NCBI GenBank assembly: GCA_905479195.1
Contig: CAJQLO010000001.1
Span: forward strand, 368,694-432,693
Direction of reading: 5' to 3'
Source: an uncultured Gammaproteobacteria bacterium
GTDB taxonomy: Bacteria; Pseudomonadota; Gammaproteobacteria; GCA-002705445; GCA-002716945
Length of the DNA: 64,000 bases
In this document: positions 1 through 64,000 of the stretch, one piece after another
How the letters are laid out: every line of letters begins with the position of its first letter
Position numbering within the stretch: the first letter of the stretch is position 1
Translations under genes and position numbers: made by a program
The notes under the pieces: model-generated
Databases searched by the model: none
Seen by the model: only the letters and a program-made list of their open reading frames with translations
What the model was told of the DNA's origin: nothing

Positions 1-98
1 CTATTTACAATCACTAAATATAAGTTACTATATAAGAACAATATATTGATATATAACATTAATATATCAGTAAATACTAATAAAGAGGAGATAATGAT

Positions 99-371
99 AT
101 GGGATTTCTATTCGGTAAAACAGCTATGGGTACTTATGTGGTCGTGGCGTTCTGGGTAGCCTGTTACTACTTCTTCAGCGGTATGTTTCCAATGTGGCAT
201 TTTGCTGCTGGATCAATGCCTGGGTTAGCTGGTTGGCCTGTAGCACTATTAATAGGTTTTCTATTAATTGTTGCAAATATGATAAGTGTATACTTATTCA
301 TTAAGGTTGCTGGTAATCGACCATGGGAGTGGTTTGAAGATGGAGTCTACGGACCAGGAGATGAGGGGTAA
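99..371 (+). CDS. small hypothetical membrane protein (90 aa, two predicted TM helices, Trp/His-rich)
   Basis: A strong Shine-Dalgarno (AAGAGGAG) sits 8 nt upstream of the ATG, after an AT-rich non-coding leader. The protein has hydrophobic stretches VVVAFWVACYYFF and VALLIGFLLIVANMISVYLF. Codon usage is GC-richer than the bulk, like the neighbouring fadL-like/mtoX genes. I recognise no family. Confidence 0.45.
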   Translation: MGFLFGKTAMGTYVVVAFWVACYYFFSGMFPMWHFAAGSMPGLAGWPVALLIGFLLIVANMISVYLFIKVAGNRPWEWFEDGVYGPGDEG

Positions 372-575
372 ACGAATTTAACTATAGGTACTTAATTAGT
401 ACTTTATAGTTGGATCGTTTAATGTTTAGTTTACTAAGCGTTAAATGAAACAAACGATAAAAATGTTTTTATTGTAAATGGAATTATAGGGGGAAGGATT
501 GTTCTTTTATAGACATTGATGTCTAGTCCCCAAGTATAAACGTTATTTATTATATATATATAATGAGGAAAAAAT

Positions 576-2078
576 ATGAAAATTAATAGCAATTGGAAAC
601 TTGGAGCAGCGGTAGGTACAGCCTTATCGATGGGTTCAGGTGCAGCATTTGCCGGACCACATGGTTTCGATCTACACAACGTGTTTCACGGAGCATCAGC
701 CGCTATGGCCGGTACGAGTATTGCACATGTTGAAGATCCAGTATCAGCGGTTTTCGGTAACCCTGCAACATTAACAACTTACTACGGCGGTACTAACTTT
801 ATGTTTGGTGCTACGTTCTATATGCCGCGTGCTCGCATGTCGCATGATGGATCAGCTGGGTATGCAACAGGTGAAGCAACTAATTTAGTAAACATCACTG
901 GCGGCGCTACAGGTAACACTGCAGGGTCTTACCACTTTACTGCTACATCAAAAGCTGATGTATACGCAGTACCAACAGTGGCAGTAACTCAAGACTTAAC
1001 TGGTCTTGGTATTCCTGTCGTTCTTGGTGTTGGTGTATCAGCTACATCTGGTATCGGTGTGGATTATAAACATAATTCAAACTCTTTAGGTGCAGCGGCA
1101 GAGCTTATCAATTTAGGCGTTAACGCTGGTATTGGTATGTCTATGACGCCTAACTTAGATGTTGGTGTATCTGCAACAATTACTTATGCAATGTTAGAAG
1201 CTGGTTTAACAGGTTCTGGCGGCATGACTCATGACATTGGTTTCCGTGCAACAATGGGTGCGCGTATGAAAGTAATGCCTGGTTTAACAGTTGGTGCTTA
1301 CGTGCAAACTGAACAACCGCATGAATATGATAACTTACACGTAACATCTTTCCACGGCAATAATGCTTCGGCTTTAGGTGTAGCTACTGGCCTTGTTCAA
1401 AACCAGGCATATGTTAAATGTAACGGTACAGGTGGCAACGTTTGTAGACAAGATGTGAGAGTAGAGCAACCTATGAACATAGGTCTTGGTTTTGCTTTTG
1501 ACGGTCTAATGAACGGTAACTTGTTAGTTATGCTTGATGTAACACATAAAGCATGGTCTGACGCTAGATTCTTTAATGAATTCTACGAAGACCAAGAAGT
1601 CTACTCAGTAGGTCTTCAGTTAACTCAAGGTCCAATGAAATTTAGACTTGGATACGGTTATGCTGATGATCCTTTAAAGGATAAAGTTGCTGATGGTGTT
1701 CAAATCAAAACTATCGGTGGTGTAAACACTAATGGTAGTACTTATACATCTACAATGTATCCATTGTTTATGTCGTACTTCCAAGCTATGGAAACACCAG
1801 TAATTTATAAACATCGTATATCTGCGGGTCTTGGAATCGATGGATTCTTAGCTCCAATGTTAACGCTTGATACTCATGTTGCATTCCAACTTGAAGAAGA
1901 TAAGTGTTTCGGTGCTAATCAACTTGGAGTTGAATCAATCTATGCTGGCGGAAACGCAGCAGTAGCTGGTACAGCTTTAGCTGGCGGTTTAGTGGGTCAT
2001 GGCTGTGGAGCATTGGATCATACTAAAGCTACAGTATCTTCATTTCACCTTGGTGGATCTTTAACTTGGACTTTCTAA
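576..2078 (+). CDS. FadL/OmpP1/TodX-family outer-membrane channel for hydrophobic compounds (500 aa)
   Basis: The signal peptide ends in an AFA|GPHG cleavage site. The mature N-terminus (AGPHGFDLHNVFHGASAAMAGTSIAHVEDPVSAVFGNPATLT) follows the FadL N-terminal hatch pattern (AGFQLNE...AGxxxAADDASAxxxNPAxLT). The protein is Gly/Thr/Ala-rich with beta-strand periodicity and ends in a C-terminal aromatic residue (...SLTWTF). An RBS GAGGA lies upstream. Confidence 0.7.
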   Translation: MKINSNWKLGAAVGTALSMGSGAAFAGPHGFDLHNVFHGASAAMAGTSIAHVEDPVSAVFGNPATLTTYYGGTNFMFGATFYMPRARMSHDGSAGYATGEATNLVNITGGATGNTAGSYHFTATSKADVYAVPTVAVTQDLTGLGIPVVLGVGVSATSGIGVDYKHNSNSLGAAAELINLGVNAGIGMSMTPNLDVGVSATITYAMLEAGLTGSGGMTHDIGFRATMGARMKVMPGLTVGAYVQTEQPHEYDNLHVTSFHGNNASALGVATGLVQNQAYVKCNGTGGNVCRQDVRVEQPMNIGLGFAFDGLMNGNLLVMLDVTHKAWSDARFFNEFYEDQEVYSVGLQLTQGPMKFRLGYGYADDPLKDKVADGVQIKTIGGVNTNGSTYTSTMYPLFMSYFQAMETPVIYKHRISAGLGIDGFLAPMLTLDTHVAFQLEEDKCFGANQLGVESIYAGGNAAVAGTALAGGLVGHGCGALDHTKATVSSFHLGGSLTWTF

Positions 2079-2104
2079 GTTAACTAGAAGATAATAAAAA
2101 GAAT

Positions 2105-2136
2105 AGAGGGTCACTTGCTTCGGTAGGTGGCCCTCT
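2105..2136 (+). other. intergenic hairpin (10-bp stem AGAGGGTCAC / GTGGCCCTCT with one G-U) between the fadL-like gene and mtoX; there is no U-run, so it may be an RNA-processing or stability element rather than a terminator
   Basis: Inverted repeat read directly from the sequence. Confidence 0.3.
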
Positions 2137-2169
2137 TAAACTAAGCGAAACAAATAGGAGCGCGCAATT

Positions 2170-3540
2170 ATGAAAATAAGAAAACTTATGTCAACCGTAT
2201 ACGGTATGTTGATGTCAAGCTTTCTTGCTTTAGTGCTAGTCCCAACACATGTATTCTCTGATGAGACATGCATGTCACCATATATGGCTAAGATCGTGGG
2301 TCAAGAAGACTACGTCTATGTATGGACTTTAGGACAAGTAGGGGTAGGGGATGAACAAGATAAACTGGTAACAGTTGCTGTTAACCCTGCGTCGCCACAC
2401 TATGGCAATGTAATCGGACATACTTCTGTTGGTGGTCGTAATGAAGCACATCATTCTGGTTTTACAGATGATAGGCATTATTTATGGGCAGCTACATTAG
2501 ATACTGGAAAAATATTTATTTTTGATGTTCACACGAACCCATCTAAACCTAAACTTCATAAAGTTATAACTGACTTTACGAAAGCTAGTGGTGGTATCGT
2601 TGGACCACATACAACATATGCATTACCAGGAAGAATGATGATTTCTGGTCTTTCTAACAACCAAGACTTTGGTGGTAGAACAGCGCTTGTAGAATATACA
2701 AACGATGGTACATATGTAGCTACTTATGACATGCCAACTGACGGTAATTTAAACGGTGCTGTGAAAACAGGACAATTTGCTGACGGTTATGGTTATGACA
2801 TTCGTGCATTACCACGTAGAAATGTAATGATTACATCCTCATTTACTGGATGGAATAACTACATGATGAACCTTGGTAAATTAATGGGCGATGCAGATGC
2901 TATGGGACGATTTGGTAATACAGTCGTTGTTTGGGATCTTCATACTCGTAAACCAAAGAAAGTATTTGACGTACCAGGTGCACCTCTAGAAATTAGATGC
3001 GCATGGGGTTCATCAAACAACTATTGTTTCACAACAACAGCGCTTACTTCTCAAATATGGCTTATCTATGAAAAAGATAACGAATGGCATGCTGAGTCTG
3101 TAGGTACTATTGGTGATCCATCTAAAATTCCACTACCTGTTGATATTTCAATCACAGCTGATGATAAACATCTATGGGTAAACACTTGGAATGATGGAAT
3201 GACAAGAATATTTGATATCTCTGACCCACACAATGCTGTGGAAGTTAAAGCTCATAAAATTGGCGACCAAGTAAACATGCTATCTCAAAGCTGGGATGGA
3301 AATCGTATTTACTTCACAACTTCACTATTATCTAATTGGGATAAAGGTGATGTGCCAGATGTTGAGGGTCCACCACAATTTTTCAAAGCGTATGATCAAA
3401 AGGATAATGATTTAATTCATAAATTCACAATTGATTTCGCTGCAGAAAAACTAGGTATGCCTCATCAAATGAGATTCGGAGCATATTCGTTATATTCGAA
3501 AACAGCAGATAATAAAAATTTAGCAGAACTTAATCGCTAA
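2170..3540 (+). CDS. mtoX: SBP56-family selenium-binding protein / copper-dependent methanethiol oxidase, periplasmic (456 aa)
   Basis: Clear collinearity with SELENBP1/SBP56. LVTVAVNPASPHYGNVIGH...EAHHSGF matches LATVDVDPKSPQYCQVIHR...ELHHSGW. GKIFIFDVHTNPSKPKLHKVI matches [21 protein letters not shown]. There is a C-terminal RIYFTTSLLSNWDKG block. An N-terminal signal peptide and a good RBS (AGGAG) are present. Confidence 0.85.
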   Translation: MKIRKLMSTVYGMLMSSFLALVLVPTHVFSDETCMSPYMAKIVGQEDYVYVWTLGQVGVGDEQDKLVTVAVNPASPHYGNVIGHTSVGGRNEAHHSGFTDDRHYLWAATLDTGKIFIFDVHTNPSKPKLHKVITDFTKASGGIVGPHTTYALPGRMMISGLSNNQDFGGRTALVEYTNDGTYVATYDMPTDGNLNGAVKTGQFADGYGYDIRALPRRNVMITSSFTGWNNYMMNLGKLMGDADAMGRFGNTVVVWDLHTRKPKKVFDVPGAPLEIRCAWGSSNNYCFTTTALTSQIWLIYEKDNEWHAESVGTIGDPSKIPLPVDISITADDKHLWVNTWNDGMTRIFDISDPHNAVEVKAHKIGDQVNMLSQSWDGNRIYFTTSLLSNWDKGDVPDVEGPPQFFKAYDQKDNDLIHKFTIDFAAEKLGMPHQMRFGAYSLYSKTADNKNLAELNR

Positions 3541-3604
3541 ATTGTTGTCATAGTTATTAGACACCCTCATTGGTGGTAAATAACGTAAAATGGCTGTAAA
3601 CACT

Positions 3605-3638
3605 AGGTCGCTTACTTTGCTAAGCGGCCTTTTTTTTT
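3605..3638 (+). terminator. rho-independent terminator after mtoX
   Basis: Stem AGGTCGCTTA, loop CTTTGC, stem TAAGCGGCCT, then a run of nine T (followed by an A-run, so possibly bidirectional). Confidence 0.7.
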
Positions 3639-3692
3639 GGTAAAAAAAACTCTAAAAATTTACAATTAGTTGATTTGTGGTATGATTTTGAT

Positions 3693-5675
3693 ATGGAGAA
3701 ATTAAGGATATATTTACTACTTTTAGTAGTGTTTTTCATCAACCCGAGTTACGCACAAGAACAGAGTTATACATCGACGGTATTAGCACCTGGTTATAAC
3801 CAGCTTACCTTTGACGCACCTGTTCCTGGCTCATATGTAATACCGAGCTATATGCCTGCTTCTAATGGTGATGTAATAGATGTTGATGGCCTTACTAAGT
3901 CACTCCACGATATATATGATGATAAGATTGTACTATTGAATTTCATGTACAGTACTTGTACTGATGTTAATGGCTGCCCATTAGCAACAGCAGTGTTTCA
4001 TAAAATTAAAAATATACTTGATAAAGACCCTGTTATTGGAAAACAAGTAAGCATGATTAGCTTGAGCTTTGATCCTGAAAATGATTCACCTGATGTAATG
4101 AAACTCTATGGAGATGGAACAGATTCTGGCACAGTCGATTGGAAATTTTTAACCACTAACTCAATGAATGATTTGGACCCTATACTCAACAAGTATAGCC
4201 AGCGTATAATTAAAGAATATGATGAGAAAGGAAATTATATTGGTTCTATATCGCATATTCTCAGAGTGTTTCTGATTGATAAAGATAAGAATATAAGAAG
4301 TATTTACAGTGTTTCTTTTTTACATTCTGATGTTTTGATAAATGATATAAAAACACTTTTGCATCCCGAATCTCAAAACGGAACAATGGTAGTTGCTTCT
4401 ACTGTAAATGTTGTCCCATCCGGATCATCTCTTGCAAGGCCAGGTGATGCTAAAGAAGGTTATGAGAGCGGTGATTATGTTACAGATGCTCAGTCACTAG
4501 TAAGAACTGGTGTGGCAACAGATTTATATAAAATCGCTAATTCTCCAATACTGGGGCTGCCTGAATTAAAGATGAAAGAGGGTACTGACCTAACTAGAGA
4601 GAAAATTGCTTTAGGAAGAAAAATGTTTTTTGATAGAAGATTGTCTCACACAGATACAATTTCATGTGCAATATGTCATGTACCAGAAATGGGATTTGCT
4701 CATAATGAGCTTGCAACAGCCGTTGGTACCGAAGGAAGGTCTAATATAAGAAATGCGCCAACTATTTTAAACTCAGCATTATTAACACGTCTATTTCATG
4801 ATGGAAGAGAACACTCTTTAGAGAATCAAGTTTGGGGTCCTTTACTTTCGCATAAGGAAATGGCGAATCCTGCACCTGGATACCTAATTAAAAAGATTAA
4901 AAATATTCCAGACTATGATAATTTATTTGAAGAAGCATATAACACTGGTCCGTCTATTGATACAATCAGCAAAGCATTCGCTGCCTATCAGTATACGCTT
5001 CTAAGTGGCAATTCAGACTTTGATCGCTGGTATTATGGTGGTGAAAGAAATGCTATTTCTAATAGTGCTAAAAAAGGTTTTAAATTGTTTACTGGAAAAG
5101 CTGCATGTATTACATGCCATGTAATTGGGGATGATTATGCTTTATTTACAGATGAAAAACTGCATAACACAGGCATGGGTTTTAAAGCATCTATGCATGT
5201 AGAACCGCCTATGAAGAAAGTTACTTTAGTGCCAGGATTAACCATTGATATTGATACATCTTCCTATAGAGATAATGTGGCCTTTAAAGATGAGATTGCG
5301 CCAAATGATTTAGGTTTATATACAGTAACGCAAGATCCATATGATAGGTGGAAATTTAGAACAGCGAGTTTGCGTAACGTAGAGATTACCGGGCCATACA
5401 TGCATAATGGTGCATTACAGAATTTAAAAGATGTTGTGGAATTTTATAATAAAGGCGGGATTAAAGAATCTGGCAAGATGAAAAATGAGATGCTAAGTCC
5501 TTTAATGTTCCCTTTAAATTTATCTGAAAATGAGATGAATAATATTGTTGATTTCCTTAAAACTTTAACAGGTTCAAATGTTAATGAGCTTATCTTGGAT
5601 GCTAAGGCTGCACCTATTGGTGAGATATCACTAAATGATCCAAACTGGTTTCATGAAAATAAACCAAAATACTAA
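3693..5675 (+). CDS. fusion protein: N-terminal Sco1/SenC-like copper chaperone domain plus C-terminal MauG/di-haem cytochrome c peroxidase domain (about 660 aa; the start could be the upstream ATG at 3675)
   Basis: A signal peptide starts at MEKLRIYLLLLVVFFINPSYA. Residues ~80-230 carry the Sco1 pattern (LLNFMYSTCTDVNGCP...ISLSFDPENDSPDVMKLYG...HILRVFLIDKDKNIRSIY). The C-terminal half has two CxxCH haem motifs in CCP/MauG context (LGRKMFFDRRLSHTDTISCAICH... and GFKLFTGKAACITCH...YMHNGAL). Sco1/SenC and MauG genes follow mtoX in Hyphomicrobium as separate genes. Confidence 0.75.
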   Translation: MEKLRIYLLLLVVFFINPSYAQEQSYTSTVLAPGYNQLTFDAPVPGSYVIPSYMPASNGDVIDVDGLTKSLHDIYDDKIVLLNFMYSTCTDVNGCPLATAVFHKIKNILDKDPVIGKQVSMISLSFDPENDSPDVMKLYGDGTDSGTVDWKFLTTNSMNDLDPILNKYSQRIIKEYDEKGNYIGSISHILRVFLIDKDKNIRSIYSVSFLHSDVLINDIKTLLHPESQNGTMVVASTVNVVPSGSSLARPGDAKEGYESGDYVTDAQSLVRTGVATDLYKIANSPILGLPELKMKEGTDLTREKIALGRKMFFDRRLSHTDTISCAICHVPEMGFAHNELATAVGTEGRSNIRNAPTILNSALLTRLFHDGREHSLENQVWGPLLSHKEMANPAPGYLIKKIKNIPDYDNLFEEAYNTGPSIDTISKAFAAYQYTLLSGNSDFDRWYYGGERNAISNSAKKGFKLFTGKAACITCHVIGDDYALFTDEKLHNTGMGFKASMHVEPPMKKVTLVPGLTIDIDTSSYRDNVAFKDEIAPNDLGLYTVTQDPYDRWKFRTASLRNVEITGPYMHNGALQNLKDVVEFYNKGGIKESGKMKNEMLSPLMFPLNLSENEMNNIVDFLKTLTGSNVNELILDAKAAPIGEISLNDPNWFHENKPKY

Positions 5676-5681
5676 GGTTAT

Positions 5682-6203
5682 ATGAAAAAATTATTATCGA
5701 TATTTGTTTTACTGCCTACGCTTTTTTTTACATATAATTTAAATGCATCTGGCTACTTAATGGACCCTATGCCTAGCCATGAAAGAGCTCCAGAATTTAG
5801 TTTGATAGGCATGGATGAAAAAGTCCATACGTTAAAAAGCTTAGAAGGAAAATTCTTGTTAGTAAATTTTTGGGCTACTTGGTGTAATCCTTGTAAAGCT
5901 GAGATGCCTACCTTAGAAGCTATACACAAAAGATTTGATAATGAAAAATTCACTGTTATAGGAATTCATGTTGGACCAGGACCTGAAAATATTCGAAATT
6001 ATTTAGATATAAGCCCTGTGTCTTTTCCAATTTTTATTGATATGGATTTAGAGTATGACTGGGGAGTTCCTGGATTGCCGACAACATTTTTGATTAGCCC
6101 AGAAGGTAACATGTTATATAGAGCAGTAGGGAAAAGAGATTTTTCTTCTCCAGATATGGAATCATTTTTTATTAAGTTAGTAGATGAACACTTTGGAAAA
6201 TAA
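5682..6203 (+). CDS. periplasmic TlpA/ResA-family thiol:disulfide oxidoreductase (thioredoxin fold, 173 aa)
   Basis: Signal peptide plus the WATWCNPC active-site motif (a WCxxC thioredoxin motif in TlpA context). Separated by 6 nt from the upstream gene. Confidence 0.8.
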   Translation: MKKLLSIFVLLPTLFFTYNLNASGYLMDPMPSHERAPEFSLIGMDEKVHTLKSLEGKFLLVNFWATWCNPCKAEMPTLEAIHKRFDNEKFTVIGIHVGPGPENIRNYLDISPVSFPIFIDMDLEYDWGVPGLPTTFLISPEGNMLYRAVGKRDFSSPDMESFFIKLVDEHFGK

Positions 6204-6207
6204 TACT

Positions 6208-7005
6208 TTATAGTTTAAATAAAAAAACTTCTGAAAGATTATTACTATTTGTATTCCCATAATATCTTATTAAATTTTTATTTTCTAAAAATATTTTTTT
6301 ACTGATTACATTTGATATTTCTTTAAAGTAAAATTTTGTAAAATTATATTCAGCATCATTAGATCTGGCGTACTCTTTAACTACTTTCTTGTCTTTTGTA
6401 AAAATAGTTCCACGCTTTATGCCTTCAGCAAATATTTTACCTATCTTTCCCTTTATGATAATTGTCCCAGATAGCATATCATTACAAGCATAATCACCTA
6501 TATTACCCTCTATAATTACATTACCTCTCCGCATTCTCTCAATGGAATTATTTCCAACATTACCTTTTACATATAAGAAACCATCAACTATACCAACATT
6601 TCCATGATTAGTTTTCCCACCTGTATAGTCACCAGAGTTTCCATATATAAATATAGAGCCTCCTTTAATTCCAGATGCTGCATAATCTAGTGCATTACCA
6701 TATAATATAAGTTTTCCAGAAAGCATTTGTTCGCCAAATGAATAACCAACATTTCCATGAACGGTAATATTAATATTATTTAACTCTTTGCCGATATTAT
6801 CCATTAAATCAACTGAAGATTGGATAATAATGTTTTTTATATCATTACCCTTTATGCTGAAAAGCTCTTTAACTTTAAACTGTTTATTTCCATAAGATAT
6901 AATCTGAGATGAAAGCCTAGATATATCTTTATAAGAATTAGATAAGAATGACATATCTATCCTATATTTTATTTTCTTCTTTAGTTTTAGTATCACTGGA
7001 TTCAT
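6208..7005 (-). CDS. fhcC: formyltransferase/hydrolase complex subunit C (FwdC/FhcC-like beta-helix protein)
   Basis: Repeated GN(V/I)G..G beta-helix motifs (HGNVGYSFG, YGNALDYAASG, YGNSGDYTGG, KGNVGNN, EGNIGDYAC) typical of FwdC. 4-nt ATGA overlap with fhcD. Confidence 0.75.
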   Translation of the reverse strand: MNPVILKLKKKIKYRIDMSFLSNSYKDISRLSSQIISYGNKQFKVKELFSIKGNDIKNIIIQSSVDLMDNIGKELNNINITVHGNVGYSFGEQMLSGKLILYGNALDYAASGIKGGSIFIYGNSGDYTGGKTNHGNVGIVDGFLYVKGNVGNNSIERMRRGNVIIEGNIGDYACNDMLSGTIIIKGKIGKIFAEGIKRGTIFTKDKKVVKEYARSNDAEYNFTKFYFKEISNVISKKIFLENKNLIRYYGNTNSNNLSEVFLFKL

Positions 7006-7898
7006 TTCATGACTTTCCTTAAATGGAAATGATATTGCCCTAATTTACCACCATAATTTCCTGCAGATATGGCAACTATATCTTTTTTTATTTTCATTTT
7101 AGAAATACTTTGTATCGAAGTTTTTATTGCCTCATTGATATCATCAAATGTCAGTCCATTGATAACTATTTCCATCACACAATTTACATTAGCTGGTAGA
7201 GTACTCTTTGTAATACTCTTTAGTGTTGGACAAAAAGCGTCATTAGTAGATGCTATTAAAGCCTTGTATTTTGAACCAACTTTTGATCCAGACCTCACAA
7301 CCCCGCCAGGAAAAGGAGTTATAATATTTGGCTGATTTTTGATTGAATTTATTGCTGTCTCACAGGCAGACAAGCATGATTTTCTATTAGTACTCAATAC
7401 TAAAAAATTACCACCACCTATTGCTGGTACACGTGCAGTTGATTCTTCACAAAGAAATTCTCCATCCATGACTGGTATACGCCAAAATCTTCTGTCTTGT
7501 ATTTTTTTTGATATTTGATGGCCATCACCAAAGTATCTTAAGTTTTTACCTAAAGGAATTACATCTTCTCCGATCATCCCAGAAAATATAGCGGTTGTTG
7601 GGCAAGTGAGAATACACTGACCAACCCTGACCTCTAATTGCTTTTCTAGCTGACTTCTAGACATTGAAAATAGTAAGATTGAATAGCCTGGCCTGTTATC
7701 AGGTGTTTCTGACGATTTTAATTGTTTTTCGATGCCAGCTTCTATGCCGCATGCAATAACTGATGTAGCAAATCCAGTAAAAGAGTCACAGGCATGTTTT
7801 GCCCATTTTAAATTATCTGCTGTTACGATTATACGACTGGCTTTCATATTAAAAGCTTCGGCAAACGTATTATCTATTTTTATACCATTATAAATCAT
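7002..7898 (-). CDS. fhcD: formylmethanofuran:tetrahydromethanopterin formyltransferase (Ftr/FhcD)
   Basis: N-terminus MIYNGIKIDNTFAEAFNMKASRIIVTA matches the Ftr N-terminus (xINGVEIEDTFAEAFxMxGTRVLITA). Length 298 aa. Embedded in the fhc operon. Confidence 0.85.
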   Translation of the reverse strand: MIYNGIKIDNTFAEAFNMKASRIIVTADNLKWAKHACDSFTGFATSVIACGIEAGIEKQLKSSETPDNRPGYSILLFSMSRSQLEKQLEVRVGQCILTCPTTAIFSGMIGEDVIPLGKNLRYFGDGHQISKKIQDRRFWRIPVMDGEFLCEESTARVPAIGGGNFLVLSTNRKSCLSACETAINSIKNQPNIITPFPGGVVRSGSKVGSKYKALIASTNDAFCPTLKSITKSTLPANVNCVMEIVINGLTFDDINEAIKTSIQSISKMKIKKDIVAISAGNYGGKLGQYHFHLRKVMK

Positions 7899-9553
7899 TG
7901 CTTTCTTTTATATTTGCAATCATTAACATAAACAGGGCTGCCTACCAGGCTATTCATTTCATCATCGCTTAATATATAGTTATCTAATTTCATTGTATGA
8001 TATTTTTCAAAAAACTTACCTAAATCTTTTTCAATTGATTTATCATAATCTGGCTTAACAGTATGGGTTTTGCCCCAAACATATTCTTTTATTTTTCCAT
8101 TTTCTACAACTATTTTTCCATCTTTAATAACTAGAGATGGATGAGCAAACATCTCTTCTATATCTTTTTTATTTTTATCATAAACGGTTATGTCTGCATC
8201 AGATCCCTCAGATAGATTACCTTTCTCTTTTAACCCTAAAATTTTTGCGGGCGCTGATCTTGTCATGATGGAAATTTCGTTTAATGTATATTCTCTCTTA
8301 AGGGTGTGAAGAATAGTATGATTAAGAATTTCTTTTGGTAGTTGATTTAAAATATCATTACGAAAAGTTTTATCCATTAATAATTTAATCAAATGAGGAT
8401 ACGAGGTAAATGGTGCCCCATTAGGATGATCTGTAGTTAAAAAAACTTTCCAAGGATCTTCGGCTAATAAAAATATTTCTAAACCTATAGCCCATTGAAG
8501 AGCATTTACAAAACTTTTATCTTTATATTTAAAAGGAACTACGCCGCACCCTGCGTCACATTCTATGTCCATACACATCCATTTATTTGGATGAGCATGA
8601 TTATGGTTTCTATATTGAGACATACTATCACCAGACATAGTTACAGTTTGTCCAAACATTATTTGTCCTACATCACAAGTTAGATTCTCTATCTTATTTA
8701 AGTAGTTTGAAATTTCTACTGCTGCTGAAGAAAAACCCTTATCTCCATTATTGCCATAACTTTGAAATTGTATATGAGTTAAGTGAATTGGTAATCCATT
8801 CGCAGCTTTTATAGTTTCTATTGTCGATAGAAAATTTCCAGGAATACCTAAGTTACTGCAATGTACGTGTAATGGGTGAGGAACTCCCAAATCATATATT
8901 GCTCTTGTGAGCTTCTCCACTATTTCTCTTGGTGTTATACCATAGTATTTAGATTTCTCATCAACATTTAAGGCTCTTTGATTAAACTTAAATGCATTAA
9001 TGCCACCAGGATTAACAACTTTTATTCCCAAGGATTGTGTTGCACTTAAAATAAAAGCAACATAATCATTTATTGTTGATTGACTAGATTTCTTCCTTAG
9101 CAAATCTAAAAAGTAATCATCATTTCCTAGTAAAGCGTAACCGCCTTTATCAATAAATGGAATATCTGACATCTCTGCATGAGCTTGCCTTGCATTTATA
9201 GGTAGTAGAGCTGGTTCAAAACAAGTTGTATAACCCATTTCTATATACTTTAATCCAGTTTTAAGAGTAGATGGGGCAATAATAGCCGAAGAATCATATC
9301 CGGGTTCTTTTTCGTTATGAAATTCTTCCAGCATTAATCTTGCAATGTTAACCTTTCCTCCACCAATATGAGTATGAAGATCAATAGCTCCTGGCATTAT
9401 TATTTTATCTGAGCAATTTATGATTTTATCAACCTTAGACCTAACATTTTTCTTATCAATAATTTTTCCATCTTGAATAAAAATATCTTTTTTTACATTA
9501 GATATTTTGTTATGAGGGTCGTATACATTTCCAGATTTTAATTGTGTAATCAA
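7895..9553 (-). CDS. fhcA: formylmethanofuran dehydrogenase subunit A homologue (amidohydrolase superfamily; FhcA)
   Basis: 552 aa with an amidohydrolase metal-binding signature (PGAIDLHTHIGGG). Position between fhcB and fhcD. Confidence 0.8.
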   Translation of the reverse strand: MITQLKSGNVYDPHNKISNVKKDIFIQDGKIIDKKNVRSKVDKIINCSDKIIMPGAIDLHTHIGGGKVNIARLMLEEFHNEKEPGYDSSAIIAPSTLKTGLKYIEMGYTTCFEPALLPINARQAHAEMSDIPFIDKGGYALLGNDDYFLDLLRKKSSQSTINDYVAFILSATQSLGIKVVNPGGINAFKFNQRALNVDEKSKYYGITPREIVEKLTRAIYDLGVPHPLHVHCSNLGIPGNFLSTIETIKAANGLPIHLTHIQFQSYGNNGDKGFSSAAVEISNYLNKIENLTCDVGQIMFGQTVTMSGDSMSQYRNHNHAHPNKWMCMDIECDAGCGVVPFKYKDKSFVNALQWAIGLEIFLLAEDPWKVFLTTDHPNGAPFTSYPHLIKLLMDKTFRNDILNQLPKEILNHTILHTLKREYTLNEISIMTRSAPAKILGLKEKGNLSEGSDADITVYDKNKKDIEEMFAHPSLVIKDGKIVVENGKIKEYVWGKTHTVKPDYDKSIEKDLGKFFEKYHTMKLDNYILSDDEMNSLVGSPVYVNDCKYKRKQ

Positions 9554-9562
9554 GATTTCTTC

Positions 9563-10813
9563 CTATGCTAAGTTATCTAATATATTTTGCGTAGACGGTA
9601 ATTTAATATCTCTAATTTTTTTTAATGCGACAGAGACCACTTTATCAGTTCTAAACATTATACCTTCATAGTCAATTCCAGGTATACCTACAGGTATAAA
9701 AATATCAGGTGTCGAAGTAAAAGTAGTATTTGGATGACCTAAAACTATATTGGTAATATCGCTATTAATCTTTAATTTCCCAGAATTAATAGTTGAAACA
9801 TGAATTACCACATCCACATTTTTTTCATCTATTAATTTTTGGCTATTGAATGCATTACGGTCATGTTTAAAAGTCCCGTCCATATGTTTTATGCTAGATG
9901 GAAATCCAGTCATCCATGTTAATGCTTGCGAAGAAGTTTCGTCAGCGAGAATTCCTGATATTGGCATACATGCCGCTCTAGATGATACGTTAAGATCAAC
10001 AATATACTTACAAATAGCAGCAATTATTTTTTTTGGGTTAAGAGTTTTGATGAAATCTGAAGCAGTCCATGTTGCGACTATATATTTGGATTTATTAAGA
10101 ATATTTTTAATCTTAATAAGCTCGCTTTTTTTCAGTCCTTTTAATAACTTTAAGTCATCAGTAGCAAGTAATTTTAAAAAATCACCAACTAGATTTAAGT
10201 CTAGCTTGATGTTTGTGATATTACATTTTCCTTTCCCTTTAATATTTTTAACAATCTTTGCGGAAAAATTACCAATCAATATAATCTCTTTTTTGCTTGT
10301 AGGGAATAAGCTATTTTTGGGAGTTAATACTTTATCGATTAATCTTGGTGTTTTAGTCAAAACTTCATTACCAAATATAATAATGGCATCAGCCCGATTT
10401 TTAGTTTCAGTCAATGAGGTAGCCATATACCCAGTTCTTTGAACAACCCCAATATTTTGATATAAAAATTTAGAATTAACATGATCAACTATACAGTTTC
10501 GTTGTGATGCAAAACTTAATATTGATCTTAGTCCGGCTAATTCTACCCCATGATTTAAAATTAATGTTTCATTATGCCCTTTAATAAGATTTGAAATTTT
10601 TTTTAATGCTTCTGACAGCTTAACTACTTTTTTACCTACCATAGGCATGACTATACTTTTTGTATTTAGGTTATAAGATTCAATTTTTTTAGCACAAACA
10701 GTATTTTTTTGGTCAACCTTATATTGGTCATTTGTCGTTGTTACACTTATATCATCACAATGCATAGAGCAGAAAGGGCATGTTAAGTTTTTAATATTAT
10801 TTTGGCTAGTCAT
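9563..10813 (-). CDS. fhcB: formylmethanofuran dehydrogenase subunit B homologue (FhcB)
   Basis: The N-terminal LTCPFCSMHCDD...C motif aligns with the FwdB VVCPFCGTLCDD Fe-S motif, and a TKNRADAIIIFG block matches FwdB VKNRADVVVYWG. 416 aa. Confidence 0.8.
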   Translation of the reverse strand: MTSQNNIKNLTCPFCSMHCDDISVTTTNDQYKVDQKNTVCAKKIESYNLNTKSIVMPMVGKKVVKLSEALKKISNLIKGHNETLILNHGVELAGLRSILSFASQRNCIVDHVNSKFLYQNIGVVQRTGYMATSLTETKNRADAIIIFGNEVLTKTPRLIDKVLTPKNSLFPTSKKEIILIGNFSAKIVKNIKGKGKCNITNIKLDLNLVGDFLKLLATDDLKLLKGLKKSELIKIKNILNKSKYIVATWTASDFIKTLNPKKIIAAICKYIVDLNVSSRAACMPISGILADETSSQALTWMTGFPSSIKHMDGTFKHDRNAFNSQKLIDEKNVDVVIHVSTINSGKLKINSDITNIVLGHPNTTFTSTPDIFIPVGIPGIDYEGIMFRTDKVVSVALKKIRDIKLPSTQNILDNLA

Positions 10814-10896
10814 ATGGATATATTCTACATTATAACCATGTCACTTTGTACATAAAAGGTATAAAATATGGACGTGAATATACTATATCTATCACT

Positions 10897-11850
10897 ATGA
10901 ATAAGACTGTAAAAGAATTAAGTATCACTAGTCCATCCAGGTTACATCTTGGATTTTATGGTTTTGATGATAGCTATGGATATAAGTATGGGAGCATGGG
11001 ACTTGCAATTAATGCATATAAAACCTCTTTATCCATAAAAAAGTCAAAAATTTTTTCAAGCAATCTGCCAAAAAAGTTTACAACTCCAATTTTAAAATAT
11101 TTGAAGCTAAAAAAAGTTAGTAGTAATTTTGAAATTAACTTATTAAGTCAGCCGCCTAGCCATATAGGCTTAGGGTCTGGTTCACAACTATCATTATGTT
11201 TAGGAAAATCAATATTAATGCACCTTGGTATCAAGGCAAGTATCAGTGATATTGCTCGCATTTATGATAGAGGGGAAAGATCAGGCACAGGTATAAGAAT
11301 ATTTGAGAGAGGAGGTTTTGTTGTCGATGCTTGTAAAAAAGCAAACATGTTACCCGAGACAATGTTTAACTCTAAATTTCCTAGTAAATGGAAAATCATA
11401 CTTATTAATGATAATCAGCTAAAGGGAGCTTCTGGTGAGAAAGAAGTTAAATTTTTTAATAAGAATATTAAATTATCAAGACAGTATAAGGCCGAATTAT
11501 CACATATTGCCCTCAGAGGAATATTACCTTCAGTAATTTATAAGGATTTTGATAATTTTTCAAAAAATATTTCAGAATTTCAAAGGATCACATCTTTATT
11601 CTATAAGGATAAGCAGAAAGGTATTTTTTTAAGCCCTGATATCTCTAACATCATGGAATATATAGGAAATTATGATAATTTAGGGATGGGACAGAGCTCA
11701 TGGGGGCCAATGTCTTATATATTCGTTGAGTCTAGTTTGCATGCTAAAGAGCTTATAAGTATTATCCAAAATAAATTTAATGTGTATAATAACCTAACAT
11801 TTAAAATTGCAAGCTCATGGAATTCGGGCTATAAAATTAGTTACAAATAA
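10897..11850 (+). CDS. mptG: GHMP-kinase-fold protein, probable beta-ribofuranosylaminobenzene 5'-phosphate synthase (MptG-like; H4MPT biosynthesis)
   Basis: Start taken at MNKTVKEL (the ORF track extends to 10846). There is a GHMP-like Gly-rich loop (HIGLGSGSQLSL). The position is divergent from fhc, as for orf4/mptG in methylotroph H4MPT clusters. Confidence 0.55.
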   Translation: MNKTVKELSITSPSRLHLGFYGFDDSYGYKYGSMGLAINAYKTSLSIKKSKIFSSNLPKKFTTPILKYLKLKKVSSNFEINLLSQPPSHIGLGSGSQLSLCLGKSILMHLGIKASISDIARIYDRGERSGTGIRIFERGGFVVDACKKANMLPETMFNSKFPSKWKIILINDNQLKGASGEKEVKFFNKNIKLSRQYKAELSHIALRGILPSVIYKDFDNFSKNISEFQRITSLFYKDKQKGIFLSPDISNIMEYIGNYDNLGMGQSSWGPMSYIFVESSLHAKELISIIQNKFNVYNNLTFKIASSWNSGYKISYK

Positions 11851-11871
11851 ACAAGTAATGGAGATCTGATC

Positions 11872-12762
11872 ATGGAAAAACCTTTTTTATTACATATGAT
11901 AACACCTGAAAAGAACATCAGCCCTTTTGATGCGAATATGGCTTTTGACGCAGGTTGGGACTCTGTAATCCCATATACCAATATAGGAATGGATGAAATG
12001 CAAGGAATCGTTCAGGACACAATCTTTTCAAGATCCCCGTCTGCATTAAAGAGAACTGGAATTTTTATTGGTGGCAGAGATACACATATGGCGATGGATA
12101 TGATTGAAGAAGCAAAAAAGCATATGGTCCCACCATTTGAAGTACCTGTTTTTGCTGATCCTAGTGGAGCATTTACAACTGCAGCAGGAATGGTTGCCAT
12201 AACTGAAAAAGCTCTTAAAGACAAATTCTCTGAAAAATTTACAGGTAAGAAAATAGTAATCTTAGGTGGCACAGGACCTGTAGGTGTTGCCTCAGCTGTT
12301 ATCAGTGCTAAAGCAGGAAATAGTGTGTTATTAGTAGGAAGGAGTTTAGATAAAGCAGAGAGCATAGCAAAGATATGCAATGAGAAATACGGCTCAAAAT
12401 CTGTTACAGGAGCAGTTGACTCTGAGAAGAAATCATTTTTAATAGATGCTGATATTGTTTTTAATACTGGAGCAGCAGGCATTCAGTTGATGGATGACGA
12501 ATTAATCAAGAACGCAGTAAACTTAAAGATATGTGCAGATGTGAATGCTGTTCCTCCGGCAGGAATATCAGGAATAGATGCGATGGATAATGTTGTTCCA
12601 ATGAAGAACTCTAGCTCTGGCTGTTTTGGAATAGGAGCTTTAGCGATAGGAAACATTAAATATAAGTCTCAACATGATTGTCTAAAGCTAATGTATAGTT
12701 GCGATAAGCCGGTATACTTACATTTTGAACAAGCGTTTGAGTTTGCACAAAAAAATGTCTGA
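11872..12762 (+). CDS. mtdB: NAD(P)-dependent methylene-tetrahydromethanopterin dehydrogenase (MtdA/MtdB family)
   Basis: 296 aa. A Rossmann GxGxxG motif (ILGGTGPVGVASA) sits mid-protein and the N-terminal domain is typical of MtdA/B. Context is mptG upstream and mch downstream. Confidence 0.65.
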   Translation: MEKPFLLHMITPEKNISPFDANMAFDAGWDSVIPYTNIGMDEMQGIVQDTIFSRSPSALKRTGIFIGGRDTHMAMDMIEEAKKHMVPPFEVPVFADPSGAFTTAAGMVAITEKALKDKFSEKFTGKKIVILGGTGPVGVASAVISAKAGNSVLLVGRSLDKAESIAKICNEKYGSKSVTGAVDSEKKSFLIDADIVFNTGAAGIQLMDDELIKNAVNLKICADVNAVPPAGISGIDAMDNVVPMKNSSSGCFGIGALAIGNIKYKSQHDCLKLMYSCDKPVYLHFEQAFEFAQKNV

Positions 12763-13826
12763 TGATTAATGCTGTTGTTGTTATAAATTCAGACACAACA
12801 TATTTAGAAGAAAAATTTACATCCCTGGGGATCAAGGTTTTTGCTTTTGACCAATATTGTCATAATAACCTAGATAAAATTCAAGATATTACATATCTAG
12901 AATCATTTATAAACAATATCCTTATTGATTATCAGAATGTTGGCCTATTATATGGGTCTGGACTAGAAGACAAGCCTGAAATTTATGATTGCTTAAGACG
13001 AAAGTTAAGTATATTGGGTAATGATCCAAGAATTATTTCAAAGTGTAATGATTTAAGGCTGCTAACTAACACATTAGATGAGTGCAATCTCAAGTTTCCA
13101 GAATATGTAAACAATACTATAGGAATAAAAAAAAGATACCTATCAAAACCATTCAATAGTTCTGGAGGATATAATATAAACTTCAGTGAAAAATATAAAA
13201 AAAATCACTACCTTCAGGAGTATCTTGAAGGAGAAACATATTCAATATCATTCTTCAAGCATAAAGACAATTTTATTTTCTTAGGATTTAATAAGTTACT
13301 ACATCTTCGAAATTTTGACCCACATCCTTTTATACATGCAGGAGCATTAACGACTAATAAATTTTTAGAATCTACTAATATAATTAATTCATTTAAAAAA
13401 TTATCAGAAAAACTTTCAATGAATGGTTATAATAGTATTGATTTTAAAATACTAAATGAAGAAGTTTTTGTACTTGATATCAATCCGAGAATTACATCTA
13501 CATTCAAAATTTATAACGATACTTATAATAATGATTTATTGCATCTTATAATAAACCCTGGCCTTGATAAAAAACTAGAAAGTCATAATAATAATAAGTA
13601 TGCTTTCGTCCATATGTTTGTAAAAGAAGAGTATAAGTTTAAGAATTTTTTTATGGATGATCCTGAGTTTGTAAATCTCCCTAATGAAGGACAACATGTT
13701 GGGAAAAATCAGCCTTTATTATCAATATATCTAAATTCATTTTCAAATTTAGATTTAATGACAAGATTAAAAGAAAAAATTTCAATTACAACAAATCTTT
13801 ATAACTGCTATGATATAGATATCTAA
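12762..13826 (+). CDS. ATP-grasp family ligase (H4MPT/methylofuran biosynthesis, orf5/orf7/orf17-like)
   Basis: 354 aa with ATP-grasp architecture. Start overlaps the mtdB stop (ATGA). One of three ATP-grasp genes in the island. Confidence 0.5.
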   Translation: MINAVVVINSDTTYLEEKFTSLGIKVFAFDQYCHNNLDKIQDITYLESFINNILIDYQNVGLLYGSGLEDKPEIYDCLRRKLSILGNDPRIISKCNDLRLLTNTLDECNLKFPEYVNNTIGIKKRYLSKPFNSSGGYNINFSEKYKKNHYLQEYLEGETYSISFFKHKDNFIFLGFNKLLHLRNFDPHPFIHAGALTTNKFLESTNIINSFKKLSEKLSMNGYNSIDFKILNEEVFVLDINPRITSTFKIYNDTYNNDLLHLIINPGLDKKLESHNNNKYAFVHMFVKEEYKFKNFFMDDPEFVNLPNEGQHVGKNQPLLSIYLNSFSNLDLMTRLKEKISITTNLYNCYDIDI

Positions 13827-13829
13827 ATT

Positions 13830-14798
13830 ATGACTGAAAAAATAAGTATAAATAAGGTTGTTAAGCCACTAGTTGAAAAGCTCATTGAGACTGCAGATCA
13901 ATTAAATATCGGTGTCCATACTTCAGAAGGTGGAGCCAAGATTATTGATGCCGGCATTAATTATACTGGTTGTTTGGAGTCTGGACGGTTGATTACAGAA
14001 ATCTGTATGGGTGGGTTAGGTAGAGTATCCTTATCAATGACCTCTAATACCCCAAATTGGCCATTATCTATTCATGTGCATAGTACTAATCCAGTATTAA
14101 GTTGCTTGGCTAGTCAATATGCTGGCTGGAATCTTTCTTTTGTTAAGGAAGAAGATAACTTTAATGCACTTGGATCAGGTCCATGTAGAGCACTGGCACT
14201 AAAAGAAGATTTATTTAAAGATTTGGATTATTCAGATAAATTCTATTCAACAGTAGTTGTGTTAGAAGTTGATAAAAACCCACCACAAGAAATCATAGAT
14301 AAGATAACAAATGATTGTGGAATTAGTGAAAAGAATTTAACTGTTATTTTAACACCTACGAGGTCATTATCTGGCTCTGTGCAGGTTGTCGGAAGGGTTT
14401 TAGAAGTTGGTATGCATAAATTACATGAAATTGGATTCCCTTTAAACAAGGTCGTTGATGGATTTGGTTCAGCCCCAGTGCCACCACCCGCACCTGATTT
14501 TTTGATAGGAATGGGAAGAACTAATGATGCAATATTGTATGGAGGAATGGTCCATCTTTTTGTAGACGTGGATGATGATGAAGCATATGAGCTTGCCAAG
14601 AGACTACCTAGCTCAACATCGTCTGATTATGGAAAGCCATTTGCAGATGTGTTCAAAGAATACAAGTATGATTTTTATAAGATCGACAAGCTACTTTTTA
14701 GTCCGGCAAAAGTTATAGTCACAACAATTAAAACAGGAAAAACTTTTACAGAAGGATCTATAGATTTAGAATTAGTTGATAAATCATTTAATAAATGA
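13830..14798 (+). CDS. mch: methenyltetrahydromethanopterin cyclohydrolase
   Basis: 322 aa, the size and sequence character of Mch. Located in the H4MPT cluster between ATP-grasp genes. Confidence 0.8.
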   Translation: MTEKISINKVVKPLVEKLIETADQLNIGVHTSEGGAKIIDAGINYTGCLESGRLITEICMGGLGRVSLSMTSNTPNWPLSIHVHSTNPVLSCLASQYAGWNLSFVKEEDNFNALGSGPCRALALKEDLFKDLDYSDKFYSTVVVLEVDKNPPQEIIDKITNDCGISEKNLTVILTPTRSLSGSVQVVGRVLEVGMHKLHEIGFPLNKVVDGFGSAPVPPPAPDFLIGMGRTNDAILYGGMVHLFVDVDDDEAYELAKRLPSSTSSDYGKPFADVFKEYKYDFYKIDKLLFSPAKVIVTTIKTGKTFTEGSIDLELVDKSFNK

Positions 14799-15706
14799 GA
14801 AAAGTTCTTATCCTAACTGATCAAAAAGGTTGGCACTATAAGCAGCTAAAAAAATCTTTTGAAAATAGAGATATTTCTGTTGAGTCATCTAATTTAGATG
14901 ATCTCTCGATAGCTATTCAAGGTAAAAAAAATCAAATTATAAAAAATAATGGTGAGTTACTAACTAATATCACGGATGTCTTTGTTCGTCATATTCCTGG
15001 AGGAACCTTAGAAGAGGTGATTATCAATCTTAATATACTTAAGGTTTTTGAATCGCATAATATTAATGTAATGAATACATCTACAAATATTGAAACAACA
15101 GTTGATAAATCACTTACGTCTATAAAGCTAATGGAATCTGGTATTTTGACTCCAGACACCTGGGTAGTGAGAGGTAGAAGTAATTGTAAAAAAATTGTGA
15201 AAGATCTCCTCCCTAAACATGCTTTAATATATAAACCTTTATTTGGTTCTCAGGGTGATAATATAGTAAAAATTACAGCAGTTTCGGATTTTGATAAAAT
15301 TGTAAATGAAAGCAATATTTTCTATATACAGGAATTTCTTGAAACAAAACCTTCTCATGATTATAGAGTCTTGATAGCAAAAAATAAAAATAAAAAAATG
15401 GTCTATACTATGATGAGATATAGTGATTCTTATATCAATAATATATCAAAAGGAGCTATGTGTGTTTCGGTAAAGGCTGACAAAGATATAATTGAGACTG
15501 CGCTTAAGGCAGCATCAGTTATCAATATTCCATTCTGTGGCGTTGATATTATCAAACATAATAACAAGAATTATGTGATTGAATTAAACAGTATACCTGC
15601 ATGGAAAGGTATGCAGACCACACTTGAAAATAATATATCCGATGAAATCATAAATATATTTATTGGAAATACGATAAACAAATCATTCTTATCTGTTCTT
15701 AAGTAA
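14795..15706 (+). CDS. RimK-like ATP-grasp ligase (MptN-like tetrahydromethanopterin:glutamate ligase candidate)
   Basis: 303 aa RimK-family pattern. ATGA overlap with mch. Confidence 0.6.
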   Translation: MRKVLILTDQKGWHYKQLKKSFENRDISVESSNLDDLSIAIQGKKNQIIKNNGELLTNITDVFVRHIPGGTLEEVIINLNILKVFESHNINVMNTSTNIETTVDKSLTSIKLMESGILTPDTWVVRGRSNCKKIVKDLLPKHALIYKPLFGSQGDNIVKITAVSDFDKIVNESNIFYIQEFLETKPSHDYRVLIAKNKNKKMVYTMMRYSDSYINNISKGAMCVSVKADKDIIETALKAASVINIPFCGVDIIKHNNKNYVIELNSIPAWKGMQTTLENNISDEIINIFIGNTINKSFLSVLK

Positions 15707-15711
15707 GCCAT

Positions 15712-16590
15712 ATGTTTGATAACTTAAAATATCCAATCCTCAATGAAGATTCCAAAGAGTCTGTGCTTCGCAATGCTTACTTATATGCATGCCATAAAGA
15801 TATTGAAGTAATTAAGCCTGGAAATGTAAATATAAACTCATCTCATCATGATACTACCGCTAGTGACTATCTTATTAGTTCAATTAATAGTGGATCCGAG
15901 TTATTTCATGAAGAATATAGTTTGGGCGACCGAATCTTGAAAGCTGTTATTGCTACGAGAAATGAAACTTTAACCAATACTAACTTAGGTATTATCATGT
16001 TATGTGCACCCATCATACATGCGTTGGTGGAGTATAAGGGCTCAGACTTGAGAGAAGCTATCATAAAGACGATTGATGGTGCCACTCTCGATGATACTAT
16101 AAAAATATGCAAGGCGATTAATATCTCAAGCCCAGGAGGACTAGGTGACGCATCTAAGTTTGATACTAAATCTTTGCCTAATGTAAAATTAAGAGAAATA
16201 ATGAGTTATTCAGCTGGATATGATCGTATTTCATATCAATATCATAATAATTTCAAGGATATCCTTGATTTTATTCTCCCAAGTCTTGATAAAAATATGG
16301 TCAAGTATAAATCTACTGACATTTCAATATCCGTAACATTTCTCGAAATCTTAAGTAAAATCCCTGATTCGCATATTTCGCGTAAATTAGGTGAAGAAAT
16401 AGCAAAAAAGACTAGCAATCATGCCAATGATTTGTTAAAAATACAAGACAAGGATTGTAGTGAGGATTATCTGGTCAAACAGCTAAATGATCTTGATTAT
16501 GAATATAAGAAAAAAGGAATTAATCCGGGGACTACCGCAGATTTATTAGTCGCAAGTTTGATGATCCATAGGATTTTCAAAAGCGCATAA
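15712..16590 (+). CDS. CitG/MdcB-like triphosphoribosyl-dephospho-CoA synthase family protein (orf9-like, H4MPT cofactor biosynthesis)
   Basis: 292 aa. The family assignment comes from the pattern and from the conserved position of orf9-like genes in H4MPT clusters. Confidence 0.5.
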   Translation: MFDNLKYPILNEDSKESVLRNAYLYACHKDIEVIKPGNVNINSSHHDTTASDYLISSINSGSELFHEEYSLGDRILKAVIATRNETLTNTNLGIIMLCAPIIHALVEYKGSDLREAIIKTIDGATLDDTIKICKAINISSPGGLGDASKFDTKSLPNVKLREIMSYSAGYDRISYQYHNNFKDILDFILPSLDKNMVKYKSTDISISVTFLEILSKIPDSHISRKLGEEIAKKTSNHANDLLKIQDKDCSEDYLVKQLNDLDYEYKKKGINPGTTADLLVASLMIHRIFKSA

Positions 16591-16629
16591 TTCACGTATG
16601 AACCATTTAATATAAACAAGGAGATAAAA

Positions 16630-17148
16630 ATGGCAGTAATTGATAAAGTATTGGTCGGTGAAGGTTTGGTTGTTGAAGAAGGCGGAGACAATGAAATTGC
16701 TCATATCGATTTAATCATGGGACCACGTGGTTCTGCTGTAGAAGATGCGTTTTGTAATACACTTTGTAATAACAAAGATGGATTTACTTCGCTATTAGCT
16801 GTATGTGCACCTAATCTACCAACTAAACCAGCTACAGTAATGTTTAATAAAGTTACTATTAAAGGTGCTAAACAAGCAGTTCAAATGTTTGGACCAGCTC
16901 AAAGAGCAGTAGCTATGGCTGTTACAGATTCTGTGAAAGACGGAACAATTCCAGCAGCTGAAGCAAATGATATTTTCGTTTGTGTAGGTGTTTTCATCCA
17001 TTGGGATGCTAATGACGATGTTAGAATTTATGACTACAACTATAAAGCTACAATGATGGCTATTAAAGCTGCAGTTGCTGGCACGCCAACAGCTGAAGAT
17101 GTTGTTGCAGCGGCAGCAGATTCTTCTCACCCATACTCACCTAAGTAG
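16630..17148 (+). CDS. fae: formaldehyde-activating enzyme (condenses formaldehyde with H4MPT)
   Basis: Near-collinear identity to Methylobacterium Fae ([64 protein letters not shown]). SD AAGGAGA is present. GC-richer, high-expression-like codon usage. Confidence 0.92.
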
Positions 17149-17165
17149 TACTTAGAACAGTAAGA

Positions 17166-17864
17166 TTAACCAGCTCTATTTTTAGAGCTGGTTTTTTCTT
17201 TTTGGATCATATATTTTGTAATCTTATTCTGATGAATCATTGTTGAAACTAAAACTCCACTCGCACCAAAATGCTTTGCTCTTTTGATATCAAATATAGA
17301 TTTAATTCCACCAGCAATATAATAATCTTGGTTATTATTCCTAATAAATCTTCTAGCAAGTTTATAATTAATATTATTTTTTGAACCAACTTGAAGCAAG
17401 TCCATGAGTATAATTTTTGATGGGGATGCTTTTTGTTGTCTATATATAGGTTTCTCTCCTATATATTTTCCCATAAAATCAAATGAGCAGACACAATTAT
17501 TAAATTTATTTGATGAAAATTCATAGCCTTTTGATTTTTCACTGCAAAAAACAGGATAATAATTTCTATATTTCTTTTTTAATTTTATTTCTTTCAAACC
17601 AGAGTCAATCCAGAATTTAATTTTTGGAAATGAAGATAAGATATCATCATATATCTTCGGGTCTATGATGTTATGCATAATTGCATCTAAATCAGCAATG
17701 TATAATATCTTAGGAGAATACCTTTTTACAATTTGATCAATTATATCTCTTGGATCTGTACTATTGTATAATTTGTGGTTGATAGACTGATAATTATCTC
17801 TATCACCTTTAATTGCTCTAACCACTTGGTTATTAAGAATGTCTATAACAGGGATTATGTCCAT
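17166..17864 (-). CDS. HisA/HisF-like (beta/alpha)8-barrel protein of the H4MPT biosynthesis cluster
   Basis: N-terminus MDIIPVIDILNNQVVRAIKGD resembles HisA MIIPALDLIDGxVVRLxQGD. 232 aa. Confidence 0.5.
   Translation of the reverse strand: MDIIPVIDILNNQVVRAIKGDRDNYQSINHKLYNSTDPRDIIDQIVKRYSPKILYIADLDAIMHNIIDPKIYDDILSSFPKIKFWIDSGLKEIKLKKKYRNYYPVFCSEKSKGYEFSSNKFNNCVCSFDFMGKYIGEKPIYRQQKASPSKIILMDLLQVGSKNNINYKLARRFIRNNNQDYYIAGGIKSIFDIKRAKHFGASGVLVSTMIHQNKITKYMIQKEKTSSKNRAG
17169..17198 (+). terminator. rho-independent terminator after fae (perfect 9-bp stem ACCAGCTCT / AGAGCTGGT, then a T-run); it overlaps the last codons of the convergent minus-strand gene
   Basis: Inverted repeat plus TTTTTTCTTTTT, read directly from the sequence. 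Confidence 0.7.
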
Positions 17865-17867
17865 AGT

Positions 17868-18818
17868 ATGAAAAAGATATTAATATATGAATATATTACA
17901 GGAGGAGGGCTTTTAAATGAAGATTTAACTTCTGATCTTATGAGTGAAGCTAATATGATAACTTCCTCGGTTTACGATAGTTGTCGGAAATCAAAGTATG
18001 TCAAGCATAACTATTTTAGAGATTTTCGCCTTTCATCTATAAATGAGAAAGAATCTATATTCTTAAGAGATAATAGCAAAATTTATGATATAGATTTTTT
18101 AAGAAAATATGATTATGTATTACCTATATTGCCAGAAATAGATATGAGACTGTATCTTTATGTAGAATACTTAGAAAAGAATGGAGTTGATGCTGTAATA
18201 TCTAATTCACAAACGATAAAAACATGTTCTGATAAATTAAAGTTTTATAAATTTTGCCAGAAGAACTCTTTGCCTACTATTGATACATATCAGAAATATA
18301 GTAGTAATTTACATAATAAGTTACTTTTAATTAAAGATAGGTATGGAGCAGGATGCTCTCATATAGAAATTACTAAAAATAAAAAAAACCTTGAACTAAT
18401 TAAGGATGATAAAATAATCCAACCTTATATAACTGGTGATGATTATAGTATCTCAATTTATTTTACTAAAAATAATTTTTATATACTAACTATCAATAAA
18501 CAAATATTGGAGTATAAAAATAATAGAGCTAGGTTAAGTAGTATTATTGTTAATGTGGAACACCCTGCATATTTAAAAATAATAAATCTTATATCAAAAA
18601 TTAAAGATTCACTTCCAGGACTATATGGTTTTGTTGGTGTTGATATTATAACTAAAGGTAATGATATATTTATTATTGAGATTAACCCTAGATTGACAAC
18701 ATCATTTATTGGAATTTATGACACAATAGGGATAAATATTATTGATTTAATAATATCCAGAAAACCATTAAAAAATATTATAAGTGGAAAGAAGTATCAT
18801 ATAAATAATCATGGATAA
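17868..18818 (+). CDS. ATP-grasp family ligase (third copy in the island)
   Basis: Start taken at MKKILIYEYITGGG, since the ORF-track start at 17775 would overlap the divergent gene by 90 nt. Glycine-rich loop and ATP-grasp architecture. Confidence 0.5.
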   Translation: MKKILIYEYITGGGLLNEDLTSDLMSEANMITSSVYDSCRKSKYVKHNYFRDFRLSSINEKESIFLRDNSKIYDIDFLRKYDYVLPILPEIDMRLYLYVEYLEKNGVDAVISNSQTIKTCSDKLKFYKFCQKNSLPTIDTYQKYSSNLHNKLLLIKDRYGAGCSHIEITKNKKNLELIKDDKIIQPYITGDDYSISIYFTKNNFYILTINKQILEYKNNRARLSSIIVNVEHPAYLKIINLISKIKDSLPGLYGFVGVDIITKGNDIFIIEINPRLTTSFIGIYDTIGINIIDLIISRKPLKNIISGKKYHINNHG

Positions 18819-19860
18819 AAAAAAATTATATATTGGTTGGGACATAGGTGGTGCTCATACAAAATACACTATATCGTCAGACACTAGAGATACAGTAGAA
18901 TCTAGAATTATACTTTGTGAACTATGGAAATCTTTATCACGGTTAGAAGGTATAGTTAAAAGCATAGATATAAAATATAGAAAAAAATTTCATATAATAA
19001 ATCTAATTAGTATGTCAGCTGAAATGTGCGATATCTTTTCTTCCAGAAGAGAAGGTGTTAAAGCGATACTTTCTTTATTTGAGAATAAAGGTTTTATTAA
19101 CCATATATATTCTAAAGATAATGGGATATTAAAGTTTCAGGGTTTTAAAAAATATTCATCTCTAGCGTCAACAAATTGGATGGCTATTCCTGATTATTTG
19201 AAAAATATGGATAAAAATATAATAGCTATTGATATTGGATCTACTACTACTGATATAGTTCTTATCAAAAACCATATATGTATAAACAGAAGGCATGATG
19301 ATTATTCAGGCCTTAATACTAAAGAGTTACTTTATACTGGCGTTTTAAGAACTCCCATATACTCAGTAATAAAAACCCTTAATTTAAATAAGAGGGTATA
19401 CAATGTGATTCCTGAAAATTTTGCTACGATGTCTGATGTTTATCGATTACTATCAATTATCCAAAAAAAATCTGATTATACTAATACAGCTGATGGAAGA
19501 TTAAAATCAAAAAAAGATACTTTAAATAGGATTTCAAGAGTTTTTGGATTTGATTATTGTGTGGATAAAAACAAGACTATTCATATGTTGTCTAGAAAAA
19601 TCATGTCAGCGCATCTAGATCAAATAAGTTATACTATAAAAAGTCATATTAAAGATAACTTCTCTACCGTGAAAGATCTCAAAGTTATTGGTATGGGTGT
19701 TGGTAGAATGCTTATTAATATGATAAGTAAAAAAAATAATTGGAAATATATGTCTTTAGATAAGTATATTAATATTAAATATAATAAGAGATTGTGTGAG
19801 CCATCTGATGCAGCACCATCTTTTTTGCTTTCTTTGTTATTAAAAAAACATTATGAATAA
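18811..19860 (+). CDS. hydantoinase/oxoprolinase-like ASKHA-fold protein (H4MPT-cluster associated)
   Basis: N-terminal LYIGWDIGGAHTK and internal IAIDIGSTTTDIV phosphate-binding motifs typical of hydantoinase_A/ASKHA. Assignment is tentative. Confidence 0.45.
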   Translation: MDKKKLYIGWDIGGAHTKYTISSDTRDTVESRIILCELWKSLSRLEGIVKSIDIKYRKKFHIINLISMSAEMCDIFSSRREGVKAILSLFENKGFINHIYSKDNGILKFQGFKKYSSLASTNWMAIPDYLKNMDKNIIAIDIGSTTTDIVLIKNHICINRRHDDYSGLNTKELLYTGVLRTPIYSVIKTLNLNKRVYNVIPENFATMSDVYRLLSIIQKKSDYTNTADGRLKSKKDTLNRISRVFGFDYCVDKNKTIHMLSRKIMSAHLDQISYTIKSHIKDNFSTVKDLKVIGMGVGRMLINMISKKNNWKYMSLDKYINIKYNKRLCEPSDAAPSFLLSLLLKKHYE

Positions 19861-21214
19861 ACAACATAAAATTAGTTATGACTATTATGGTGATACTCGC
19901 GATATATTTGCAGTAATCAAAGATTCTGAGTGGTCAGTATTTTTATGTAGTAATCATGATAAGTTTCAAGATGAGAGATATGACATACTTAGTGCTAATC
20001 CAGTAGAAAAAATAATTTCTTATATAGATAAGACTACAGTAGAAAATAAAAATGGTATCCAGGAATATAAAGATGACCCAATAGATGTGGTAGGTATTGT
20101 CATGAAAAAGTACCCCTCCGATATTAGTGACTTGCCATTTACTGGTGGAGCGATTGGTTATTTATCATATGATTTAGGTAATCATTATGAAGGTATTGAA
20201 ATTAAAAAAAATGATCTTAATGTACCACTTATGGCATTTGGTATTTATGACTGGGCAGTTATTGTTGACCATCATAAGAAAAATACAACTTTAGTTTATA
20301 GAAATGAAGATTCCTTTATTGAAAATATAAAATTATGCCTTGAAAAAAAAATATTTGATAAGAATCAAGAAAAAAAATTCTTAATTAATTCAGCTTGTGA
20401 ATCGAACATTACCCATGATGAATATGAAAGTAAATTTAATAAAATACAATCATATATCCAGAGTGGAGATTGCTATCAAATTAACTTTTCACAAAGATTT
20501 TCTGCTCAGTATAGTGGGGACACTTGGGATATTTACAATAAGATAACACCTGCTTACTCATCACCTTACTCGGCATATATAAATATGCCTTTTATTAATA
20601 TAATGAGTTTTTCTCCAGAACGATTTCTCTCCTATGATGGAAATATTGTAGAGACCAAACCAATAAAAGGAACTCGTCCTGTTTCTGCTGATATACAGGT
20701 TAATAAACAGCTTATAGAGGAATTATCTACTTCATATAAGGAGAGAGCAGAAAACTTAATGATTGTCGATTTACTGAGAAATGATTTGGGAAAAAATTGT
20801 GAATTTGGTTCGGTAAAAGTTAAGGAGTTATTTAGTATCGAGACATTTGCAAACGTCCATCATCTTGTCAGTACTATTCAGGGTAAGATTGCCAGTAATA
20901 GTAATATTTACAAGCTTATTAAGGACTGTTTCCCTGGAGGTTCTATTACAGGTGCGCCAAAAATTAGGGCTATGCAGATTATAAGCGAGCTTGAGCCCGA
21001 CAATAGAAATATTTATTGTGGCTCTATAGGCTATATTAGCTTTAGCGGAACAACTGACTTAAATATTGCTATTAGAACTGTAATTGCCATGAAGGATAAA
21101 TTATATTTTTGGGGAGGAGGCGGGATAGTCTATGACTCTGAAATTGAATCAGAGTATAAGGAAACATTTGATAAAATCAAACCTCTATTAGATTTACTTA
21201 AAACTCCAACTTAA
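19853..21214 (+). CDS. pabB: chorismate-utilising enzyme, aminodeoxychorismate synthase component I-like (PabB-like; supplies the aminobenzoate moiety of H4MPT)
   Basis: 453 aa. The C-terminal chorismate-binding domain is conserved (SPERFL, G(T)RP, MIVDLLRNDLG, ETFANVHHLVSTIQG, FPGGSITGAPKIRAMQII.ELE). A pabB homologue is a known member of methylotroph H4MPT clusters. Confidence 0.75.
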   Translation: MNKQHKISYDYYGDTRDIFAVIKDSEWSVFLCSNHDKFQDERYDILSANPVEKIISYIDKTTVENKNGIQEYKDDPIDVVGIVMKKYPSDISDLPFTGGAIGYLSYDLGNHYEGIEIKKNDLNVPLMAFGIYDWAVIVDHHKKNTTLVYRNEDSFIENIKLCLEKKIFDKNQEKKFLINSACESNITHDEYESKFNKIQSYIQSGDCYQINFSQRFSAQYSGDTWDIYNKITPAYSSPYSAYINMPFINIMSFSPERFLSYDGNIVETKPIKGTRPVSADIQVNKQLIEELSTSYKERAENLMIVDLLRNDLGKNCEFGSVKVKELFSIETFANVHHLVSTIQGKIASNSNIYKLIKDCFPGGSITGAPKIRAMQIISELEPDNRNIYCGSIGYISFSGTTDLNIAIRTVIAMKDKLYFWGGGGIVYDSEIESEYKETFDKIKPLLDLLKTPT

Positions 21215-21881
21215 TTTTTTTTGAAACTTCTTTTGCTAGATTTATATTAAATTTATACCGTGCTTTCGATGAATCACATAATTGCCCTCTAAATCCTAAA
21301 AAATCAGGATTTAACTCTTTTAGCATTTGTATATGATCAAGTTTTAAAGATCCAGACAAGCCACAAATCATCCCATAAGATTTTACTATCTTTAAAAAAT
21401 CTTTTATCTCTTTCTGGCTCAATAGGTCTATTATTGATTTACTATTTTTATGACATGTATCAATCATTATGCCTTGATAACCCATACCGATAAGTTTTTC
21501 TACATTATTAAGATCGAAGTCTTGGTCAGCAAATATTACACAGATAGGTTTAGTATTTTTGAAATTAATTTGTTCAAGAATAATCCGATGTTCTGATAAA
21601 TATTTTTTATCAAACATTCCTATCTTTAAATAATTTATTTCTTTTTCTATAAGAATCTTTAAATTTTTTATATTACTATTATTATTTGGATTAATATCAT
21701 TACCCATAGTTACACTAAGAATATTATTGGGTAATAAAATTTTTACTTTAGAGATCAATTCAATGCCTACAAAACCTAATGCACCATCATTAATATTTTT
21801 TAAATCTAAAATATCAATATCAACTTTTGAAGCAATAGTTGCCTCATCAATATCTTTTACACTAGCAAGAAATCCTACCAT
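21198..21881 (-). CDS. mfnB: MfnB-like (5-formylfuran-3-yl)methyl phosphate synthase family TIM-barrel protein (furan moiety of methylofuran/methanofuran)
   Basis: N-terminus MVGFLASVKDIDEATIASKVDIDILDLKNINDGALGF matches the MJ1099/MfnB N-terminal pattern (LLVSPxDxEEAxEAxxGGADIIDVKNPKEGSLGA). 227 aa. Confidence 0.6.
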   Translation of the reverse strand: MVGFLASVKDIDEATIASKVDIDILDLKNINDGALGFVGIELISKVKILLPNNILSVTMGNDINPNNNSNIKNLKILIEKEINYLKIGMFDKKYLSEHRIILEQINFKNTKPICVIFADQDFDLNNVEKLIGMGYQGIMIDTCHKNSKSIIDLLSQKEIKDFLKIVKSYGMICGLSGSLKLDHIQMLKELNPDFLGFRGQLCDSSKARYKFNINLAKEVSKKIKLEF

Positions 21882-21882
21882 G

Positions 21883-22452
21883 TTATTTCATATTCTCTTT
21901 TTGGAATTCTTGGATCTTATCTTCTATCCATTTCCATGCTTGAGACTCTCTTGGCCCCGCGGTCTTTTTAATTCCTATCTTAAGATATTCTATTTCTTGT
22001 AAAATTTTTTCTATAGGTAGCATTCTCAGCCTGCTAACCAATACTGATGCCTCTATTACTGAAAACTGTGCCCTATTAAAACCCATAAATGGTTTATGAA
22101 TTACTTTTTTACTTATATCACATACTATATTAGGTCTTTTCTCATCATCTTTAAATTCTTTGGCTATTACATTATAATGAGTATTAGCTAATGTCAGCCT
22201 TGGGACCACACTCTTATCTTTAATATCTTCTAGCTCCCAATCTTTTTTATATTTTGTAACAATTCCTGCAAACACTCTTACATCATCAATAAAGTTTATG
22301 GTCGCTAGATTATTTTTAGTAATATTCTCTAATGTTTGAGATGGCCGAAAAGGTGAAATAATAACTCTATCGTCGATGAGTTGTATTCCCATAGGCGCTA
22401 TATGAACTATATTTTTTTCAGAGACGGTTGTGACTATAACTTCATGTATCAT
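21883..22452 (-). CDS. DUF447-like protein (possible MfnF-like methylofuran biosynthesis enzyme)
   Basis: 189 aa. The family is assigned from memory of DUF447/MJ0840-like proteins clustering with mfnB, and is weakly supported. Confidence 0.35.
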   Translation of the reverse strand: MIHEVIVTTVSEKNIVHIAPMGIQLIDDRVIISPFRPSQTLENITKNNLATINFIDDVRVFAGIVTKYKKDWELEDIKDKSVVPRLTLANTHYNVIAKEFKDDEKRPNIVCDISKKVIHKPFMGFNRAQFSVIEASVLVSRLRMLPIEKILQEIEYLKIGIKKTAGPRESQAWKWIEDKIQEFQKENMK

Positions 22453-23840
22453 TTTTTCTTTTTAAAAGTTGGACCTTGTTCTTTAAATTCAAGCTTATCA
22501 TCAATCTTTTCATCTACTAAGCAACCCCATTTCAATTCTTCATCTTGTTCATAAGTTTTTCCTAGTTGGTGTGCAATTTGAGCTCTAGCTAATTCCACCC
22601 CTAAATAAAAAGCATGACCAGTATCATCTCCAACGTCTATCTTTTCAAAGAAATCAAAAGGATCGATAGCAACTTGCAACCCTTTTTTATTAAACAAATT
22701 AACACCATCATCTGTATTCATTATTCTATAGCTAGAATCTTTAACTTGTTCAAACAATTCTTCAACTTCTTGCGCATTATATCTTATAGGATCTTCTTCA
22801 TGAGTTGTAAGTAGTCCTGAATTAATATGTTTTGGCGTGGTGTTTCCAAGACTTGCTGCTAGAATAATCCTTCGTGCTAAATCACTTTCTTTAATTACTG
22901 TTCTGCAATGTTTGCTAACTTCAGTAGTTAAAATATGATTAATTTTAAGTTCAGATATTATCCCCATCAGTATCATAGTCATTCCAGTTGTATCTGCATG
23001 AGTAAGCTCTGTTACATTACCAGTACCCATCATAATATGGATATCTGGATACCTTTTTCTTAATTCACTATACCTGGTAATTGATTGAGTAAAACCATAG
23101 TTTATTGGATCTAAAATAGGGTCTGCAATAAATATTCTTTTATTTTCAATACATCTATCAATGCAATCATATAGACTGACCATATCTCCATCCTTAGGTA
23201 TTAGGATAGGGTATGAATCTACTTCATCTAGGATATAAAAATTATCTGATTTTATACTCAAAAGATAGTCTGCTCCGGATTTTCCCCCAAGAATTAATTC
23301 TTTATCTAAATGAGAATCTATGCTGACATAAAAATCTTGACGTTTTAGCTCTTGTATAGTTTCAGATAAATGAGGAAATGGTTTATTAGGTAAACAGCCA
23401 ATATCAATTATATCTGCACCATTATCTCTATAATAATTAGCCATGCTGATAATTTCTTGTATTTTCATATTAGGAGCATCAGTTATTTCAGCAAATATAT
23501 GTACCTCGTACTTTGAGAGATCATATTTTAAAGGATTACCTCCAAACATAACTGGCAAGTCTTTTAATTCTTCTGGTCCGCGCTCAATTTTAATCTTAAG
23601 TTTTTTAGCCAACTCATCTATATCGCCTCTAACCTTCCCAGGCAATATAATCTTGCTGAAGTTATCCACATTTCCAATACGCCTATATATCATTTCTGTA
23701 GTAAGCAATGCAGCAACATTAATATTAAGATTCCTTATTTCATATGAAAAATCTTTCTCTTCTATGCAGTCTAAAATCTTCTTTAGATTTTTCTCAGCTA
23801 ATTTTCCCGTAATAAATAAAATATTCTTTTTCATACCCAT
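22449..23840 (-). CDS. dihydropteroate-synthase-like pterin-binding enzyme with C-terminal extension (MJ0107-like; H4MPT biosynthesis)
   Basis: 463 aa. The central region has a DHPS-like barrel pattern (DIIDIGC..., GTGNVTELTHADTTG). The size and extra C-terminal domain resemble the archaeal H4MPT-specific DHPS homologue. Confidence 0.6.
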   Translation of the reverse strand: MGMKKNILFITGKLAEKNLKKILDCIEEKDFSYEIRNLNINVAALLTTEMIYRRIGNVDNFSKIILPGKVRGDIDELAKKLKIKIERGPEELKDLPVMFGGNPLKYDLSKYEVHIFAEITDAPNMKIQEIISMANYYRDNGADIIDIGCLPNKPFPHLSETIQELKRQDFYVSIDSHLDKELILGGKSGADYLLSIKSDNFYILDEVDSYPILIPKDGDMVSLYDCIDRCIENKRIFIADPILDPINYGFTQSITRYSELRKRYPDIHIMMGTGNVTELTHADTTGMTMILMGIISELKINHILTTEVSKHCRTVIKESDLARRIILAASLGNTTPKHINSGLLTTHEEDPIRYNAQEVEELFEQVKDSSYRIMNTDDGVNLFNKKGLQVAIDPFDFFEKIDVGDDTGHAFYLGVELARAQIAHQLGKTYEQDEELKWGCLVDEKIDDKLEFKEQGPTFKKKK

Positions 23841-24361
23841 TTTTTTAGAGCTCGATTTAATTTCATAACATTGTCCACAACATCAACATTCTTAAATTTT
23901 TTTAATTTTTCATAATTTTCTAACTCTATATCACGTGGGTATAATGTCACAGACTTTTTTGGTGCTTGTGTTATTACCGTAGGCTCAGTATCACAGGCAA
24001 AGACTATTGAGTGTATTTTGCATTTACCAGCTTGTGCAAACATATTTGTCACCAAAGTATCTGATAATCCATAAGACATTTGTGCAATAGTATTAGATGT
24101 TGCAGGAGAAACTACAATTAGCTTATATACATTCTCATATAGTAAACTAACAGGAGCAGAGCTAGCTGTAATATCTTTAAAAACCTTAATTCCTTTTGAT
24201 TTAAAATCTTCAAGACTATAATTATACCATTTAAGAACTTCCTCGCCTGCTCCACTAAGAAATAAGTCTACATTTTTTAGAGTAAATATAATCTCTATTG
24301 ATTCTTTTAGATAATGACCAGAACCAGTAATACACCACGCTATTCTTTTTGTATTATCCAT
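23831..24361 (-). CDS. dmrA: AfpA/DmrA-like flavoprotein (dihydromethanopterin reductase candidate)
   Basis: 176 aa. The N-terminal IAWCITGSGH flavoprotein motif resembles the CoaC/AfpA family. Known partner in H4MPT clusters. Confidence 0.5.
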   Translation of the reverse strand: MDNTKRIAWCITGSGHYLKESIEIIFTLKNVDLFLSGAGEEVLKWYNYSLEDFKSKGIKVFKDITASSAPVSLLYENVYKLIVVSPATSNTIAQMSYGLSDTLVTNMFAQAGKCKIHSIVFACDTEPTVITQAPKKSVTLYPRDIELENYEKLKKFKNVDVVDNVMKLNRALKKWV

Positions 24362-24362
24362 A

Positions 24363-24965
24363 TTATTTTATGCTTTTATTTATTAGTGTTTTATATTCTA
24401 TCAAGTCTTCTTGGCTGTTTATATTAATAAATATATTTTTCTCATCTGAGAAATCTACTAATTCTAGGCTACATTGATTATACCATTTATCAATTTTTCT
24501 CTGACCAGTATCTATAAATGATTTTAAGTTATTCAATAGATCTTTTTTTATTAAGGAATATACGGGCTGTATCCTATCTCCATTATGAGCAGCTCTAACA
24601 TCAAAATGATTATTAATGTTAGTCATGCGCTCAAAGTATGTGTGACTAAGTAATGGACCATCACATGGTAGAGTTATTAGATATTTTGTTTTAGTATTAA
24701 ATAATGATGTATATATGCCTGACAAGGGTCCTTGATAATCCTTTAATATATCCTGCCAAGTTATTAGCCCCATTTTATTATATATATCAATATTTCTATT
24801 AGCATTAACATAAATTTCATTAGAGTATTCTTTGCAGATATCATACAAATGTTTGATAACATATTTTTTGTTTATCCGCATTAAACCTTTATCCTGGCCA
24901 TCCATTCTCTCGGATTTCCCGCCTGCTAATATTACTATTGTTATATCTTCTTTATTTATATTCAT
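24363..24965 (-). CDS. mobA: molybdenum cofactor guanylyltransferase
   Basis: N-terminal VILAGGKSERMDGQDKGL matches the MobA LAGGxSxRMG motif. 200 aa. First gene of a minus-strand operon. Confidence 0.75.
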   Translation of the reverse strand: MNINKEDITIVILAGGKSERMDGQDKGLMRINKKYVIKHLYDICKEYSNEIYVNANRNIDIYNKMGLITWQDILKDYQGPLSGIYTSLFNTKTKYLITLPCDGPLLSHTYFERMTNINNHFDVRAAHNGDRIQPVYSLIKKDLLNNLKSFIDTGQRKIDKWYNQCSLELVDFSDEKNIFININSQEDLIEYKTLINKSIK

Positions 24966-25021
24966 TTTATTAAAAGGTTATCATTAGATATTAAGTATCT
25001 TATATAATAGAATAACTCAGC

Positions 25022-25999
25022 ATGGATAATAAGCGTATATATTTAGCCCCTATGGTTGGCAGAACAGATGAACATTATAGGGCATTTGTAAGAATATTAT
25101 CAAAAAACATCTATTTATATACAGAAATGATTACATGCGACTCTTTTCTTCATACAAATAGGAAAGACTACGTGGTCAAAGAAGGAGAAAAAAATCTAAC
25201 AATTCAGTTGGCAGGATCAGACCCTAAGAAATATGGTCAATGTGCCAGTATTATTGAAGATCAAGGTTATGATGAAATTAATCTAAATATTGGATGCCCT
25301 AGCTCTAAAGTAGTGAGGGGGGAGTTTGGAGCTTGCTTGATGAATAATCCAGACAAGGTGGCTGAATGTGTTTACGAGATAAAACAATCGTGTGACTTAC
25401 CTATCTCTATCAAAACTAGGTTAGGATTGGGTTATGAAGAAAATCTTGACTTACTCTTTACTTTAATTAATAAAACAAAAGTGTTTGGATGCAGCAAGTA
25501 TATAATTCATGCGAGAAATGCAATATTAAATGGTCTCAGTCCAAAGAAAAATAGAAAGATACCGTTATTAAGATATGCTGATGTTACTACTGTCAAAGAT
25601 TCTTTTCCTGGTCTTGAGTTTTATTTAAATGGTGGAGTTGAAGATATTTCAGAAATTAGAAAAAATATTAATAAGTTTGACGGCCTGATGATTGGAAGAA
25701 GAATATATGATAACCCAATGTTCTTGAATCAAATTGAAAAAGAAATATATAATAATAATGAAACTTTATCTAGACAAGGTATTTTAAAAAAATATTTAAA
25801 ATATGCATTAAGTTTTCAAAATAAAAATACAAGTAATTATCTCTTGCTTAGGCATTTGTTTAGTTTATATTATAATACTAGCTCATCTAAGAAATGGAAA
25901 AAGTTTTTACATGACATTATTCAGTCAGATAAAGACATAGAGCTTATAACTAATTTTGAAGAATCAACTTATGACGAAGAAATTAAAGCTTACCGCTAA
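25022..25999 (+). CDS. dusA: tRNA-dihydrouridine synthase A
   Basis: N-terminal YLAPMVGRTDEHYRAFVRILS matches the DusA [20 protein letters not shown] pattern. TIM-barrel FMN enzyme. 325 aa. Confidence 0.8.
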   Translation: MDNKRIYLAPMVGRTDEHYRAFVRILSKNIYLYTEMITCDSFLHTNRKDYVVKEGEKNLTIQLAGSDPKKYGQCASIIEDQGYDEINLNIGCPSSKVVRGEFGACLMNNPDKVAECVYEIKQSCDLPISIKTRLGLGYEENLDLLFTLINKTKVFGCSKYIIHARNAILNGLSPKKNRKIPLLRYADVTTVKDSFPGLEFYLNGGVEDISEIRKNINKFDGLMIGRRIYDNPMFLNQIEKEIYNNNETLSRQGILKKYLKYALSFQNKNTSNYLLLRHLFSLYYNTSSSKKWKKFLHDIIQSDKDIELITNFEESTYDEEIKAYR

Positions 26000-26789
26000 A
26001 ACAGCTAATAAGTATGATTTATATGAGCAGTCAGTCCAAAATGTAGATTTTGAAGTTGAGTTTATCTCAAAAACTTTTAAAAAATATAATAAGTCAAAAT
26101 GTACAACTCTTAGAGAGGATTTCTGTGCTTCTGCAAAAATATCATCTGCTTGGGTAAAAAGTAACCCTGAAACTATTGCGTATGCGATTGATCTAGATGA
26201 TGACATTCTCCGGTTTGCAAAGAAAGAGTTTGCAGGATCTTTAGAAAAACATCAATTAAGCAGGGTTAAGTTAATAAAAGGCAATTCACTAATAAAGAAA
26301 ACGCCAAAAGTTGACTGCGTTTCTGCCTTTAATTTTAGTTATTGGGTATTTCAAGACAGAAAGGATCTTGTTAAGTATTTTAAAAATGCATATACAAACC
26401 TCAATTCAAAAGGTTTGCTAATGTTAGATGCTTTTGGAGGATATGAGGCGCACCAGGAATTAGAAGAAAAAACTAAATATAAAGATTTTACTTATTGTTG
26501 GGATCAACATAGTTTTAATCCAATAACGAACTCAATTACATGTTATATACATTTTGAGTTCAATGATGGTTCGGTCATAAAGAAAGCTTTTGAGTATAAT
26601 TGGCGACTTTGGTCCTTGCCTGAAATTAGAGAATGTTTGATTGAAGCAGGATTTAAGTCTATCGATGTATATATGCAAGGATGGGATGATAAAAAGAATG
26701 AAGAGACTGAAAAGTTCTATAAAATGACAAAATGTGATGCAGATCCAGGCTGGGTTGCTTATATCGTAGCCTCCAAATATAAACGATAA
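25956..26789 (+). CDS. class I SAM-dependent methyltransferase (hypothetical)
   Basis: Motif I-like LREDFCASA and an acidic post-I strand (AIDLDDDIL). 44-nt overlap with the dusA end, so the true start may be internal. Confidence 0.5.
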   Translation: MKNQLMTKKLKLTAKTANKYDLYEQSVQNVDFEVEFISKTFKKYNKSKCTTLREDFCASAKISSAWVKSNPETIAYAIDLDDDILRFAKKEFAGSLEKHQLSRVKLIKGNSLIKKTPKVDCVSAFNFSYWVFQDRKDLVKYFKNAYTNLNSKGLLMLDAFGGYEAHQELEEKTKYKDFTYCWDQHSFNPITNSITCYIHFEFNDGSVIKKAFEYNWRLWSLPEIRECLIEAGFKSIDVYMQGWDDKKNEETEKFYKMTKCDADPGWVAYIVASKYKR

Positions 26790-26826
26790 ATATTCCTATA
26801 TATATTAAAGTTCTCTATACTTATAT

Positions 26827-27164
26827 CGAGAGTCAACTATATGATCGCTGTGTAAGCAGAGGAAAGTCCGGGCTCCATAGGCAATAGTGCCAGGTAACGC
26901 CTGGGAAACGTGAGTTTACGGAAAGTGCTACAGAAAATAACCGCTAATATTTTATATTAGTAAGGGTGAAAAGGTGAGGTAAGAGCTCACCACATACGAG
27001 GTAACAAGTATGGTTGAGGCAAACCCCACTAGGAGCAAAGCAAATTTATAGCATTTTGTCAGCCTAAGACACGCTATATGGTAAGCTGCTAGAGGTTTTT
27101 GGCGACAAAAATCCCAGATTAATGATCATACATGACAGAACCCGGCTTATCGGTTGGCTCTTAG
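26827..27164 (+). ncRNA. rnpB: RNase P RNA (bacterial type A, M1 RNA)
   Basis: Contains the universal P4 sequences GAGGAAAGTCCGGGCTCCATAGG and ACAGAACCCGGCTTATCGG, plus the GGTAACGCCTGGG, GTAAGGGTGAAA.GGTG.GGTAAGAGC.CACC and GGCAAACCCCAC..GGAGCAA blocks in the canonical order. The 5' end GAGAGTCAAC pairs with the 3' GTTGGCTCT as P1. Confidence 0.9.
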
Positions 27165-27350
27165 ACTACTTTTTAATTATAAAATCACCATATCAAGATA
27201 AGCTCTTGTTAAATATAAGTATTTGATTAATATAGACTATTTTTAGTATATTCTATGTATTTATGAAGCTAAAGCCTTGCATACATCAATAAAAAGTCAT
27301 ATAGTGTTGATATATGGTAATTTATGTAAGATTGTGGGGAATAATGGTAA

Positions 27351-27803
27351 ATGTTTAAAGGTATCCATAACATAAACTTGGATGGAAAAGGCAGATTAAC
27401 TATACCAACCAAGTATAGAAATACTATTAGTGATCAGTCGAATGGCAATATGGTTGTTACGATTGATTCAGAAGAAAAATGCTTACTCCTTTATCCGGCA
27501 AATATTTTCTCTAATATTGAAACTAAAATCAATGACTTGCCAAGCTTTACTAAAAATACTAGAAGAATACAACGCTTACTAATAGGTCATGCAGAGGATT
27601 TAGAGTTAGATTCAAGCGGAAGAATATTATTACCTAAGCCTCTTAGACTCGTTGCTGAGATGTCTAAAAAAGTCACTTTAATAGGACAAGGTCAAAAATT
27701 TGAAATTTGGAGCGATGATATTTGGAATAATAAAGTCAATAAATGGAGATCTGAAGAAACAGATGAATCAGAGGAATCTGTTTTATCAGATATTAGAATT
27801 TAA
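27351..27803 (+). CDS. mraZ: transcriptional regulator MraZ
   Basis: MFKGIHNINLDGKGRLTIPTKYR... canonical MraZ with duplicated DUF-type halves. 150 aa. First gene of the dcw cluster. Confidence 0.9.
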   Translation: MFKGIHNINLDGKGRLTIPTKYRNTISDQSNGNMVVTIDSEEKCLLLYPANIFSNIETKINDLPSFTKNTRRIQRLLIGHAEDLELDSSGRILLPKPLRLVAEMSKKVTLIGQGQKFEIWSDDIWNNKVNKWRSEETDESEESVLSDIRI

Positions 27804-28000
27804 TGAAATTAGATAGATATTATAGAACATTGGGTGTAACTGGAAATGAAGACGTTAGAGTCATCAAACAGGCATTTATGAGAGTTGCTCAAAAATATCA
27901 TCCTGATAAGAACCCTGATGATATTAAGTCAACTGAGAAATTCATAGATGCAAGAAATGCATATGAACATATTATGAAATATAAAAAAGGTATTCAATAA
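27803..28000 (+). CDS. stand-alone J-domain protein (65 aa) inserted in the dcw cluster
   Basis: RYYRTLGVTGNEDVRVIKQAFMRVAQKYHPDKNPDD...ARNAYEHI is a canonical DnaJ J-domain with the HPD motif. Start overlaps the mraZ stop and the stop overlaps the rsmH start (TAATG both sides). Confidence 0.65.
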   Translation: MKLDRYYRTLGVTGNEDVRVIKQAFMRVAQKYHPDKNPDDIKSTEKFIDARNAYEHIMKYKKGIQ

Positions 28001-28944
28001 TGATTGCTCCGAAACATATACCCGTAATGCTTAATCAGTCTATTAATGCTATGAAGATTGTGCCTAATGGTACTTATGTTGATGCGACATTTGGATTTGG
28101 CGGGCATTCAAGAAAGATTTTAGATGCTTTAGATTCCGATGGTCGACTCTATGCAATCGATAAAGATACATATGCGATTAATATGATTAGAGAAGATATT
28201 ATTAGCGACAAAAGATTCACCCTTAAACATGGATGTTTTTCAGAATTAGAAAATTTTTCTAAAGAATGGGGTATACATGGTTCAATAAATGGAATTCTAT
28301 TTGATTTAGGAGTTTCCTCACATCATCTTGATGAAGCAGGTAGAGGATTCAGTTTTAATAAAAATGGACCTATAGATATGAGGTTTGATCAATCATCTGG
28401 TATTTCTGCTTGCGAATGGTTAGAAACCGTTGATGAACAAACGTTATCACATGTAATTTGGAAGTATGGAGATGAAAGGTACTCGAGACGTATCGCTAGA
28501 GCAATAGTATACCAGAGGGAGCAAGAAAAAATTTCAGATACTGGACAGTTAGCTAAAATAATAGATAAAGCTATGCCTAGAAATGAAAAGCATAAACATA
28601 ATGCCACAAGAACGTTTCAAGCCATAAGAATCTTCATGAATAAAGAGTTAGAGGTTTTAAAAGATGTATTGAGTAATAGTTATAATATTCTGGCTCCAAA
28701 AGGTAGATTAGTACTTTTAACATATCATTCTCTAGAAGATAGAGTAATTAAAAATTTTCTTGCTGTAACGGATGAAAATATTTCTACTCCAAGAAACTTA
28801 CCTATAAAAAATGAATTTTTAAAAAAAATGTTCAATATTATTGCTAAGTCAATTAAACCTGATAAGGATGAGATTGATTTAAATCCAAGATCTAGATCTG
28901 CGAAATTAAATATACTGGAAAAAGCTAATGAGGATTATGTTTAA
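28000..28944 (+). CDS. rsmH: 16S rRNA (cytosine1402-N4)-methyltransferase
   Basis: HIPVMLNQSI...YVDATFGFGGHS...LGVSSHHLD motifs of MraW/RsmH. 314 aa. Confidence 0.9.
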   Translation: MIAPKHIPVMLNQSINAMKIVPNGTYVDATFGFGGHSRKILDALDSDGRLYAIDKDTYAINMIREDIISDKRFTLKHGCFSELENFSKEWGIHGSINGILFDLGVSSHHLDEAGRGFSFNKNGPIDMRFDQSSGISACEWLETVDEQTLSHVIWKYGDERYSRRIARAIVYQREQEKISDTGQLAKIIDKAMPRNEKHKHNATRTFQAIRIFMNKELEVLKDVLSNSYNILAPKGRLVLLTYHSLEDRVIKNFLAVTDENISTPRNLPIKNEFLKKMFNIIAKSIKPDKDEIDLNPRSRSAKLNILEKANEDYV

Positions 28945-29197
28945 TTTATTTATATTATTTATTATTACAATATCAGCTTTTACTGTTGTTCATTTAAAGC
29001 ATAAAAATAGAACCATGAATATTAGTATTGAAAATATTGAGCAAGAATTATCTTTCGAATTAAATGAGCATAAGAGGTTGCTGGATACTAAGGGAAAACT
29101 AATTAATCAGAAGTTAGGAAATACTAATATTGAGAAAAGTCTTGGAATGGAAATTCCATCAAAAAAGAAAATAATTTATTTAGATTTGGTTGAATAA
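28928..29197 (+). CDS. ftsL: cell division protein FtsL (small bitopic membrane protein)
   Basis: 89 aa with an N-terminal TM helix then a coiled-coil-like region. Position after rsmH. Confidence 0.6.
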   Translation: MRIMFNLFILFIITISAFTVVHLKHKNRTMNISIENIEQELSFELNEHKRLLDTKGKLINQKLGNTNIEKSLGMEIPSKKKIIYLDLVE

Positions 29198-29211
29198 ACC
29201 GGAGGTGTAGT

Positions 29212-30381
29212 ATGTTTGAGTTAGTTAATGAGTATAATCAGAATGCTGTGATAAAGGTGATTGGTGTTGGCGGCGGCGGTGGTAATGCTGTCATGTCAAT
29301 GCTTGAATCTAAGATTCATGGTGCAGAATTTATTTTAGCAAATACAGATTCTCAGGCTTTGAGAGATGTGAAGGGCGCTACAATGATACAAATTGGATCA
29401 GAGATCACTAAAGGTCTAGGAGCAGGAGCTGATCCGGAAAAAGGAAGGCAGGCAGCTTTAGAAGCAAAAGAAGAATTATCTTCTGCTATTGAAGGTGCTG
29501 ATATGTTATTTATTGCTGCAGGAATGGGTGGTGGTACCGGCACTGGAGCCGCATCAGTCATTGCTCAAATCGCAAGAGATGCAGGAATATTAACAGTAGC
29601 TGTTGTAACAAAACCATATGAGTTCGAAGGAGCTAAAAGGATGTTGCATGCTGAGCAAGGTATAGAAGCATTGGGTGAGTGGGTTGACTCATTGATTGTA
29701 ATACCTAATGAAAAGTTATCTGAAGTGTTTGGAGGTGATAATTCAATATTCTCATCTTTTGAAAATGCAAATGATGTTTTGAGAGGGGCTGTAAAAGGTA
29801 TTGCTGAAATTATAACCATAAGAGGTTTCATTAATGTTGACTTCGCTGATGTTAAAACTGTAATGTCAGGCCGAGGTAAAGCAATGATGGGTTCTGGTTG
29901 TGCGACAGGTGATAATCGTGCCGAAGAAGCTGTTCAAGCTGCACTAAATAGTCCTTTATTAGATAATATAGACTTGCATGGTGCAAGTGGTGTATTAGTT
30001 AATATTACAGCTGGAGCAAATTTAACTTCTAATGAGTTTGGTGTAATAGGCGAGCGAGTTAAAGAAATTGCAAATGAAAATGCAACCGTTATTGTAGGTT
30101 GTATAAAAGAAGAAGATAGTTTAGGAGAATTAAGAGTGACTCTGATAGCGACAGGTTTTGAAGAATTTTCTGAAAATCCAGATGCTTTAGAAGAAAATAT
30201 ATCTCATAGTCAAACAGGCATATCTTCATCTAATGGAACAATGGCGGCAATGACAACAGCCAATGTTTCATCAACAGCAACTTCTAGCTATAGTAATCCT
30301 ATAACTAGCAATACAATTACAGAAAAAGAAAAGGCAGAGAATATAGATATACCTGCTTTCTTAAGGCAACAAGCTGACTAG
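29212..30381 (+). CDS. ftsZ: cell division GTPase FtsZ
   Basis: IKVIGVGGGGGNAV..., the tubulin signature GGGTGTG, and the conserved C-terminal peptide DIPAFLRQQAD. RBS GGAGG. Confidence 0.95.
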   Translation: MFELVNEYNQNAVIKVIGVGGGGGNAVMSMLESKIHGAEFILANTDSQALRDVKGATMIQIGSEITKGLGAGADPEKGRQAALEAKEELSSAIEGADMLFIAAGMGGGTGTGAASVIAQIARDAGILTVAVVTKPYEFEGAKRMLHAEQGIEALGEWVDSLIVIPNEKLSEVFGGDNSIFSSFENANDVLRGAVKGIAEIITIRGFINVDFADVKTVMSGRGKAMMGSGCATGDNRAEEAVQAALNSPLLDNIDLHGASGVLVNITAGANLTSNEFGVIGERVKEIANENATVIVGCIKEEDSLGELRVTLIATGFEEFSENPDALEENISHSQTGISSSNGTMAAMTTANVSSTATSSYSNPITSNTITEKEKAENIDIPAFLRQQAD

Positions 30382-30406
30382 TAAAAGTAATAGCTTAAGC
30401 AAATAT

Positions 30407-32092
30407 ATGTGGAGACAATATTTTATATTATTTATTGTCTCCATAACTTTTCTTCTCATCATAGCAAGAATTATTTTATTACAAGCATTTGACACCGATT
30501 GTTTTTTATTTAATAAGTCTGACTGCAAAGTTAATCTCAGCCATGTAGCAGATAAACGCCAAATAGATCATAGGATAATTAAAAAATATAGAGGTATGAT
30601 CTACGATAGAAATGGTGAAATTCTTGCAATGAGTCTACCTAAAAAAACATTATGCATTAATGTTTATAGAGTTAAACAATTACTAAAAATAAAGGATGTA
30701 AAATATAGCAAGTTACTCAAAATGATTGGATTGTCTGAAAAAGATTTTTCAAAAATATTGAAGAAACACTCGAATAAGAAAGAATATTATTTAAAAAGAA
30801 AGCTAGATGATAGTCTTGCATCAAAAATAATGGATCTAGATCTACCATATATTTATTTTATACCTGAATTTTCTCGTGTTTATCTTGGAGGATCATATTT
30901 TTCTAATATAATTGGATTTACAGATATTGATGACAATGGTCAAGCAGGTATAGAGTACTCAAAAAATAAAGAATTAAGTCCTACTCCAGGAATCAAAAAA
31001 GTTAGAAAAGATAATCTTGGACGCTCAGTTGAATTAATTGAACTTATTAAAAAACCAATATCAGGAAAGAACATATATCTATCTTTAGACAAAAGGATTC
31101 AGTTTATCGGATATGATATTTTACAAAAACATGTAGAGAGTAGTAATGCTGATAGTGCATCACTTGTTTTGATAAAAAATACAACAGGTGAAATAATTTC
31201 TATGGTGAATTACCCATCATTTAATCCTAATAATAGACAAGAGATGACTGGGCATAAAATAAGAAATAAAGTAGCAACATATACATTTGAGCCAGGGTCC
31301 ACCATGAAACCATTTGCAGTATACACGGCATTAGAGACAAAAGCTGTTGATTATAATTATACTATTAACACTTCTCTAGGTTTCGAATTAAATAATAAGC
31401 CTCTCGAAGATTATAAAGACTTAGGGATTCTAGACCTAACAGGAATCATTCAAAAATCAAGTAATATTGGAGCAGCAACCCTATCAAAAAAAACAAATAG
31501 AGAGGATATATATAATACTCTGAGAGATTTAGATTTTGGTGGCAGTTTATATATTGATTGGCCTGGTGAACAAAATGGAAATCTTCATCACTACAATCAT
31601 TGGTCTGAAGATGACCATGCTTCTATTAGTTATGGGTATGGAATATCAGCAACATTATTACACTTAGCTAATGCTTATGTCACATTAGCTAATTATGGAA
31701 AAAAGATTCAATTAACATATGAAAAAGTAAGCAAGAATGAGATTTATTATGATGAAGTTCTAAGTAAAAATATTTCAAAAGATATCATTGAGATGATGAG
31801 GTCTGTCGTTGAGATAGGAGGTACAGGAAGAAAAGCTAAATTAGAAAAATATTCTGTTGCTGGTAAAACTGGCACATCAAGAATGATAGATAGTGGTAAA
31901 TATAATATAAATAAACATAATGCAATATTTGTGGGTATTGTGCCAGCCTCTAAGCCTGAGTATGTAGCTGCAATTATTGTTCGTAATCCTAGAAAAGGTA
32001 ATGCATCAGGAGGAAGACATGCCGCACCTATATTTAAAGAATTTATGAGTCATTCATTAAATTTATTAAGAGTTTATCCAGATATTAAATAG
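30407..32092 (+). CDS. ftsI: peptidoglycan D,D-transpeptidase FtsI (PBP3)
   Basis: N-terminal TM helix, PBP dimerisation domain, and transpeptidase motifs STMKP, SSN and KTGT. 561 aa. Confidence 0.9.
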   Translation: MWRQYFILFIVSITFLLIIARIILLQAFDTDCFLFNKSDCKVNLSHVADKRQIDHRIIKKYRGMIYDRNGEILAMSLPKKTLCINVYRVKQLLKIKDVKYSKLLKMIGLSEKDFSKILKKHSNKKEYYLKRKLDDSLASKIMDLDLPYIYFIPEFSRVYLGGSYFSNIIGFTDIDDNGQAGIEYSKNKELSPTPGIKKVRKDNLGRSVELIELIKKPISGKNIYLSLDKRIQFIGYDILQKHVESSNADSASLVLIKNTTGEIISMVNYPSFNPNNRQEMTGHKIRNKVATYTFEPGSTMKPFAVYTALETKAVDYNYTINTSLGFELNNKPLEDYKDLGILDLTGIIQKSSNIGAATLSKKTNREDIYNTLRDLDFGGSLYIDWPGEQNGNLHHYNHWSEDDHASISYGYGISATLLHLANAYVTLANYGKKIQLTYEKVSKNEIYYDEVLSKNISKDIIEMMRSVVEIGGTGRKAKLEKYSVAGKTGTSRMIDSGKYNINKHNAIFVGIVPASKPEYVAAIIVRNPRKGNASGGRHAAPIFKEFMSHSLNLLRVYPDIK

Positions 32093-32095
32093 ATT

Positions 32096-33502
32096 ATGAA
32101 TAGCCATATTAGAAATATAATTAAATTTGCACAAGAGATTAATCCCAATATTGTAAACTTTACAAAAATATTTTCTTTTCATAGCAAAGATAACTGTAAA
32201 AATAAAATATTAGTACTCAATAATTTATCCAGAAAGGACATGTATGATTATATAAATGAGGCTATAGATAATGGAATTATTGGGTTAATTATTACAACTA
32301 CTATTGATATTAATTTCTTAAAAAAAGATATTCCGGTTTTTAAATCAAAATATTTAAATGATAATTTAAATATATTTCTTGATTATTTATATAATGAGCC
32401 ACTTAAAGATAAAAAAGTAATAGGTGTGACTGGTACAGATGGTAAAACATCAACCTGTCATCTTATTGCCGAGAGTTTGACTAAATTAGGCAACAAGGTT
32501 GGCCTAATATCTACAGAAGGTAATGGAGTATACCCAAGACTAAAACATAGTAATTATACAACACCAAGAAACGATATTTTATATAAAACATTTGACAGTT
32601 TTAGAAGAAAAAAAGTAGATATTATTGTAATAGAGTGTTCTTCGCAAGGTTTACATCAGGGAAGATTAAATCATATAGTTTTTAATGATGCTATAGTAAC
32701 AAATCTAAATAAAGATCATATTGAGTATCATAAAACATTTAAAAATTATGTTAAATCTAAACAAAAACTTTTAAATATGACTATAGGAAATATTTTCATA
32801 AATATGGATTGTAAGAATTCTATCTCTAAGTTTAGCAATATAAAAAAATCAAAAATAATACTTTATGGAAGTCATGTAGATAAGAATATTATGAGTGACT
32901 TAATTAAACCATCAAATATATTAGAAGATTATTTAATAAAATCCAATAAGTCTCTATTATATAAAATTCTCCTTAATGAGGGTTATTCTTTAAATAAAAT
33001 TAGATTCATCTTAAACAAGAAATCTAAAGTCATTAAAGGACGGATGAATTATTTTAATAATAAAATAAATAATGCTACATATATAATAGACTATGCGCAT
33101 ACAGAATATGCCCTAGATCTGCTCTTGAAGGATATAAAAATACAATCTGGAAAATCATTTTTAATAACTTTATTTGGCTGTGGCGGAAATCGTGATGTGA
33201 GCAAAAGGTCCAGGATGGGAATAGTCGCAAAGAAATATTCCGATCAAATTATTTTAACAGATGATAATCCAAGAAATGAAGATCATATTGCTATAATTAA
33301 TGATATTCACAAGAAAATAAAAGATAAATCTAATATATATATTATACCAAATAGGAAAGAGGCAATGAGGAAAGCATTTTCAATGTCTAAGCAAGACACT
33401 GTCATAGTTTTTGCCGGAAAAGGTAATGAAGATAATATTATTTATAATAATAAAGTTATAGGTCATAATGATATAAATTATTTAAAGAAATTATTGAAAT
33501 GA
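32096..33502 (+). CDS. murE: UDP-N-acetylmuramoyl-L-alanyl-D-glutamate--2,6-diaminopimelate ligase
   Basis: Mur ligase P-loop GVTGTDGKTST and DNPR motif (DDNPRNED). 468 aa. dcw order. Confidence 0.9.
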   Translation: MNSHIRNIIKFAQEINPNIVNFTKIFSFHSKDNCKNKILVLNNLSRKDMYDYINEAIDNGIIGLIITTTIDINFLKKDIPVFKSKYLNDNLNIFLDYLYNEPLKDKKVIGVTGTDGKTSTCHLIAESLTKLGNKVGLISTEGNGVYPRLKHSNYTTPRNDILYKTFDSFRRKKVDIIVIECSSQGLHQGRLNHIVFNDAIVTNLNKDHIEYHKTFKNYVKSKQKLLNMTIGNIFINMDCKNSISKFSNIKKSKIILYGSHVDKNIMSDLIKPSNILEDYLIKSNKSLLYKILLNEGYSLNKIRFILNKKSKVIKGRMNYFNNKINNATYIIDYAHTEYALDLLLKDIKIQSGKSFLITLFGCGGNRDVSKRSRMGIVAKKYSDQIILTDDNPRNEDHIAIINDIHKKIKDKSNIYIIPNRKEAMRKAFSMSKQDTVIVFAGKGNEDNIIYNNKVIGHNDINYLKKLLK

Positions 33503-34857
33503 ATATAACAATAGTAGAATTAGAAAATATCTTAAGATCAGAAGTAACTAATAGTTCTTCCATTATAGATTATAAGAATTCTATCTCTATTGATGGAATT
33601 TCCATTGATTCTAGAACAATTAATAAAAATGAATTATTTATTGCAATAAAAGGTGATAGCCATGATGGGCATTTATTTATTAATGACGCTATTAAAAATG
33701 GAGCATCACTTATTATCTCTGAACATAGAGTGGAAGACTTTCCATATATTTCTGTAGATGATACTACGGATTCTTTAGCTGAAATTGCTAAATTTTATGT
33801 TGATAAAATACATCCTATAGTGATAGGCGTTACTGGTACAAATGGAAAAACTTCTGTGACAAATATGACTTCCATGATCCTGCAGACATATAAGAAAACA
33901 TTAAGTACATATAAAAACTATAATAATCAAATAGGGTTGCCTTTATCAGTATTAAAAGCGACAAAAGATGATGAAGTTTTTGTTTTGGAAATGGGGGCTA
34001 GTAAAGTTGGTGACATAAAAGAATTAGTTCAAATTGCAAAACCAACTATAGTAGCTCTATTAAATGTTTCTCCAGCTCATATGGATAGTTTTAAAAATAT
34101 TGAAAATATCATTAAAACAAAGGAAGAGATTTTGTCATATCAAGGGTATCCAAAAACTGTCATACTAAATCTTGATGATCACAATTTTGAAAGGTGGTCA
34201 TTAAAAGCTAACAAGAATAAAATTATTACAATATCTATTAGTCAGCCAGCTGATTATTACATCTCTGGTTCAAATAACCATAATATATGGGTTAAAACAC
34301 CATATTCAGATATTACAAATTTACATGTAAATGATTTAGAGACCCATACTCTTAATAATATTCTATTTTCAATAGCACTTTCATATGAAGCTGGAGCTAG
34401 ATCCTCAAATGTTATAAAAGGACTCTATGATTATAATGATATAGATGGAAGATTTAGTATAAAGGAAGGGCAGCATGGATCTAGAATTATTGATAGCTCT
34501 TATAATGCTAATCCACAATCTTTTATAGCTTCCATTAATTCGCTTGTAAAATTAGATGGTAATCCTTGGCTTATTATGGGTGACATGGGTGAATTAGGTG
34601 ATAATTCTGAGTTATACCATAAGCAAGTAGTGCAACATGCATATGAGATGGGGATTAAAAAATTATTTGTAATTAGTAAGCATGCAAGCGCAATCCTTGA
34701 GGAATTTGGTAAAAATTCATATGATTTTGACTCAATTGATACATTAATTTCCTTTATCAAGCCACAACTCAATGATAATGTTAATATCTTAGTAAAAGCA
34801 TCGCGTTTCATGGAATTTGAAATTATTGTGAATGCATTAACTGAAAGGAAAGATTAA
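33499..34857 (+). CDS. murF: UDP-N-acetylmuramoyl-tripeptide--D-alanyl-D-alanine ligase
   Basis: Mur ligase P-loop GVTGTNGKTS. 452 aa. ATGA overlap with murE. Confidence 0.9.
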   Translation: MNITIVELENILRSEVTNSSSIIDYKNSISIDGISIDSRTINKNELFIAIKGDSHDGHLFINDAIKNGASLIISEHRVEDFPYISVDDTTDSLAEIAKFYVDKIHPIVIGVTGTNGKTSVTNMTSMILQTYKKTLSTYKNYNNQIGLPLSVLKATKDDEVFVLEMGASKVGDIKELVQIAKPTIVALLNVSPAHMDSFKNIENIIKTKEEILSYQGYPKTVILNLDDHNFERWSLKANKNKIITISISQPADYYISGSNNHNIWVKTPYSDITNLHVNDLETHTLNNILFSIALSYEAGARSSNVIKGLYDYNDIDGRFSIKEGQHGSRIIDSSYNANPQSFIASINSLVKLDGNPWLIMGDMGELGDNSELYHKQVVQHAYEMGIKKLFVISKHASAILEEFGKNSYDFDSIDTLISFIKPQLNDNVNILVKASRFMEFEIIVNALTERKD

Positions 34858-34864
34858 TAACTAT

Positions 34865-35950
34865 ATGCTTTATTATTTATTTGACTATTTAACTCAGTAT
34901 AATTCTGGGTTTGATGTTTTCCGTTATCTTACGTTAAGAATCATATTGGCTGCGCTAACAGCCCTGATAATTTCTTTGATACTTGGGCCCATAGTAATTA
35001 ATTATCTGAACAGTAAAAGTTTATACCAAAGCATAAGAAGTGATGGCCCAAAATCACATATTGAAAATAAATCTCAAACGCCATCGATGGGCGGTCTTGT
35101 CATAATAATATCTATAATATCTAGTACATTTCTTTGGTCTGACATTTTGAATAAAAATATATGGATATTATTGCTCACATTAATATCATTTGGGGCAATT
35201 GGTTTCTATGATGATTATCAAAAATTTATTCATTCATCAAGTGATGGAATAAGCGGAAAGAAAAAGTTAATACTTCAAATTATTATTTCTAGTTTCATAG
35301 CATATTTTATTTTTAGCACATCAACAAGTTTAATAGAGTTAGAACTAATGCTTCCCTTTTTCAAAGATTTCGCATTATATCTTGGAATATTTTTTATACC
35401 TTGGTCCATATTAGTTATCATTGGTTCTAGTAATGCAGTAAATTTAACTGATGGTTTAGATGGACTTGCTATTTTACCTTGTATATTAATTGCCGCAGCA
35501 TTTGTTTTATTTGCTTATGTTGAAGGTAATTTTAATATTGCCAATTACTTGTTAATTCCTTATTTGCCTGGAGTATCTGAGGTTGCAATATTCTCCAGCA
35601 CTATTGTTGGCGCAGGACTCGGTTTTCTTTGGTATAACTCATACCCAGCTGAAGTATTTATGGGGGACGTAGGATCTTTATCGTTAGGTGCTGTCTTAGC
35701 TACAATTGCGATTTTGCTAAGACTCGAAGTTGTATATGCGATAATGGGAGGTGTTTTTGTTATAGAAGCTTTATCTGTAATGATCCAAGTAGCCTCATTT
35801 AAATTATTTGGCAAAAGAGTTTTTAGAATGTCACCTATTCATCATCATTTTGAACTTAAAGGTTGGCCAGAACCAAAGATTATTGTTCGTTTCTGGATTA
35901 TAACCTTTGTTTTGGTTCTCGTAGCTTTAGCATCATTAAAAATTAGATAA
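34865..35950 (+). CDS. mraY: phospho-N-acetylmuramoyl-pentapeptide transferase
   Basis: Polytopic membrane protein with MraY motifs (NAVNLTDGLDGLA, HHHFE). 361 aa. Confidence 0.95.
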   Translation: MLYYLFDYLTQYNSGFDVFRYLTLRIILAALTALIISLILGPIVINYLNSKSLYQSIRSDGPKSHIENKSQTPSMGGLVIIISIISSTFLWSDILNKNIWILLLTLISFGAIGFYDDYQKFIHSSSDGISGKKKLILQIIISSFIAYFIFSTSTSLIELELMLPFFKDFALYLGIFFIPWSILVIIGSSNAVNLTDGLDGLAILPCILIAAAFVLFAYVEGNFNIANYLLIPYLPGVSEVAIFSSTIVGAGLGFLWYNSYPAEVFMGDVGSLSLGAVLATIAILLRLEVVYAIMGGVFVIEALSVMIQVASFKLFGKRVFRMSPIHHHFELKGWPEPKIIVRFWIITFVLVLVALASLKIR

Positions 35951-35951
35951 A

Positions 35952-37259
35952 ATGTCAAAAAATAAATTAATACTAGGTATTGGCGTTACAGGCATGTCAT
36001 GCGCAGATTTTTTTAAGTCTAAAGATATCCCTTTTAGGATATTTGATACTAGAGATCAAGATTATTTTCTTAATTATAACTTTAGAGGCATTAATCTTGA
36101 TTCTATTTATTTTAAAGAGTACCCGGTTGATCTTCTAAGCAATATTGATGAAGTAATAATTAGTCCAGGTCTGGATAAAAATCATAGGATATTTAAAGAT
36201 ATTAAAAGATATAACATTAACGTTATAACAGATATTGATATCTTTAAAAGATACTGTGATAGTAAGCTAATATCTGTTACCGGAACTAATGGAAAGACTA
36301 CCATGGTGACAATGCTAAAATATGCATTTAATAAAATAGGTTATAGCTGCATTGCATGTGGAAATAATGGAATACCTCCTCTTTCAATAATAAACAATAC
36401 TTATGATTACATCATGCTTGAATTATCTAGTTATCAGCTTGAATATATGTCAGATTTAAAATCATTTATTAGTGTGATTACGAACATTGAAAATGATCAT
36501 CTGGAGCGACATAAAAATATAGAAAATTACTCAAAAATAAAATTATCAATATATAATGACTCAGCTTTTTCCTTAGCTTCAAACTCAATTAATCATCTTA
36601 CTGATGGTACAAAAAAAATTAAGACTTATGGCATAACTGATGCTGAAGAAATTATTGTTAATGGCTCCATAATTAAAGATTTAAATTACGATGGCTCCAA
36701 GATATATTTTAAAAATGAAAATTTAGAATATAAAGGAAAGCATAATCTTGAAAACATATTAGGAGTTATCTCTATATTAGATATCATTAAGGTTAATATC
36801 AAGAATTCCTTAAGTGCTTTAAATGATTTTAATTATTTACCTCATAGAATAGAGTTGATTGAATCATCAAATAATATAAATTGGTATAATGACTCAAAGT
36901 CTACAAATTGTGCATCAACAAAGGCTGCACTAGAGTGTATCGATGAGAAAATTATTTTAATACTTGGTGGATCTATGAAGGATATGAATTATGAATCATT
37001 GAGTTCTTTGATAAATCAAAAGGTTAAACTTGTAATATTTATTGGCGAAAATAAAACATATATCAAGAACCAGCTAAAAATAACTACTAAAACGATAGAT
37101 GCCAAAAGTATTGAGTCTGCCGTTGAAATATCATTATCACACTCATTAATTAATGATAATGTTTTGTTATCTCCTGCCAGCCCAAGCTTTGACATGTTTA
37201 AAAATTATGAAGAAAGAGGTGCCGCATTTATTTCTGCGGTTCAAAATATTGTTAAGTGA
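35952..37259 (+). CDS. murD: UDP-N-acetylmuramoylalanine--D-glutamate ligase
   Basis: Mur ligase P-loop VTGTNGKTT. 435 aa. Confidence 0.9.
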   Translation: MSKNKLILGIGVTGMSCADFFKSKDIPFRIFDTRDQDYFLNYNFRGINLDSIYFKEYPVDLLSNIDEVIISPGLDKNHRIFKDIKRYNINVITDIDIFKRYCDSKLISVTGTNGKTTMVTMLKYAFNKIGYSCIACGNNGIPPLSIINNTYDYIMLELSSYQLEYMSDLKSFISVITNIENDHLERHKNIENYSKIKLSIYNDSAFSLASNSINHLTDGTKKIKTYGITDAEEIIVNGSIIKDLNYDGSKIYFKNENLEYKGKHNLENILGVISILDIIKVNIKNSLSALNDFNYLPHRIELIESSNNINWYNDSKSTNCASTKAALECIDEKIILILGGSMKDMNYESLSSLINQKVKLVIFIGENKTYIKNQLKITTKTIDAKSIESAVEISLSHSLINDNVLLSPASPSFDMFKNYEERGAAFISAVQNIVK

Positions 37260-38403
37260 TTTTATTAAAAAGAATATATTAATTAGTGAAAGCCAAGGTA
37301 TAGATCATACCTTAATCATATGCTTTGTTGCTTTATTATCTATAGGAATGATAATGATTACCTCGGCCACACTTGATTATGCATTAGATCAGAAATCAAA
37401 TCCCTATTATTTTATTACTAAACATTTAATCTATTTATCCATGGGAATAGTTCTTTCAGTAATAATTTCTAAAATTAAACTAAGTTTTTATTATGATTAT
37501 GGAAAATATTTTTTATTATTTTCTTTTATTATTTCATTGATAATATTTATTCCTGGGTTAGGAAAAGAAATAAATGGAGCAAAAAGATGGCTTGACTTAG
37601 GTTTTATAACTATACAGGTTTCTGAAGTTTCAAGATTATTTGTGATGTTTTGGATTTCTGGATTTATTGTCAAACATGATGTAACCAAGAGTTTTAATAA
37701 ATGCCTATTCATGATTATTGCATTATCTTTAATTATTCTTTATCAGAAAGACTTTGGTAGTACAGCGCTACTTGTTTTTACATTTTTTTCTTTAATGTTA
37801 GTAGCTGGGGCACATTTAAAATATTTATTTTCTTACATATCACTGGCTTTTCTAACAGCTGTCCCATTGATACTCTATGAGCCATATAGATTCAGGAGAG
37901 TCATATCTTTTATAAACCCTTGGGATGATCAGTCTGGGGGCGGTTACCAACTTATAGCATCACTCTTAGCGTTTGGAAAAGGAGGATTTTTTGGTTTAGG
38001 GTTAGGCTCCAGTGTTCAGAAACTTAGCTATTTACCTGAGTCATATAATGATTTTATATTTGCTTTAATTGCCGAAGAACTTGGGTTATTTTTTTCTTTA
38101 ATTGTACTTATCTTATTTGGTATTATTTTGTTTAGAATTATCAGGCTTGCTAATAAATCATATGATAATAATCTTATATTTGCAGGAAATTTAAGTTTTA
38201 CATTAGGTTTTTTTATTACTTATCAAGCTTTAATACATATAATGGTTAATACAGGTTTGGCTCCAACCAAGGGGATGGGATTACCGTTTATTAGCTATGG
38301 AGGAACTAATCTTTTAATGATGTTTATTTTTATTGGTCTATTGATTAGAATACAAATTGAAAATCGCCAACAAATTAGCCATGCTGTTAAAAGAGGGTAT
38401 TAA
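37249..38403 (+). CDS. ftsW: peptidoglycan glycosyltransferase FtsW (SEDS family)
   Basis: Polytopic SEDS protein. The ORF track starts at 37153 inside murD. I propose a TTG start at 37249 just upstream of the first TM segment. The conserved C-terminal ...GMGLPFISYGGTN motif is present. Confidence 0.8.
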   Translation: MLSDFIKKNILISESQGIDHTLIICFVALLSIGMIMITSATLDYALDQKSNPYYFITKHLIYLSMGIVLSVIISKIKLSFYYDYGKYFLLFSFIISLIIFIPGLGKEINGAKRWLDLGFITIQVSEVSRLFVMFWISGFIVKHDVTKSFNKCLFMIIALSLIILYQKDFGSTALLVFTFFSLMLVAGAHLKYLFSYISLAFLTAVPLILYEPYRFRRVISFINPWDDQSGGGYQLIASLLAFGKGGFFGLGLGSSVQKLSYLPESYNDFIFALIAEELGLFFSLIVLILFGIILFRIIRLANKSYDNNLIFAGNLSFTLGFFITYQALIHIMVNTGLAPTKGMGLPFISYGGTNLLMMFIFIGLLIRIQIENRQQISHAVKRGY

Positions 38404-38409
38404 TTTAAT

Positions 38410-39483
38410 ATGAAAATAATTGCAATTCTAGCTAGTGGCACTGGTGGACATGTATATCCTGCATATACTATTGCGCAAGAATATATCAAGCTTGGCTATA
38501 AGATTTTATGGATTGGAACTAAAAATGGTCTTGAAAATAAAGTAGTAAATAATTCATCAGTAATTATTGAACATGTAAGTTCTCAAGGGATACGAGGGAA
38601 ATCATCACTTAAAAAATTATTAGGCCTATTTAACTTTTTAAGATCCATATATGAATCATTTATGCTGCTTAAAAAATATAAGCCATCTCTGGTTATTGGA
38701 TTTGGAGGCTATGTTAGTGTTGGAGCCTCTGTAACTTCTTTTCTATTATCGATACCAATGGTAGTTCATGAGCAAAACTCAATAGCTGGTACAGCCAATA
38801 AAATTAATTATTATTTTGCTAGACGTGTCTACGAAACATTTCCTTTAAGTTTTAAAAAAAATAGTAAAAAAATAATACATACGGGTAATCCTGTTAGAAC
38901 ATCATTTGATAAAGTAAAGAAACCTGAAGAAAAATATATCGATAATAATCCTTGTATAAATATTTTAGTTATGGGAGGTAGCCAAGGTGCAGAATTTTTA
39001 AATAATACAATGCCTTTTGCTTTTTCTCATTTTCATAGTACTAATATCTCCATAAAACATATTAGCGGTCCTAATCATGCAGAGTTGGTACAAAATAAAT
39101 ATTTAAAATATTCTATAGACGCAACTGTGCTGGCATATTCTGAAAAAATCGAGGAGTTATATGATTGGGCAGATTTAGTTATATGTAGAGCTGGTTCAAC
39201 ATCTATATCTGAACTATCAAAAATAGGAATAGCGGCCTTGTTAGTTCCGTTTCCTCATGCAACAGATAACCACCAATTTTTTAATGCTAGTCATCTAGCT
39301 AAGAATTCTGCTGCTATTTTGTTAGAAGAAAGAATGGATTTTATTGAGAATTTTGTCACTATTGCTAACATTCTCTTAAATGATCAAAAGCGAATGTATA
39401 TGTTATCAAAAAATATACAAAATATATTTCCGTCAAATGCTATAAATATTATTATGGAAGATTCTTTGAAACTAATTAAATAA
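38410..39483 (+). CDS. murG: UDP-N-acetylglucosamine--N-acetylmuramyl-(pentapeptide) pyrophosphoryl-undecaprenol N-acetylglucosamine transferase
   Basis: N-terminal ILASGTGGHVYPA and GT-B fold. 357 aa. Confidence 0.9.
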   Translation: MKIIAILASGTGGHVYPAYTIAQEYIKLGYKILWIGTKNGLENKVVNNSSVIIEHVSSQGIRGKSSLKKLLGLFNFLRSIYESFMLLKKYKPSLVIGFGGYVSVGASVTSFLLSIPMVVHEQNSIAGTANKINYYFARRVYETFPLSFKKNSKKIIHTGNPVRTSFDKVKKPEEKYIDNNPCINILVMGGSQGAEFLNNTMPFAFSHFHSTNISIKHISGPNHAELVQNKYLKYSIDATVLAYSEKIEELYDWADLVICRAGSTSISELSKIGIAALLVPFPHATDNHQFFNASHLAKNSAAILLEERMDFIENFVTIANILLNDQKRMYMLSKNIQNIFPSNAINIIMEDSLKLIK

Positions 39484-39486
39484 ATC

Positions 39487-40356
39487 ATGATAATACAAAA
39501 AAATATGTCTCTAAAAAAATTTACAACAATTCGTATTGGCGGAGATTCAAATAAAATATATTTTCCAGAATCTCTAGAAGACATATCTAGCTTGAAAAAA
39601 ATATTCTTATTACCAAAAACACTGATTATTGGTAAAGGCTCAAATATTGCATTTTCAGATAAGGGGTATAAGCCTGATATTATTTCTTTAAGTAAATATC
39701 ATAATACGCATATTTCTATTATTGGTAATAAGTATATATCTGTTTCTGCCAGCATATCATGCGCGAGACTCGCAAAGTTTTGTCATAAGCAGTCTATAGC
39801 TGGTTTTGAGTTTCTTCATGGAATACCAGGAACAGTTGGTGGAGCATTAGCAATGAATGCTGGTGCGTTTAAACAATCAATATGGGATTCTGTTGATTCT
39901 GTCAATATCGTTAATAACGCAGGTGATATAAAAAATATTTCATGTAAAAAAGTTAAAACTTCTTATCGTCATGTTGATAAAAATAATATTTTATTATTTT
40001 TAGATGTTTTATTAGTTATAAATAAAAGAAAAGTATTTGATGTCAATATTCTTAGAGAGTATTCTGAGCATAGAAGCATCACTCAACCTGTAAAACAATG
40101 GTCATCAGGCTGTATCTTTAAGAATCCCTCAGAGAATACTCCAGCAAGTTCACTTATTGATTCTCTTGACATTAAAAAAAGAAAAATTGGTGGCATATAT
40201 ATATCAAAAAAACATTGTAATTATTTTATTAATGATGGAAGTGGTTCATGTAAAGACCTCATTCAACTAATCCAATATGTTTCAAAATTAATTAAAAATA
40301 AATATAATATCTCTTTAACTAGAGAGATTTGTATATACTCAAATAATAATGAATAA
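39487..40356 (+). CDS. murB: UDP-N-acetylenolpyruvoylglucosamine reductase
   Basis: Short-type MurB. LKKFTTIRIGGDS (FAD-binding), GKGSNI, GIPGTVGGALAMNAGA and the SYRHV motif. 289 aa. Occupies the slot where murC normally sits. Confidence 0.85.
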   Translation: MIIQKNMSLKKFTTIRIGGDSNKIYFPESLEDISSLKKIFLLPKTLIIGKGSNIAFSDKGYKPDIISLSKYHNTHISIIGNKYISVSASISCARLAKFCHKQSIAGFEFLHGIPGTVGGALAMNAGAFKQSIWDSVDSVNIVNNAGDIKNISCKKVKTSYRHVDKNNILLFLDVLLVINKRKVFDVNILREYSEHRSITQPVKQWSSGCIFKNPSENTPASSLIDSLDIKKRKIGGIYISKKHCNYFINDGSGSCKDLIQLIQYVSKLIKNKYNISLTREICIYSNNNE

Positions 40357-41284
40357 GTTATCCGGAAAAAATATTGGGGTATTATGTGGAGGTTGGTCTG
40401 ATGAAAGACCAGTGTCTTTAGATAGTGGTAAATCTGCTTATGAATCACTCCTAAGTAATAATTTAAACGCTTTTCTTTTTGATTTTCAATATGATGATAT
40501 TGGCCTACTTTCTAAATTTATTAAATCTAATAATATAGATCTTGTACTAAATTTAATTCATGGCTCTGGTGGCGAAGATGGTCTGGTACAAAGTTATCTA
40601 GATAGGTTATCTATTAAATATGTTGGCTCAAACTCAAAATCTTCAAAACTTTCATTCAATAAGGTTCATACCAAAGAAATTTGGCTAAGAAATAAATTGA
40701 AAACACCAAATTATCTAAAACTATCTGATAATATTTCTTCAAAAAAAATAGAGGAAATTTTTGATGAAAAATTTATTTTAAAACCATGTGAATCTGGGTC
40801 AAGCGTAGGTATAAAAATATTTAATAGCGCTAATTTTTATTCATCTAGCTATACTGATATATTAAAAAAACTTTCCCTTAATAGTGCTAATGTGCATAAT
40901 TATTTTATTGAAGAATTTATTGCTTCTCCAGAATATACTGCGCCTATTATCAATAATAAAGTTTTCCCAGTAATTAAAATAGAGACAAAGAGAGAATTTT
41001 ATAATTATGAAGCTAAGTATTTAGATAATGATACTATTTTCTCATTTCCTGAGTTTTCAAAAGATATTCATGAAAATATTAATTCAACTTGTATGAGGGC
41101 TTTTAATAGCATCGGATGTTTTAACTGGGGGCGTGTTGATTTTTTTATGGATAAAGATTTATCAATTAATTTAATTGAGATTAACTCTATACCGGGTATG
41201 ACTGATCATAGTTTAGTACCTAAGTCTGCAAAAAAGAATGGGTTTTCATACGATCAATTACTTTTATTACTTTTAGAATATTAA
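40349..41284 (+). CDS. ddl: D-alanine--D-alanine ligase
   Basis: N-terminal IGVLCGGWSDERPVSLDSGKS and ATP-grasp C-terminal domain. 311 aa. Confidence 0.85.
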   Translation: MNKLSGKNIGVLCGGWSDERPVSLDSGKSAYESLLSNNLNAFLFDFQYDDIGLLSKFIKSNNIDLVLNLIHGSGGEDGLVQSYLDRLSIKYVGSNSKSSKLSFNKVHTKEIWLRNKLKTPNYLKLSDNISSKKIEEIFDEKFILKPCESGSSVGIKIFNSANFYSSSYTDILKKLSLNSANVHNYFIEEFIASPEYTAPIINNKVFPVIKIETKREFYNYEAKYLDNDTIFSFPEFSKDIHENINSTCMRAFNSIGCFNWGRVDFFMDKDLSINLIEINSIPGMTDHSLVPKSAKKNGFSYDQLLLLLLEY

Positions 41285-41285
41285 T

Positions 41286-41948
41286 ATGAAAAGAACTATT
41301 ATCATTTTTAGTTTATTTTTATTATTTATTGGCATATATAATTATCCTATTTTTTTTGGCAAAAATCCTGTAAAACATATTTTTAAAGAAGGAATATTTG
41401 AGTATAGTAATGAATCTAGAATAGATGGTATTTTAAAAGAATATATTTCTAAAGAAATTTATCAAATTGATTTACGAAGATTAAAGAATGAAATAGAAGA
41501 AGACCTCTGGATAAGAAATGCACAAATTATATTAAATCCTCCAGATGAAATTATAGTTAAGATATCTGAATTCAAGCCTTTGTTTTTATGGAATAATACA
41601 TCATATGTAGATGAAGAAGGGTTTTTTATTGAAAGTGGGAAACATCCTATTAAAAATATTCTAGAGATATCTAGCAACCAAGATGACAAGGTTTTCATGT
41701 ATGATTTGTATTTAAACCTTAAAATAATATTATCTACAATTGATATTAATATTATTAAATTATCGAAAGATCGTGAAATGATTACTATACTAACTTCAAA
41801 ATATAGATTTTTTGTGCGTCATAGTGATTATGAATCAAAGATGAAAGAGTTTTTGTCTGTATATGAGCAATTTTTATTAACTCAAAAGTCTGGAAAAATA
41901 AGAAAGAATATTGATTTAAGATACCCTACAGGTTTTGCTGTACAGTAA
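41286..41948 (+). CDS. ftsQ: cell division protein FtsQ (bitopic, POTRA-containing)
   Basis: 220 aa with an N-terminal TM helix. Position between ddl and ftsA. Confidence 0.6.
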   Translation: MKRTIIIFSLFLLFIGIYNYPIFFGKNPVKHIFKEGIFEYSNESRIDGILKEYISKEIYQIDLRRLKNEIEEDLWIRNAQIILNPPDEIIVKISEFKPLFLWNNTSYVDEEGFFIESGKHPIKNILEISSNQDDKVFMYDLYLNLKIILSTIDINIIKLSKDREMITILTSKYRFFVRHSDYESKMKEFLSVYEQFLLTQKSGKIRKNIDLRYPTGFAVQ

Positions 41949-41966
41949 AAAATGATATTATAAAGC

Positions 41967-43217
41967 ATGGCAAATACTACAGTTAAAGATGAATTTATCG
42001 TTGCTCTAGATATAGGAACTACTAAGGTTTTATGTTTAGTTGCTGACTATGATGAAGATGGGGAGTTAAGATTAGTAGGCATCGGTCAAGAGTCATGTAA
42101 TGGGCTAAATAAAGGTGTTATTTCTGAAATTGATGCAACCGTAAGAAGTATTCGAAAAGCAAAAGATCAGGCTAGAGCCATGACAAATTGTAAATTTACT
42201 AAAGTAATTACCGGTATTGCCGGGAATCATATTCAGAGTTATAACGGCAATGCAGCCATTAATATTCTAAATGATGAAGTCACACAAGAAGATAAAGATA
42301 AGGTTATAGCAAGTGCAAGTGATATTAGCATACCTGCTGACCAAGAAATTCTTCATAGAATACCTCAATATTTCACCATAGATGGACAAATGGGTATAAA
42401 AGAGCCAATTGGAATGGCTGGTAAAAGGTTGGAGGCAAATGTCCATGTTATTACATGCTCAACAACTGCTAAGAAGAATTTAACAAAGTGTATAGAAAAT
42501 AGTTTTTTAGAAGTCGATGAATTTGTATTACAACCGGTAGCTTCTAGTTACTCAGTTTTAACAGATGAAGAGAAATCTTTGGGTGTATGTCTTGTGGATA
42601 TTGGTGGAGGAACTACAGATATTGCTATTTTTACTGATGGCGATATAAAGCATACTGCTGTAATCCCTCTTGCTGGTCAAATGGTCACCAAGGATATTCA
42701 AATAGGATTACGTACTTCATTTGAAGCAGCTGAAGATATAAAACAGAAGTATGGTAGTTTAATTAATGAGACGAATGACACTGCGGTTAATATACCAGTG
42801 CCATCAATTTCTGATAAACCTGCATCTGAAGTTAATAAACCAATTCTTACACATATGATTACTTGTAGAGTAGATGAGATATTCCAACAAATAGAAGAGG
42901 AAATTAATTCTAGTGGGTGGGTGTCAAAAATTAGAGCTGGCATTGTCTTTACTGGCGGAGGTTGCAAACTAAATGGTCTAGATACATATGCTGAAAATAA
43001 ATTACTGATGCCAACGAGAATAGGTAGTCCAAAAGAAATAACTGGAATACAAAACTTGAGCGGCAAGACAAGGTATGCAACAGCTGTCGGGCTATTATTA
43101 TATAAAGATGAAAAGCTTAATGAAATGCCTCATAGGCAAAAATCTGAAAATCCATTCCTAAGATATCTTGAAGTAGTTTGGAAAAAATTCTCAGTGTATT
43201 TTCAACGAGAACTTTAA
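41967..43217 (+). CDS. ftsA: cell division protein FtsA (actin-like ATPase)
   Basis: FIVALDIGTTKV (phosphate-1), VDIGGGTTDIAIF (phosphate-2). 416 aa. Confidence 0.9.
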   Translation: MANTTVKDEFIVALDIGTTKVLCLVADYDEDGELRLVGIGQESCNGLNKGVISEIDATVRSIRKAKDQARAMTNCKFTKVITGIAGNHIQSYNGNAAINILNDEVTQEDKDKVIASASDISIPADQEILHRIPQYFTIDGQMGIKEPIGMAGKRLEANVHVITCSTTAKKNLTKCIENSFLEVDEFVLQPVASSYSVLTDEEKSLGVCLVDIGGGTTDIAIFTDGDIKHTAVIPLAGQMVTKDIQIGLRTSFEAAEDIKQKYGSLINETNDTAVNIPVPSISDKPASEVNKPILTHMITCRVDEIFQQIEEEINSSGWVSKIRAGIVFTGGGCKLNGLDTYAENKLLMPTRIGSPKEITGIQNLSGKTRYATAVGLLLYKDEKLNEMPHRQKSENPFLRYLEVVWKKFSVYFQREL

Positions 43218-43307
43218 TATCAATATCCTGTCTAAGTCAATAAGGCCTAAAATGCTTGAAATTACTTAACATTTATCAAGAATTGCTATAAAATACATAC
43301 TAAATAT

Positions 43308-44225
43308 ATGCTTAAACAAAGAACATTATCCAGTAAAATTAAGGCTTCAGGAGTCGGGCTTCATACTGGGAAAAAAATAACCCTAGCTTTAAAACCAGCG
43401 CAAGTGAATACAGGGATTACCTTTATAAGAACAGATCTTAAGTCTGACCCAATTAAGGCGTCTCTAGAGAATGTACATGATACTAGACTCTCTACAACTC
43501 TCTCAAACAAAACTGCTAAAATATCAACCGTTGAACATCTACTTTCTGCTTTGGCAGGCCTAGGGATAGATAATGCTCTAATAGAACTTGATGGCCCAGA
43601 AGTCCCAATAATGGATGGTAGCGCAAGACCATTTGTATTCATGATTCAATCTGCTGGTATTCAAGAGCAAGATGATGCCAAGAAGTTTATTAAGATCAAG
43701 AAAACAATTGAAGTGAGACAAGATGAAAAATGGGCAAAAATTGAACCTTTTGATGGATTCAAAGTAGCCTTTACAATTGATTTTAATCATCCAGCATTCA
43801 ATGAAAGCTCGCAGTCGTCTGAAATAGATTTTTCTTCTGTATCATACTTAAGTCAAGTAAGTCGTGCCAGAACATTTGGTTTTGCCAAAGATATTGAGTT
43901 GTTACGTAAAAATAATCTAGCACTAGGTGGAAGTGTTAATAACGCAATAGTAATTGATGACTATAAGGTTATAAACGAAGAAGGAGTTCGTTTTCAAGAT
44001 GAATTCGTTAAACATAAAATATTAGATGCTATTGGTGATTTATATTTATTAGGACATGGATTAATTGGCTCTTTTTCTGCTTATAAGTCTGGACACCATT
44101 TGAATAACCTCCTATTAAGAGAATTAGTTAATAACGCAGATGCCTGGGAAGAGGCAACCATTGAAGATAATGAAAGGTCTCCAATATTTTATAGTACGCC
44201 TGAACCTCATATTATTCAGTCATAA
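43308..44225 (+). CDS. lpxC: UDP-3-O-acyl-N-acetylglucosamine deacetylase
   Basis: MLKQRTL...SGVGLHTG.K....KPA, TTLS...I.TVEHL, and the conserved C-terminal region. 305 aa. After ftsA as in the canonical dcw end. Confidence 0.95.
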
Positions 44226-44491
44226 TTAATAATAGTCACCTTAATATCATCAATTTTACAAATACTATTATCACTCAATAAATCAATAAATCTCTGTTTT
44301 TCAAATCGCATAAGTGTTGCAACCGAACTATTTTTGCAGCTAATTATGAGTACATTATCTTTAATAGAGCCTACTTCTATATTATCAAGTACATCCTCTG
44401 GAAAGACATTTGAAATATAAGAAGTTAAGCCTTTGATTAAGTCATTCTTATTGATAACATGCACAGGTATGAATGACGATATTTTTTTCAT
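44216..44491 (-). CDS. DUF721/DciA-like small protein
   Basis: 91 aa. C-terminal pattern [43 protein letters not shown] fits the DUF721 consensus (G.L.V.V.SS.WA.EL..K..IL..LN.....I..I). Lies between lpxC and secA on the opposite strand, as in pseudomonads. Confidence 0.45.
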
Positions 44492-44551
44492 AATCTATTA
44501 TAATGATTGTACGATAATTAACTCATTACATGCAAATTTATATAAAATATT

Positions 44552-47125
44552 ATGATATCTGGTTTTATTAAAAAAATTTTTGGAAGTAGAAATGGTCGTA
44601 TCCTTAAAGAATATGCGCCTCTTGTAAAAAAAATCAATCAATTAGAAGATAAGTATCAAAAATTTACTCAATCAGATTTTCAAGCAGAAACTAAATTATT
44701 AAAGGAAAAGTATAGAGAAAGTAATAATCTTGATAATATTTTACCCGAAGCATTTGCGTTGACTAGAGAAGCCTCTATTAGAACTTTAGGCCTAAGACAT
44801 TTTGATGAGCAGCTCTTGGGAGGAATTGGATTACATTTTGGTAAAATAGCTGAAATGAAAACTGGTGAAGGTAAAACACTGGTTTCTACATTACCTGCAT
44901 ATCTCAACTCATTATCTGAGCAACCAGTTTTTATTATCACAGTAAATGATTATTTAGCGGTAAGAGATTCTGAATGGATGGGTGAGATATTTAATTATCT
45001 TGGGTTATCAGTTGGAACTATTACAAGCTCTTCAGCACCAGAAGAAAGAAAGAAAGCATATGAATCTGATATTATATATGGAACTAATAATGAGTTTGGT
45101 TTTGATTATTTAAGAGATAATATGACTTATGAGTTAAGTCAAAAGGTGCAATGCAAATTAAGTTATGCAATTATCGATGAAGTTGATTCTGTCTTGATAG
45201 ATGAGGCAAGAACACCATTAGTGATATCAGGATCTGCAAAAGAATCAAGTGATTTGTATCTTAAAATTAACCAAGTTACACAGTCACTCATAACTAAAAA
45301 TAAAGATGATAAGCTGTTCTCAATTGATGAAAAACAAAAATCTGTTTCTTTGACAGAAGATGGTCATGGAGAGATTGAAAATACTTTTGTAAAAAATAAT
45401 TTATTAGGGAATAACGAAACTTTGTATGACCCTAAAAACATACAGTTACTACATTTAGTTGATGCAAGTTTAAAAGCTAATTTAATGTATCATAAAGATA
45501 TTGATTATGTGATAGAAAACAATGAAATTGTTATCATAGATGAGTTTTCAGGTAGAAAAATGCCCGGAAGAAGATGGTCAGAAGGTCTTCATCAGTCTGT
45601 AGAAGCAAAAGAATCTGTGAAAATACAAAATGAAAATTTAACATATGCATCTATAACTTTTCAAAATTATTTTAGATTATTCGATAAATTATCAGGTATG
45701 ACAGGAACTGCTGATACTGAAGCAACTGAATTTCAGCAAATATATGGTTTAGAAGTTATTGTTATACCATCACATAAAAAAATGATAAGAAAAGATCATG
45801 TTGATTTAGTATTTCTTACTGTCAAAGATAAATATGAAGCAATTATTAAAGATATAATAAACATACATGGTACTAAGCAACCTGTTTTAGTTGGAACAAC
45901 CTCTATTGAGTCATCAGAATATATTTCAAAACTTTTAAAAGCAAAAAAGATAAAACACTATGTTCTTAATGCTAAGCAACATCAGAAGGAAGCGGAAATA
46001 ATATCGCAAGCAGGTAAGTTATCTTCGGTAACAATAGCAACTAATATGGCTGGTCGCGGCACAGACATTGTTCTGGGTGGAAAAGATATCGAAAATGATG
46101 GGGTCAGATCATCTCTTGATAATCCGGATGATGTTAAAAAAATTGGAGGACTCCATATCATTGGGACAGAAAGGCATGAGTCTAGACGTGTTGATAACCA
46201 ACTAAGAGGACGCTCAGGTAGACAAGGAGATCCAGGAGAATCTAGATTTTATTTATCATTAGAAGATAATTTAATGAGAATATTTGCATCAGATAAAGTT
46301 ACTGAAATCATGAAAAAATTAGGTATGGAAGATGGCGAGGCTATAGAACATAAGTGGGTCTCTAGCTCAATTGAAAATGCACAGAAAAGAGTTGAAGCGC
46401 ATAACTTTGATATAAGAAAAACACTTCTTGAATATGATGACATCGCTAATGAACAAAGAAAAGTAATTTATAATCAGCGTAACGATATTTTATCAGCTGA
46501 TGATTTATCATCTATTTATAATAATATCCTTAATTTTACATGCGAGGATTTGATAAATAATTATATTCCATTAGATATACCATCATCGCAATGGGATTAT
46601 GAAGCAATTGATGAATTATTTAAAAGTGATTTTGCTATCGAGATTAAAAGTTCTGAGGTTATTAAGGATGGTGATCATGAGGGAAGGGTAACTTTTAGAA
46701 ATTATATACATAATATTATTTTTACATCAATTCAGTCTAATCTTGATATTTTATCTAAAGATGATAAAAATGAATTAGTTAGAAATATATTGCTGAGTGT
46801 AATTGATGAAGACTGGAGAAATCATTTAAATGCTATGGATTACCTAAGGCAAGGAATTGGGCTGAGAAGCTATGCTCAGAAAAATCCAAAAAATGAGTAT
46901 AAAAGAGAATCATTTGAAATGTTTGAAGAAATGTTATCTGTAAATAATCTGGAAACTATTAAAATCTTAACTAAAATCAAGGTAAATAATTCAAATCTCT
47001 CAGATAAATTAATAAAAGATAAGACCTTGAATGCTAATATGGATAATAATACTGATATTTCAAGAAATGCATTATGCCCATGCGGTTCTGGTAAAAAATA
47101 TAAAAGATGTTGTGGTAAATTATGA
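44552..47125 (+). CDS. secA: preprotein translocase ATPase SecA
   Basis: Walker A (MKTGEGKTLV), DEAD-like motor motifs, and the C-terminal zinc finger CPCGSGKKYKRCCG. 857 aa. Confidence 0.95.
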   Translation: MISGFIKKIFGSRNGRILKEYAPLVKKINQLEDKYQKFTQSDFQAETKLLKEKYRESNNLDNILPEAFALTREASIRTLGLRHFDEQLLGGIGLHFGKIAEMKTGEGKTLVSTLPAYLNSLSEQPVFIITVNDYLAVRDSEWMGEIFNYLGLSVGTITSSSAPEERKKAYESDIIYGTNNEFGFDYLRDNMTYELSQKVQCKLSYAIIDEVDSVLIDEARTPLVISGSAKESSDLYLKINQVTQSLITKNKDDKLFSIDEKQKSVSLTEDGHGEIENTFVKNNLLGNNETLYDPKNIQLLHLVDASLKANLMYHKDIDYVIENNEIVIIDEFSGRKMPGRRWSEGLHQSVEAKESVKIQNENLTYASITFQNYFRLFDKLSGMTGTADTEATEFQQIYGLEVIVIPSHKKMIRKDHVDLVFLTVKDKYEAIIKDIINIHGTKQPVLVGTTSIESSEYISKLLKAKKIKHYVLNAKQHQKEAEIISQAGKLSSVTIATNMAGRGTDIVLGGKDIENDGVRSSLDNPDDVKKIGGLHIIGTERHESRRVDNQLRGRSGRQGDPGESRFYLSLEDNLMRIFASDKVTEIMKKLGMEDGEAIEHKWVSSSIENAQKRVEAHNFDIRKTLLEYDDIANEQRKVIYNQRNDILSADDLSSIYNNILNFTCEDLINNYIPLDIPSSQWDYEAIDELFKSDFAIEIKSSEVIKDGDHEGRVTFRNYIHNIIFTSIQSNLDILSKDDKNELVRNILLSVIDEDWRNHLNAMDYLRQGIGLRSYAQKNPKNEYKRESFEMFEEMLSVNNLETIKILTKIKVNNSNLSDKLIKDKTLNANMDNNTDISRNALCPCGSGKKYKRCCGKL

Positions 47126-48297
47126 GCGATAAAGTTTTAATTGATATTTTTAATATAGGGATTAAGGATAAGAAAAAAGATGCAGTATGTTTCAAGTTAC
47201 CAGAACTTTCAAAAATTGCAGTCGTATCAACCAAGAATAAGTATGCAGCTGCACCTGTAATTTTATCCAAATATAATGCATCTAAATTTAACCCAAAGTA
47301 TATTTTAGTTAATTCAGGTAATGCTAATGCATGCACTGGAACTATGGGGATGTCAAATGCCATAAAATGTACAAAATCGATATCTAAGAAATTTAATTGT
47401 CTTAAAGAAAATATATTATTATCTTCAACAGGCATAATTGGAAGACAGCTCCCAATTAATACAATTATAAAATCTATAGAGAATCATGATTTTAAATTTA
47501 AATCTACTTGGAAGCAGGCGGCCTCAACTATTATGACTACTGATAAATTTAGTAAACATATAACGAGATCTTTTTTATTAAATAAAACCAAGATAACAAT
47601 AAATGCAATATGTAAAGGTGCGGGAATGATTGAGCCTAATATGGCAACCATGTTATCATTTATATCGATAAACGTTAATCTGAAAAAAACACTTTTGTTG
47701 AAAATCTTAAAAAAATCAGTTAACTCTTCATTTAATACAATTTCAGTTGATGGTGATATGTCGACCAACGATACTGTGATGTTAATTTCAACAGGTGAGA
47801 ATAAAGAATTTAATTTTAGTGTTAATACTAAAATTTTGAGAATATTGGAAAATGAGATAACAAAGGTATGTCATGATTTATCTAAAATGATAATTGAAGA
47901 TGGAGAGGGTGCAACAAAAATTATCAAAATAACCGTGCATAAATCATATAATATGTTGCAAGCTAAAAAAATCGCCTATAGCTTGGCAAATTCTAATTTA
48001 ATTAAAACTGCAATGTATGGGGCTGACCCCAACTGGGGAAGAATTATTGCAAGAATAGGATCAATTAATAATATTAATTATGATCAAAATAAGGTTATTC
48101 TAAAAATTAATAATAAAATAATATTTGAAAATGGTTTGCAATCTAAAAAATGCAATCTAAAGCAACTCAATAAGTCTATGATGAAGAAAAATATAAGTAT
48201 AGATATTTATATGAACTCCGGGACGGATATGCATACAGTTTTGACATCTGATTTATCTCATGAATATGTTCATATTAATTCTGCTTACACAACATAG
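47122..48297 (+). CDS. argJ: bifunctional glutamate N-acetyltransferase / amino-acid acetyltransferase (ornithine acetyltransferase)
   Basis: ArgJ autocleavage-site region (PNMATMLSFI, ATML motif) and DGDMSTNDT. 391 aa. Confidence 0.8.
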   Translation: MSDKVLIDIFNIGIKDKKKDAVCFKLPELSKIAVVSTKNKYAAAPVILSKYNASKFNPKYILVNSGNANACTGTMGMSNAIKCTKSISKKFNCLKENILLSSTGIIGRQLPINTIIKSIENHDFKFKSTWKQAASTIMTTDKFSKHITRSFLLNKTKITINAICKGAGMIEPNMATMLSFISINVNLKKTLLLKILKKSVNSSFNTISVDGDMSTNDTVMLISTGENKEFNFSVNTKILRILENEITKVCHDLSKMIIEDGEGATKIIKITVHKSYNMLQAKKIAYSLANSNLIKTAMYGADPNWGRIIARIGSINNINYDQNKVILKINNKIIFENGLQSKKCNLKQLNKSMMKKNISIDIYMNSGTDMHTVLTSDLSHEYVHINSAYTT

Positions 48298-48300
48298 ATA

Positions 48301-49224
48301 ATGAACAATAATATTGAATGTTCAGTCGCCCTGATAAAAAATAGTGTTGAATATTTATTTTCAAAGAGAAGAAAAGAGCCATTTAATGATTATTATGAAT
48401 TTCCTGGTGGGAAGATAGAGGGGTCAGAAACTCCAGAAGAATGTTTGGCTAGAGAGTGCTATGAAGAATTAGATATACAGATTAATAAAAGTATATATCA
48501 TGGTGAAATAATCCATCTATACAAAAATCTATCTGTAAAATTACATATATTTGAAATTATTGAATATAGTGGAAAAATCAAAGCTAAGGAGGCACAGAAT
48601 CTTTTGTATGCTAACCCTTCCACATCTAATCATTTATTTCTTGAGTCAACTACTAGAATATTAAATAGGTTGAGACTCAGGGAATTATTTTATATTACTC
48701 CAGTGAATTTTGATAATATACCTCAAAAATTGAAAAATACTAATAGTACTAATTCTTTTATTAGATTAAGATCATTTGGGTATTCTGTATCAAATTATGT
48801 TCTCGCAGCAGAAAGATTAGCTCAGTTTTGTTTTAAAAAAGATATACCTTTAATTGTTGATAAAAAATTTAGTAATGATTTAGGTGATATTAATATAGAT
48901 GGAATTCATTTCACCTCTCAAAATCTAAATAAAATTGATAATTATGAGCATATAAAAGAAAAAAAATTAATTTATTCTGCATCATGTCATAATTTGAGTG
49001 ATGTCATGATTGCTAATAAATATAATTTTGATTTTATAATTTTATCTCCAGTAATTTCTACAAAGTATACTCAAGAGATACTTGGATGGGAGAAGTTTAA
49101 AATTATTTCAGATAAATCAAATATGCCAGTGTTTGCATTAGGTGGAATAAAAATTAGCGATCTTCAGTTATGCAAGAAGTTTAATGGTTTTGGAGTATCA
49201 GGTATAAGTAGTTTTTGGAATTAA
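48301..49224 (+). CDS. mutT: Nudix hydrolase (MutT-like 8-oxo-dGTP diphosphatase) fused to a ThiE/TenI-like thiamine-phosphate-synthase-fold domain
   Basis: N-terminal Nudix box (FPGGKIEGSETPEECLARECYEELDI). C-terminal ~200 aa TIM-like domain (SPVISTKYTQ...ALGGI). Immediately after secA, the same placement as E. coli secA-mutT. Confidence 0.65.
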   Translation: MNNNIECSVALIKNSVEYLFSKRRKEPFNDYYEFPGGKIEGSETPEECLARECYEELDIQINKSIYHGEIIHLYKNLSVKLHIFEIIEYSGKIKAKEAQNLLYANPSTSNHLFLESTTRILNRLRLRELFYITPVNFDNIPQKLKNTNSTNSFIRLRSFGYSVSNYVLAAERLAQFCFKKDIPLIVDKKFSNDLGDINIDGIHFTSQNLNKIDNYEHIKEKKLIYSASCHNLSDVMIANKYNFDFIILSPVISTKYTQEILGWEKFKIISDKSNMPVFALGGIKISDLQLCKKFNGFGVSGISSFWN

Positions 49225-49227
49225 TGC

Positions 49228-49995
49228 TTAAAGAGAACAAGTGGTTAGTATGAAGCTCAAGTCTTCTTGGTGTGGAACCAGGTTATTCTTATCATCTTTA
49301 GTCATGAACATTATAGTTAATCTCTGTTTACCTACACTGATTTGAGGATAATAATATAAATCAGAAGTAAGTGTTACTCGAATAAGAAGAATATTTTTTT
49401 TTGGATCAAGTTTCTCTATAAAAAAACCTTTTTCTGCCATTCTATCTTCAAATCTACCAGACTTTCTTATTACTTCTAAGATGAAATCAATTGATCGTTT
49501 GATAAACACCAGTGGTTCAAGCCATAAATCTATTTGTGTTTCTCTGATCAATATATCTCTTGATAACCAAAATTCAATAGAAGCTGGCTGTAATTGAGTA
49601 AAACAGTTTTTTAGTATCGTCTTAAAAAGAATATCATGTTCCAGATAGTCTAGATAATTTGACTCAATATTATGAATTAATTTTAAAAGAAGATTTTGCT
49701 TTTCTAAAACTGAATTTAATTTGTTACTATCTGCTTGAGGCATTTCTTTTATCTTTTGAAAATAACTATTTTGTGTTTCAATCTCTCTAATCAGTTCAGA
49801 TTTTATATCACTTCGTGATAAAATTTCATACAGCTCACAAAATGCTAATAGAGCAATATAATTTTCACTTTTATTATCTTTACTTTTAAAATAGTAAATC
49901 TTATTTAACAAAAATTCAATTTTAATAAATTTTCTAATTTTTTCTTGGACAGGCTCTTCATATAATGAGACCTGATTATCTGATAAGCTATTCAT
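49228..49995 (-). CDS. zapD: cell division protein ZapD
   Basis: YEEPVQEKIRKFIKIEFLL aligns with E. coli ZapD FEHPLNEKMRTWLRIEFLI. C-terminal LYYYPQISVGKQRLTIMFM aligns with QLYPQISGHKSRFAIRFM. Confidence 0.85.
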   Translation of the reverse strand: MNSLSDNQVSLYEEPVQEKIRKFIKIEFLLNKIYYFKSKDNKSENYIALLAFCELYEILSRSDIKSELIREIETQNSYFQKIKEMPQADSNKLNSVLEKQNLLLKLIHNIESNYLDYLEHDILFKTILKNCFTQLQPASIEFWLSRDILIRETQIDLWLEPLVFIKRSIDFILEVIRKSGRFEDRMAEKGFFIEKLDPKKNILLIRVTLTSDLYYYPQISVGKQRLTIMFMTKDDKNNLVPHQEDLSFILTTCSL

Positions 49996-50570
49996 TCTTT
50001 TAATTTACTATATACTTCATTAAATTTTATTTGTAATATTTCCATAGTATCATTATTAGATATGACATAGTCAGAATATTTTGCATAATACTCTGAACTT
50101 CTTTGATATTTGTTTAAGATTATAAAATCTTCAACTTTAGATTTAGATTGAGATAAGTACCTTTTTTCTCTTATTTTTAAACTTGTTTTAATGGAAATTA
50201 TTTTAAAATTAAATTTAATATTATTCCTTGTTTCAATTAGTGGTAACTCAAGAACTATCTTGCTATCTTTAGACTCATTAAGTATAAAATTTAATTCTTT
50301 ATAAAAAAAAGGATGGACTATTGAGTCAATCTTATTTTTATTTTCTTCAGAAGATAGAAGTATAAATTTTAAATTTTTTAAAGATATTTTTCCATCATCA
50401 CTTGAAATATTAAATTCTTTATTCAACTCATTTATAACAAGTTTATTATTTTGAATAATATTCTTGGCAAGAATATCTGAATTTATATAATGATAACCTT
50501 TTCTTTGGAAGCATTTGCTTAAAGTTGATTTACCAGATCCTATTTTCCCAGAAATTATAATTAGCTGCAT
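49992..50570 (-). CDS. coaE: dephospho-CoA kinase
   Basis: N-terminal IIISGKIGSGKST P-loop. 192 aa. zapD-coaE order as in E. coli. Confidence 0.8.
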   Translation of the reverse strand: MQLIIISGKIGSGKSTLSKCFQRKGYHYINSDILAKNIIQNNKLVINELNKEFNISSDDGKISLKNLKFILLSSEENKNKIDSIVHPFFYKELNFILNESKDSKIVLELPLIETRNNIKFNFKIISIKTSLKIREKRYLSQSKSKVEDFIILNKYQRSSEYYAKYSDYVISNNDTMEILQIKFNEVYSKLKE

Positions 50571-50659
50571 AGTTTTATCGTAAAAAAGCTGTCAGCAGTA
50601 TTCCTATAAACATAATTATAGTTAATGTTAACAGTAACGGTCTTCTTTTCATTTTAATC

Positions 50660-50857
50660 TCACTTATAATATTTGCAGTTTTGATAATCAATATTATTAT
50701 TTACGCAATACTCTTCATTTGTTATATAGGAATTACAATGTCGGCAGTATTGGGTTTTATTGGCTTTCTTTTTCATGACCTTTGTTTTTTTTACCAGCAA
50801 TGATTTAGCTATCATATAGGCTAAAAATATTACTAATAGTATTATAATTATACGCAT
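50660..50857 (-). CDS. hypothetical small membrane protein with Cys-rich tail (65 aa)
   Basis: N-terminal TM helix (IIIILLVIFLAYMIA) followed by a lysine-rich stretch and CRHC...C...C. No family recognised, and it could be spurious. Confidence 0.3.
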   Translation of the reverse strand: MRIIIILLVIFLAYMIAKSLLVKKTKVMKKKANKTQYCRHCNSYITNEEYCVNNNIDYQNCKYYK

Positions 50858-50963
50858 ATTTAAATTTTGAATGGTATTCTTTTATTATTATAGACTATAA
50901 TATATGATTCTAGATTAAATATTAACCAATGATTGGTTTTTAATTATACATAAGGCCTTATAT

Positions 50964-51707
50964 ATGAACAATAGTGAAGTGACATTACATATAGTTAAAT
51001 GGATTAAAGATTATGTTAAATCGTCTGATTGTAATATAAAAAGTTTAATTGTTGGTGTATCTGGAGGTATTGATTCTGCCTTAACAAGTACTTTATGTGC
51101 TATGACTGGAATTCCTACTATAGTAATCAAGATACCACTTAAAACCAAAGATTTTTCTTTAAGTAAATTACACTGTGATTTTTTATTATCTAAATATAGT
51201 AATATTAAAGTTTATGAAGTTGATCTAAGCGATACTTTTGATAAATTTCATGAAACATGCGTGAAATCTGATTTTATTAATGATTTAGGTTTTGCTAATA
51301 GTAAATCTCGATTAAGAATGATGTTGCTTTATCAGGCATCAGCTTCTTTTTCAGGAATAGTTGTTGGAACAGGTAACAAGGTTGAAGATTTTGGTGTTGG
51401 TTTTTTTACTAAGTATGGTGATGGAGGAGTTGACATATCTCCTATTGCAGATTTAACTAAATCTGAAGTGAGATCTTTATCAAAAGATTTAAATATTTCT
51501 AATGATATATTAAGTGCTCCTCCAACTGATGGTTTGTGGGATGATGATAGGACAGATGAACAGCAACTTGGTCTGACATATGAAGAATTAGAAGAGGCCA
51601 TGTCAAACAAAGATAGTGTTCACAGAGAAAAATATTTAAGCATCAGAAAAAAGAATATACATAAAATGCAAAATATCCCTGTCTGTATTATAAAAAATAA
51701 AAATTAG
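50964..51707 (+). CDS. nadE: NH3-dependent NAD+ synthetase
   Basis: PP-loop VGVSGGIDSAL. 247 aa. Confidence 0.8.
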   Translation: MNNSEVTLHIVKWIKDYVKSSDCNIKSLIVGVSGGIDSALTSTLCAMTGIPTIVIKIPLKTKDFSLSKLHCDFLLSKYSNIKVYEVDLSDTFDKFHETCVKSDFINDLGFANSKSRLRMMLLYQASASFSGIVVGTGNKVEDFGVGFFTKYGDGGVDISPIADLTKSEVRSLSKDLNISNDILSAPPTDGLWDDDRTDEQQLGLTYEELEEAMSNKDSVHREKYLSIRKKNIHKMQNIPVCIIKNKN

Positions 51708-52579
51708 AAATAATTATATATATTTAAAAAATCAAACCAACTTGAACCATTATCTTTCTCAATCTCTATTTTCTTCGCTGCTTTAATATTTTTTTTGGCT
51801 GTCACAATCCCGTTTCTACTTGTTATTATGTAGTCAGGATAATTTTCTTTTAAAACTCTAGATGTATCGGCAGCCAAATCATTCATCTTTAAATATGTGT
51901 AACTCTCTATTAACATTAATAAACCCTCTTCTGTACTAGGGGTGCCATTATAATTAACTAATAGATATTTTATCCTTTCTATTGCTGCTATATGAGCTGA
52001 TCGCTTAATATAATATTTAGCTATATATAGTTCATTGGCAGCCATCTGGTTCTTAATGTATATTAATCTGTTTCTTGAGTCCTTGGCATACTTACTATCT
52101 GGAAATTTATTTATTATCACAGAAAAGTCATCAAAGGATTGTCTTAGTTTTGATACGTCATATTTTGATTCATCTTGACCAAATAGTTCAGTTATAAAAT
52201 TTTGGTCCATATTAAAATTTGATAACGCACGCAGATAGTATGCATATGAAACATTTGGATGATTTGGATATAGTCTAATAAACCTATTACAGCCAACTAT
52301 TGCTTCTTCTTTTAAATTTGACTGATACGATGCATATGCTAAATCAAGCATTGATTGAGTTGAATATATCCCAAATGGGTACCTAGCTTCTAATATATCA
52401 AAATATATGATGGCATTTGGATAATCCTCGGAATCAAGAAAGAATTTTCCTTCTCCATATATTTGGGCAGCTGACATGCCTACAGTAGGGTCTGGCTCTT
52501 TAAAAACGCCTTCCCAGTATGAGCAGCTTGATAGTAATGCGCCAAAGATAAGGTTTATAAGGAGTATTTTTGCTTTCAT
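51704..52579 (-). CDS. bamD: outer membrane protein assembly factor BamD (TPR lipoprotein)
   Basis: Lipoprotein signal with lipobox LLSSC. TPR-like repeats. Divergent from rluD as in E. coli bamD/rluD. Confidence 0.8.
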   Translation of the reverse strand: MKAKILLINLIFGALLSSCSYWEGVFKEPDPTVGMSAAQIYGEGKFFLDSEDYPNAIIYFDILEARYPFGIYSTQSMLDLAYASYQSNLKEEAIVGCNRFIRLYPNHPNVSYAYYLRALSNFNMDQNFITELFGQDESKYDVSKLRQSFDDFSVIINKFPDSKYAKDSRNRLIYIKNQMAANELYIAKYYIKRSAHIAAIERIKYLLVNYNGTPSTEEGLLMLIESYTYLKMNDLAADTSRVLKENYPDYIITSRNGIVTAKKNIKAAKKIEIEKDNGSSWFDFLNIYNYF

Positions 52580-52614
52580 TTTGTTATTATAGATTAGTTA
52601 CGTGAGATTACACC

Positions 52615-53571
52615 ATGAAAAATGTCACTTTTTATAAGTTTGATATTGAGCCAGAGAAAAATCTGAGGCTAGATCAGATTATATCATCACGCTTGCCAGA
52701 ATATTCAAGATCAACTATTAAAAACTGGATTAATGCAGAAAAAATATTAGTTAATGGCAAGACTTGTTCTCCGAAAGATAAGATTGCAATTAAATCTGAA
52801 ATTGAGATAGAAGTGCATCCTAATGAAGAGATAGATATTATCTCAGAAGATATTGCCTTAAACATACTACATGAGGACGATAATCTTATAGTTGTTAATA
52901 AAAATAGTGGAATGGTTACTCATACCGCAGTTGGAAATTATTCAGGTACACTGCAAAATGCTTTATTATTTAGATATCCTGAATTAAAAAATGTACCTAG
53001 GGCTGGAATAATACATCGTCTAGATAAGCAAACTTCCGGACTATTAATTATAGCAAGGTCACTTCAGTCACATAATTATTTAACGCAACAGATCCAGGAT
53101 AGATTAATAACCAAAAAATACTTAACCATCACATCTGGAATTTTAAAAAATATAGGCATAATAGATGAAAAAATAGGCAGACATAAAATTAATCGAAAAA
53201 AAATGGCAGTAACTTTCTCTGGAAAAGAGTCTATTTCAAAATTAAAAATTTTACGTAGGTTTGACAAGGCATCATTAGTTGAAGTTGAGCTTGTAACTGG
53301 AAGAACACATCAGATACGCGTCCATTTATCATTTGTTGGGCATCCAGTTTTAGGCGATAGACTATATGGGTTTAGAAAATCTATTTTTAGCAAAAACTCT
53401 GAATTAATTAAATTTTTAGATCTATATAATGGTCATGCATTACATGCGATGTCATTAGAATTTAAGCATCCAGCCACAAAAGAAAAATTCTTTATAGAAT
53501 CTTCGCCGCCAGATGAGTTTTTGAAAATCCAATCATTGATTGAGAAATATAGTTATGCCGATACAAATTAA
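52615..53571 (+). CDS. rluD: 23S rRNA pseudouridine synthase D
   Basis: S4 domain N-terminus (RLDQIISSRL), catalytic HRLDKQTSGLLIIAR motif. 318 aa. Confidence 0.9.
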   Translation: MKNVTFYKFDIEPEKNLRLDQIISSRLPEYSRSTIKNWINAEKILVNGKTCSPKDKIAIKSEIEIEVHPNEEIDIISEDIALNILHEDDNLIVVNKNSGMVTHTAVGNYSGTLQNALLFRYPELKNVPRAGIIHRLDKQTSGLLIIARSLQSHNYLTQQIQDRLITKKYLTITSGILKNIGIIDEKIGRHKINRKKMAVTFSGKESISKLKILRRFDKASLVEVELVTGRTHQIRVHLSFVGHPVLGDRLYGFRKSIFSKNSELIKFLDLYNGHALHAMSLEFKHPATKEKFFIESSPPDEFLKIQSLIEKYSYADTN

Positions 53572-54280
53572 ACCAGTAATTTGGGAAGTACCTGAAAATA
53601 TAAAAGCTTTTTCTACAACGCGTATAGGAGGTTATAGTAAAGGTGAGTATAAAGATTCTAACTTAAGTCTAGATGTAGGCGACGAACAAACTCATGTTAG
53701 GAAAAATAGGAAAGATATAAAGAAAACTTTAAATTTAATAATGGAACCTTGCTGGATGAAGCAAATACATAGTGCAACTATAAGAAAAGTTAACCAGTCA
53801 ATATCAGGTTTAGTATGTGATGGGTCTTATACGGATACAGTGGGCCTTCCATGCGTTGTTTTGTCGGCTGACTGTTTACCTATATTGGTCTGCAATAAAA
53901 ATGGAACAAAAGTTGGGGTAATTCATGCGGGCTGGAGAGGTCTGCATAGTGGTATAATTACAAAATTTATTAAAAGGTTTTCAAAGGATCCCTCTGAACT
54001 TATATGTTGGATTGGCCCCTCTATCAGTCAAAATAGCTATTTAGTCCGAGAAGATGTTTATAATAAACTATCCGTAATATCTTCGACAATATTTAATAGA
54101 ATTGATGAAGAACACTGGGGGCTTGATTTAAAAAAAGCAGCTAAAATTTTCTTAAAAGATGCAGGTGTTAAAAAAATATTTACAGATGAAATGTGCACTT
54201 ATCAAAGCGCAAACTTATATTATTCATATAGAGGTGAAAATAATACTGGTAGAATTGCTTCGTTAATATGGATAGAATAG
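53540..54280 (+). CDS. pgeF: YfiH/PgeF-family purine nucleoside phosphorylase/laccase-domain protein
   Basis: QIHSATI, LSADCLPIL and HAGWRG motifs of the YfiH family. Follows rluD as in E. coli. Confidence 0.8.
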   Translation: MRNIVMPIQIKPVIWEVPENIKAFSTTRIGGYSKGEYKDSNLSLDVGDEQTHVRKNRKDIKKTLNLIMEPCWMKQIHSATIRKVNQSISGLVCDGSYTDTVGLPCVVLSADCLPILVCNKNGTKVGVIHAGWRGLHSGIITKFIKRFSKDPSELICWIGPSISQNSYLVREDVYNKLSVISSTIFNRIDEEHWGLDLKKAAKIFLKDAGVKKIFTDEMCTYQSANLYYSYRGENNTGRIASLIWIE

Positions 54281-54304
54281 GCAATAACATGGATGAGTTG
54301 AGAA

Positions 54305-55219
54305 ATGCTGACTAAAATCATACATTATGTAAAATCTTTAAGTGTATTTAAGGTTTTTATATTCATCTTTATTGCTGGTCTTCTTTATGGCGGAATATCT
54401 TTATATTTAAAATATACTGGTTTCGCTCAATTTATGAATAAGACAAGAATTATTGCAGTAAAAGCTATGCCAGTAAAAATTGATACTATACAAAAAACAT
54501 ATCGGGCATTATCTGTAATTGAAGCACGTGAATCAATTGATATCACCTCCAAAGTTAACGGTCTCCTGGATAATATTCACTATAAAGAAGCTACTACTAT
54601 TAAGAAAGGTGATTTACTTTTTTCTATAATTTCTTCTGACACTATTGGCTTAACTCAGATACATGCTCCTTTTTCAGGAATGATAGGTCTTAGTGAGAAA
54701 AACATAGGAGACGCAGTATCTAAGGGAGAGCTCCTTACTTCATTAAATGAGCATAGTTATATGAAATTACCAATTGATTTGCCAGAGCGCATACTAGGCT
54801 ATTTAACAAATAAATTATCATTTGTTGCTATTACAGACAGTATTCCAGGTACTACATATGAAGGTACGTTAGAATATGTGAACACTAAAATAGATGTTAA
54901 AACTAGAACCATCAGCGCTTATGCTTTACTAGATAATAAAAATAATATGTTAAAGCCTGGTTTATTAATGAAATTGGATATTTCTCTAGAAGAGACAGAT
55001 GGCGCAATTTTGATACCAGAAAAATCATTATTAAGTATTAATAAAAAACACTATGTTTATGTTGCAGACAATGATGTTGCTAAATTAACAGTAGTACAGA
55101 CAGGCATTAGAAATAATGCTTTGGTAGAGATTAAATCTGGGCTGAATACTTTTGATAAAGTGATATTTATGGGTCATGAAAAGCTTAAAGATGGATCTAA
55201 AATAAAAATTATAGAGTAA
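54305..55219 (+). CDS. RND efflux membrane fusion (periplasmic adaptor) protein
   Basis: N-terminal TM/signal, HlyD-like lipoyl/beta-barrel pattern. Immediately precedes the RND permease. Confidence 0.7.
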   Translation: MLTKIIHYVKSLSVFKVFIFIFIAGLLYGGISLYLKYTGFAQFMNKTRIIAVKAMPVKIDTIQKTYRALSVIEARESIDITSKVNGLLDNIHYKEATTIKKGDLLFSIISSDTIGLTQIHAPFSGMIGLSEKNIGDAVSKGELLTSLNEHSYMKLPIDLPERILGYLTNKLSFVAITDSIPGTTYEGTLEYVNTKIDVKTRTISAYALLDNKNNMLKPGLLMKLDISLEETDGAILIPEKSLLSINKKHYVYVADNDVAKLTVVQTGIRNNALVEIKSGLNTFDKVIFMGHEKLKDGSKIKIIE

Positions 55220-55222
55220 TAG

Positions 55223-58200
55223 ATGCATATATCAGATATAACAGTTCGAAGACCTGTTCTTGCAGCAGTAATAAGTATGTTTTTAGTGCTCATAGGATTA
55301 GTTTCCTATGACAAATTATCAATTAGAGAATATCCGGATATAGATAAGCCAGTCGTCACCGTATCAACAGTATATCGTGGAGCTTCATCTGAGATTGTTG
55401 AGAGGGATATCACTCAAGTACTCGAAGATTCATTATCTGGAATCTCAAATATTAAAGAAATAAAATCTACAAGCAAAGATGAAATTTCACAGATAAGAGT
55501 TGAGTTCAACTTATCGCGAGACATGGAGTCTGCCGCTAACGATGTAAGAGAGAAAGTATCACGTGCTATTCCTAGATTACCAAAAGATTCCGAACAACCA
55601 AGAGTTGCAAAATCTGATACTGATGCAAGAGCAATCTTATGGATTGGTTTTACAAGTGAACAACTTGATAGTATAGCTCTCAATGATTATTTAGATAGAA
55701 ATATTATTGATAGACTATCTATTTTACCAGGGGTGGCCTCTATTACTGTTGGTGGAGAGAGAAAATATGCCATCAGAATCTGGCTTGATCCAGACAAAAT
55801 GTCATCAAGGCAGATAACAGTGGATGATATATTAAATGCTATAAATAAAGAAAATATTGAAAAACCAGCTGGACGTCTTGATTCAGTTGATCGAGAAATA
55901 GGAATACAGGTAAAATCAAAATTATCTGACATGAATATGTTTAATGACATAGTGATCAAGACTTATGACGATAGAAAAATAAGGCTTGGTGATGTGGCAG
56001 AAATTATTATTGGTGCAGAAAGTGATAGAGGTTTCTTGAGAGCGAATAATGAGAATGCAATTGGACTTGGCGTTGTGAGACAGACCAAATCTAATGTATT
56101 AAAAGTTGCCTCAGCTATAAAAAAAGAATTAGATTTAATCAGACCTACATTACCCAGCAACATCGACATGTTTGTGGGTTATGATCAATCAGTATTTGTT
56201 AACGAATCAATTTCTGAAGTTAGGTTTGCATTATTGATTTCAATGTTAATGGTGATCGGGGTAATATATTATTTCCTGACATCTCCTGCGGCAACATTTA
56301 TTCCTACAATTACTATACCAGTTTCATTAATCTCAACATTTTATGTCATATATGCATTAGGGTATTCATTAAATGTACTTACATTTTTAGCATTAGTACT
56401 AGCCATAGGGTTAATTGTTGATGATTCAATTGTTGTTTTAGAAAATATAAAAAGAAGAATTGAGAATGGTGAAAAAGCATTCGAGGCATCGATTGAAGGT
56501 GCTAAACAAATTACATTTGTTGTAATAGCGACAACACTTGTGCTTGTTGCTGTATTTCTTCCATTATCTTTCATGGGTGGAAAGACAGGGAGACTATTTA
56601 TTGAATTTGGAGTAGTTTTATCTTTTGCTGTAATTTTTTCAAGTATTGTTGCTTTAACATTAACTCCAATGTTATGTTCAAAGCTAATTAAAAATAAAGA
56701 AAAGATAGACAAAGAACCTGTTCTTATTAGAAAATTTAGAAAATTTTATAGAGAGTCTTTATTAGAATCACAAAATAATCCAAAAAAGGTTTATCTTTTT
56801 TCAATTATGATGATAGTTATATCTATACTATTATTTCAAGTAGTACAAAAAGAGTTAGCTCCAACAGAAGATAGAGGGATATTTATTATTTCTATTACAG
56901 CTCCGGAGGGATCTACTCTTAGCTATACTGACTCAATAGTTCGTCAAGTTGAGAAAACTTTAAAACCATATGTAAAAAATAAAGAAATTAATACTGTATT
57001 TTCAATTGTTGCTCCTGGATTTTCAGGAAAACCAGGTGAAGTTAATTCAGCTTTTATGTTTACCACATTAACTGACTGGGGTAGTAGAAGACATCAAAAA
57101 GATATTGTCCGAGAAATTTTTCCTCAATTATTATCTATTCCTGGAGCCAGAATATATGCTATTAACCCGCCAAGTCTCGGTGGTAGTCGCTTTACGCCGC
57201 CTGTTCAGCTAGTAATTGGCGGAGGAAATTATGAGGATGTTAATGAATGGGGAAATACTTTAATAAAGGAGTCTGCTGGTCTTAAATTGAGAAATGCCAA
57301 TATTGATTATAAGATTACAAGTCCACGGTTAAATTTAAAAATAAACAGAGACAAGGCTTATGAGTTAGGAGTGTCAGCTGATTCTATCACTAGAACAATG
57401 GAGATATTGTTAGCTTCAAATCAAGTCACAACTTTTTCTAAAGACGGCTTAACTTATAATGTAATCTTGCAAGCTGATAAATCATTTAGAATTAACCAAA
57501 ATAGCTTAGATAATATATTTGTTAAATCCTCAAACTCATCTCTCATACCTTTATCAAATCTAGTTACATATGAAGAGACATCTACCAGTCAAAGCTTGAA
57601 GAGAATTAATAGATTACCTTCGACAATATTTTCCGCATCTTTAGCTCCAGGCTATCCATTAGGTGATGCATTGAAAGATTTAATTGGCGTTACAGATTCT
57701 GTATTACCAGCTAATGCTAAAATATCGTTTAGCGGTCAATCAAAAGAATATTATGAGTCAGGCAGTAGCTTAGAAATAACAATTTTATTTGCTATATTAA
57801 TTGTTTACCTAGTTTTGGCAGCTCAGTTTGAAAGTTTTAGAAAGCCACTAGCCATAATATTAACGGTACCTATAGCTCTAACTGCTGGACTTTATACTTT
57901 GTTTTTAACTGGAACCTCTATAAATGTATATAGTCAAATAGGATTTCTGATGTTAATTGGATTAATTACTAAGAATGGAATATTAGTTGTAGAATTTGCA
58001 AATCAATTAAGAAAACAAGGGATGAGCGTAGATGAAGCAATCTTTGAGTCATCTTTAATAAGATTGAGACCAGTTTTAATGACAACTATATCCACTCTTT
58101 TAGGAGCTGTTCCTCTTGTAATGAGTAGTGGTGCAGGAGCTGAAAGTAGGTATTCTATGGCAATTGTTGTTTTAGGGGGGATCACTTTATCTTCTTTAGT

Positions 58201-58249
58201 TACACTGTATCTAGTGCCTGCATTATATAGATTGATAGAAAATAAGTGA
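55223..58249 (+). CDS. RND-family efflux permease (AcrB/CzcA-like, 12 TM)
   Basis: 1008 aa. Two large periplasmic loops between TM1-2 and TM7-8. N-terminal RRPVLAAVISM.LVLIGLVSY typical of AcrB. Confidence 0.9.
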   Translation: MHISDITVRRPVLAAVISMFLVLIGLVSYDKLSIREYPDIDKPVVTVSTVYRGASSEIVERDITQVLEDSLSGISNIKEIKSTSKDEISQIRVEFNLSRDMESAANDVREKVSRAIPRLPKDSEQPRVAKSDTDARAILWIGFTSEQLDSIALNDYLDRNIIDRLSILPGVASITVGGERKYAIRIWLDPDKMSSRQITVDDILNAINKENIEKPAGRLDSVDREIGIQVKSKLSDMNMFNDIVIKTYDDRKIRLGDVAEIIIGAESDRGFLRANNENAIGLGVVRQTKSNVLKVASAIKKELDLIRPTLPSNIDMFVGYDQSVFVNESISEVRFALLISMLMVIGVIYYFLTSPAATFIPTITIPVSLISTFYVIYALGYSLNVLTFLALVLAIGLIVDDSIVVLENIKRRIENGEKAFEASIEGAKQITFVVIATTLVLVAVFLPLSFMGGKTGRLFIEFGVVLSFAVIFSSIVALTLTPMLCSKLIKNKEKIDKEPVLIRKFRKFYRESLLESQNNPKKVYLFSIMMIVISILLFQVVQKELAPTEDRGIFIISITAPEGSTLSYTDSIVRQVEKTLKPYVKNKEINTVFSIVAPGFSGKPGEVNSAFMFTTLTDWGSRRHQKDIVREIFPQLLSIPGARIYAINPPSLGGSRFTPPVQLVIGGGNYEDVNEWGNTLIKESAGLKLRNANIDYKITSPRLNLKINRDKAYELGVSADSITRTMEILLASNQVTTFSKDGLTYNVILQADKSFRINQNSLDNIFVKSSNSSLIPLSNLVTYEETSTSQSLKRINRLPSTIFSASLAPGYPLGDALKDLIGVTDSVLPANAKISFSGQSKEYYESGSSLEITILFAILIVYLVLAAQFESFRKPLAIILTVPIALTAGLYTLFLTGTSINVYSQIGFLMLIGLITKNGILVVEFANQLRKQGMSVDEAIFESSLIRLRPVLMTTISTLLGAVPLVMSSGAGAESRYSMAIVVLGGITLSSLVTLYLVPALYRLIENK

Positions 58250-58258
58250 TAGAAGTTA

Positions 58259-58585
58259 TTATTTCATTGGCAATACTTTCAAGCCATCTTGCTTAGAAAA
58301 GTATTCTGATAAATCTTCTATATCTTGATCAGATAACCCAGCAGCAAAACCACTCATGATTGCATTTTTTCTAGATCCAGATTTATATGCATGCAAAGTA
58401 TTCATAAGGTAATTTTTGTATTGTCCGGCTAATTTTGGGTATATTGTTATTTGTGAATTTCCATCTGAACCATGACATGCAGCACAAACTTCCGCTTTAG
58501 CTTTCCCTGCATTATAATCAGCATAAACTAATTCTGTCGAAATTAAATTTAAACCAATAATCATTAATAGTTGTATTATTTTCAT
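58259..58585 (-). CDS. monohaem class I cytochrome c (c4/c5-like half)
   Basis: Signal peptide, CAACH haem-binding motif, downstream Met ligand region. 108 aa. Confidence 0.7.
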   Translation of the reverse strand: MKIIQLLMIIGLNLISTELVYADYNAGKAKAEVCAACHGSDGNSQITIYPKLAGQYKNYLMNTLHAYKSGSRKNAIMSGFAAGLSDQDIEDLSEYFSKQDGLKVLPMK

Positions 58586-58896
58586 TTCAATAACTCAAAA
58601 TACTGTGCTATATCGTTTATATCTTGATCACTTAATCCTATAGCATTTGCATGCATTGTTTTATGATCTCGATCTTTGTTACGATATGCTTTTAAAGCAG
58701 AGACTATATAGTCTGCATGTTGACCTGCTAACTTAGGAACCTTATATGTAGGGTAAACATTATTATAACCAGGAATTGCATGACAGCCAGCGCATGTTTC
58801 TGATTTTATTTTCCCTGGATGAATTTCATCTGCAATCGCATTCGAGGCAAATAATATTACAAAGGTTGTGGCAAGTAATTTATTCATTGATTTCAT
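58582..58896 (-). CDS. monohaem class I cytochrome c (c4/c5-like half)
   Basis: Signal peptide, CAGCH motif. 104 aa. 4-nt overlap with the downstream cytochrome gene. Confidence 0.7.
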   Translation of the reverse strand: MKSMNKLLATTFVILFASNAIADEIHPGKIKSETCAGCHAIPGYNNVYPTYKVPKLAGQHADYIVSALKAYRNKDRDHKTMHANAIGLSDQDINDIAQYFELLK

Positions 58897-58954
58897 AGTC
58901 TATTTAAGCCAGGATTATACACTATATTTATTAGAGATAAAACTTCATTTTTTT

Positions 58955-58962
58955 TGTATAAT
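58955..58962 (+). promoter_or_regulatory. candidate extended -10 element (TGTATAAT) for fmdB-aspS
   Basis: TGnTATAAT lies 30 nt upstream of the fmdB ATG with a weak -35. Low specificity in an AT-rich genome. Confidence 0.25.
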
Positions 58963-58992
58963 AAAACCTAATATTACGCTGTGAATTGAATT

Positions 58993-59229
58993 ATGCCTAT
59001 TTATGAATACAAATGTGATGAATGTGGCGCAATTTTTGAAAATTTTCAAAAAATAACCGATAAAGACCTGGATATATGTCAATCTTGCAAAAAAAGTGGA
59101 ATAAAAAAATTGATATCTTCGTCTGGATTTAGACTTAAAGGGTCCGGTTGGTATGAAACAGATTTTAAAGGAAAGAAGGTTAAGGAGGATAAGTCGTCAC
59201 CGAAATTAAATGCAACTGACAAATCTTAA
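58993..59229 (+). CDS. FmdB-family zinc-ribbon putative regulatory protein
   Basis: MPIYEYKCDECG...C.SC. canonical FmdB N-terminus. 78 aa. Upstream of aspS as in many proteobacteria. Confidence 0.75.
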   Translation: MPIYEYKCDECGAIFENFQKITDKDLDICQSCKKSGIKKLISSSGFRLKGSGWYETDFKGKKVKEDKSSPKLNATDKS

Positions 59230-59252
59230 TGTTGAGTGGAATTATATAAATA

Positions 59253-61019
59253 ATGAAAAATTACCATTGTAATGAAATAACTGAAAACATATTAAACCAA
59301 GAAATCAAGTTGTCTGGGTGGGCTGGCAAGCGCAGAGATCATGGTGGAATTATCTTTGTTGATTTAAGAGATTATACCGGTATTGTCCAGCTTGTTTTTA
59401 ACCCTGAAGATAAAGAGCTTTTTATGAAAGCTGAATCTATTAGATCAGAGTTTGTCATAGAAATAAGAGGAATGGTTAATCCTAGATTAGAAGGCACAGT
59501 TAATGATGACTTGGCGACAGGCAAAATCGAAATTATAGTATCTTCTTTACAAATATTAAATAAGTCTGAAACTCCGCCATTCAAAATTAATGATGGCAAT
59601 GTTAATGAAGATCAAAGACTTCAGTATCGTTATCTAGACATGAGAAGCGATAAGATGCAAAAGACTATACGTTTCAGATCAAAACTTATTCAAATAATTA
59701 GAAATTATTTTTATTCTAAAGAGTTTGTTGATATTGAGACTCCTATTTTAACAAAAACAACTCCAGAGGGTGCGAGAGACTACTTGGTTCCTAGTAGAGT
59801 ACACCCAAAAGAATTCTTTGCTTTACCTCAATCCCCGCAATTATTTAAACAAACCCTGATGATTGGTGGATTAGATAAATATTTTCAAATTGCAAAGTGT
59901 TTTAGAGATGAAGATCTAAGGTCTGATAGACAGCCTGAATTTACACAGCTTGATGTTGAATTATCATTTACTGATGAAGAAGAAATCATTCAAATAGTTG
60001 AAGAATTATTCACGCTAATCTTTAAAGATATTATGGATTATAGTGATGATTTAAATTTTGAACGTATGTCATACCATGATGCATTGCAAAACTATGGCTG
60101 TGATAAACCAGACCTAAGAAATCCATTAATTTTAAAAGATATTAAAGAATTAGTGAAAGGAGTAGACTTTAAAGTATTTTCTGATCATGTAAATAATTCA
60201 ACCTCCAGGATAGCTGCTTTGAGAGTGCCGGGTGGCATCTCCTTGTCTAGGAAAAATATTGATGATCTCACGGAACTTGTGAAAAATTTTGGAGCAAAAG
60301 GTCTTGCGTATTTTAAATGTGAAGATATTTCTGACATAGAGAATGGAATTGCTTCTCCAATTAAAAAATTCTTAAACACCGAAGTTATCCAAAATATTCT
60401 TAATGAAGTTAATGCGGAAAATGGCGACCTAATATTTTTCTCTGCAGATTCTACCGAAATTGTTAATAGTTCTATGTCAGCACTCATGAAAGAGTTGGGT
60501 TCAAACTTAAATCTTTTATCTGGTGGGTGGAAGTTTTTATGGGTTCTGGATTATCCTCTTTTTGAGCAAGATTCTGAAGGAAATCCTACTTCTATACATC
60601 ACCCATTTACTTCTCCAAAGAACTTCAGTGATTTATCAGAAACTGATGTTTATAAAATTCCGTCAAGAGCATATGATTTAATTTTAAATGGTAATGAGAT
60701 TGGTGGCGGATCAATAAGGATACATTCCAGAGATATACAGATGAAAGTATTTGAGCTACTTAATATCAGCGAAGAAGAGATGAATAAAAAATTTGGATTT
60801 TTCTTAAAAGCATTATCTTTTGGTTGTCCACCTCATGGCGGGATAGCTTTTGGAATAGATAGATTGGTTATGTTGTTATTGGAATTAGATTCTATACGAG
60901 AGACAATTGCTTTTCCAAAAACACAATCTGCGTCATGTTTACTTACTAATGCCCCATCTAGTGTAGATGAGAAACAGTTACGTGAATTATCTATCAATAC
61001 AATCAAGTCAATAAAATAA
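59253..61019 (+). CDS. aspS: aspartate--tRNA ligase
   Basis: Class II aaRS motifs (FRDEDLR, GGSIR, GFDRL), N-terminal OB fold, GAD insertion. 588 aa. Confidence 0.95.
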
Positions 61020-61022
61020 AAT

Positions 61023-62003
61023 ATGGAATATAACGAATATCTTTTAAAAACAAAGTCTTTGTTAGAGAGTAATAACGCTAAAATAATAGCGCATTACTAT
61101 GTTGATGAATTAGTCCAAAGATTAGCAGAAGATACTGGCGGCCTCGTTAGTGATAGTCTTGAAATGGCAAGATATGGCGCAAAACAACAAGAGTCTACAT
61201 TGATAGTTGCCGGTGTAAAGTTCATGGGTGAAACAGCCAAGATTCTCAGTCCGGATAAGAAAATATACATGCTAGACATGGAGGCAACATGTTCTCTTGA
61301 TATTGGTTGTGATTATGTAAATTTTAAAAAATTTTGTGATGAGCATCCAGATAGAGAAGTTGTAGTATATGCAAATACAAGTGCAGAAGTTAAGTCAATT
61401 GCTGACTGGGTAGTTACATCTAGTATGGCAGTATCGCTTGTTGAGCACCTAACCTCTTTAGGTAAGAAATTAATATGGGCCCCTGATAAATATCTTGGCA
61501 ACTATATTTTAGAAAAAACTGGTGCAGATATGCTGTTGTGGGATGGATCTTGCATAGTTCATGAAGAATATAAAGCCCTTGAATTAAGAAATATGATTAA
61601 GCAGTATCCAGACAGTGATGTTCTTGTGCATCCAGAATCTCCGCGAAGTATAATACAAATGGCTCAGGTAGTAGGTTCAACAACTAAATTAATAGAAGCG
61701 TCCAAGAATAGTAGTAAAAAATATATTATCGTGGCTACAGAAAAAGGAATTTTTTATCAGATGAAAAAATATTCACCTGAAAAAATATTTTTAGAGGCGC
61801 CCACGGAAGGTGAGGGCGCTACATGCAAGAGTTGCGGGAGATGTCCTTGGATGAATTTAAATACTGCTAAGAAAGTTTTAAACGTATTTAAATCAAAATC
61901 TAACGAAATAATTTTAGCGCATGATATAATAACTAAAGCCAAGATTCCAATTGATAGAATGGTTAATTTTCGCTTAAATAATGTTACACATAAGGCATCT
62001 TGA
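61023..62003 (+). CDS. nadA: quinolinate synthase A
   Basis: IIAHYYV, FMGETAKIL, and a Cys triad across the three-domain fold. 326 aa. Confidence 0.8.
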   Translation: MEYNEYLLKTKSLLESNNAKIIAHYYVDELVQRLAEDTGGLVSDSLEMARYGAKQQESTLIVAGVKFMGETAKILSPDKKIYMLDMEATCSLDIGCDYVNFKKFCDEHPDREVVVYANTSAEVKSIADWVVTSSMAVSLVEHLTSLGKKLIWAPDKYLGNYILEKTGADMLLWDGSCIVHEEYKALELRNMIKQYPDSDVLVHPESPRSIIQMAQVVGSTTKLIEASKNSSKKYIIVATEKGIFYQMKKYSPEKIFLEAPTEGEGATCKSCGRCPWMNLNTAKKVLNVFKSKSNEIILAHDIITKAKIPIDRMVNFRLNNVTHKAS

Positions 62004-62004
62004 T

Positions 62005-62718
62005 ATGGCAGGACATAGTAAATGGGCGAATATCCAACATAGGAAAAAAGCTCAAGATAATAAAAGAGGTAAAACCTTTACAAAGGTAATAAGAGAGATC
62101 ACCGTTGCTGCTAAAATGGGTGGAACAGATGTTGGTAGTAATTCGCGATTAAGATTAGCTTTGTCTAAGGCTAACGCAGCAAATGTTCCGAAAGATACGG
62201 TAAAAAGAGCAATTGATAAAGCCTCTGGACAAAATAATGATAACTTTGAAGAAATAACATACGAGGGTTATGGCCCTAAAGGCATTGCTGTGATAATTGA
62301 ATGTCTAACAGATAATAAAAATAGAACAGTTTCTGACTTACGGCATGCATTGACAAAGCATGGAGGAAGTCTTGGAACTAATGGTTCTGTATCTCATTTA
62401 TTTCGAAAAGTTGGAATAATGAAATTACTAAATATTACCGAAGATGATCTTCTGGAGCATATGGATTTTGTAGATATTGAAGATTTTGAAATGATTGATA
62501 CTGACTGTATTATTTTTACAAAACCTAATGAATTATTTAATACCAAAAAATATTTTGAATCTAAAACTGTCCAAGTAGCTGATGAAGAAATAATTATGGA
62601 TGCTCTAACAACAATAGAAATGAGTAAAGATGATGAGGAACAGATTTCCGACTTATCTAGTAAAATAGAGGAGTTAGATGACGTTCAAAATGTTTATATG
62701 AACGCTAGTCTTTCATAG
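62005..62718 (+). CDS. yebC: YebC/PmpR-family transcriptional regulator
   Basis: MAGHSKWANIQHRK canonical N-terminus. The ORF-track start at 61981 is an upstream in-frame extension. Confidence 0.9.
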   Translation: MAGHSKWANIQHRKKAQDNKRGKTFTKVIREITVAAKMGGTDVGSNSRLRLALSKANAANVPKDTVKRAIDKASGQNNDNFEEITYEGYGPKGIAVIIECLTDNKNRTVSDLRHALTKHGGSLGTNGSVSHLFRKVGIMKLLNITEDDLLEHMDFVDIEDFEMIDTDCIIFTKPNELFNTKKYFESKTVQVADEEIIMDALTTIEMSKDDEEQISDLSSKIEELDDVQNVYMNASLS

Positions 62719-62723
62719 GATTT

Positions 62724-63221
62724 ATGACAATTATATTAGGAATTGATCCCGGAACAAATATTACTGGATTTGGATTAATTAAACTTATAGATAATAATTT
62801 TACCTACGTACATCATGCAGTCATTAAGACTGGTTTAAAGAATAAATATACAACTAAACTTGGGCTCATTAACGAGGCTACAAATAGTATTATAGATGAA
62901 TATAGCCCATCACATGTGGCTATCGAATCAGTATTTTTTAGTGTAAATGCAGGAACAGCTATAAAGCTTGGCCAAGCAAGAGGAGCTGCTATTTGTGCAT
63001 GCAGTAGAGCAGCTTTAGAAGTTTTTGAGTATAGCCCTAGAACGGTAAAAATGGTTGTAACAACAAGTGGCGCATCTGATAAAGAACAGTTGCAAAAAAA
63101 AGTTAAAAACATCCTTAAAATTAGGCGTAAATTAGAAATAGATGCTTCTGATGCCCTAGGTGTTGCTATATGTCATGCAATGACATACATAGATAACCCT
63201 AATAATGTCAAAAGCATTTAG
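62724..63221 (+). CDS. ruvC: crossover junction endodeoxyribonuclease RuvC
   Basis: ILGIDPGTNITGFGLI N-terminus (catalytic Asp), RNase H fold. 165 aa. Confidence 0.9.
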   Translation: MTIILGIDPGTNITGFGLIKLIDNNFTYVHHAVIKTGLKNKYTTKLGLINEATNSIIDEYSPSHVAIESVFFSVNAGTAIKLGQARGAAICACSRAALEVFEYSPRTVKMVVTTSGASDKEQLQKKVKNILKIRRKLEIDASDALGVAICHAMTYIDNPNNVKSI

Positions 63222-63224
63222 ATT

Positions 63225-63866
63225 ATGAATACGTTAATCATAAATGAAATATTTTATTCAATTCAAGGGGAAAGCTTATCATCTGGAATGCCTACAGTCT
63301 TTATCAGATTAACCGGTTGCCCTTTAAGATGTCAATATTGTGATACAGCTTATGCCTTCACGGAAGGATCTAAAAAAAATTTTGATGAGATAATCGGTGA
63401 GGTGCGAAAGTTTAATTGTAATAATATTACAGTAACTGGCGGGGAACCATTATCTCAAAAAAATACAATCGATTTTTTAACTCTCTTGAATGGTTTATCA
63501 TATAATGTCTCTATTGAAACAAGTAATGCTGTTTCAATAAAAAAGTTAGATAATAAAACAATTATTATATTAGATGTTAAAACACCAGCTTCAAAGGAAT
63601 CTGATAAAAATATTATAGATAATTATAAATATCTAAAATCTATAGATCAGATTAAATTTGTTATTTGTGACTTAGATGATTATATATGGGCAAAGGATTA
63701 TATTTTTAAATATAATTTACATGAAAAATGTACTGTTTTATTTTCCCCTAGCTATAACCAAATGGATATAAAGATTCTTGCTGAAAATATGCTAAAAGAT
63801 AATATTCCAGCCAGACTGCAGACTCAGTTACATAAAGTTATATGGAGTGATGAACGTGGGAAGTAA
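63225..63866 (+). CDS. queE: 7-carboxy-7-deazaguanine synthase (radical SAM)
   Basis: [10 protein letters not shown] radical-SAM motif. 213 aa. Confidence 0.85.
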
Positions 63867-63867
63867 T

Positions 63868-64000
63868 TTGAATGCTTTAGTCCTTTTTTCTGGTGGTTTA
63901 GATTCTACAACATCATTAGCTATTGCTAAATCTATGGGATATAAAATTACAGCCCTCACCATTAACTATAAACAAAGGCATGACTATGAAATAATGGCTA
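63868..64000 (+). CDS. queC: 7-cyano-7-deazaguanine synthase, N-terminal fragment (runs off the window end); start TTG 63868 or GTG 63856
   Basis: [20 protein letters not shown]-loop typical of QueC. Follows queE. Confidence 0.7.

Follow-up and report, generated by a model that had tools for sequence, protein, structure and literature searches.

A contiguous H4MPT/methylofuran formaldehyde-oxidation gene cluster beside a methanethiol oxidase operon in a streamlined marine gammaproteobacterium

Results

Coding sequence makes up 96.5% of the whole stretch of DNA analysed here (the window, 64 kb); the median gap is 3 bp and the GC content 0.31. Positions 6208-24965, bounded by the stop codon of fhcC and the start codon of mobA, are filled exactly by 20 back-to-back genes, 19 of which constitute an H4MPT/methylofuran (MYFR) formaldehyde-oxidation module containing fae, mtd, mch, fhcBADC and cofactor-synthesis genes, the 20th being mobA. 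A previous sequence-only reading had described nineteen contiguous genes; the contiguity held, but the count did not, since 20 ORFs were found, and its gene list had omitted the MfnB-like (21198-21881) and DUF447 (21883-22452) genes. Its description of compression with overlapping genes was accurate: with two start codons corrected, the cluster span is 99.0% coding and 9 of 19 junctions overlap. The genes probably form five transcription units: fhcBADC; mptG to fae; orf17; mfnD-mfnF-pabB; and mobA-dmrB-orf19-orf20-mfnB. A terminator scan detected a strong hairpin terminator 3' of fae (17168-17193), and the best promoter-like site for the mobA unit lies at 25103-25074. For mptG, ATG 10897 is a likelier start than TTG 10846 of the mechanical ORF, and the gene calls in two related loci (L002 and L003) are 317 aa; for the MfnD-like ligase, ATG 17868 is the likelier start.

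2170-6203, plus strand: mtoX (methanethiol oxidase), SCO1-MauG fusion and thioredoxin-like genes (NF052453, 693 bits, cut-off 650; PF05694, PF02630, PF03150)
6208-7005, minus strand: fhcC, Fhc complex subunit C, last gene of the fhcBADC operon (TIGR03122, 151 bits, cut-off 130.65; best PDB match 6S6Y_C, 100 bits)
7002-7898, minus strand: fhcD, formylmethanofuran:H4MPT formyltransferase (TIGR03119, 429 bits, cut-off 292.6; 6S6Y_D, 322 bits)
7895-9553, minus strand: fhcA, amidohydrolase subunit predicted to hydrolyse formyl-methylofuran (TIGR03121, 722 bits, cut-off 392.75; 6S6Y_A, 418 bits)
9563-10813, minus strand: fhcB, FwdB-like scaffold subunit (TIGR03129, 194 bits, below the cut-off of 327.8; full-length alignment to 5T5I_B)
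10897-11850, plus strand: mptG (orf4), beta-RFAP synthase, first committed step of H4MPT synthesis (TIGR00144, 125.5 bits, cut-off 113.5)
11872-12762, plus strand: mtd, methylene-H4MPT dehydrogenase (PF09176 Mpt_N, 120 bits; MtdA structures 1LU9/6TGE, 147 bits)
12762-13826, plus strand: ATP-grasp ligase in the orfY position, MyfA-like (PF02655, 72.8 bits; partial MfnD match; conserved place between mtd and mch)
13830-14798, plus strand: mch, methenyl-H4MPT cyclohydrolase (TIGR03120, 412 bits, cut-off 228.8)
14795-15706, plus strand: RimK-type glutamate ligase in the orf5 position, MyfB-like (MptN_Meth, 172 bits; rimK_fam, 138 bits, cut-off 143.4)
15712-16590, plus strand: CitG-family protein in the orf7 position (PF01874, 176.7 bits)
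16630-17148, plus strand: fae, formaldehyde-activating enzyme (TIGR03126, 225 bits, cut-off 118.05; 1Y5Y, 215 bits)
17166-17864, minus strand: HisA/HisF-related protein, orf17 (TIGR00734, 80 bits; PF00977, 64 bits)
17868-18818, plus strand: MfnD-like ATP-grasp ligase, second paralogue, of the M. flagellatus 'orf1' type (NF040722 MfnD, 107 bits; 316-aa gene calls; Table S4 of PMC8141765)
18811-19860, plus strand: MfnF-like/TIGR03123 protein, orf9 (TIGR03123, 225 bits, cut-off 244.1; MfnF, 138 bits)
19853-21214, plus strand: pabB, aminodeoxychorismate synthase component I (TIGR00553, 373.5 bits, cut-off 328.4)
21198-21881, minus strand: MfnB-like 4-HFC-P synthase, orf22, predicted to make the furan ring (PF04476, 150.6 bits; MJ1099 structure 4RC1, 70 bits)
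21883-22452, minus strand: DUF447 protein, probably in the orf20 position (PF04289, 76.6 bits; PF20766, 68 bits)
22449-23840, minus strand: DHPS-like pterin enzyme with N-terminal DUF6513, probably in the orf19 position and MptH-like (TIGR00284, 177 bits, cut-off 256.65; PF20123, 94 bits)
23831-24361, minus strand: DmrB/AfpA-type flavoprotein, candidate dihydromethanopterin reductase (3WIS/4MWG, 178.8 bits, E 7e-52; TIGR02699 and TIGR02700 matches)
24363-24965, minus strand: mobA, molybdenum cofactor guanylyltransferase, first gene of the mobA-dmrB-orf19-orf20-mfnB unit (TIGR02665, 174 bits, cut-off 151.85)

An HMM comparison of the ORFs, suggested in the sequence-only reading, placed the core proteins Fae, Mch, FhcD and FhcA above curated NCBIfam cut-offs, together with FhcC, the MptG-family beta-RFAP synthase, PabB and MobA. 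FhcB, the TIGR03123/MfnF-like protein, the DHPS-like protein, the AfpA/DmrX-type flavoprotein and the MfnD-like, MptN/RimK-like and HisA/F-related proteins fell below equivalog cut-offs with clear family matches, and Pfam gathering scores were exceeded for Mpt_N (Mtd), CitG, ATP-grasp_3, 4HFCP_synth (MfnB-like) and DUF447. The top solved structures were the M. extorquens Fhc complex 6S6Y (FhcA, FhcC and FhcD) and Fae 1Y5Y, and structure matches to biochemically characterised proteins (M. extorquens Fhc and Fae, B. xenovorans DmrB, M. jannaschii MfnB) back the assignments. These results confirm the core of the earlier reading: the genome is AT-rich and streamlined, and the cluster is one for H4MPT/methylofuran C1 transfer together with biosynthesis of the cofactors. 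The locus is a true, ordinary copy of the well-known bacterial cluster that depends on methanopterin and methylofuran cofactors for the oxidation of formaldehyde, a toxic compound, to formate, and its enzymes would have the roles established for their families, taken over by homology.

Within the cofactor-synthesis genes, PabB would supply pABA for H4MPT and folate, and the MfnF-like protein is predicted to condense the furan with Glu-tyramine/tyrosine moieties. The flavoprotein had been called DmrA-like, but DmrA is a DHFR-like protein and the match is to DmrB/AfpA of Burkholderia. Orf9 is a MfnF homologue, orf17 is required for methylofuran synthesis in M. extorquens, OrfY/MyfA adds the second glutamate to methylofuran and MyfB elongates its polyglutamate (PMC8141765). 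The mtd product is likely MtdB, judged by position, and the orders mch-orf5-orf7-fae and orf19-orf20-afpA-orf21-orf22 have been reported (PMC3615186). The gene set is not complete as had been claimed: an MfnE/orf21-type kinase was found neither in the 64-kb window (tblastn) nor in 48 related loci, and no match named MfnA or MfnC occurred among window ORFs, so that methylofuran synthesis cannot be called complete from the window sequence; no match was named DmrA either.

The gene order is identical to that of Methyloceanibacter, Methyloligella, Thiobacillus, Methylophilaceae MAG and TMED127 loci and of the islands listed in PMC3615186. The 'archaeal-like' H4MPT/methylofuran clusters of M. extorquens AM1/PA1 (Methylorubrum/Methylobacterium) and other alphaproteobacterial methylotrophs have the same enzyme set (fae, mtdB-type gene, mch, fhcABCD, mptG, orfY/MyfA, orf5/MyfB, orf7, orf9/MfnF, orf17, orf19, orf20, afpA, orf22/MfnB and pabB), the same fhcBADC transcription order and the same divergent mptG-mtd-orfY-mch-orf5-orf7-fae arm. 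While the M. extorquens type is divided among several islands, the window holds one 18.8-kb block with an additional MfnD-like ligase, an embedded mobA and an FhcB whose N-terminal cysteine motif is lost in the alphaproteobacterial loci of the alignment; it lacks orf21/MfnE, and its reductase candidate is DmrB-type. The B-A-D-C order, previously regarded as unusual, was present relative to the fhcD strand in every fetched locus with other subunits detected (Alpha-, Beta- and Gammaproteobacteria, Planctomycetes, Gemmatimonadales); 'fhcCDAB' is the same map order, merely written in reverse.

With the beta- and gammaproteobacterial clusters compared (Methylobacillus flagellatus, Methylophilus, Methylococcales and Burkholderia/Variovorax types), the window shares a DmrB-type reductase, FhcB with CPxCxxxCDD, and an MfnD-like paralogue alongside MyfA, a combination that accompanied tyramine-type methylofuran in 5/6 strains in a 2021 survey (PMC8141765). 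The contiguous dhps-DUF447-mfnB order is that of one gammaproteobacterial locus (L026). However, FhcD shares only 57-63% identity with these clusters, and the window is more AT-rich (GC 0.31 versus 0.36-0.58) and more compact. In streamlined Methylophilaceae (OM43, Ca. Methylopumilus) the H4MPT pathway has disappeared altogether (PMC6794327), whereas the window's clade kept it. The 'methylotrophy island' of TMED127/Methylaequorales, AT-rich ~1.5-Mb marine alphaproteobacteria (PMC12542740), likewise has a compact collinear H4MPT/C1-transfer block in small AT-rich ocean-surface genomes (L045, AG-892-F10; L052, CM1_5m.P40; GC about 0.30). That island spans ~45 kb and includes xoxF5, PQQ and lanthanide-uptake genes, whereas window ORFs matched no methanol-oxidation family; its FhcB has lost the cysteine motif, and the window's neighbours, mtoX and a cell-division cluster, are different. 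Archaeal Fwd/Fmd and Mfn/Mpt systems share homologous subunits A, B and C, Ftr, MfnB, MfnD, MfnF, MptG, MptH-like DHPS and the DmrX/AfpA flavoprotein; in contrast to them, the window has a subunit B without the redox active site and no FwdD, FwdF, FwdG, MfnA or MfnE match, and its pathway is predicted to run in the oxidative and hydrolytic direction with formate as end product.

In the proposed pathway, Fae would condense formaldehyde with H4MPT, MtdB-like Mtd would oxidise methylene-H4MPT to methenyl-H4MPT, and Mch would open it to formyl-H4MPT; FhcD would then move the formyl group onto methylofuran for hydrolysis to formate by FhcA, with FhcB and FhcC as the non-redox scaffold. H4MPT would be supplied by PabB, MptG, the DHPS-like enzyme and DmrB, probably also by the CitG-like and DUF447 proteins, and methylofuran by the MfnB-, MfnD- and MfnF-like proteins, the MyfA- and MyfB-like ligases and Orf17. 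Steps before and after this pathway are proposed indirectly, because formate dehydrogenase, methanol dehydrogenase and assimilation genes are absent from the 64 kb. The most likely in-situ formaldehyde source would be the adjacent methanethiol oxidase, producing HCHO, H2S and H2O2, and formate would be oxidised to CO2 by a Mo-dependent formate dehydrogenase matured by MobA. The mtoX operon is convergent on fhcC on the opposite strand; mtoX, SCO1/mauG and trx adjoin fhcC in 12/12 clade loci reaching that far, and a further gammaproteobacterial lineage (L027, L032) has them adjoining fhcB. Formaldehyde is a stoichiometric product of MTO (PMC5739008), and North Sea metaproteomes contained SBP56 of GCA-002705445 (PMC8371827). 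A functional link between mtoX and the cluster would rest on convergent adjacency, not co-transcription.

The module might instead serve mainly methylotrophic growth on methanol, as in TMED127, which we consider possible but rather unlikely. Related marine gammaproteobacterial orders express methanol dehydrogenases (PMC8371827; PMC12542740) and the order GCA-002705445 is said to contain methylotrophs (PMC13488336), whereas xoxF, mxaF, PQQ, lanthanide-uptake, serine-cycle and RuMP families had no match among window ORFs of at least 100 aa, and the conserved neighbour is mtoX. In addition, Francis et al. reported no clear assimilation pathway in the two GCA-002705445 species; the expressed proteins that they named for this order included SBP56 but not methanol dehydrogenase (PMC8371827).

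The cluster had also been termed an island that might have been acquired horizontally, a sense not supported by composition, fixed position and clade-wide synteny. The proposed comparison with the flanks revealed no difference marking acquisition (GC 0.306 versus 0.303; GC3 0.216 versus 0.217), the 64-kb window contains no tRNA gene, and mobility-gene families such as integrases and transposases had no match among its ORFs of at least 100 aa. The related marine contigs number more than 60, from 15 species-level genomes plus 48 metagenome contigs, with identities of 77-97% for FhcD and 63-100% for the DHPS-like protein; gene order was kept in all but the shortest fragments, and wherever contigs extend far enough the cluster is flanked by mtoX at one end and by dusA, ftsZ and ftsI at the opposite end. 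In a neighbour-joining tree of concatenated FhcD, Mch and Mtd, the window and the 12 clade loci with all three marker genes were monophyletic in 100% of bootstraps. The host belongs to a deep, AT-rich clade of marine Gammaproteobacteria, which on matching published traits is probably the GTDB order GCA-002705445. A recent horizontal acquisition, for example by exchange with AT-rich TMED127 alphaproteobacteria, would fit the grouping of this clade with TMED127-like alphaproteobacteria rather than other Gammaproteobacteria in this tree and in one of FhcD alone (75% bootstrap), the failure of the TMED127-like loci to group with other Alphaproteobacteria, and the collinearity of the two, including mfnD-mfnF beside orf17. 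Nevertheless it is improbable: support for the grouping drops to 29% under Dayhoff-6 recoding and both share an extreme FYMINK-rich composition, so the grouping may be a compositional artefact; moreover, composition equals that of the flanks, no tRNA gene is present and the ORFs scanned gave no integrase or transposase match, position and order are fixed throughout the clade down to 63% DHPS-like protein identity, and the identical order in Methyloceanibacter and Thiobacillus indicates that the order is ancestral. A transfer in the distant past, at the base of one or the other clade, may have taken place.

That the Fhc genes encode a true Mo/W formylmethanofuran dehydrogenase, converting formyl-MFR to CO2 or the reverse with bis-MGD provided via the adjacent mobA, is highly improbable: although mobA is the leading gene of its within-cluster operon wherever, among the 48 related metagenome loci, the sequence extends upstream of afpA, and the full-length FhcB (416 aa) can be aligned with archaeal FwdB over its entire extent and retains the N-terminal CPFCxxxCDD motif lost in the M. 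extorquens protein (6S6Y_B, 361 aa, matching only from residue 69 of the window FhcB onward), SKFL stands where FwdB (5T5I_B) has the W/Mo-ligand SVCH, the ligand cysteine and neighbouring histidine are also absent from the other 59 bacterial homologues aligned, FhcB has no Pfam match, including no molybdopterin domain, the archaeal Fwd families FwdD, FwdF and FwdG have no match among window ORFs of at least 100 aa, and the best match of FhcA, FhcC and FhcD is the hydrolase complex 6S6Y. FhcB is thus predicted to be non-redox, and Fhc would need no molybdopterin because FhcB lacks the Mo/W-ligand Cys-His. MobA is not a canonical H4MPT gene product and does not complete the set as had been proposed; it probably serves formate dehydrogenase.

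Discussion

Our data suggest, with a probability of about 0.85, that the cluster is chromosomal and vertically inherited and forms the H4MPT/methylofuran formaldehyde-oxidation module of a marine gammaproteobacterium with a streamlined genome, probably a member of GCA-002705445. A complete H4MPT pathway in GCA-002705445 was already published, for 1.1-Mb genomes with no recognisable assimilation pathway (PMC8371827 supplement). Modestly new are the methanethiol-oxidase operon next to fhc throughout the clade, mobA heading the DmrB operon, and the relocation of ftsZ within the cell-division cluster. If the proposed formaldehyde source and formate sink are correct, the region would serve dissimilatory energy generation and detoxification and would not prove growth by methylotrophy.

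Gene content of the cluster

Twenty ORFs pack positions 6208-24965 of the window with almost no spacer in the ORF map. They were assigned to families by NCBIfam and Pfam scans.

ORFs of the H4MPT/methylofuran cluster (window coordinates, strand, NCBIfam/Pfam assignment)
6208-7005, minus, fhcC
7002-7898, minus, fhcD
7895-9553, minus, fhcA
9563-10813, minus, fhcB
10846/10897-11850, plus, MptG-family beta-RFAP synthase
11872-12762, plus, Mpt_N-domain methylene-H4MPT dehydrogenase
12762-13826, plus, ATP-grasp ligase
13830-14798, plus, mch
14795-15706, plus, RimK/MptN-type ligase
15712-16590, plus, CitG-family protein
16630-17148, plus, fae
17166-17864, minus, HisA/F-related protein
17868-18818, plus, MfnD-like ATP-grasp ligase
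18811-19860, plus, TIGR03123/MfnF-like protein
19853-21214, plus, pabB
21198-21881, minus, MfnB-like 4-HFC-P synthase
21883-22452, minus, DUF447 protein
22449-23840, minus, DHPS-like protein with DUF6513
23831-24361, minus, AfpA-type flavoprotein
24363-24965, minus, mobA

The sequence-only reading had described an H4MPT/methylofuran C1-transfer cluster here, and this identification is confirmed, because the HMM and structure matches fit the right families. Scanned ORF by ORF, the core families fae, mch, fhcD and fhcA were all matched above cut-off, and Fae (TIGR03126, 225 bits against a cut-off of 118; structure 1Y5Y, 215 bits), Mch (TIGR03120, 412 bits against 229), FhcA, FhcC and FhcD exceed the curated values. 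Among solved structures, the catalytic core comes closest to the Fhc complex of M. extorquens (6S6Y) and to Fae 1Y5Y. FhcB scores 194 bits, below its cut-off of 328, yet it aligns over its full length and holds a conserved position; with several cofactor-synthesis genes, among them the DHPS-like gene (TIGR00284, 177 bits), it matches the right family under the equivalog threshold. The H4MPT biosynthesis genes mptG (TIGR00144) and pabB (TIGR00553) exceed their cut-offs. The methylene-H4MPT dehydrogenase belongs to the MtdA/MtdB/MtdC family (PF09176, 120 bits; MtdA structures, 147 bits), and its position, the sole guide to subtype, suggests MtdB rather than MtdA or MtdC.

The earlier gene list needed two kinds of correction. 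It lacked the MfnB-like and DUF447 genes, and it named a DmrA-like flavoprotein, a label that proved wrong because the protein in question, a PF02441 flavoprotein, matches the Burkholderia DmrB/AfpA structure (3WIS/4MWG, 179 bits), its sole relative in the PDB. HMM scans of the window ORFs of at least 100 aa gave no match to a DHFR-like family, as would be expected of DmrA.

Strand and spacing suggest five transcription units, and a strong hairpin terminator lies 3' of fae at 17168-17193. Promoter-like matches were at chance level (113 against 120.5 expected), the scan being uninformative in such AT-rich DNA. The window as a whole has a coding density of 96.5% and a GC content of 0.31. As a reference for how the bacterial H4MPT/methylofuran genes are laid out, the cluster is clean and minimal.

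Fhc gene order and the FhcB active site

The 20 window proteins were compared with 80 loci, one genome per species, and then with 48 metagenome loci. Wherever the subunits were detected, fhcB, fhcA, fhcD and fhcC follow one another in this order on the coding strand of fhcD, in lineages that include Methylophilus, Methylococcales, Thiobacillus, Methylocella, Methyloligella, planctomycetes and Gemmatimonadales. The B-A-D-C order, first taken to be unusual, is thus common to the compared lineages, and the impression arose from reading the name fhcCDAB as the order of transcription. The divergent arm mptG-mtd-orfY-mch-orf5-orf7-fae is as well conserved as the fhc order.

FhcB can be aligned with archaeal FwdB over its whole length and has retained the N-terminal CPFCxxxCDD motif; M. 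extorquens FhcB (6S6Y_B) is shorter than the window protein at its N-terminus. The tungsten-ligand Cys-His of the archaeal protein (SVCH in 5T5I_B) reads SKFL in the window, and in an alignment of 60 FhcB homologues it is also absent from the other 59 bacterial proteins. Because this Mo/W ligand is lost, the Fhc of the window is predicted to be of the hydrolase type, needing no molybdopterin. In the same alignment, the cysteine motif CPxCxxxCDD is kept in most FhcB proteins of Beta- and Gammaproteobacteria, planctomycetes and Gemmatimonadales; Methyloceanibacter, Methylocella and most TMED127-like loci have lost it. A formylmethanofuran dehydrogenase (Fwd/Fmd) was rejected as the identity of the complex, since the B subunit has no Mo/W active site and the FwdD and electron-transfer subunits are missing: the FwdD, FwdF and FwdG families had no match among window ORFs of at least 100 aa in HMM scans.

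The methylofuran genes and a missing kinase

In the 'archaeal-like' cluster of M. extorquens, Orf22 corresponds to MfnB, Orf21 to MfnE, Orf9 to MfnF, OrfY to MyfA and Orf5 to MyfB, and Orf17 is a HisA/F-like protein (PMC8141765). The usual islands are mch-orf5-orf7-fae-orf17, orf19-orf20-afpA-orf21-orf22 and fhcCDAB, with which mptG, orfY, dmrA and pabB are also associated (PMC3615186); the names orf19 and orf20 are applied here by gene order only, following that paper. Judged by family and position, orf21 and dmrA are the only ones of these genes that the window lacks. An MfnD-like paralogue is present in addition, of a type known from M. flagellatus and from other methylofuran producers, most of them of the tyramine type (PMC8141765).

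Five members of the six-protein methylofuran set (MfnB, MfnE/orf21, MfnF/orf9, MyfA, MyfB and Orf17) are encoded in the window, one short of the full set. A tblastn search (E<=10) with Methylocella orf21 (positions 2701-3339 of the comparison locus L076) found no MfnE/orf21-type kinase in the window, and the same query matched nothing in 48 related loci. For this reason the cluster, which had been called complete, is not literally so. The MfnE/orf21-type kinase may be encoded elsewhere in the genome, and this is one step worth searching for.

Inheritance of the cluster region

Whether the cluster is a horizontally acquired island had been raised as a question, and such an origin was not borne out. 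Its GC content (0.306) does not differ from that of the right flank (0.303), and mean GC3 is 0.216, against 0.217 in 20 other genes. The window has no tRNA genes, and no integrase, transposase or other mobility-gene family matched any window ORF of at least 100 aa. Fifteen species-level MAG/SAG loci (FhcD 77-97% identical, GC 0.27-0.36) and 48 metagenome contigs (DHPS-like protein 63-100% identical, GC 0.26-0.33) are, except for the shortest fragments, collinear with the window. Where these reach far enough, they share mtoX, a SCO1/MauG fusion and a thioredoxin gene on one side, and dusA, a methyltransferase-like ORF, mraZ, rsmH, ftsZ and ftsI on the other. The clade of AT-rich marine Gammaproteobacteria, represented in the tree by 12 loci and the window, is monophyletic in 100% of bootstraps (FhcD+Mch+Mtd). 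The cluster region is old and vertically inherited.

AT-rich marine alphaproteobacterial loci with a collinear cluster (L036, L045-L048, L052, L054, L059 and L064; GC 0.27-0.31), of which two are named TMED127 genomes, group apart from other Alphaproteobacteria in the trees. They belong to TMED127/Methylaequorales, for which a 45-kb methylotrophy island including H4MPT genes was described in 2025 (PMC12542740). An ancient transfer between the clade and TMED127-like alphaproteobacteria would fit the 75% neighbour-joining support for grouping the two, but Dayhoff-6 recoding lowers this support to 29%, and the two groups have a strong bias in amino-acid composition in common. Because neighbour-joining is sensitive to composition, it leaves the relation unsettled: the grouping may reflect such a transfer or may be a compositional artefact.

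An FhcD of identical sequence is encoded on contigs of up to 609 kb from metagenomes of the NW Mediterranean and other marine sites. In two of the assemblies with 100% identical FhcD (L002, ERZ1699696, and L003, ERZ1699695) many genes are split, for example citG into three parts, and mch and fhcB are interrupted; other assemblies of this population are intact, and the splits look like assembly indel errors rather than pseudogenes.

The order of the host, GCA-002705445, has been reported to have 1.1-Mb genomes in which the H4MPT pathway is complete and no clear route of C1 assimilation is seen (PMC8371827 supplement), and its SBP56/methanethiol oxidase has been seen in metaproteomes (PMC8371827). 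Published descriptions also place it as sister to SAR86, with a GC content below 40%, difficult assembly and, in the photic ocean, the highest expression of alkB. The window shares the low GC (0.31), the H4MPT genes and mtoX, and the longest related contig fetched (L019) measures 0.94 Mb. Beyond the window start, at 17962-20897 of the related locus L001, a gene for a 410-aa AlkB-like FA_desaturase is accompanied by genes for a small ferredoxin and for a Fer2/FAD/NAD reductase, some 8 kb upstream of the mtoX genes. Their presence agrees with the very high alkB expression reported for the order. An affiliation with OM43/Methylophilaceae was ruled out, as these streamlined genomes are without H4MPT genes (PMC6794327) and FhcD is only 60-63% identical to that of Methylophilaceae/Methylophilus MAG loci.

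Several further features of the window were recorded. Its sole Rfam match is a bacterial class A RNase P RNA (26829-27165, 295 bits), between the dusA/methyltransferase-like genes and mraZ. The cell-division cluster (28928-32092 and 38410-41284) has a rearranged gene order: instead of following ftsA, ftsZ (29212-30381) is found between ftsI and a short ftsL-like ORF, and murB follows murG in the usual place of murC, which had no match among the window ORFs. In all related metagenome loci reaching that far, ftsZ lies between rsmH and ftsI. Two small c-type cytochromes (108 and 104 aa) are encoded in tandem on the minus strand at 58259-58896, downstream of an RND efflux pair.

Linkage to mtoX and mobA

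The genes for MtoX (NF052453, 693 bits against a cut-off of 650), a SCO1/SenC-MauG fusion and a thioredoxin-like protein (2170-6203) are convergent on fhcC and end 4 bp from its stop. This adjacency was found in all clade loci that reach far enough (12/12), and a second gammaproteobacterial lineage (L027 and L032) also pairs these genes with fhc, there at its opposite side. Directly upstream of mtoX, a 500-aa protein (576-2078) with a signal-peptide-like N-terminus and the C-terminal sequence LTWTF had no Pfam or NCBIfam match and resembles an outer-membrane beta-barrel. L001 and L005 encode it as well, L004 has a truncated version, and in L002/L003 it is broken into fragments.

At the opposite end, mobA stands first in a mobA-dmrB-orf19-orf20-mfnB unit, 1 bp away from the next gene, in all related loci that reach upstream of afpA. 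MobA identity falls to 40% across the related loci (window 24363-24965; L087-L133), and in the other lineages fetched no mobA was found within 10 kb of fhcD. This position suggests co-regulation with a Mo-dependent formate dehydrogenase encoded elsewhere.

Methanethiol oxidase forms formaldehyde from methanethiol stoichiometrically (PMC5739008). Because the conserved neighbour MtoX makes formaldehyde and its pairing with fhc recurs in a second lineage, we favour dissimilatory oxidation of methanethiol and C1 units as the role of the cluster. Methanol-based methylotrophy is the alternative; no methanol dehydrogenase or C1-assimilation family matched any of the window ORFs. By functions established for the families and assigned here by homology, Fae would capture formaldehyde, Mtd and then Mch would carry the oxidation, and FhcD would hand the C1 unit to methylofuran, from which FhcA would free formate.

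We further raise the possibility, with a probability of roughly 0.3, that the H4MPT module is the hard-wired downstream half of a methanethiol-burning unit rather than a methylotrophy device, and that methylofuran is made without the canonical MfnE kinase. The unit would begin with formaldehyde from MtoX, pass through Fae, Mtd, Mch and Fhc to formate, and end in CO2 by way of a MobA-matured formate dehydrogenase; it would have been kept through extreme genome reduction, whereas OM43 discarded the H4MPT pathway. Synthesis of methylofuran without MfnE would imply an unrecognised furan-phosphate kinase. The order concerned is among the most abundant Gammaproteobacteria of the surface ocean that still await description at this rank.

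Significance

The pathway is a textbook one, correctly identified at the outset, in a lineage already reported to have it. What is added is the clade-wide synteny, the linkages to mtoX and mobA, the missing MfnE-type kinase, the contrast with OM43 and the corrections to the first reading; the value is ecological and comparative rather than in the pathway itself. A genome of about 1 Mb devotes nearly 19 kb to the H4MPT module and has kept it next to a methanethiol oxidase across a deep clade of global distribution, whereas streamlined OM43 methylotrophs have lost the pathway (PMC6794327). This retention points to formaldehyde, derived from methanethiol (DMSP/DMS turnover) or other C1 sources, as a substrate from which this abundant, uncultured lineage of the ocean gains a significant part of its energy.

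Follow-up and report, generated by a model that had tools for sequence, protein, structure and literature searches.

Positions 21198-23840 of the window (the whole 64,000-nucleotide stretch of DNA analysed here, from an uncultured marine gammaproteobacterium whose GC content is about 30%) hold three minus-strand genes, which encode a DHPS-like protein, a DUF447 protein, and MfnB; their open reading frames are present at these coordinates. They form the distal part of a densely packed five-gene minus-strand operon, mobA-afpA-DHPS-like-DUF447-mfnB, whose successive genes from mobA to mfnB are spaced by 1, -10, -4, and 1 nt (negative values are overlaps). The start codon of DUF447 and the stop codon of the DHPS-like gene share the sequence ATGA, and DUF447 itself stops 1 nt ahead of the mfnB start. 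The pabB gene is convergent with mfnB, and their ends overlap by 17 nt. The operon and its surroundings comprise the following features:

24363..24965, minus strand: mobA, first gene of the operon; TIGR02665, 174 bits (cutoff 151.85)
23831..24361, minus strand: afpA-family flavoprotein, 176 aa, pterin branch; PF02441, 75 bits
22449..23840, minus strand: DHPS-like protein (orf20), DUF6513 plus pterin-binding domain, 463 aa, pterin branch; PF20123, 94.3 bits; PF14251, 27.3 bits; TIGR00284, 177 bits
21883..22452, minus strand: DUF447 protein (orf19 by gene order), predicted split barrel plus helical C-terminal domain, 189 aa; DUF447_N, 76.6 bits; DUF447_C, 68 bits
21198..21881, minus strand: mfnB (orf22), 4-HFC-P synthase family, 227 aa, last gene of the operon; PF04476, 150.6 bits
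19853..21214, plus strand: pabB, aminodeoxychorismate synthase I; TIGR00553, 373.5 bits (cutoff 328.4)
18811..19860, plus strand: orf9, MfnF homologue, hydantoinase-like, 349 aa; TIGR03123, 225.1 bits; PF01968 match
17868..18818, plus strand: orf1-type ATP-grasp, MfnD-like, 316 aa; NF040722 MfnD_Meth, 107.3 bits; ATP-grasp_3, 120 bits
17166..17864, minus strand: orf17, HisA/HisF-like; TIGR00734, 80 bits; PF00977 match
15712..16590, plus strand: orf7, CitG-like; PF01874, 176.7 bits
14795..15706, plus strand: orf5/MyfB-type RimK/MptN-like glutamate ligase; NF040720, 172 bits; PF08443 match
12762..13826, plus strand: orfY/MyfA-type ATP-grasp; partial MfnD_Meth, 56 bits; ATP-grasp_3, 72.8 bits
10846..11850, plus strand: mptG, beta-RFAP synthase; TIGR00144, 125.5 bits (cutoff 113.5)
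6208..10813, minus strand: fhcC, fhcD, fhcA, and fhcB, formyltransferase/hydrolase complex; TIGR03122, TIGR03119, and TIGR03121 above cutoff

The fhc region also matches TIGR03129 at 193.7 bits, under its cutoff of 327.8, and the AfpA-family protein matches TIGR02699 AfpA (106.5 bits) and the TIGR02700 dihydromethanopterin reductase model (94.9 bits), both under cutoff. The Fhc complex is the user of both cofactors, H4MPT and methylofuran. The operon is part of a classical feature of methylotrophic Proteobacteria, the H4MPT/methylofuran island for formaldehyde oxidation; the genes around it, among them fhcCDAB, mptG, mtdB, mch, and fae, make up the canonical "archaeal-like" set. As the original prediction held, the island serves both Fhc cofactors, with genes for the H4MPT branch and for the methylofuran branch. 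The gene system itself is already well known from methanol-/methane-related bacteria, and the presence of both branches in the "archaeal-like" cluster is textbook content for methylotrophs (PMC8141765, PMC3615186). Related marine MAGs show identical synteny and 84-98% amino-acid identity for these genes, which are therefore real rather than chance open reading frames.

The 227-aa product of the last gene is, by its sequence, an MfnB-family aldolase that retains the catalytic Asp/Lys set. A profile search for MfnB, the MJ1099 family, aligned residues 5-208 with positions 2-216 of the 228 in PF04476 (4HFCP_synth; cutoff 22.4 bits), with a score of 150.6 bits and E = 7.8e-44. The sole PDB match is MJ1099/MfnB (4rc1/4u9p; E = 2.6e-18), with residues 5-219 aligned to 11-237, such that D26/K28, K86, and D141/K145 correspond to MJ1099 D25/K27, K85, and D151/K155. 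Asp25, Lys27 (Schiff base), Lys85, and Asp151 of MJ1099 reportedly have catalytic roles, as described by Wang et al. in 2015. K155 is also catalytic (PMC11365854). The NCBIfam equivalog cutoffs for MfnB are not reached, with 150.9 bits against 297 for the best model, NF002576, 93.3 against 304 for NF002575, and 74.8 against 341 for NF002573. The original assignment of this gene to MfnB is borne out by the profile score, the best structure, and the retained active site. On the basis of the intact catalytic set, the most likely reaction is the condensation of two molecules of glyceraldehyde-3-phosphate into the furan-phosphate precursor of methylofuran.

Further methylofuran genes lie 2-4 kb from 21198-23840 on the opposite strand, where an MfnF homologue and an MfnD-like ligase adjoin each other. 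The ligase reading frame at 17775-18818 begins at a mechanically assigned GTG; its probable true start is 17868, and the orthologue in relatives is 316 aa long. The best NCBIfam family of 17868-18818 is MfnD_Meth, under its cutoff of 400 bits, in agreement with the earlier suggestion that an ATP-grasp protein of the island could be MfnD-like. MyfA, MyfB, and Orf17 homologues are also found within the window, and orf17 is needed for methylofuran in M. extorquens (PMC8141765). A search of the six-frame window with an HMM of 8 Orf21-type sequences returned no MfnE (Orf21-type AA_kinase) at E <= 10, and no PLP decarboxylase or aminotransferase that could act as MfnA or MfnC is present among its annotated ORFs. 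The furan pathway is therefore incomplete within the window.

The 189-aa protein encoded directly upstream of mfnB matches DUF447_N (PF04289, 76.6 bits against 24) and DUF447_C (PF20766, 68 bits against 24.8), with the domains in order. Membership in DUF447 had been predicted and is upheld by both domains, whereas similarity to MfnF is absent. MfnF is a member of the hydantoinase-like TIGR03123/NF040623 family, with MJ0840 as type protein. Orf9 has been equated with MfnF, Orf22 with MfnB, Orf21 with MfnE, and OrfY/Orf5 with MyfA/B (PMC8141765). Judging from its profile matches, the MfnF homologue of the window is the hydantoinase-like gene 18811-19860, whose product aligns over its full length with TIGR03123 (cutoff 244.1 bits) and, through residues 8-346, with positions 3-324 of the 324 in NF040623 (138.3 bits, cutoff 520). 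The DUF447 protein has no common sequence or fold with this family: it returned no NCBIfam match of any kind, MfnF included, its comparison with the MfnF homologue gave a BLASTP E of 0.14, and its predicted FMN-binding split barrel is a different fold. DUF447 is thus rejected for the MfnF-type role, the coupling of furan pyrophosphate with glutamyl-tyramine or glutamyl-tyrosine. Adjacency to mfnB is the one point in favor of this role, which is barely credible given that the island already has a full-length MfnF homologue and that orf9, not the DUF447 gene, is the one equated with MfnF in the literature.

According to its AlphaFold model (pLDDT 97.5), the protein combines the DUF447 split barrel with a helical domain at its C-terminus. 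The closest folds are 3b5m from Rhodopirellula baltica (TM 0.86), followed by the FMN-bound DUF447 structures 2iml from Archaeoglobus fulgidus, 2nr4 from Methanosarcina mazei (MM1853; TM 0.81), and 2ptf (MTH_863). The two-domain fold is common to these proteins and to that of the window, at sequence identities of 21-28%. By analogy with the three of four crystal entries that contain FMN (2iml, 2nr4, and 2ptf), the protein of the window is predicted to bind FMN. A weak match to PNPOx_N was also found (E = 0.0023).

All 80 proteobacterial loci place DUF447 within H4MPT/methylofuran clusters, and in 75 of them its upstream neighbor is a DHPS-like gene. Both DUF447 and mfnB are present in 79 loci, and in 76 of these mfnB comes directly after DUF447. 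The conserved island orf19-orf20-afpA-orf21-orf22 (PMC3615186) is reproduced in locus L055, which encodes MfnB, AA_kinase, AfpA, the DHPS-like protein, and DUF447. Five loci (L020, L027, L049, L070, and L082) keep the DUF447-mfnB pair without the upstream DHPS-like gene, and one DUF447-MfnB fusion occurs on a single 1955-bp contig. Thus, DUF447 could serve the furan branch beside MfnB in some other flavin-dependent capacity, for instance as a PNPOx-like enzyme with 4-HFC-P or F1-P as its substrate. These two compounds, an aldehyde phosphate and an aminomethyl phosphate, are analogous to PLP and PMP, and the PNPOx_N match would fit such chemistry. The methylofuran pathway also has room for further functions, as genes like Orf17 are still to be explained and MfnC is still to be identified (PMC8141765).

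The archaeal loci point elsewhere. None of 84 has a homologue of MfnB, MfnF, or MfnD within 8 kb of DUF447; instead, a CitG-like gene lies immediately upstream in 44 of 84 and DmrX (TIGR02700, 406.8 bits) immediately downstream in 11 of 84. These loci are redundant, and clustering of DUF447 at 70% identity gave CitG upstream in only 8 of the 18 clusters that have an upstream gene and DmrX downstream in 3 of 20. Four protein clusters (P0211, P0223, P0234, and P0247), mutually less than 50% identical, consist of DUF447 fusions with beta-RFAP synthase; three of them were found on separate contigs. These fusions are not branch-specific proof, since the MfnB-FolB fusion in L055 spans both cofactor branches, yet they count against a furan-branch role. 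So does the known MfnA-F route, which needs no redox step, and so does the occurrence of DUF447 in a probable haloarchaeon, a group not known to make methanofuran. Overall, service in the furan branch appears unlikely.

The latter occurrence, a contig whose amino-acid signature is haloarchaeal and which carries CofD, Dus-like, CitG-like, and DUF447 genes, bears on another possibility, namely that DUF447 acts with the CitG-like protein in a broader or different cofactor pathway and in methylotrophs simply lies beside C1 genes. The contig also weighs against a pterin-branch role, since H4MPT-specific enzymes are reportedly missing from haloarchaea (PMC8305020). In Methanobacteriales, DUF447 occurs as DUF2124-DUF447 with cofactor genes absent nearby, and locus L172 has the order GATase-DUF447-SpoU with no C1 genes in the vicinity. 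However, the proteobacterial loci lie without exception inside H4MPT/methylofuran clusters, and DmrX adjacency and the RFAP-synthase fusions are specific to methanopterin chemistry. We assign this explanation a very small probability.

Beyond the DUF447 structures, the next fold matches are flavin reductases, namely the two-component enzymes SMOB, PheA2, NTA-MoB, and CtcQ. DUF447 could accordingly be an NAD(P)H:flavin reductase that donates FMNH2 to a dihydromethanopterin reductase of AfpA/DmrB type or, in archaea, of DmrX type; it would then act where the pterin branch ends and not at ring opening. An AfpA/DmrX-family gene is the one neighbor common to bacteria and archaea. DmrX, however, has a ferredoxin-like Fe-S domain of its own through which electrons enter, with multiple 4Fe-4S family matches, and the RFAP-synthase fusions and the tight coupling to DHPS-like and CitG-like genes would be left unexplained. 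The reductases of PF01613 (SMOB, PheA2, and NTA-MoB) have a split-barrel FMN-binding core equivalent to the N-terminal domain of DUF447, but their TM is only about 0.5, their identity 10-18%, and DUF447 has an extra conserved helical C-terminal domain with a GFNRA...VIEA motif. Such a donor role is quite improbable.

It is therefore the pterin cofactor that DUF447 more probably serves, although in Proteobacteria its link to mfnB is no looser than that to the DHPS-like gene, which makes the pterin branch a leaning of the context and not a settled assignment. The leaning draws on the RFAP-synthase fusions, on the DHPS-like gene that overlaps DUF447 here and precedes it in most proteobacterial loci, on the CitG-like and DmrX neighbors in archaea, and on the lack of a redox step in the known MfnA-F route. 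We consider it probable that 21198-23840 holds the distal genes of an H4MPT/methylofuran operon, that these include mfnB and a DUF447 gene encoding not MfnF but a redox enzyme of the pterin branch, and that the furan pathway is incomplete in the window. The synthesis of H4MPT includes a reduction without an assigned enzyme. As a flavin-dependent redox enzyme of the dephospho-H4MPT branch, DUF447 would act after the DHPS-like enzyme has made the pterin-RFAP adduct. Our best guess is that it may reduce this adduct, opening the ribofuranosyl ring to a ribityl chain, and that CitG-like ribosylation would then follow.

MfnB aligns over its full length with MJ1099 of Methanocaldococcus jannaschii and keeps the catalytic Asp/Lys positions, but is distant in sequence (69.9 bits by phmmer) and aligns imperfectly at the R217 loop. 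The "archaeal-like" reference cluster of Methylorubrum extorquens, Methylobacillus flagellatus, and Methylosinus trichosporium comprises orf19-orf20-afpA-orf21-orf22, mch-orf5-orf7-fae-orf17, orf9, orfY, orf1, fhcCDAB, mptG, and pabB. The cluster described here differs in coming from an uncultured marine gammaproteobacterium of low GC, in having mobA at the head of the operon, and in its gene order afpA, DHPS-like, DUF447, mfnB; in addition, orf21 (MfnE, AA_kinase) is absent from the window as well as from the loci of close marine relatives. The gene families are nevertheless the same, the sub-clusters are largely the same, and so is the role, the supply of both Fhc cofactors (PMC8141765, PMC3615186).

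Three ORFs, each on the minus strand, fill 21198-23840 and form the end part of a five-gene run headed by mobA:

21198-21881, minus strand: MfnB family, PF04476 4-HFC-P synthase (227 aa; 150.6 bits, E 7.8e-44)
21883-22452, minus strand: DUF447_N and DUF447_C (189 aa; 76.6 and 68 bits)
22449-23840, minus strand: DUF6513 and dihydropteroate-synthase-like (DHPS-like) protein (463 aa; TIGR00284, 177 bits)
23831-24361, minus strand: AfpA-family flavoprotein (176 aa; TIGR02699, 106.5 bits)
24363-24965, minus strand: MobA (200 aa; TIGR02665, 174 bits)

From mobA to mfnB, neighboring genes are 1 nt apart at the first and last junctions, overlap by 10 nt at the second, and share an ATGA start/stop at the third; five minus-strand genes that abut or overlap in this way are the signature of a single operon. 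Its 3′ end is convergent with pabB, the two genes sharing their last 17 nt. A promoter and terminator consensus scan of 20900-25200 (20 promoter-like sites versus 27 expected; zero terminators) is uninformative in AT-rich DNA such as this window (GC ~30%). The gene order is identical in related marine MAGs, where the DUF447 protein is 84-98% identical, and the nearest copies in public MAGs already carry the annotation “DUF447 family protein”. In this marine clade, the afpA/DHPS-like/DUF447/mfnB operon begins with the gene for MobA, the molybdenum cofactor guanylyltransferase (24363-24965); several other gammaproteobacterial loci have a mobA downstream of mfnB and on the other strand.

The 227-aa protein is probably MfnB, as originally predicted, on the basis of its PF04476 score, its structural match, and its aligned catalytic positions. 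MJ1099/MfnB is the sole solved structure that it matches (E 2.6e-18, residues 5-219 versus 11-237). With MJ1099 numbered after subtraction of a 7-residue tag offset, D25/K27, K85, and D151/K155 align with D26/K28 (DILDLK), K86 (YLKIG), and D141/K145 (MIDTCHK), respectively. In MJ1099, K155 is a catalytic residue, and R217 is a likely phosphate-binding loop residue (PMC11365854). The R217 loop aligns imperfectly with the 227-aa protein, which misses the NCBIfam equivalog cutoffs and is thus a divergent member of the family. The roles of the remaining MJ1099 active-site residues were reportedly set out by Wang et al. in 2015. The profile search did not group the protein with unrelated TIM-barrel aldolases: tagatose-bisphosphate aldolase matches reach ~20 bits over ~50 residues versus 150 bits for PF04476.

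The neighboring 189-aa protein is a DUF447 member, yet its proposed role as an MfnF-type coupling enzyme is refuted. An NCBIfam profile search with this protein gave zero matches, and BLASTP detected no similarity to the MfnF homologue of the window (18811-19860; E 0.14). Its AlphaFold model (pLDDT 97.5) superposes on 3b5m (TM 0.86) and on the FMN-containing structures of three archaeal DUF447 proteins (2iml, 2nr4, and 2ptf), with split-barrel flavin reductases as the next-best folds (TM ~0.5). In the literature, MfnB, MfnE, and MfnF have Orf22, Orf21, and Orf9 as their respective homologues, OrfY and Orf5 have been shown to be MyfA and MyfB, and Orf17 is needed for methylofuran (Hemmann et al., PMC8141765); that paper makes no mention of DUF447. 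Within the accessible literature, a search for DUF447 or orf19 found no functional study; mutant data on orf19-22, published in J. Bacteriol. in 2005 (two papers), lay outside its coverage, as did the MfnE/F paper. Most “DUF447” matches were DUF4470-type names, and one Pyrodictiaceae paper with DUF447 only speculates about cannulae. The MfnF label, corrected here, would otherwise propagate.

The proteobacterial neighborhoods of DUF447 were collected by a genome-contig profile search, which returned only the 80 nearest relatives, all Proteobacteria, using a closer set of 11 sequences because a 55-sequence DUF447 alignment was too diverse for the locus scan. The DHPS-like gene is the upstream neighbor of DUF447 in 75 of the 80 loci, and mfnB directly follows DUF447 in 76 of the 79 having both genes. 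The latter arrangement speaks for a rival and less probable reading, an undescribed furan-branch role beside MfnB. Where the trio is broken, DUF447 stays with AfpA/DHPS-like at four loci (L055, L067, L078, and L079) and with mfnB alone at five (L020, L027, L049, L070, and L082), a split outcome by which the proteobacterial context cannot tell the branches apart.

The archaeal set comprised 80 loci from a metagenome scan with an archaeal DUF447 alignment and four look-ups (84 in total). Using the window proteins as phmmer queries, a CitG-like gene was found in 45 of these loci, AfpA/DmrX-like in 12, and Mch in 3, while MfnB, MfnF, MfnD, MptG, and the DHPS-like gene were found in none. The CitG-like gene lies immediately upstream of DUF447 in 44 loci, most often overlapping it by 4 nt, and a 240-aa DmrX (TIGR02700 dihydromethanopterin reductase, 406.8 bits versus a cutoff of 251) lies immediately downstream in 11; an MJ0144-type Dus-like/methanogenesis-marker-9 protein precedes CitG in 17. 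The loci are redundant, forming 20 clusters at 70% DUF447 identity, 18 of them with an upstream gene; by cluster, CitG is upstream in 8 and DmrX downstream in 3. Methanobacteriales contribute only DUF2124-DUF447, which is uninformative. The recurring string (loci L121-L168, e.g., L162 5312-8107 and L146 302-1730) consists of a Dus-like protein with a methanogenesis-marker-9 domain, a CitG-like protein, DUF447, and DmrX, and looks like an unannotated methanopterin-biosynthesis operon. A less probable reading makes DUF447 a flavin reductase that supplies AfpA/DmrX, whose genes neighbor it in both domains. A broader role together with the CitG-like protein is kept alive by two loci. The first, L089 (2547-5736, 62% GC), encodes CofD, Dus-like, CitG-like, and DUF447, its proteins having a clearly haloarchaeal amino-acid composition (D+E 16.9%, K 1.4%), and haloarchaea are reported to be without methanopterin-specific enzymes (PMC8305020); the second, L172, has the order GATase-DUF447-SpoU.

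Gene fusions were surveyed among 852 representatives. DUF447 is fused N-terminally to RFAP synthase in four protein clusters (P0211, P0223, P0234, and P0247; 400-517 aa, <50% identical mutually), two of which match TIGR00144 at 131 and 162 bits, above the cutoff of 113.5. Three of these fusions lie on separate contigs (L004 5767-7320, L170 1379-2932, and L171 86-1624), and one such contig also holds separate MfnF-like, MfnB, and DHPS-like genes. A DUF447-MfnB fusion forms one cluster on a single 1955-bp contig; another candidate, P0147, was rejected since it resembles a frameshift artefact. In the alphaproteobacterial MAG locus L055 (5916-7238), MfnB carries a C-terminal FolB dihydroneopterin aldolase (PF04476 211 bits, PF02152 71 bits) and is followed by an Orf21-type AA_kinase. 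This MfnB-FolB fusion crosses the furan and pterin branches, which makes fusions weaker as branch evidence.

RFAP synthase, the DHPS-like enzyme, and the AfpA/DmrX flavoprotein, which recur as partners of DUF447 across domains, are methanopterin-related. A CitG-like protein is another recurring partner, whose triphosphoribosyl-transfer chemistry would fit the alpha-ribosyl phosphate of methanopterin. The link to mfnB is confined to Proteobacteria. The known MfnA-F route includes no redox step, and in H4MPT synthesis, as established by White and co-workers, no enzyme is known to reduce the ribofuranosyl-aminobenzene adduct to the ribityl form. Taken together, these points favor, with modest confidence, assignment of DUF447 to the pterin branch. 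A more specific and distinctly tentative proposal is that DUF447 (orf19) might be the FMN-dependent reductase missing from (dephospho)tetrahydromethanopterin biosynthesis, such that the pterin-RFAP adduct would have its C-ribofuranosyl ring opened to the ribityl chain after the DHPS-like enzyme and before the CitG-like ribosyl transferase. Such a ring-opening role would explain the RFAP-synthase fusion as well as the neighbors of DUF447, namely DHPS-like in bacteria and both CitG-like and DmrX in archaea.

The operon lies within the canonical C1 island, whose other genes are:

6208-10813: fhcCDAB
10846-11850: mptG/RFAP synthase
11872-12762: mtdB
12762-13826: OrfY/MyfA-type ATP-grasp
13830-14798: mch
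14795-15706: Orf5/MyfB RimK-like ligase
15712-16590: CitG-like Orf7
16630-17148: fae
17166-17864 (-): HisA/F-like Orf17
17775-18818 (ORF): MfnD-like ATP-grasp
18811-19860: hydantoinase-like MfnF homologue (TIGR03123 225 bits; NF040623 MfnF 138 bits, full length)
19853-21214: pabB

With GTG 17775 as its start, the mechanical ORF of the MfnD-like gene would run into orf17 over 90 nt; the gene encodes 316 aa in relatives, so ATG 17868 is probably the true start. The original prediction of an MfnD-like ATP-grasp has its candidate in this gene. That the island makes both Fhc cofactors is borne out in part. Genes of both branches are present, as known from other methylotrophs, with MfnB, MfnD-like, MfnF-like, MyfA, MyfB, and Orf17 representing the furan branch, but MfnE, MfnA, and MfnC are not encoded within the window. 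An HMM from eight Orf21-type kinases of related loci matched nothing (E <= 10) in the six-frame translation of the window and nothing over the +/-10-kb loci of the close marine relatives, phmmer for MfnE in the window was negative, and no PLP decarboxylase or aminotransferase is among the annotated ORFs of the window.

Methanethiol oxidase MtoX (2170-3540; 693 bits, above cutoff) is encoded just upstream of fhc. Its neighbors are a ResA/TlpA-like thioredoxin (5682-6203) and a di-haem protein of the MauG/MbnH type (3675-5675), whose 666 aa include a long N-terminal extension. A 500-aa ORF at 576-2078 gave 0 matches in Pfam and NCBIfam searches. The remaining window is housekeeping (dcw cluster, secA, argJ, coaE, zapD, nadE, bamD, rluD, acrAB-like genes, aspS, nadA, ruvC, and others). 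In the dcw cluster, ftsZ, usually placed after ftsA, lies between ftsL (28928-29197) and ftsI (30407-32092) at 29212-30381 (L001, a related locus, 2086-3240); ftsA (41967-43217) directly precedes lpxC, an order shared by related MAGs, and there is no murC between murG and murB. A 65-aa J-domain protein (27803-28000; HPD motif KYHPDKNP) sits between mraZ and rsmH with abutting start/stop and is kept in relatives as PF00226 DnaJ (L001 4452-4649). A 277-aa SAM-methyltransferase-like ORF (25956-26789; weak PF08242 match, no NCBIfam match) overlaps the dusA 3′ end by 44 nt and is kept in relatives (272 aa) without a Pfam record.

In Bacteria as in Archaea, DUF447 keeps company with genes of the pterin branch, which nominates it for an unassigned methanopterin step. 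Methanopterin biosynthesis bears on both methanogenesis and methylotrophy, making this cross-domain context a lead of wider value. As annotation, it has little weight to find the standard H4MPT/methylofuran module for formaldehyde oxidation in an uncultured marine gammaproteobacterium of low GC. The alphaproteobacterial locus L055 (MfnB, AA_kinase, AfpA, DHPS-like, and DUF447) matches the conserved island orf19-orf20-afpA-orf21-orf22 (PMC3615186), and comparison of the two gene orders identifies DUF447 as orf19 and the DHPS-like gene as orf20. The region is an ordinary example of this well-described and already known gene island.

Follow-up and report, generated by a model that had tools for sequence, protein, structure and literature searches.

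The window, i.e. the whole 64,000-nucleotide (64-kb) stretch analysed, contains a dcw cluster with all genes on the forward (+) strand, in the order rnpB-mraZ-J-domain ORF (65 aa)-rsmH-ftsL-ftsZ-ftsI-murE-murF-mraY-murD-ftsW-murG-murB-ddl-ftsQ-ftsA-lpxC-secA. Protein genes of the cluster were called by NCBIfam scans, supplemented with Pfam. The gene for the class A RNase P RNA, rnpB (26829-27165; Rfam RF00010, 294.8 bits), lies directly 5' of mraZ (27351-27803; TIGR00242, 145.9 bits for a cutoff of 98). Further downstream are rsmH (28000-28944; TIGR00006, 351.8 bits) and ftsL (28928-29197), whose score with TIGR02209 was slightly below cutoff (36.2 versus 42.45 bits); it also matched PF04999 (E = 1.7e-4), and its size and position agreed with FtsL of the outgroup loci L135 and L136. 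The ftsZ gene (29212-30381; TIGR00065, 386 bits, cutoff 295) sits between ftsL and ftsI, the latter spanning 30407-32092 when counted from the in-frame ATG of the window and identified by PBP2/FtsI family matches. The genes murE, murF, mraY, murD, ftsW and murG follow in canonical order (32096-39483; NCBIfam equivalogs), with murB (39487-40356; NF010480, TIGR00179) directly 3' of murG. The segment 40349-43217 holds ddl, ftsQ (41286-41948) and ftsA (41967-43217), all identified with NCBIfam and Pfam, and is followed by lpxC (43308-44225; TIGR00325, 390 bits), which forms the ancestral 3' border of the cluster, and by secA (44552-47125; NCBIfam scan). Intergenic lengths were 14 nt for ftsL/ftsZ, 25 nt from the ftsZ stop to the annotated ftsI ATG, and 90 nt for ftsA/lpxC.

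The initial annotation had placed a bona fide ftsZ between ftsL and ftsI, with junctions at 29197-29212 and 30381-30407, and these coordinates were retrieved unchanged. Full-length alignment of the encoded protein with E. coli FtsZ gives 54% identity, and both GGGTGTG and the C-terminal DIPAFLRQQAD are present. The claimed rupture of the conserved ftsA-ftsZ adjacency was likewise borne out, the 90-nt ftsA-lpxC gap being devoid of ftsZ. Comparison with the E. coli order (mraZ-rsmH-ftsL-ftsI-murE-murF-mraY-murD-ftsW-murG-murC-ddlB-ftsQ-ftsA-ftsZ-lpxC) held for the ftsZ/ftsA change, but had taken no account of the loss of murC, of the murB gene occupying that slot or of the J-domain ORF.

Distribution of the rearranged cluster

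As the initial annotation had advised, dcw clusters of relatives were compared. Besides the contigs carrying the FtsZ of the window itself, the order ftsL-ftsZ-ftsI was found in 15 further loci of the clade (FtsZ 65-94% identical). All 12 GTDB species representatives (FtsZ 65-75% identical), obtained in several studies as MAGs or single-cell genomes, displayed dusA-orf277-mraZ-rsmH-ftsL-ftsZ-ftsI, and the same order occurred in three closer metagenomic relatives (FtsZ 94, 88 and 84% identical). Among 43 metagenomic contigs retrieved by their FtsA (72-99% identical over full length), each of those reaching past ftsA had lpxC directly afterwards, with a gap of 90-130 nt in all relatives. In contrast, canonical ftsA-ftsZ and/or ftsZ-lpxC adjacency was present in 68 of 68 loci with FtsZ at most 55% identical, and the full-length clusters of E. 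coli, L135 and L136 had the entire canonical order. These data show that the ftsL-ftsZ-ftsI arrangement is a derived state spread across the clade, within which divergence is very deep (MurE merely 37-50% identical).

The outer borders, rnpB on one side and lpxC-secA on the other, were unchanged by the move. Adjacency of rnpB and mraZ was observed in the clade relatives L001 and L005 as well as in L135 and L136, outgroups with the canonical order, so that rnpB marks the ancestral 5' border.

Two other changes were found in the cluster. A J-domain-only ORF of 65 aa with an HPD motif (27803-28000; PF00226, 53.8 bits) fills the 197 nt that separate mraZ from rsmH, its start overlapping the mraZ stop and its stop the rsmH start. 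It was kept in 12 of 12 clade genomes (45-66% amino-acid identity, YHPDK present), was also predicted by gene callers on independent contigs, and was absent in E. coli, L135 and L136. The usual murC slot holds murB, and a search with E. coli MurC found no murC in the cluster or elsewhere in the 64-kb window; the same search located murC after murG in L005, L008, L009, L010 and L117. Thus, murC is gone from the cluster in the subclade of the window.

Expression signals and the ftsZ-ftsI junction

Sequence conservation pointed to a putative Pmra promoter at 27277-27305 (-35 TTGCAT, 17-nt spacer, -10 TATAGT), almost invariant in 12 of 12 clade sequences aligned by eye. Between its -10 box and the mraZ ATG lie four MraZ-box-like direct repeats (TGGTA, TGTAA, TGGGG and TGGTA; 27315-27349) with a 10-bp period, in a register kept throughout the clade. 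The E. coli Pmra, read from NC_000913, has the same layout (three GTGGG with a 10-bp period). These alignments show a conserved putative promoter with MraZ-box-like repeats upstream of mraZ. A promoter scan returned 113 promoter-like sites versus 115.7 in shuffled sequence, hence no excess, and is uninformative as to internal promoters. The ftsA-lpxC spacer (43218-43307) carries a promoter-like motif, with TTGAAA at 43256-43261 and an A/T-rich -10 at 43278-43294; metagenomic relatives whose FtsA is 72-99% identical share the pattern CTTGAAA...TAAAAT.

Predicted duplex energies with the 16S 3' end show that ftsZ carries the sole strong Shine-Dalgarno sequence of the cluster (GGAGGTG, 29201-29207; -10.8 kcal/mol), values for every other cluster gene ranging from +1.9 to -6.3 kcal/mol (ftsA -0.1, ftsI -0.6). 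GGAGG was kept in all clade members. GGAG also precedes ftsZ in the canonical outgroups.

The ftsZ-ftsI linker, taken in the ftsI frame, extends over 30374-30409: a CTG (30374-30376) lies within the last ftsZ codons, and a 28-nt spacer occupies 30382-30409. Among 16 sequences, this spacer took just two lengths, 28 nt in subclade A and 22 nt in subclade B, and it was free of stop codons in the ftsI frame in all 16, versus 18 and 4 stops in the other two frames (joint shuffle P ~0.003 with eight diverged representatives). The sole class of start-like in-frame codon common to the 16 sequences was CTG or ATT within GCT-GAY-TAR; as this is expected by chance from Ala/Asp codon choice in an AT-rich genome, it provides no independent evidence for a start codon. 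In 10 of 16, no ATG, GTG or TTG lay in frame ahead of the point where the transmembrane segment ends. The ATG of the window at 30407 is itself missing from most relatives, and in close relatives without it FtsI was shortened to 487-538 aa by gene callers. We propose that the ftsI reading frame in reality begins with the linker. In L135 and L136, ftsI has an ATG of its own that shares nucleotides with the ftsL stop (ATGA), and the tails are 13-23 aa long.

Immediately downstream, a conserved RNA stem-loop with perfect 11-nt arms is predicted at 30410-30443, where it covers the ftsI codons for W-R and for the beginning of the transmembrane segment. Its folding energy in the window was -17.5 kcal/mol (z = -6.0), and z ranged from -4.6 to -6.9 in nine species. 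RNAalifold detected compensatory double changes in 8 of 11 pairs; 93% of alignment cells were paired versus 75% in shuffles, none of 500 shuffles being as high, and the signal collapsed when the register was slid. The element occurs once in the window. No Rfam family matched it and a terminator scan did not call it; a clear U-run after it was limited to some members (L001, L002 and L010), where the same stretch encodes hydrophobic residues. No comparable hairpin was found at the ftsI start of the outgroups, which are distant and GC-rich. In E. coli, a hairpin of 9 bp lies beside the same W-R codons and is weaker (z = -2.4), so that some structure at this site could predate the move of ftsZ. 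Taken together, the junction features suggest that expression of ftsZ and ftsI is now coupled.

Origin and possible consequences of the relocation

The relocation is real and not due to misassembly. A set of 23 contigs, assembled independently of one another (ENA, Logan, NCBI; the longest of 870 kb), encodes the identical FtsZ in the same gene neighbourhood. The initial annotation had named a chimeric ftsZ segment or a second ftsZ copy as findings that could overturn its reading. An assembly or binning artefact in the contig of the window might be envisaged, since these are metagenome-type data and some related contigs contain errors or have a chimeric appearance (in L119, ftsA is 96% identical yet lpxC only 63%, and L013 has a frameshifted ftsZ with an identity jump). 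However, identical junctions in the 23 contigs come from different samples and assemblers, they recur in relatives, in single-cell genomes (AH-324-A07, AG-461-I20) and in MAGs from at least six studies, and the reciprocal ftsA-lpxC junction is universal in the clade, leaving this explanation a negligible probability and excluding a chimeric segment. It is also most improbable that another ftsZ elsewhere in the genome fulfils the canonical role. FtsZ duplications do exist in other bacteria, such as the truncated paralogues of Hyphomicrobiales reported in a preprint (bioRxiv 10.1101/2025.09.29.679267). Nevertheless, no second ftsZ was found in the 64-kb window, and none came from any clade assembly among the 80 retained FtsZ-encoding loci, which is weak evidence for a single copy; moreover, the copy of the window lacks none of the canonical features, the C-terminal peptide that binds FtsA/ZipA among them, and an ftsA-lpxC gap of just 90 nt leaves no space for an ftsZ remnant. 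Horizontal transfer of a foreign ftsZ into the site after ftsL, with later deletion of the old copy after ftsA, would yield the observed order as well, and the overall GC content of ftsZ (0.38) is above that of its neighbours. This excess is nevertheless confined to codon positions 1 and 2 (0.51 and 0.43), owing to a Gly/Ala-rich protein composition, whereas GC3 (0.205) falls within the range of neighbouring genes (0.16-0.27). The nearest non-clade FtsZ sequences belonged to the same gammaproteobacterial and betaproteobacterial loci, at about the same distance, as those for FtsA, LpxC and MraY; L012 and L014 were the nearest outgroups for FtsZ and the two best for LpxC. Neither mobile-element genes nor repeats were found beside ftsZ in the window. 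The relocated gene thus looks native to its host, and such a replacement is very unlikely.

Our data are probably best explained by an ancient, lineage-fixed transposition of the native ftsZ within the dcw cluster, accompanied by a coupled-expression mechanism. The move of ftsZ from the 3' end of the cluster, after ftsA, into the slot between ftsL and ftsI would go back to the ancestor of the deep clade, a group of uncultured marine Gammaproteobacteria of low GC content; the order of all remaining genes and the outer borders were retained. The simplest route never losing an essential gene would start with ftsI..ftsZ being duplicated in tandem, two deletions then giving the present order. If a single transcript under MraZ control still covers the cluster, ftsZ would be its fifth cistron, at ~1.9 kb from the promoter instead of ~15 kb. 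The altered FtsZ:FtsA ratio proposed in the initial annotation is plausible on these sequence grounds: promoter proximity and a strong ribosome-binding site may provide high FtsZ relative to FtsA and FtsI, with no need for dedicated promoters in ddl-ftsA, the E. coli route to high FtsZ. The breakpoint would have taken away the start codon and cytoplasmic tail of ftsI. Ribosomes may then begin on this gene where ftsZ translation terminates, through re-initiation or through weak initiation at CTG/ATT in GCT-GAY-TAR, so that FtsI would be made in a low, fixed proportion to FtsZ. The stem-loop might shield the 3' end of ftsZ-containing mRNA, act as a partial attenuator or stop stray initiation.

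Another explanation, which we regard as possible though rather unlikely, is a neutral relocation fixed by drift in a streamlined lineage. The hairpin and the odd ftsI start would be unrelated to it and ftsZ expression would be set ordinarily, the FtsZ:FtsA ratio depending on how mRNA is processed, on internal promoters that escaped recognition or on the ribosome-binding site of ftsZ. The strong GGAG of the canonical outgroups, by which strong ftsZ translation is not new, the uninformative promoter scan and the small E. coli hairpin near the same W-R codons are all in agreement with drift. So is the cluster of Burkholderia cenocepacia, which is reported to be read from Pmra alone, without active promoters in ddl-ftsA, and indicates that position-independent control of ftsZ exists (PMC7761207). 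On the other hand, the arrangement has remained unchanged over the very deep divergence of the clade in a highly stable cluster (PMC8871954), and its fixation, together with the evident constraint on linker length, open frame and hairpin, argues that the junction is functional, beyond mere tolerance.

The cluster keeps much of the canonical organisation. It has the same gene set except for murC loss and murB gain, co-directional and tightly packed, with mraZ first behind a putative promoter with TGGG-type repeats of 10-bp period, lpxC and secA at the 3' side, and the rnpB-mraZ border of other Gammaproteobacteria. It differs by ftsZ between ftsL and ftsI, ftsA abutting lpxC, the extra J-domain ORF, the absence of murC, the lack of a canonical ftsI start and cytoplasmic tail in most members, and the conserved hairpin after ftsZ. 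As in the overlap-coupled ftsL-ftsI pair of L135 and L136, the ftsI frame begins where the preceding gene stops; here, however, the upstream partner is ftsZ and the overlapping codon, presumed to initiate translation, is CTG/ATT instead of ATG. The single Pmra/MraZ-controlled polycistronic transcript reported for B. cenocepacia, without active internal ftsZ promoters (PMC7761207), would correspond to the transcription envisaged here, except that ftsZ is last there, as in the canonical order. The minimal division cluster of Mycoplasma genitalium, mraZ-mraW-MG_223-ftsZ (PMC8475190, PMC12957436), likewise has ftsZ a few genes 3' of mraZ and rsmH (mraW) in an MraZ-headed operon. In mollicutes, this proximity arose via deletion of all peptidoglycan genes, whereas here every mur/fts gene was kept and ftsZ moved ahead. 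A gene order otherwise among the most stable known (PMC8871954) has seen a key division gene, ftsZ, moved ~13 kb upstream in an otherwise intact cluster, across a lineage of uncultured low-GC marine Gammaproteobacteria.

Gene content and order of the dcw cluster

Genes were called by ORF listing combined with NCBIfam and Pfam profile scans. These revealed, in a region of about 30% G+C, a co-directional dcw block on the forward strand (27351-43217) in which every expected gene type was found except murC, with murB present. Canonical order, with ftsL and ftsI adjacent and ftsQ-ftsA-ftsZ at the 3' end, was not observed since ftsZ was located between ftsL and ftsI. Reading along the forward strand, the RNase P RNA gene rnpB (26829-27165) just 5' of the block was followed by mraZ (27351-27803), a 65-aa J-domain ORF (27803-28000), rsmH (28000-28944), ftsL (28928-29197), ftsZ (29212-30381) and ftsI (30407-32092), then by murE, murF, mraY, murD and ftsW in that order, murG (38410-39483), murB (39487-40356), ddl, ftsQ (41286-41948) and ftsA (41967-43217). 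Behind a 90-nt spacer came lpxC (43308-44225) and secA (44552-47125). The genes from mraZ to ftsL overlapped or abutted each other, and 14 nt separated ftsL from ftsZ. The identity of the relocated gene was clear: its product scored 386.3 bits against TIGR00065 (cutoff 295.2), displayed the tubulin signature GGGTGTG, the T7-loop motif NVDFADV and the C-terminal DIPAFLRQQAD, and shared 54% identity end to end with E. coli FtsZ.

The coordinates and junctions given by the initial annotation were exact and its placement of ftsZ was correct, but it had missed three points: the gene behind murG is murB instead of murC, the apparent 197-nt gap between mraZ and rsmH holds the J-domain ORF, and rnpB is located just upstream of mraZ.

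A 277-aa ORF (25956-26789, forward strand) between dusA and rnpB was syntenic in all genomes of the clade, i.e. the low-GC marine Gammaproteobacteria sharing the ftsL-ftsZ-ftsI order, and had only a weak, sub-threshold methyltransferase match (PF08242). According to precomputed Pfam hits only, the upstream 25 kb would carry a tetrahydromethanopterin-linked C1-transfer module (about 2170-24400) with Fae, an MtdB-like Mpt_N protein, Mch, Ftr, Fhc subunits and cofactor-synthesis ATP-grasp and CitG-like proteins, as well as an SBP56 (methanethiol-oxidase-like) protein and a cytochrome c peroxidase/SCO1 fusion.

Distribution of the arrangement and origin of the relocated ftsZ

The FtsZ sequence of the window was found without any change on 23 contigs of up to 870 kb, which belong to assemblies of ENA, Logan and NCBI; mraZ, the J-domain ORF, rsmH, ftsL, ftsZ, ftsI and murE were present in all five loci displayed and in the 18 grouped with them as similar. 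One genome per GTDB species was then scanned with FtsZ and the window proteins were mapped onto the 80 loci retained. The 12 closest loci (L001-L011 and L013; FtsZ 65-75% identical) came from marine MAGs and single-cell genomes of several studies and all had the order dusA-orf277-(rnpB)-mraZ-rsmH-ftsL-ftsZ-ftsI-murE, while the remaining 68 (FtsZ at most 55% identical) all showed ftsQ-ftsA-ftsZ and/or ftsZ-lpxC. The rearranged order was also present in three metagenomic relatives whose FtsZ was 94, 88 and 84% identical. At the other end of the cluster, FtsA recovered 43 metagenomic contigs (72-99% identical, full length), and in every one of them reaching beyond ftsA this gene was followed directly by lpxC and secA. 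The ftsL-ftsZ-ftsI order is thus neither an assembly artefact nor private to one genome, so that the relocation claimed by the initial annotation was confirmed as an observation and, with the 23 contigs and 12 species loci, supported in its interpretation. Other proteins were strongly diverged inside the clade (MurE 37-50%, FtsI 46-67% identical), so that the arrangement has been stable over roughly family-to-order-level distances.

Some individual sequences deserve separate mention. Contig L119 (Ga0209335_10027463) looked chimeric or erroneous, its ftsA being 96% identical to that of the window and the adjoining lpxC and secA 63% and 49%. So did L013 at 10001-11088, where FtsZ residues 1-123 were 98% identical and, after a frameshift, the remainder 75%. 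In the outgroup MAG JBPLDX010000159.1 (L135, 10001-12270), mraY was directly followed by ftsW, murD being absent from an otherwise canonical dcw cluster.

Full-length clusters of E. coli, L135 and L136, the last two being outgroup Gammaproteobacteria, had the canonical order. As in the clade, rnpB was directly 5' of mraZ in L135 (3018-3367) and L136 (3046-3391), and its adjacency to the dcw cluster can therefore be considered ancestral. Since both borders of the cluster (rnpB upstream, lpxC-secA downstream) were intact and only the internal order was altered, the cluster occupies its ancestral chromosomal slot. Arrival of ftsZ as a foreign gene would be one way to explain its position, and its G+C content (0.38) was indeed above that of its neighbours. 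This excess was nevertheless confined to codon positions 1 and 2, owing to a Gly/Ala-rich protein; with a GC3 of 0.205 against 0.16-0.27 for its neighbours, ftsZ is compositionally native. Moreover, the same loci (L012 and L014) provided the best non-clade matches for both FtsZ and LpxC, and FtsA and MraY distances were similar. Native GC3 and shared nearest outgroups thus favour the translocation of a resident ftsZ over the acquisition of a foreign gene. A possible route would be a tandem duplication of the ftsI to ftsZ segment followed by loss of the first ftsI to ftsA and of the second ftsZ, which would yield the observed order without any essential gene ever being lost.

Two other changes distinguish the cluster. 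The product of the ORF between mraZ and rsmH, which overlaps both the stop of mraZ and the start of rsmH, matched PF00226 with 53.8 bits over residues 6-60 and conserved the HPD motif (YHPDK), which identifies it as a J-domain. A full DnaJ also comprises a G/F region, a zinc finger and a C-terminal client-binding domain, and a 65-aa protein consisting of the J-domain only is hence not a full DnaJ. The ORF was kept in all 12 clade genomes (45-66% identity), with homologues of 53-106 aa, mostly 62-70 aa, in a protein homologue search. It was absent from E. coli, L135 and L136, where mraZ and rsmH are spaced by 1-11 nt, and the same search, a large one, returned from outside the clade only one fragment of a frameshifted full DnaJ of an unrelated bacterium. 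The J-domain ORF represents a second insertion accompanying the rearrangement. As regards murC, none was present in the cluster or in the whole 64-kb window, where murG and murB are consecutive (38410-40356). It still follows murG in L005, L008, L009 and L010 (at about 20.2-21.1 kb) and in the related contig L117 (2100-3461). Its retention in these deeper-branching members indicates that murC left the cluster later, in the subclade of the window only and as a separate event.

The ftsZ-ftsI junction

The start of ftsI was unusual. An in-frame ATG at the foot of a stem-loop was found in the window and L001 only; even in L130, whose FtsZ is 94% identical, it is replaced by AGG. Among the 16 clade sequences compared, 10 had no in-frame ATG, GTG or TTG up to the point where the 17-residue transmembrane segment ends. 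Because most relatives lack an ordinary ftsI start, FtsI is truncated in their automatic annotation, gene callers giving 487-538 aa in relatives versus 561 aa in the window, i.e. a loss of 23-74 residues. From the ftsZ stop to the W/x-R codons of ftsI, the spacer was strongly diverged in sequence despite its fixed length of exactly 28 nt in 10/10 sequences of subclade A and 22 nt in 6/6 of subclade B. It was stop-free in the ftsI frame in all 16 sequences, whereas the other two frames contained 18 and 4 stops in eight diverged representatives (joint shuffle P about 0.003). By these sequence properties, the linker resembles coding sequence. Relative to ftsZ, the frame of ftsI is shifted by +1, and it opens after a stop located 4-5 codons upstream of the one that ends ftsZ. 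Most of the 16 sequences had further in-frame stops immediately behind that of ftsZ.

At the same junction, a stem-loop (30410-30443; arms TGGAGACAATA / TATTGTCTCCA) begins 28 nt past the ftsZ stop. Its folding energy was -17.5 kcal/mol (z = -6.0) in the window and -17.5 to -24.7 kcal/mol (z = -4.6 to -6.9) in eight other species. The arms differed by subclade (GGAGACAAT...ATTGTCTCC versus GGCTGCTGTT...AACAGCAGCC), and RNAalifold detected compensatory double changes at 8 of 11 pairs. Paired cells amounted to 93%, as compared with 75% in shuffles, of which none in 500 was as high; covariation was 0.66 versus 0.30 in shuffles, and the signal collapsed when partner columns were slid by 1-2 positions. 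The hairpin sits inside ftsI and covers the codons for W-R and for the beginning of the transmembrane segment ((M)WRQYFILFIVSI...). In the alignment with E. coli FtsI, these residues correspond to S-W-R-F at the cytoplasm-membrane boundary. No Rfam family matched the hairpin, and its interpretation as a REP-like repeated element was rejected since it is unique in the window. It was not called by the terminator scan, and a clean U-run follows it only in L001, L002 and L010, in a stretch that is also coding. The hairpin could shield the mRNA from degradation at its 3' end, serve as a partial attenuator, or block stray initiation. With respect to its origin, strong stem-loops, some with T-runs behind them, were found in the ftsZ-lpxC spacer of many outgroups. 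That the hairpin travelled with ftsZ from this spacer is only suggestive, because the outgroup spacers are GC-rich and lack sequence similarity. No hairpin was found at the corresponding ftsI site of L135 and L136. E. coli K-12 ftsI (L133, 2160-2182) carries a 9-bp hairpin (GCCAACU...AGUUGGC) across the A-N-F-I-S-W-R codons, at the boundary of cytoplasmic tail and membrane; it lies beside the same codons as the much stronger hairpin of the clade but is weaker (z = -2.4 in a 66-nt window).

Several ways of translating ftsI can be envisaged. The NTG one nucleotide 5' of its Trp codon was discarded as a conserved start: the corresponding frame contains short, non-conserved ORFs with stops, and conservation of NTG is trivial since any base before a conserved TGG produces it. 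The only start-like in-frame class common to all 16 sequences was CTG or ATT within GCT-GAY-TAR (the two final codons of ftsZ plus its stop), although its presence is expected by chance from codon usage. Initiation there would yield a Lys/Asn/Ser-rich FtsI tail of 11-12 residues. In L135 and L136, where the ATG of ftsI overlaps the stop of ftsL, the tail is of similar length (13-14 residues). The rearrangement breakpoint may thus have removed the own start and tail of ftsI, the former 3' flank of ftsZ becoming a tail-coding linker, and translation of ftsI would then depend on weak initiation or re-initiation where ftsZ ends, with an FtsI N-terminus reading (M)TSKSNSLSKYMWR. A programmed +1 frameshift would instead produce a fusion in which FtsZ ...DIPAFL joins GNKLTSK..., in keeping with the relative frame of the two genes. 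No conserved slippery motif of the prfB or Ty1 type was found among the members: re-pairing in +1 is impossible for GAC/GAU at the end of ftsZ, and subclade B has UUA-AGA-C where subclade A has UUA-AGG-C. Slippage at the T-run of the loop was likewise rejected, L011 and L013 having no such run.

Taken together, the fixed in-frame linker, the missing start codon and the covarying hairpin point to coupled expression of ftsZ and ftsI. A more complete scenario can be drawn from these sequence features, to which we attach a rather low probability. ftsI, having no start of its own, would be made only by ribosomes that finish ftsZ and re-initiate at CTG/ATT (or, much less likely, shift by +1 into an FtsZ-FtsI fusion), so that the transpeptidase would be a fixed fraction of FtsZ; the hairpin would tune this coupling and the J-domain mini-gene would tie DnaK to the divisome. 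If true, divisome stoichiometry would be set here in a manner not described before.

Expression signals and comparison with known clusters

A putative promoter (TTGCAT-17 nt-TATAGT, 27277-27305) was found upstream of mraZ in all clade members. It is followed by four clade-conserved boxes (TGGTA, TGTAA, TGGGG and TGGTA) with an exact 10-bp period, at 27315-27349 and thus up to the mraZ ATG. They form a putative MraZ operator, in which only one of the four boxes matches TGGGN exactly. The E. coli promoter Pmra has the same layout, TTGACA/TAAACT being followed by three GTGGG repeats with a 10-bp period. This repeat was reportedly identified as the MraZ operator by Eraso et al. in 2014. Generic scans were uninformative for both promoters and terminators, 113 promoter-like sites being found compared with 115.7 in shuffles. 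A conserved CTTGAAA...TAAAAT motif in the ftsA-lpxC spacer is consistent with a separate promoter for lpxC. At the 3' end of mraZ, before the J-domain ORF, a 16-nt inverted repeat (27749-27791, forward strand; -19.9 kcal/mol, z = -5.3) was rejected as a feature of the clade, its occurrence being restricted to the window, L003 and L013.

Regarding translation, predicted pairing with the 16S 3' end was strongest for ftsZ (-10.8 kcal/mol; GGAGGTG, 29201-29207), the other cluster genes ranging from +1.9 to -6.3 kcal/mol, with -0.1 for ftsA and -0.6 for ftsI. All members of the clade have retained the strong GGAG upstream of ftsZ, which is typically found before this gene in canonical outgroups as well; ftsZ has therefore taken its ribosome-binding site along.

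The promoters and processing sites believed to govern the critical FtsZ:FtsA ratio in model organisms lie in the ftsA-ftsZ pair that closes the cluster on its 3' side. The ftsZ gene of E. coli depends partly on promoters in ddlB-ftsA, and the whole cluster of B. cenocepacia was reported as one Pmra/MraZ-controlled transcript without active ddl-ftsA promoters (PMC7761207). In the clade, a single MraZ-controlled transcript may be proposed, in which ftsZ would now be the fifth cistron.

The order of dcw genes is preserved across Bacteria and about as stable as that of ribosomal clusters; reviews and surveys describe losses, fragmentation and insertions, and stress the stability of order (PMC8871954). 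Among arrangements with ftsZ near mraZ, the closest is the four-gene cluster of mollicutes (mraZ, rsmH, one small gene and ftsZ; PMC8475190, PMC12957436); it arose by loss of peptidoglycan genes, whereas here these are retained downstream of ftsZ. No description of ftsL-ftsZ-ftsI, or of ftsL-ftsZ, ftsZ-ftsI or ftsA-lpxC as gene orders, was found in the literature searched, and an earlier mention elsewhere is possible. By gene content this is a dcw cluster, with a non-canonical order fixed in an abundant marine lineage.

The displacement of ftsZ to a promoter-proximal position, followed by maintenance of the new order through very deep divergence, indicates that the canonical position is not obligatory. 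Regulatory consequences would be expected: ftsZ transcript levels may track growth differently in this clade, which is abundant, globally distributed and free-living, and this would bear on the use of ftsZ expression as an in-situ growth index, as for example in PMC13349992. From a practical point of view, automatic annotation truncates FtsI in most genomes of the clade, and ftsL-ftsZ adjacency provides a simple synteny marker for it. As to how the stoichiometry of the divisome is set by gene position in the operon, by the strength of ribosome binding and by translational coupling, the clade is a natural experiment.

Follow-up and report, generated by a model that had tools for sequence, protein, structure and literature searches.

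A conserved J-domain gene without helix IV, located between mraZ and rsmH, hints at a link between DnaK and division in a low-GC marine lineage

A short gene, coding for helices I-III of a J-domain with its HPD motif and lacking helix IV, is found between mraZ and rsmH at the 5' end of the dcw cluster (genes for division and for the cell wall) of a lineage of marine bacteria. The gene, here called mini-J, was analyzed within a 64-kb stretch of DNA (the window), where it occupies positions 27803..28000 of the forward strand and runs from an ATG to a TAA, with a product of 65 aa (MKLDRYYRTLGVTGNEDVRVIKQAFMRVAQKYHPDKNPDDIKSTEKFIDARNAYEHIMKYKKGIQ). It is a genuine gene, and, among the loci examined, it is confined to one low-GC marine clade. 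That it is both a real gene and a functional J-domain is held with high confidence; the wider reading, by which a translated class C "J-domain-only" co-chaperone of Hsp70 has become a fixed feature of the mraZ-rsmH junction in a single lineage, is slightly favoured. Few bacterial gene arrangements are as conserved as the dcw cluster, and, to our knowledge, little is yet understood of what mraZ and rsmH do; the presence of a conserved J-domain gene in this operon hints at a link between DnaK and division.

The mini-J start codon (ATG, 27803-27805) shares one nucleotide with the mraZ stop codon (TAA, 27801-27803), and in the same way its own stop codon (TAA, 27998-28000) shares one with the start of rsmH (ATG, 28000-28002). 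Both junctions read TAATG, as had been claimed in a preliminary description of this DNA and as can be read directly from the sequence. Stop codons are frequent at about 31% GC, so that an ORF of 65 codons is by itself unusual (by simple arithmetic, 65 codons in a row escape a stop with a probability of about 0.5%), and the question is settled by the profile match. When compared with the Pfam DnaJ model PF00226, the protein scores 53.8 bits (cutoff 27.8, E=2.1e-14) over profile positions 2-56 of 63, and carries H33-P34-D35 in the loop that joins helix II to helix III. With this E-value, its conservation among all relatives and the purifying selection on it, the ORF lies far beyond chance. The preliminary description had proposed a J-domain gene that stands alone and keeps its HPD, along with a DnaJ-family profile search as a check, and the PF00226 match and the HPD at residues 33-35 bear it out. 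The absence of a zinc finger and of any client-binding region, also noted there, agrees with a length of 65 aa, too short to accommodate a G/F region, a Zn finger or a C-terminal domain. The term "clean J-domain" holds as far as the PF00226 match and the HPD are concerned, but not for helix IV, which is absent across the whole family.

The AlphaFold2 model of the window protein (pLDDT 89.4) consists of three helices, at about residues 3-10, 18-32 and 41-62, and nothing more, and the model of a relative with 45% identity (pLDDT 87.2) shows the same three helices only. In the predicted structures, helix I is packed on an antiparallel hairpin formed by helices II and III. The best match reported by Foldseek is 5nro_B, a DnaK-bound J-domain (50 columns, rmsd 1.1 A), and J-domains make up essentially the whole of the matches listed. 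Helix IV (the QKRAA region) is absent from both models, and the PF00226 match ends before it; the window protein terminates 8 residues past I57, and the 202 relatives described below extend on average 7-8 residues past position 57. Helix IV has been reported to be mobile, and it has been proposed that a co-chaperone can work without it and that it may serve to tune the specificity for Hsp70 (PMC1906734); mini-J may therefore be regarded as a truncated J-domain, rather than excluded from the family.

The family profile could be aligned without gaps, and with identical numbering, to the J-domain of E. coli DnaJ (1BQZ, 5NRO), which is also its best structural match (residues 1-70; 1XBL, 1BQZ, 5NRO). 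Residues R19, R27, K31, Y32, H33, P34, D35, N37, F47, A53, Y54 and E55 are identical in the two proteins, and a basic character is kept at positions 22, 36 and 51. Mini-J is complete at residue 65, its helix III reaching to about residue 62, whereas DnaJ continues with helix IV and its QKRAA region, the G/F region, the Zn finger and the C-terminal domains. Five basic residues, R22, K26, R27, K48 and K51, position E. coli DnaJ on DnaK (PMC8215388). Among the 202 mini-J sequences, position 22 is K in 200, position 27 is R or K in all, and position 51 is K or R in 183. The remaining two are less regular: position 26 is K or R in about 60% of the family and M in the other 40% or so, including the window protein (K26 to M, with respect to E. 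coli), while position 48, K in E. coli DnaJ, is hydrophobic in every mini-J sequence, being I in that of the window. The K at position 26 is said to have been found essential in E. coli DnaJ by Genevaux in 2002. The protein is strongly basic, with a net charge mostly between +3 and +7 and a tail rich in K and R. Conservation also extends outside the DnaK face, to D17, to the loop N15-E16-D17 and to K/R61; the loop, located between helices I and II, is specific to the family and lies off the elements contacting DnaK. Mini-J is likely to act through DnaK, against which stand the residues at positions 26 and 48; no dnaK gene is present within the 64-kb window.

In order to describe the family, database proteins and ORFs from the retrieved loci were pooled, giving 202 distinct mini-J sequences of 60-67 aa, 199 of which fall between 62 and 66 aa, with identity dropping to about 40%. 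The HPD motif is retained in 201 of them, H and D being invariant and P present in 201. Residues I21, H33, D35, K36 and Y54 are the same in all sequences; L10, G11, D17, K22, A29, P34, F47, A53 and I57 are conserved in at least 97%, and K22, P34, F47 and I57 in at least 99%. Pairwise dN/dS values range from about 0.07 to 0.2 (0.066-0.13 for unsaturated pairs), similar to those of the neighbouring genes in the same genomes (mraZ 0.03-0.09, rsmH 0.06-0.10), and mini-J is under strong purifying selection.

The exact protein of the window is found on 23 contigs, up to 609 kb in length, in a constant context. A word-index search retrieved 34 clusters of relatives, nearly all of 62-66 aa, with 58-97% identity. 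A profile search of 1.84 billion representatives produced about six short clusters (defined at 50% identity) above the generic J-domain background, and a second search, seeded from these clusters, added about 80 more, mostly of 60-66 aa. The sequences are annotated by the pipelines as "DnaJ domain-containing protein" or "molecular chaperone DnaJ". One match of 99 aa (P0035) turned out to be a split dnaJ located beside grpE in an unrelated genome, irrelevant to mini-J. An origin from phages was also considered, and rejected: a scan of viral contigs gave no match, and tblastn against 50,697 phage records returned only generic J-domains, with identities of at most 50%.

A scan of metagenomes, performed with an RsmH alignment, provided 80 loci, which were annotated locally: in 60 mini-J is found between mraZ and rsmH, 16 are outgroup loci and 4 do not cover the region. 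The two groups are separated by a gap in RsmH score, of at least 337 bits within the J clade versus at most 277 bits outside. In the 16 outgroup loci, where RsmH is at most 47% identical to the query and the upstream DNA is covered, no J gene is found, and ftsZ is not located after ftsL; mraZ abuts rsmH in 15 of them, and pntB takes the place of mraZ in the other. Six MAGs were identified by an RsmH scan of genome contigs, all with the mini-J gene, and the best 120 of 7,753 matches of a MraZ profile search belong to the same clade. Every J-bearing context examined has the arrangement mraZ-J-rsmH, within the order H4MPT-pathway genes, dus, methyltransferase, (rnpB), mraZ, J, rsmH, ftsL, ftsZ, ftsI, murE. 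The preliminary description had stated that such a gene is not a standard component of the dcw cluster, and it is indeed missing from E. coli K-12, as well as from the 16 outgroup loci; every relative examined within the clade carries the ORF at this very position, so that the refutation envisaged there, by absence from relatives, fails. Within the J clade, RsmH identity goes down to 48-52% and that of the J proteins to about 40%, which indicates that the mraZ-J-rsmH arrangement is old. Members of the clade have a GC content of about 29-36% (about 31% in the window) and carry genes related to methylotrophy, such as those for formylmethanofuran dehydrogenase A, methanethiol oxidase and H4MPT biosynthesis. 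From these genes, the GC content of about 31% and the marine sources, the clade is likely to be an OM43-type lineage of the Methylophilaceae.

The same loci share a second peculiarity. In E. coli K-12 the order is mraZ-rsmH-ftsL-ftsI...ftsA-ftsZ-lpxC, while ftsZ directly follows ftsL in all the 52 J loci which reach that far, and ftsI is never found without ftsZ ahead of it. In the window, all on the forward strand, mraZ (27351..27803, 150 aa; PF02381, 116.6 bits) and mini-J are followed by rsmH/mraW (28000..28944, 314 aa), a member of the 16S rRNA m4C1402 methyltransferase family (PF01795, 342.4 bits), and by ftsL (28928..29197, 89 aa), which matches PF04999 with 22 bits, just below the cutoff, and whose position is conserved in all loci. 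The true start of ftsL may be the ATG at 28937, which is preceded by GAGGA. Between ftsL and ftsI is ftsZ (29212..30381; Tubulin and FtsZ_C domains), with a GGAGGT Shine-Dalgarno sequence; ftsI (PBP3; 30407..32092) encodes PBP_dimer and Transpeptidase domains. Further downstream are murE, murF, mraY, murD, ftsW, murG, murB, ddl, an ORF at the ftsQ position and ftsA. Here lpxC comes directly after ftsA, with no ftsZ at that place, which indicates that ftsZ was moved and not duplicated. The co-occurrence of mini-J with the relocated ftsZ is suggestive, but represents one phylogenetic event, rather than 52, and therefore says little about function.

The overlaps seen in the window are a general feature of the family. 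The mraZ-J junction consists of a 1- or 4-nt overlap in 51 of 52 loci, and the J-rsmH junction of a 1-, 4- or 8-nt overlap in 55 of 56, so that the geometry from which the preliminary description had deduced co-translation is kept nearly throughout. For the duplex of the anti-Shine-Dalgarno sequence with the 18 nt located 5' of the mini-J start, the predicted energy is +0.2 kcal/mol in the window, and the collected loci have a median of -2.45; for ftsZ, the corresponding value is about -10.6 kcal/mol in 49 loci, where GGAGGT is conserved. Overlaps on both sides, with a nearly absent Shine-Dalgarno sequence, fit translational coupling. Lying on the same strand as its neighbours and in a fixed position, with overlapping junctions and no terminator-like site between mraZ and rsmH in the window, mini-J has the features of a gene of the dcw operon. 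In the simplest reading, ribosomes finishing mraZ would re-initiate on mini-J by termination-reinitiation; the protein would thus be made from the dcw mRNA at a low, fixed ratio to MraZ, and translation of rsmH would in turn be coupled to that of mini-J.

J-domain-only class C proteins are already known as a large category (PMC10410713; PMC8215388), with members down to 54 aa on record (PMC8215388). As in mini-J, they consist of the J-domain alone, with the HPD and the helix II/III hairpin; mini-J differs from the others in forming a tight family of its own, with helix IV uniformly missing and a fixed locus within the dcw cluster. No description was found of this family of 62-66 aa, devoid of helix IV and coupled in translation between mraZ and rsmH, in a lineage in which ftsZ has moved. 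The literature searched for J-domain together with mraZ, and for OM43 or Methylophilaceae together with ftsZ, gave no relevant paper; the proteins may be listed in a catalogue of bacterial J-domains. No model specific to mini-J was found in NCBIfam, where only sub-threshold matches to the J-part of DnaJ, CbpA, DjlA, TopJ and NF050028 were obtained. Class A DnaJ is excluded by scores of 46.1 bits versus a cutoff of 377 (TIGR02349) and 52.9 versus 338 (PRK10767), both matches being limited to model positions 2-61.

Among short bacterial J-proteins with an assigned role, AtcJ of Shewanella oneidensis, encoded by the cold-adaptation operon atcJABC, recruits DnaK to a partner encoded by the same operon; its C-terminal extension of 21 aa binds AtcC, and deletion of the extension abolishes function (PMC6715715). 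Like mini-J, AtcJ is a short protein encoded in an operon; its gene lies a few nucleotides from the next one, together with those of the proteins that AtcJ serves. It has four helices and the extension, whereas mini-J lacks both helix IV and any extension, and the neighbours of mini-J are dcw genes rather than atcABC. The family scores 25.6-37.3 bits, with a cutoff of 150, against NF050028 ("cold adaptation protein ActJ"), which we take to be the AtcJ family, and is not a member of it. AtcJ is the best mechanistic model for a mini-J with a specific partner. DjlA, a membrane-anchored class C protein of E. coli, is a specialised J-protein working with DnaK (PMC8215388), and so is Rki of phage RB43 (PMC3486835). 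DjlA, of about 270 aa, begins with a transmembrane segment and has its J-domain at the C-terminus, whereas mini-J is a J-domain alone; against the DjlA model NF006948 the family scores 24.9-39.7 bits (cutoff 162), over the J-domain part of the model only. The only well-known division proteins with a J-type domain are ZipN/Ftn2 of cyanobacteria and ARC6 of plastids. These are membrane proteins of about 800 residues, not encoded in the dcw cluster, whose J-like domain is thought to be Hsp70-independent (PMC6391411); mini-J, described as a soluble protein of 65 aa with an intact HPD and no room for a transmembrane segment, is set apart from them.

If mini-J works as a co-chaperone, it would bind DnaK in its ATP form by means of helix II, on its basic side (K22, R/K27), of the loop with the HPD and of helix III (F47, K/R51), and this contact would trigger ATP hydrolysis, so that DnaK would clamp a polypeptide in its substrate site. 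In the lack of a client-binding domain, specificity would need the face of mini-J which does not contact DnaK, made up of helix I, of the G-N-E-D loop at residues 14-17 and of a C-terminal tail that is short and basic. A product of the same mRNA would be the simplest partner, whether MraZ, RsmH or FtsZ in its new place. That a specific partner is encoded in the 5' region of the dcw cluster is a tentative proposal, to which we give rather less than even weight; it is favoured by the fixed position and by the conserved residues outside the DnaK face, while the lack of a C-terminal extension favours an untargeted role. The recruitment of DnaK to a division factor, which the preliminary description had suggested for a division or cell-wall factor, is plausible. 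In its fullest form, with mini-J as a dedicated division co-chaperone, translated in stoichiometric amounts near the start of the dcw message (its 5' end) and bringing DnaK to a specific dcw protein, the idea is unlikely; the candidates of most interest would then be the relocated FtsZ, at the level of assembly or turnover, and the MraZ oligomer, with a chaperone-driven derepression of the operon. MraZ, RsmH or the 30S subunit, and FtsZ as partners, or an untargeted or competitive role, account for the data equally well.

According to the last of these, a free J-domain would make DnaK trap nearby polypeptides indiscriminately, or would compete with DnaJ and CbpA for the single J-site of DnaK, thereby tuning chaperone availability, and possibly heat-shock regulation, to dcw expression, growth and division rate. 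We consider this unlikely. It agrees with a protein reduced to helices I-III, without extension or added domain, and with a weak, coupled translation, which suits a regulator acting at low dose; isolated J-domains, in work attributed to Karzai and McMacken in 1996 and to Misselwitz in 1998, reportedly stimulate Hsp70 only in the presence of substrate, or act as dominant negatives. J-domain-only proteins with mostly unknown roles are, moreover, numerous (100,483 of about 280,000; PMC10410713). Such a role leaves unexplained, however, why the position, with overlaps on both sides, is fixed across lineages whose RsmH proteins are only 48-52% identical, and the invariant residues off the DnaK face (D17, N15-E16-D17, K/R61) suggest a second interface. 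Mini-J might instead serve ribosome maturation, working with RsmH and bringing DnaK to late 30S particles, the substrate of RsmH, rather than to the divisome. In E. coli, DnaK and DnaJ help ribosomes to assemble, and eukaryotes have J-proteins bound to the ribosome, zuotin being one; in 55 of 56 loci the end of the J gene overlaps the beginning of rsmH, and a basic protein (+3 to +7) with a K/R-rich tail resembles RNA- and ribosome-binding proteins. The overlap with mraZ is, however, equally conserved, and a basic helix II is a general trait of J-domains, related to DnaK binding; this link appears distinctly improbable.

Two further explanations were considered. In one, mini-J is a J-like adaptor independent of Hsp70, as proposed for ARC6, whose domain is J-like, and for ZipN, whose N-terminal DnaJ-type domain is needed for the interaction with FtsZ (PMC6391411). 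The loss of helix IV and the co-occurrence with a relocated ftsZ, three genes downstream of mini-J, would agree with it. J-like domains typically lose, however, the HPD and the pattern of basic residues which mini-J keeps: the HPD in 201 of 202 sequences and the basic positions 22, 27 and 51 speak for selection for Hsp70 activation, and make an adaptor of this type very improbable. In the other, the ORF is fortuitous, or the decaying remnant of a longer J-protein, left as a spacer coupling rsmH to mraZ. It is very short, without helix IV and without a Shine-Dalgarno sequence, as a remnant might be, but synonymous sites are saturated and dN/dS is about 0.1, length is constant, motif residues are invariant across sequences with about 40% identity, the Pfam E-value is 2e-14, and outgroups couple mraZ directly to rsmH without any spacer. 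This explanation, rejected on the basis of dN/dS and of the conservation of the 202 sequences, is hardly credible.

For the preferred reading, that of a class C co-chaperone, the main interest lies in a predicted Hsp70-activating module, fixed between mraZ and rsmH and held under strong selection while the genome was streamlined to about 31% GC. With three helices in 62-66 residues, mini-J marks a practical lower limit for the size of a selected J-domain, useful for defining what Hsp70 activation requires. Should a specific partner exist, mini-J would show, by a natural and minimal case, how a bare J-domain gains specificity, and would be a direct handle on a link of chaperones with division or with the ribosome. 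If the division co-chaperone reading is true, an Hsp70-dependent checkpoint would have been added to division in an abundant lineage of marine methylotrophs, and the insertion of mini-J and the move of ftsZ would be the two halves of a single evolutionary rewiring. If mini-J is an untargeted modulator, it would be a modest addition to the large and poorly understood J-domain-only class.

The region upstream of mraZ contains, in the window, the RNase P RNA gene (rnpB, 26829-27165), followed by a candidate sigma-70-like promoter on the forward strand, TTGCAT-17 nt-TATAGT (27277..27305), near-invariant in an alignment of seven divergent loci. On the same strand, four TGG/TGT boxes with a 10-nt period, in which the TGG columns are conserved, form a candidate MraZ operator (27313..27347), located immediately 5' of the mraZ ATG. 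The boxes resemble the architecture of MraZ operators, which are made of four boxes with a 10-nt period (PMC12957436), and are putative binding sites of MraZ.

In the window, ftsZ (29212-30381) is placed between ftsL and ftsI and not 3' of ftsA, and ftsA (41967-43217) is directly followed by lpxC (43308-44225). The ftsL-ftsZ-ftsI arrangement was found in all the J-bearing loci long enough to show it (52 out of 52), whereas a relocated ftsZ was observed in none of the 16 outgroup loci, which lack the J gene, nor in E. coli. The relocated gene also differs from its neighbours in being preceded by a strong and conserved Shine-Dalgarno sequence, GGAGGT. The listed start of ftsL, ATG 28928, produces an overlap of 17 nt with the end of rsmH (28928-28944); an in-frame ATG, preceded by GAGGA, is located at 28937 and may be the real start.

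The order of the mur genes is also different from that of E. coli, where murG-murC-ddlB are found together and murB lies at another site: in the window, murB (39487-40356) comes next after murG (38410-39483), with ddl (40349-41284) behind it, and murC is absent from this cluster (38410-41284). The position of ftsQ is occupied by an ORF of 220 aa (41286-41948, + strand), which matches no Pfam family at E<=1e-5 and may code for a very divergent FtsQ.

Upstream of mraZ, a full-length bacterial RNase P RNA gene (RF00010, 294.8 bits) was identified on the + strand at 26829-27165, directly 5' of the putative mraZ promoter. In the outgroup locus L096, the corresponding position holds what looks like rnpB, as indicated solely by a similar spurious ORF translation (L096 2574-2708). 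The putative promoter and the boxes following it (27277-27347, + strand) are conserved across loci, even where MraZ identity is only about 58%. The promoter, TTGCAT-17-TATAGT, is near-invariant; 3' of it, four TGG/TGT boxes are found at 10-nt spacing (27313-27347), the last one ending 3 nt 5' of the mraZ ATG. They resemble an MraZ operator of four boxes that overlaps the 5' UTR.

Further upstream of the dcw cluster, the region 576-25999 contains many genes of C1 and sulfur metabolism, including those for the methanethiol oxidase MtoX (2170-3540), a MauG-like di-haem enzyme (3675-5675) and, on the - strand, formylmethanofuran dehydrogenase subunit A (7895-9553) and a block for H4MPT/methanofuran biosynthesis (21198-24965). 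In L090, a low-GC outgroup locus (about 30% GC, on a 508-kb contig), mraZ is absent; rsmH directly adjoins the transhydrogenase genes pntA/pntB and is itself followed by ftsL-ftsI-murE (2083-4436).

Two database proteins, P0028 and P0034, from contigs of about 520-540 bp, begin with the N-terminus of a different, canonical-looking J-domain and continue with a sequence identical to the C-terminal half of the mini-J. The join point falls at KYHPDKNP/KHHPDKNP, and both are probably assembly chimeras, joined at a common nucleotide stretch. One cluster representative, P0004, shows HHD in place of HPD.
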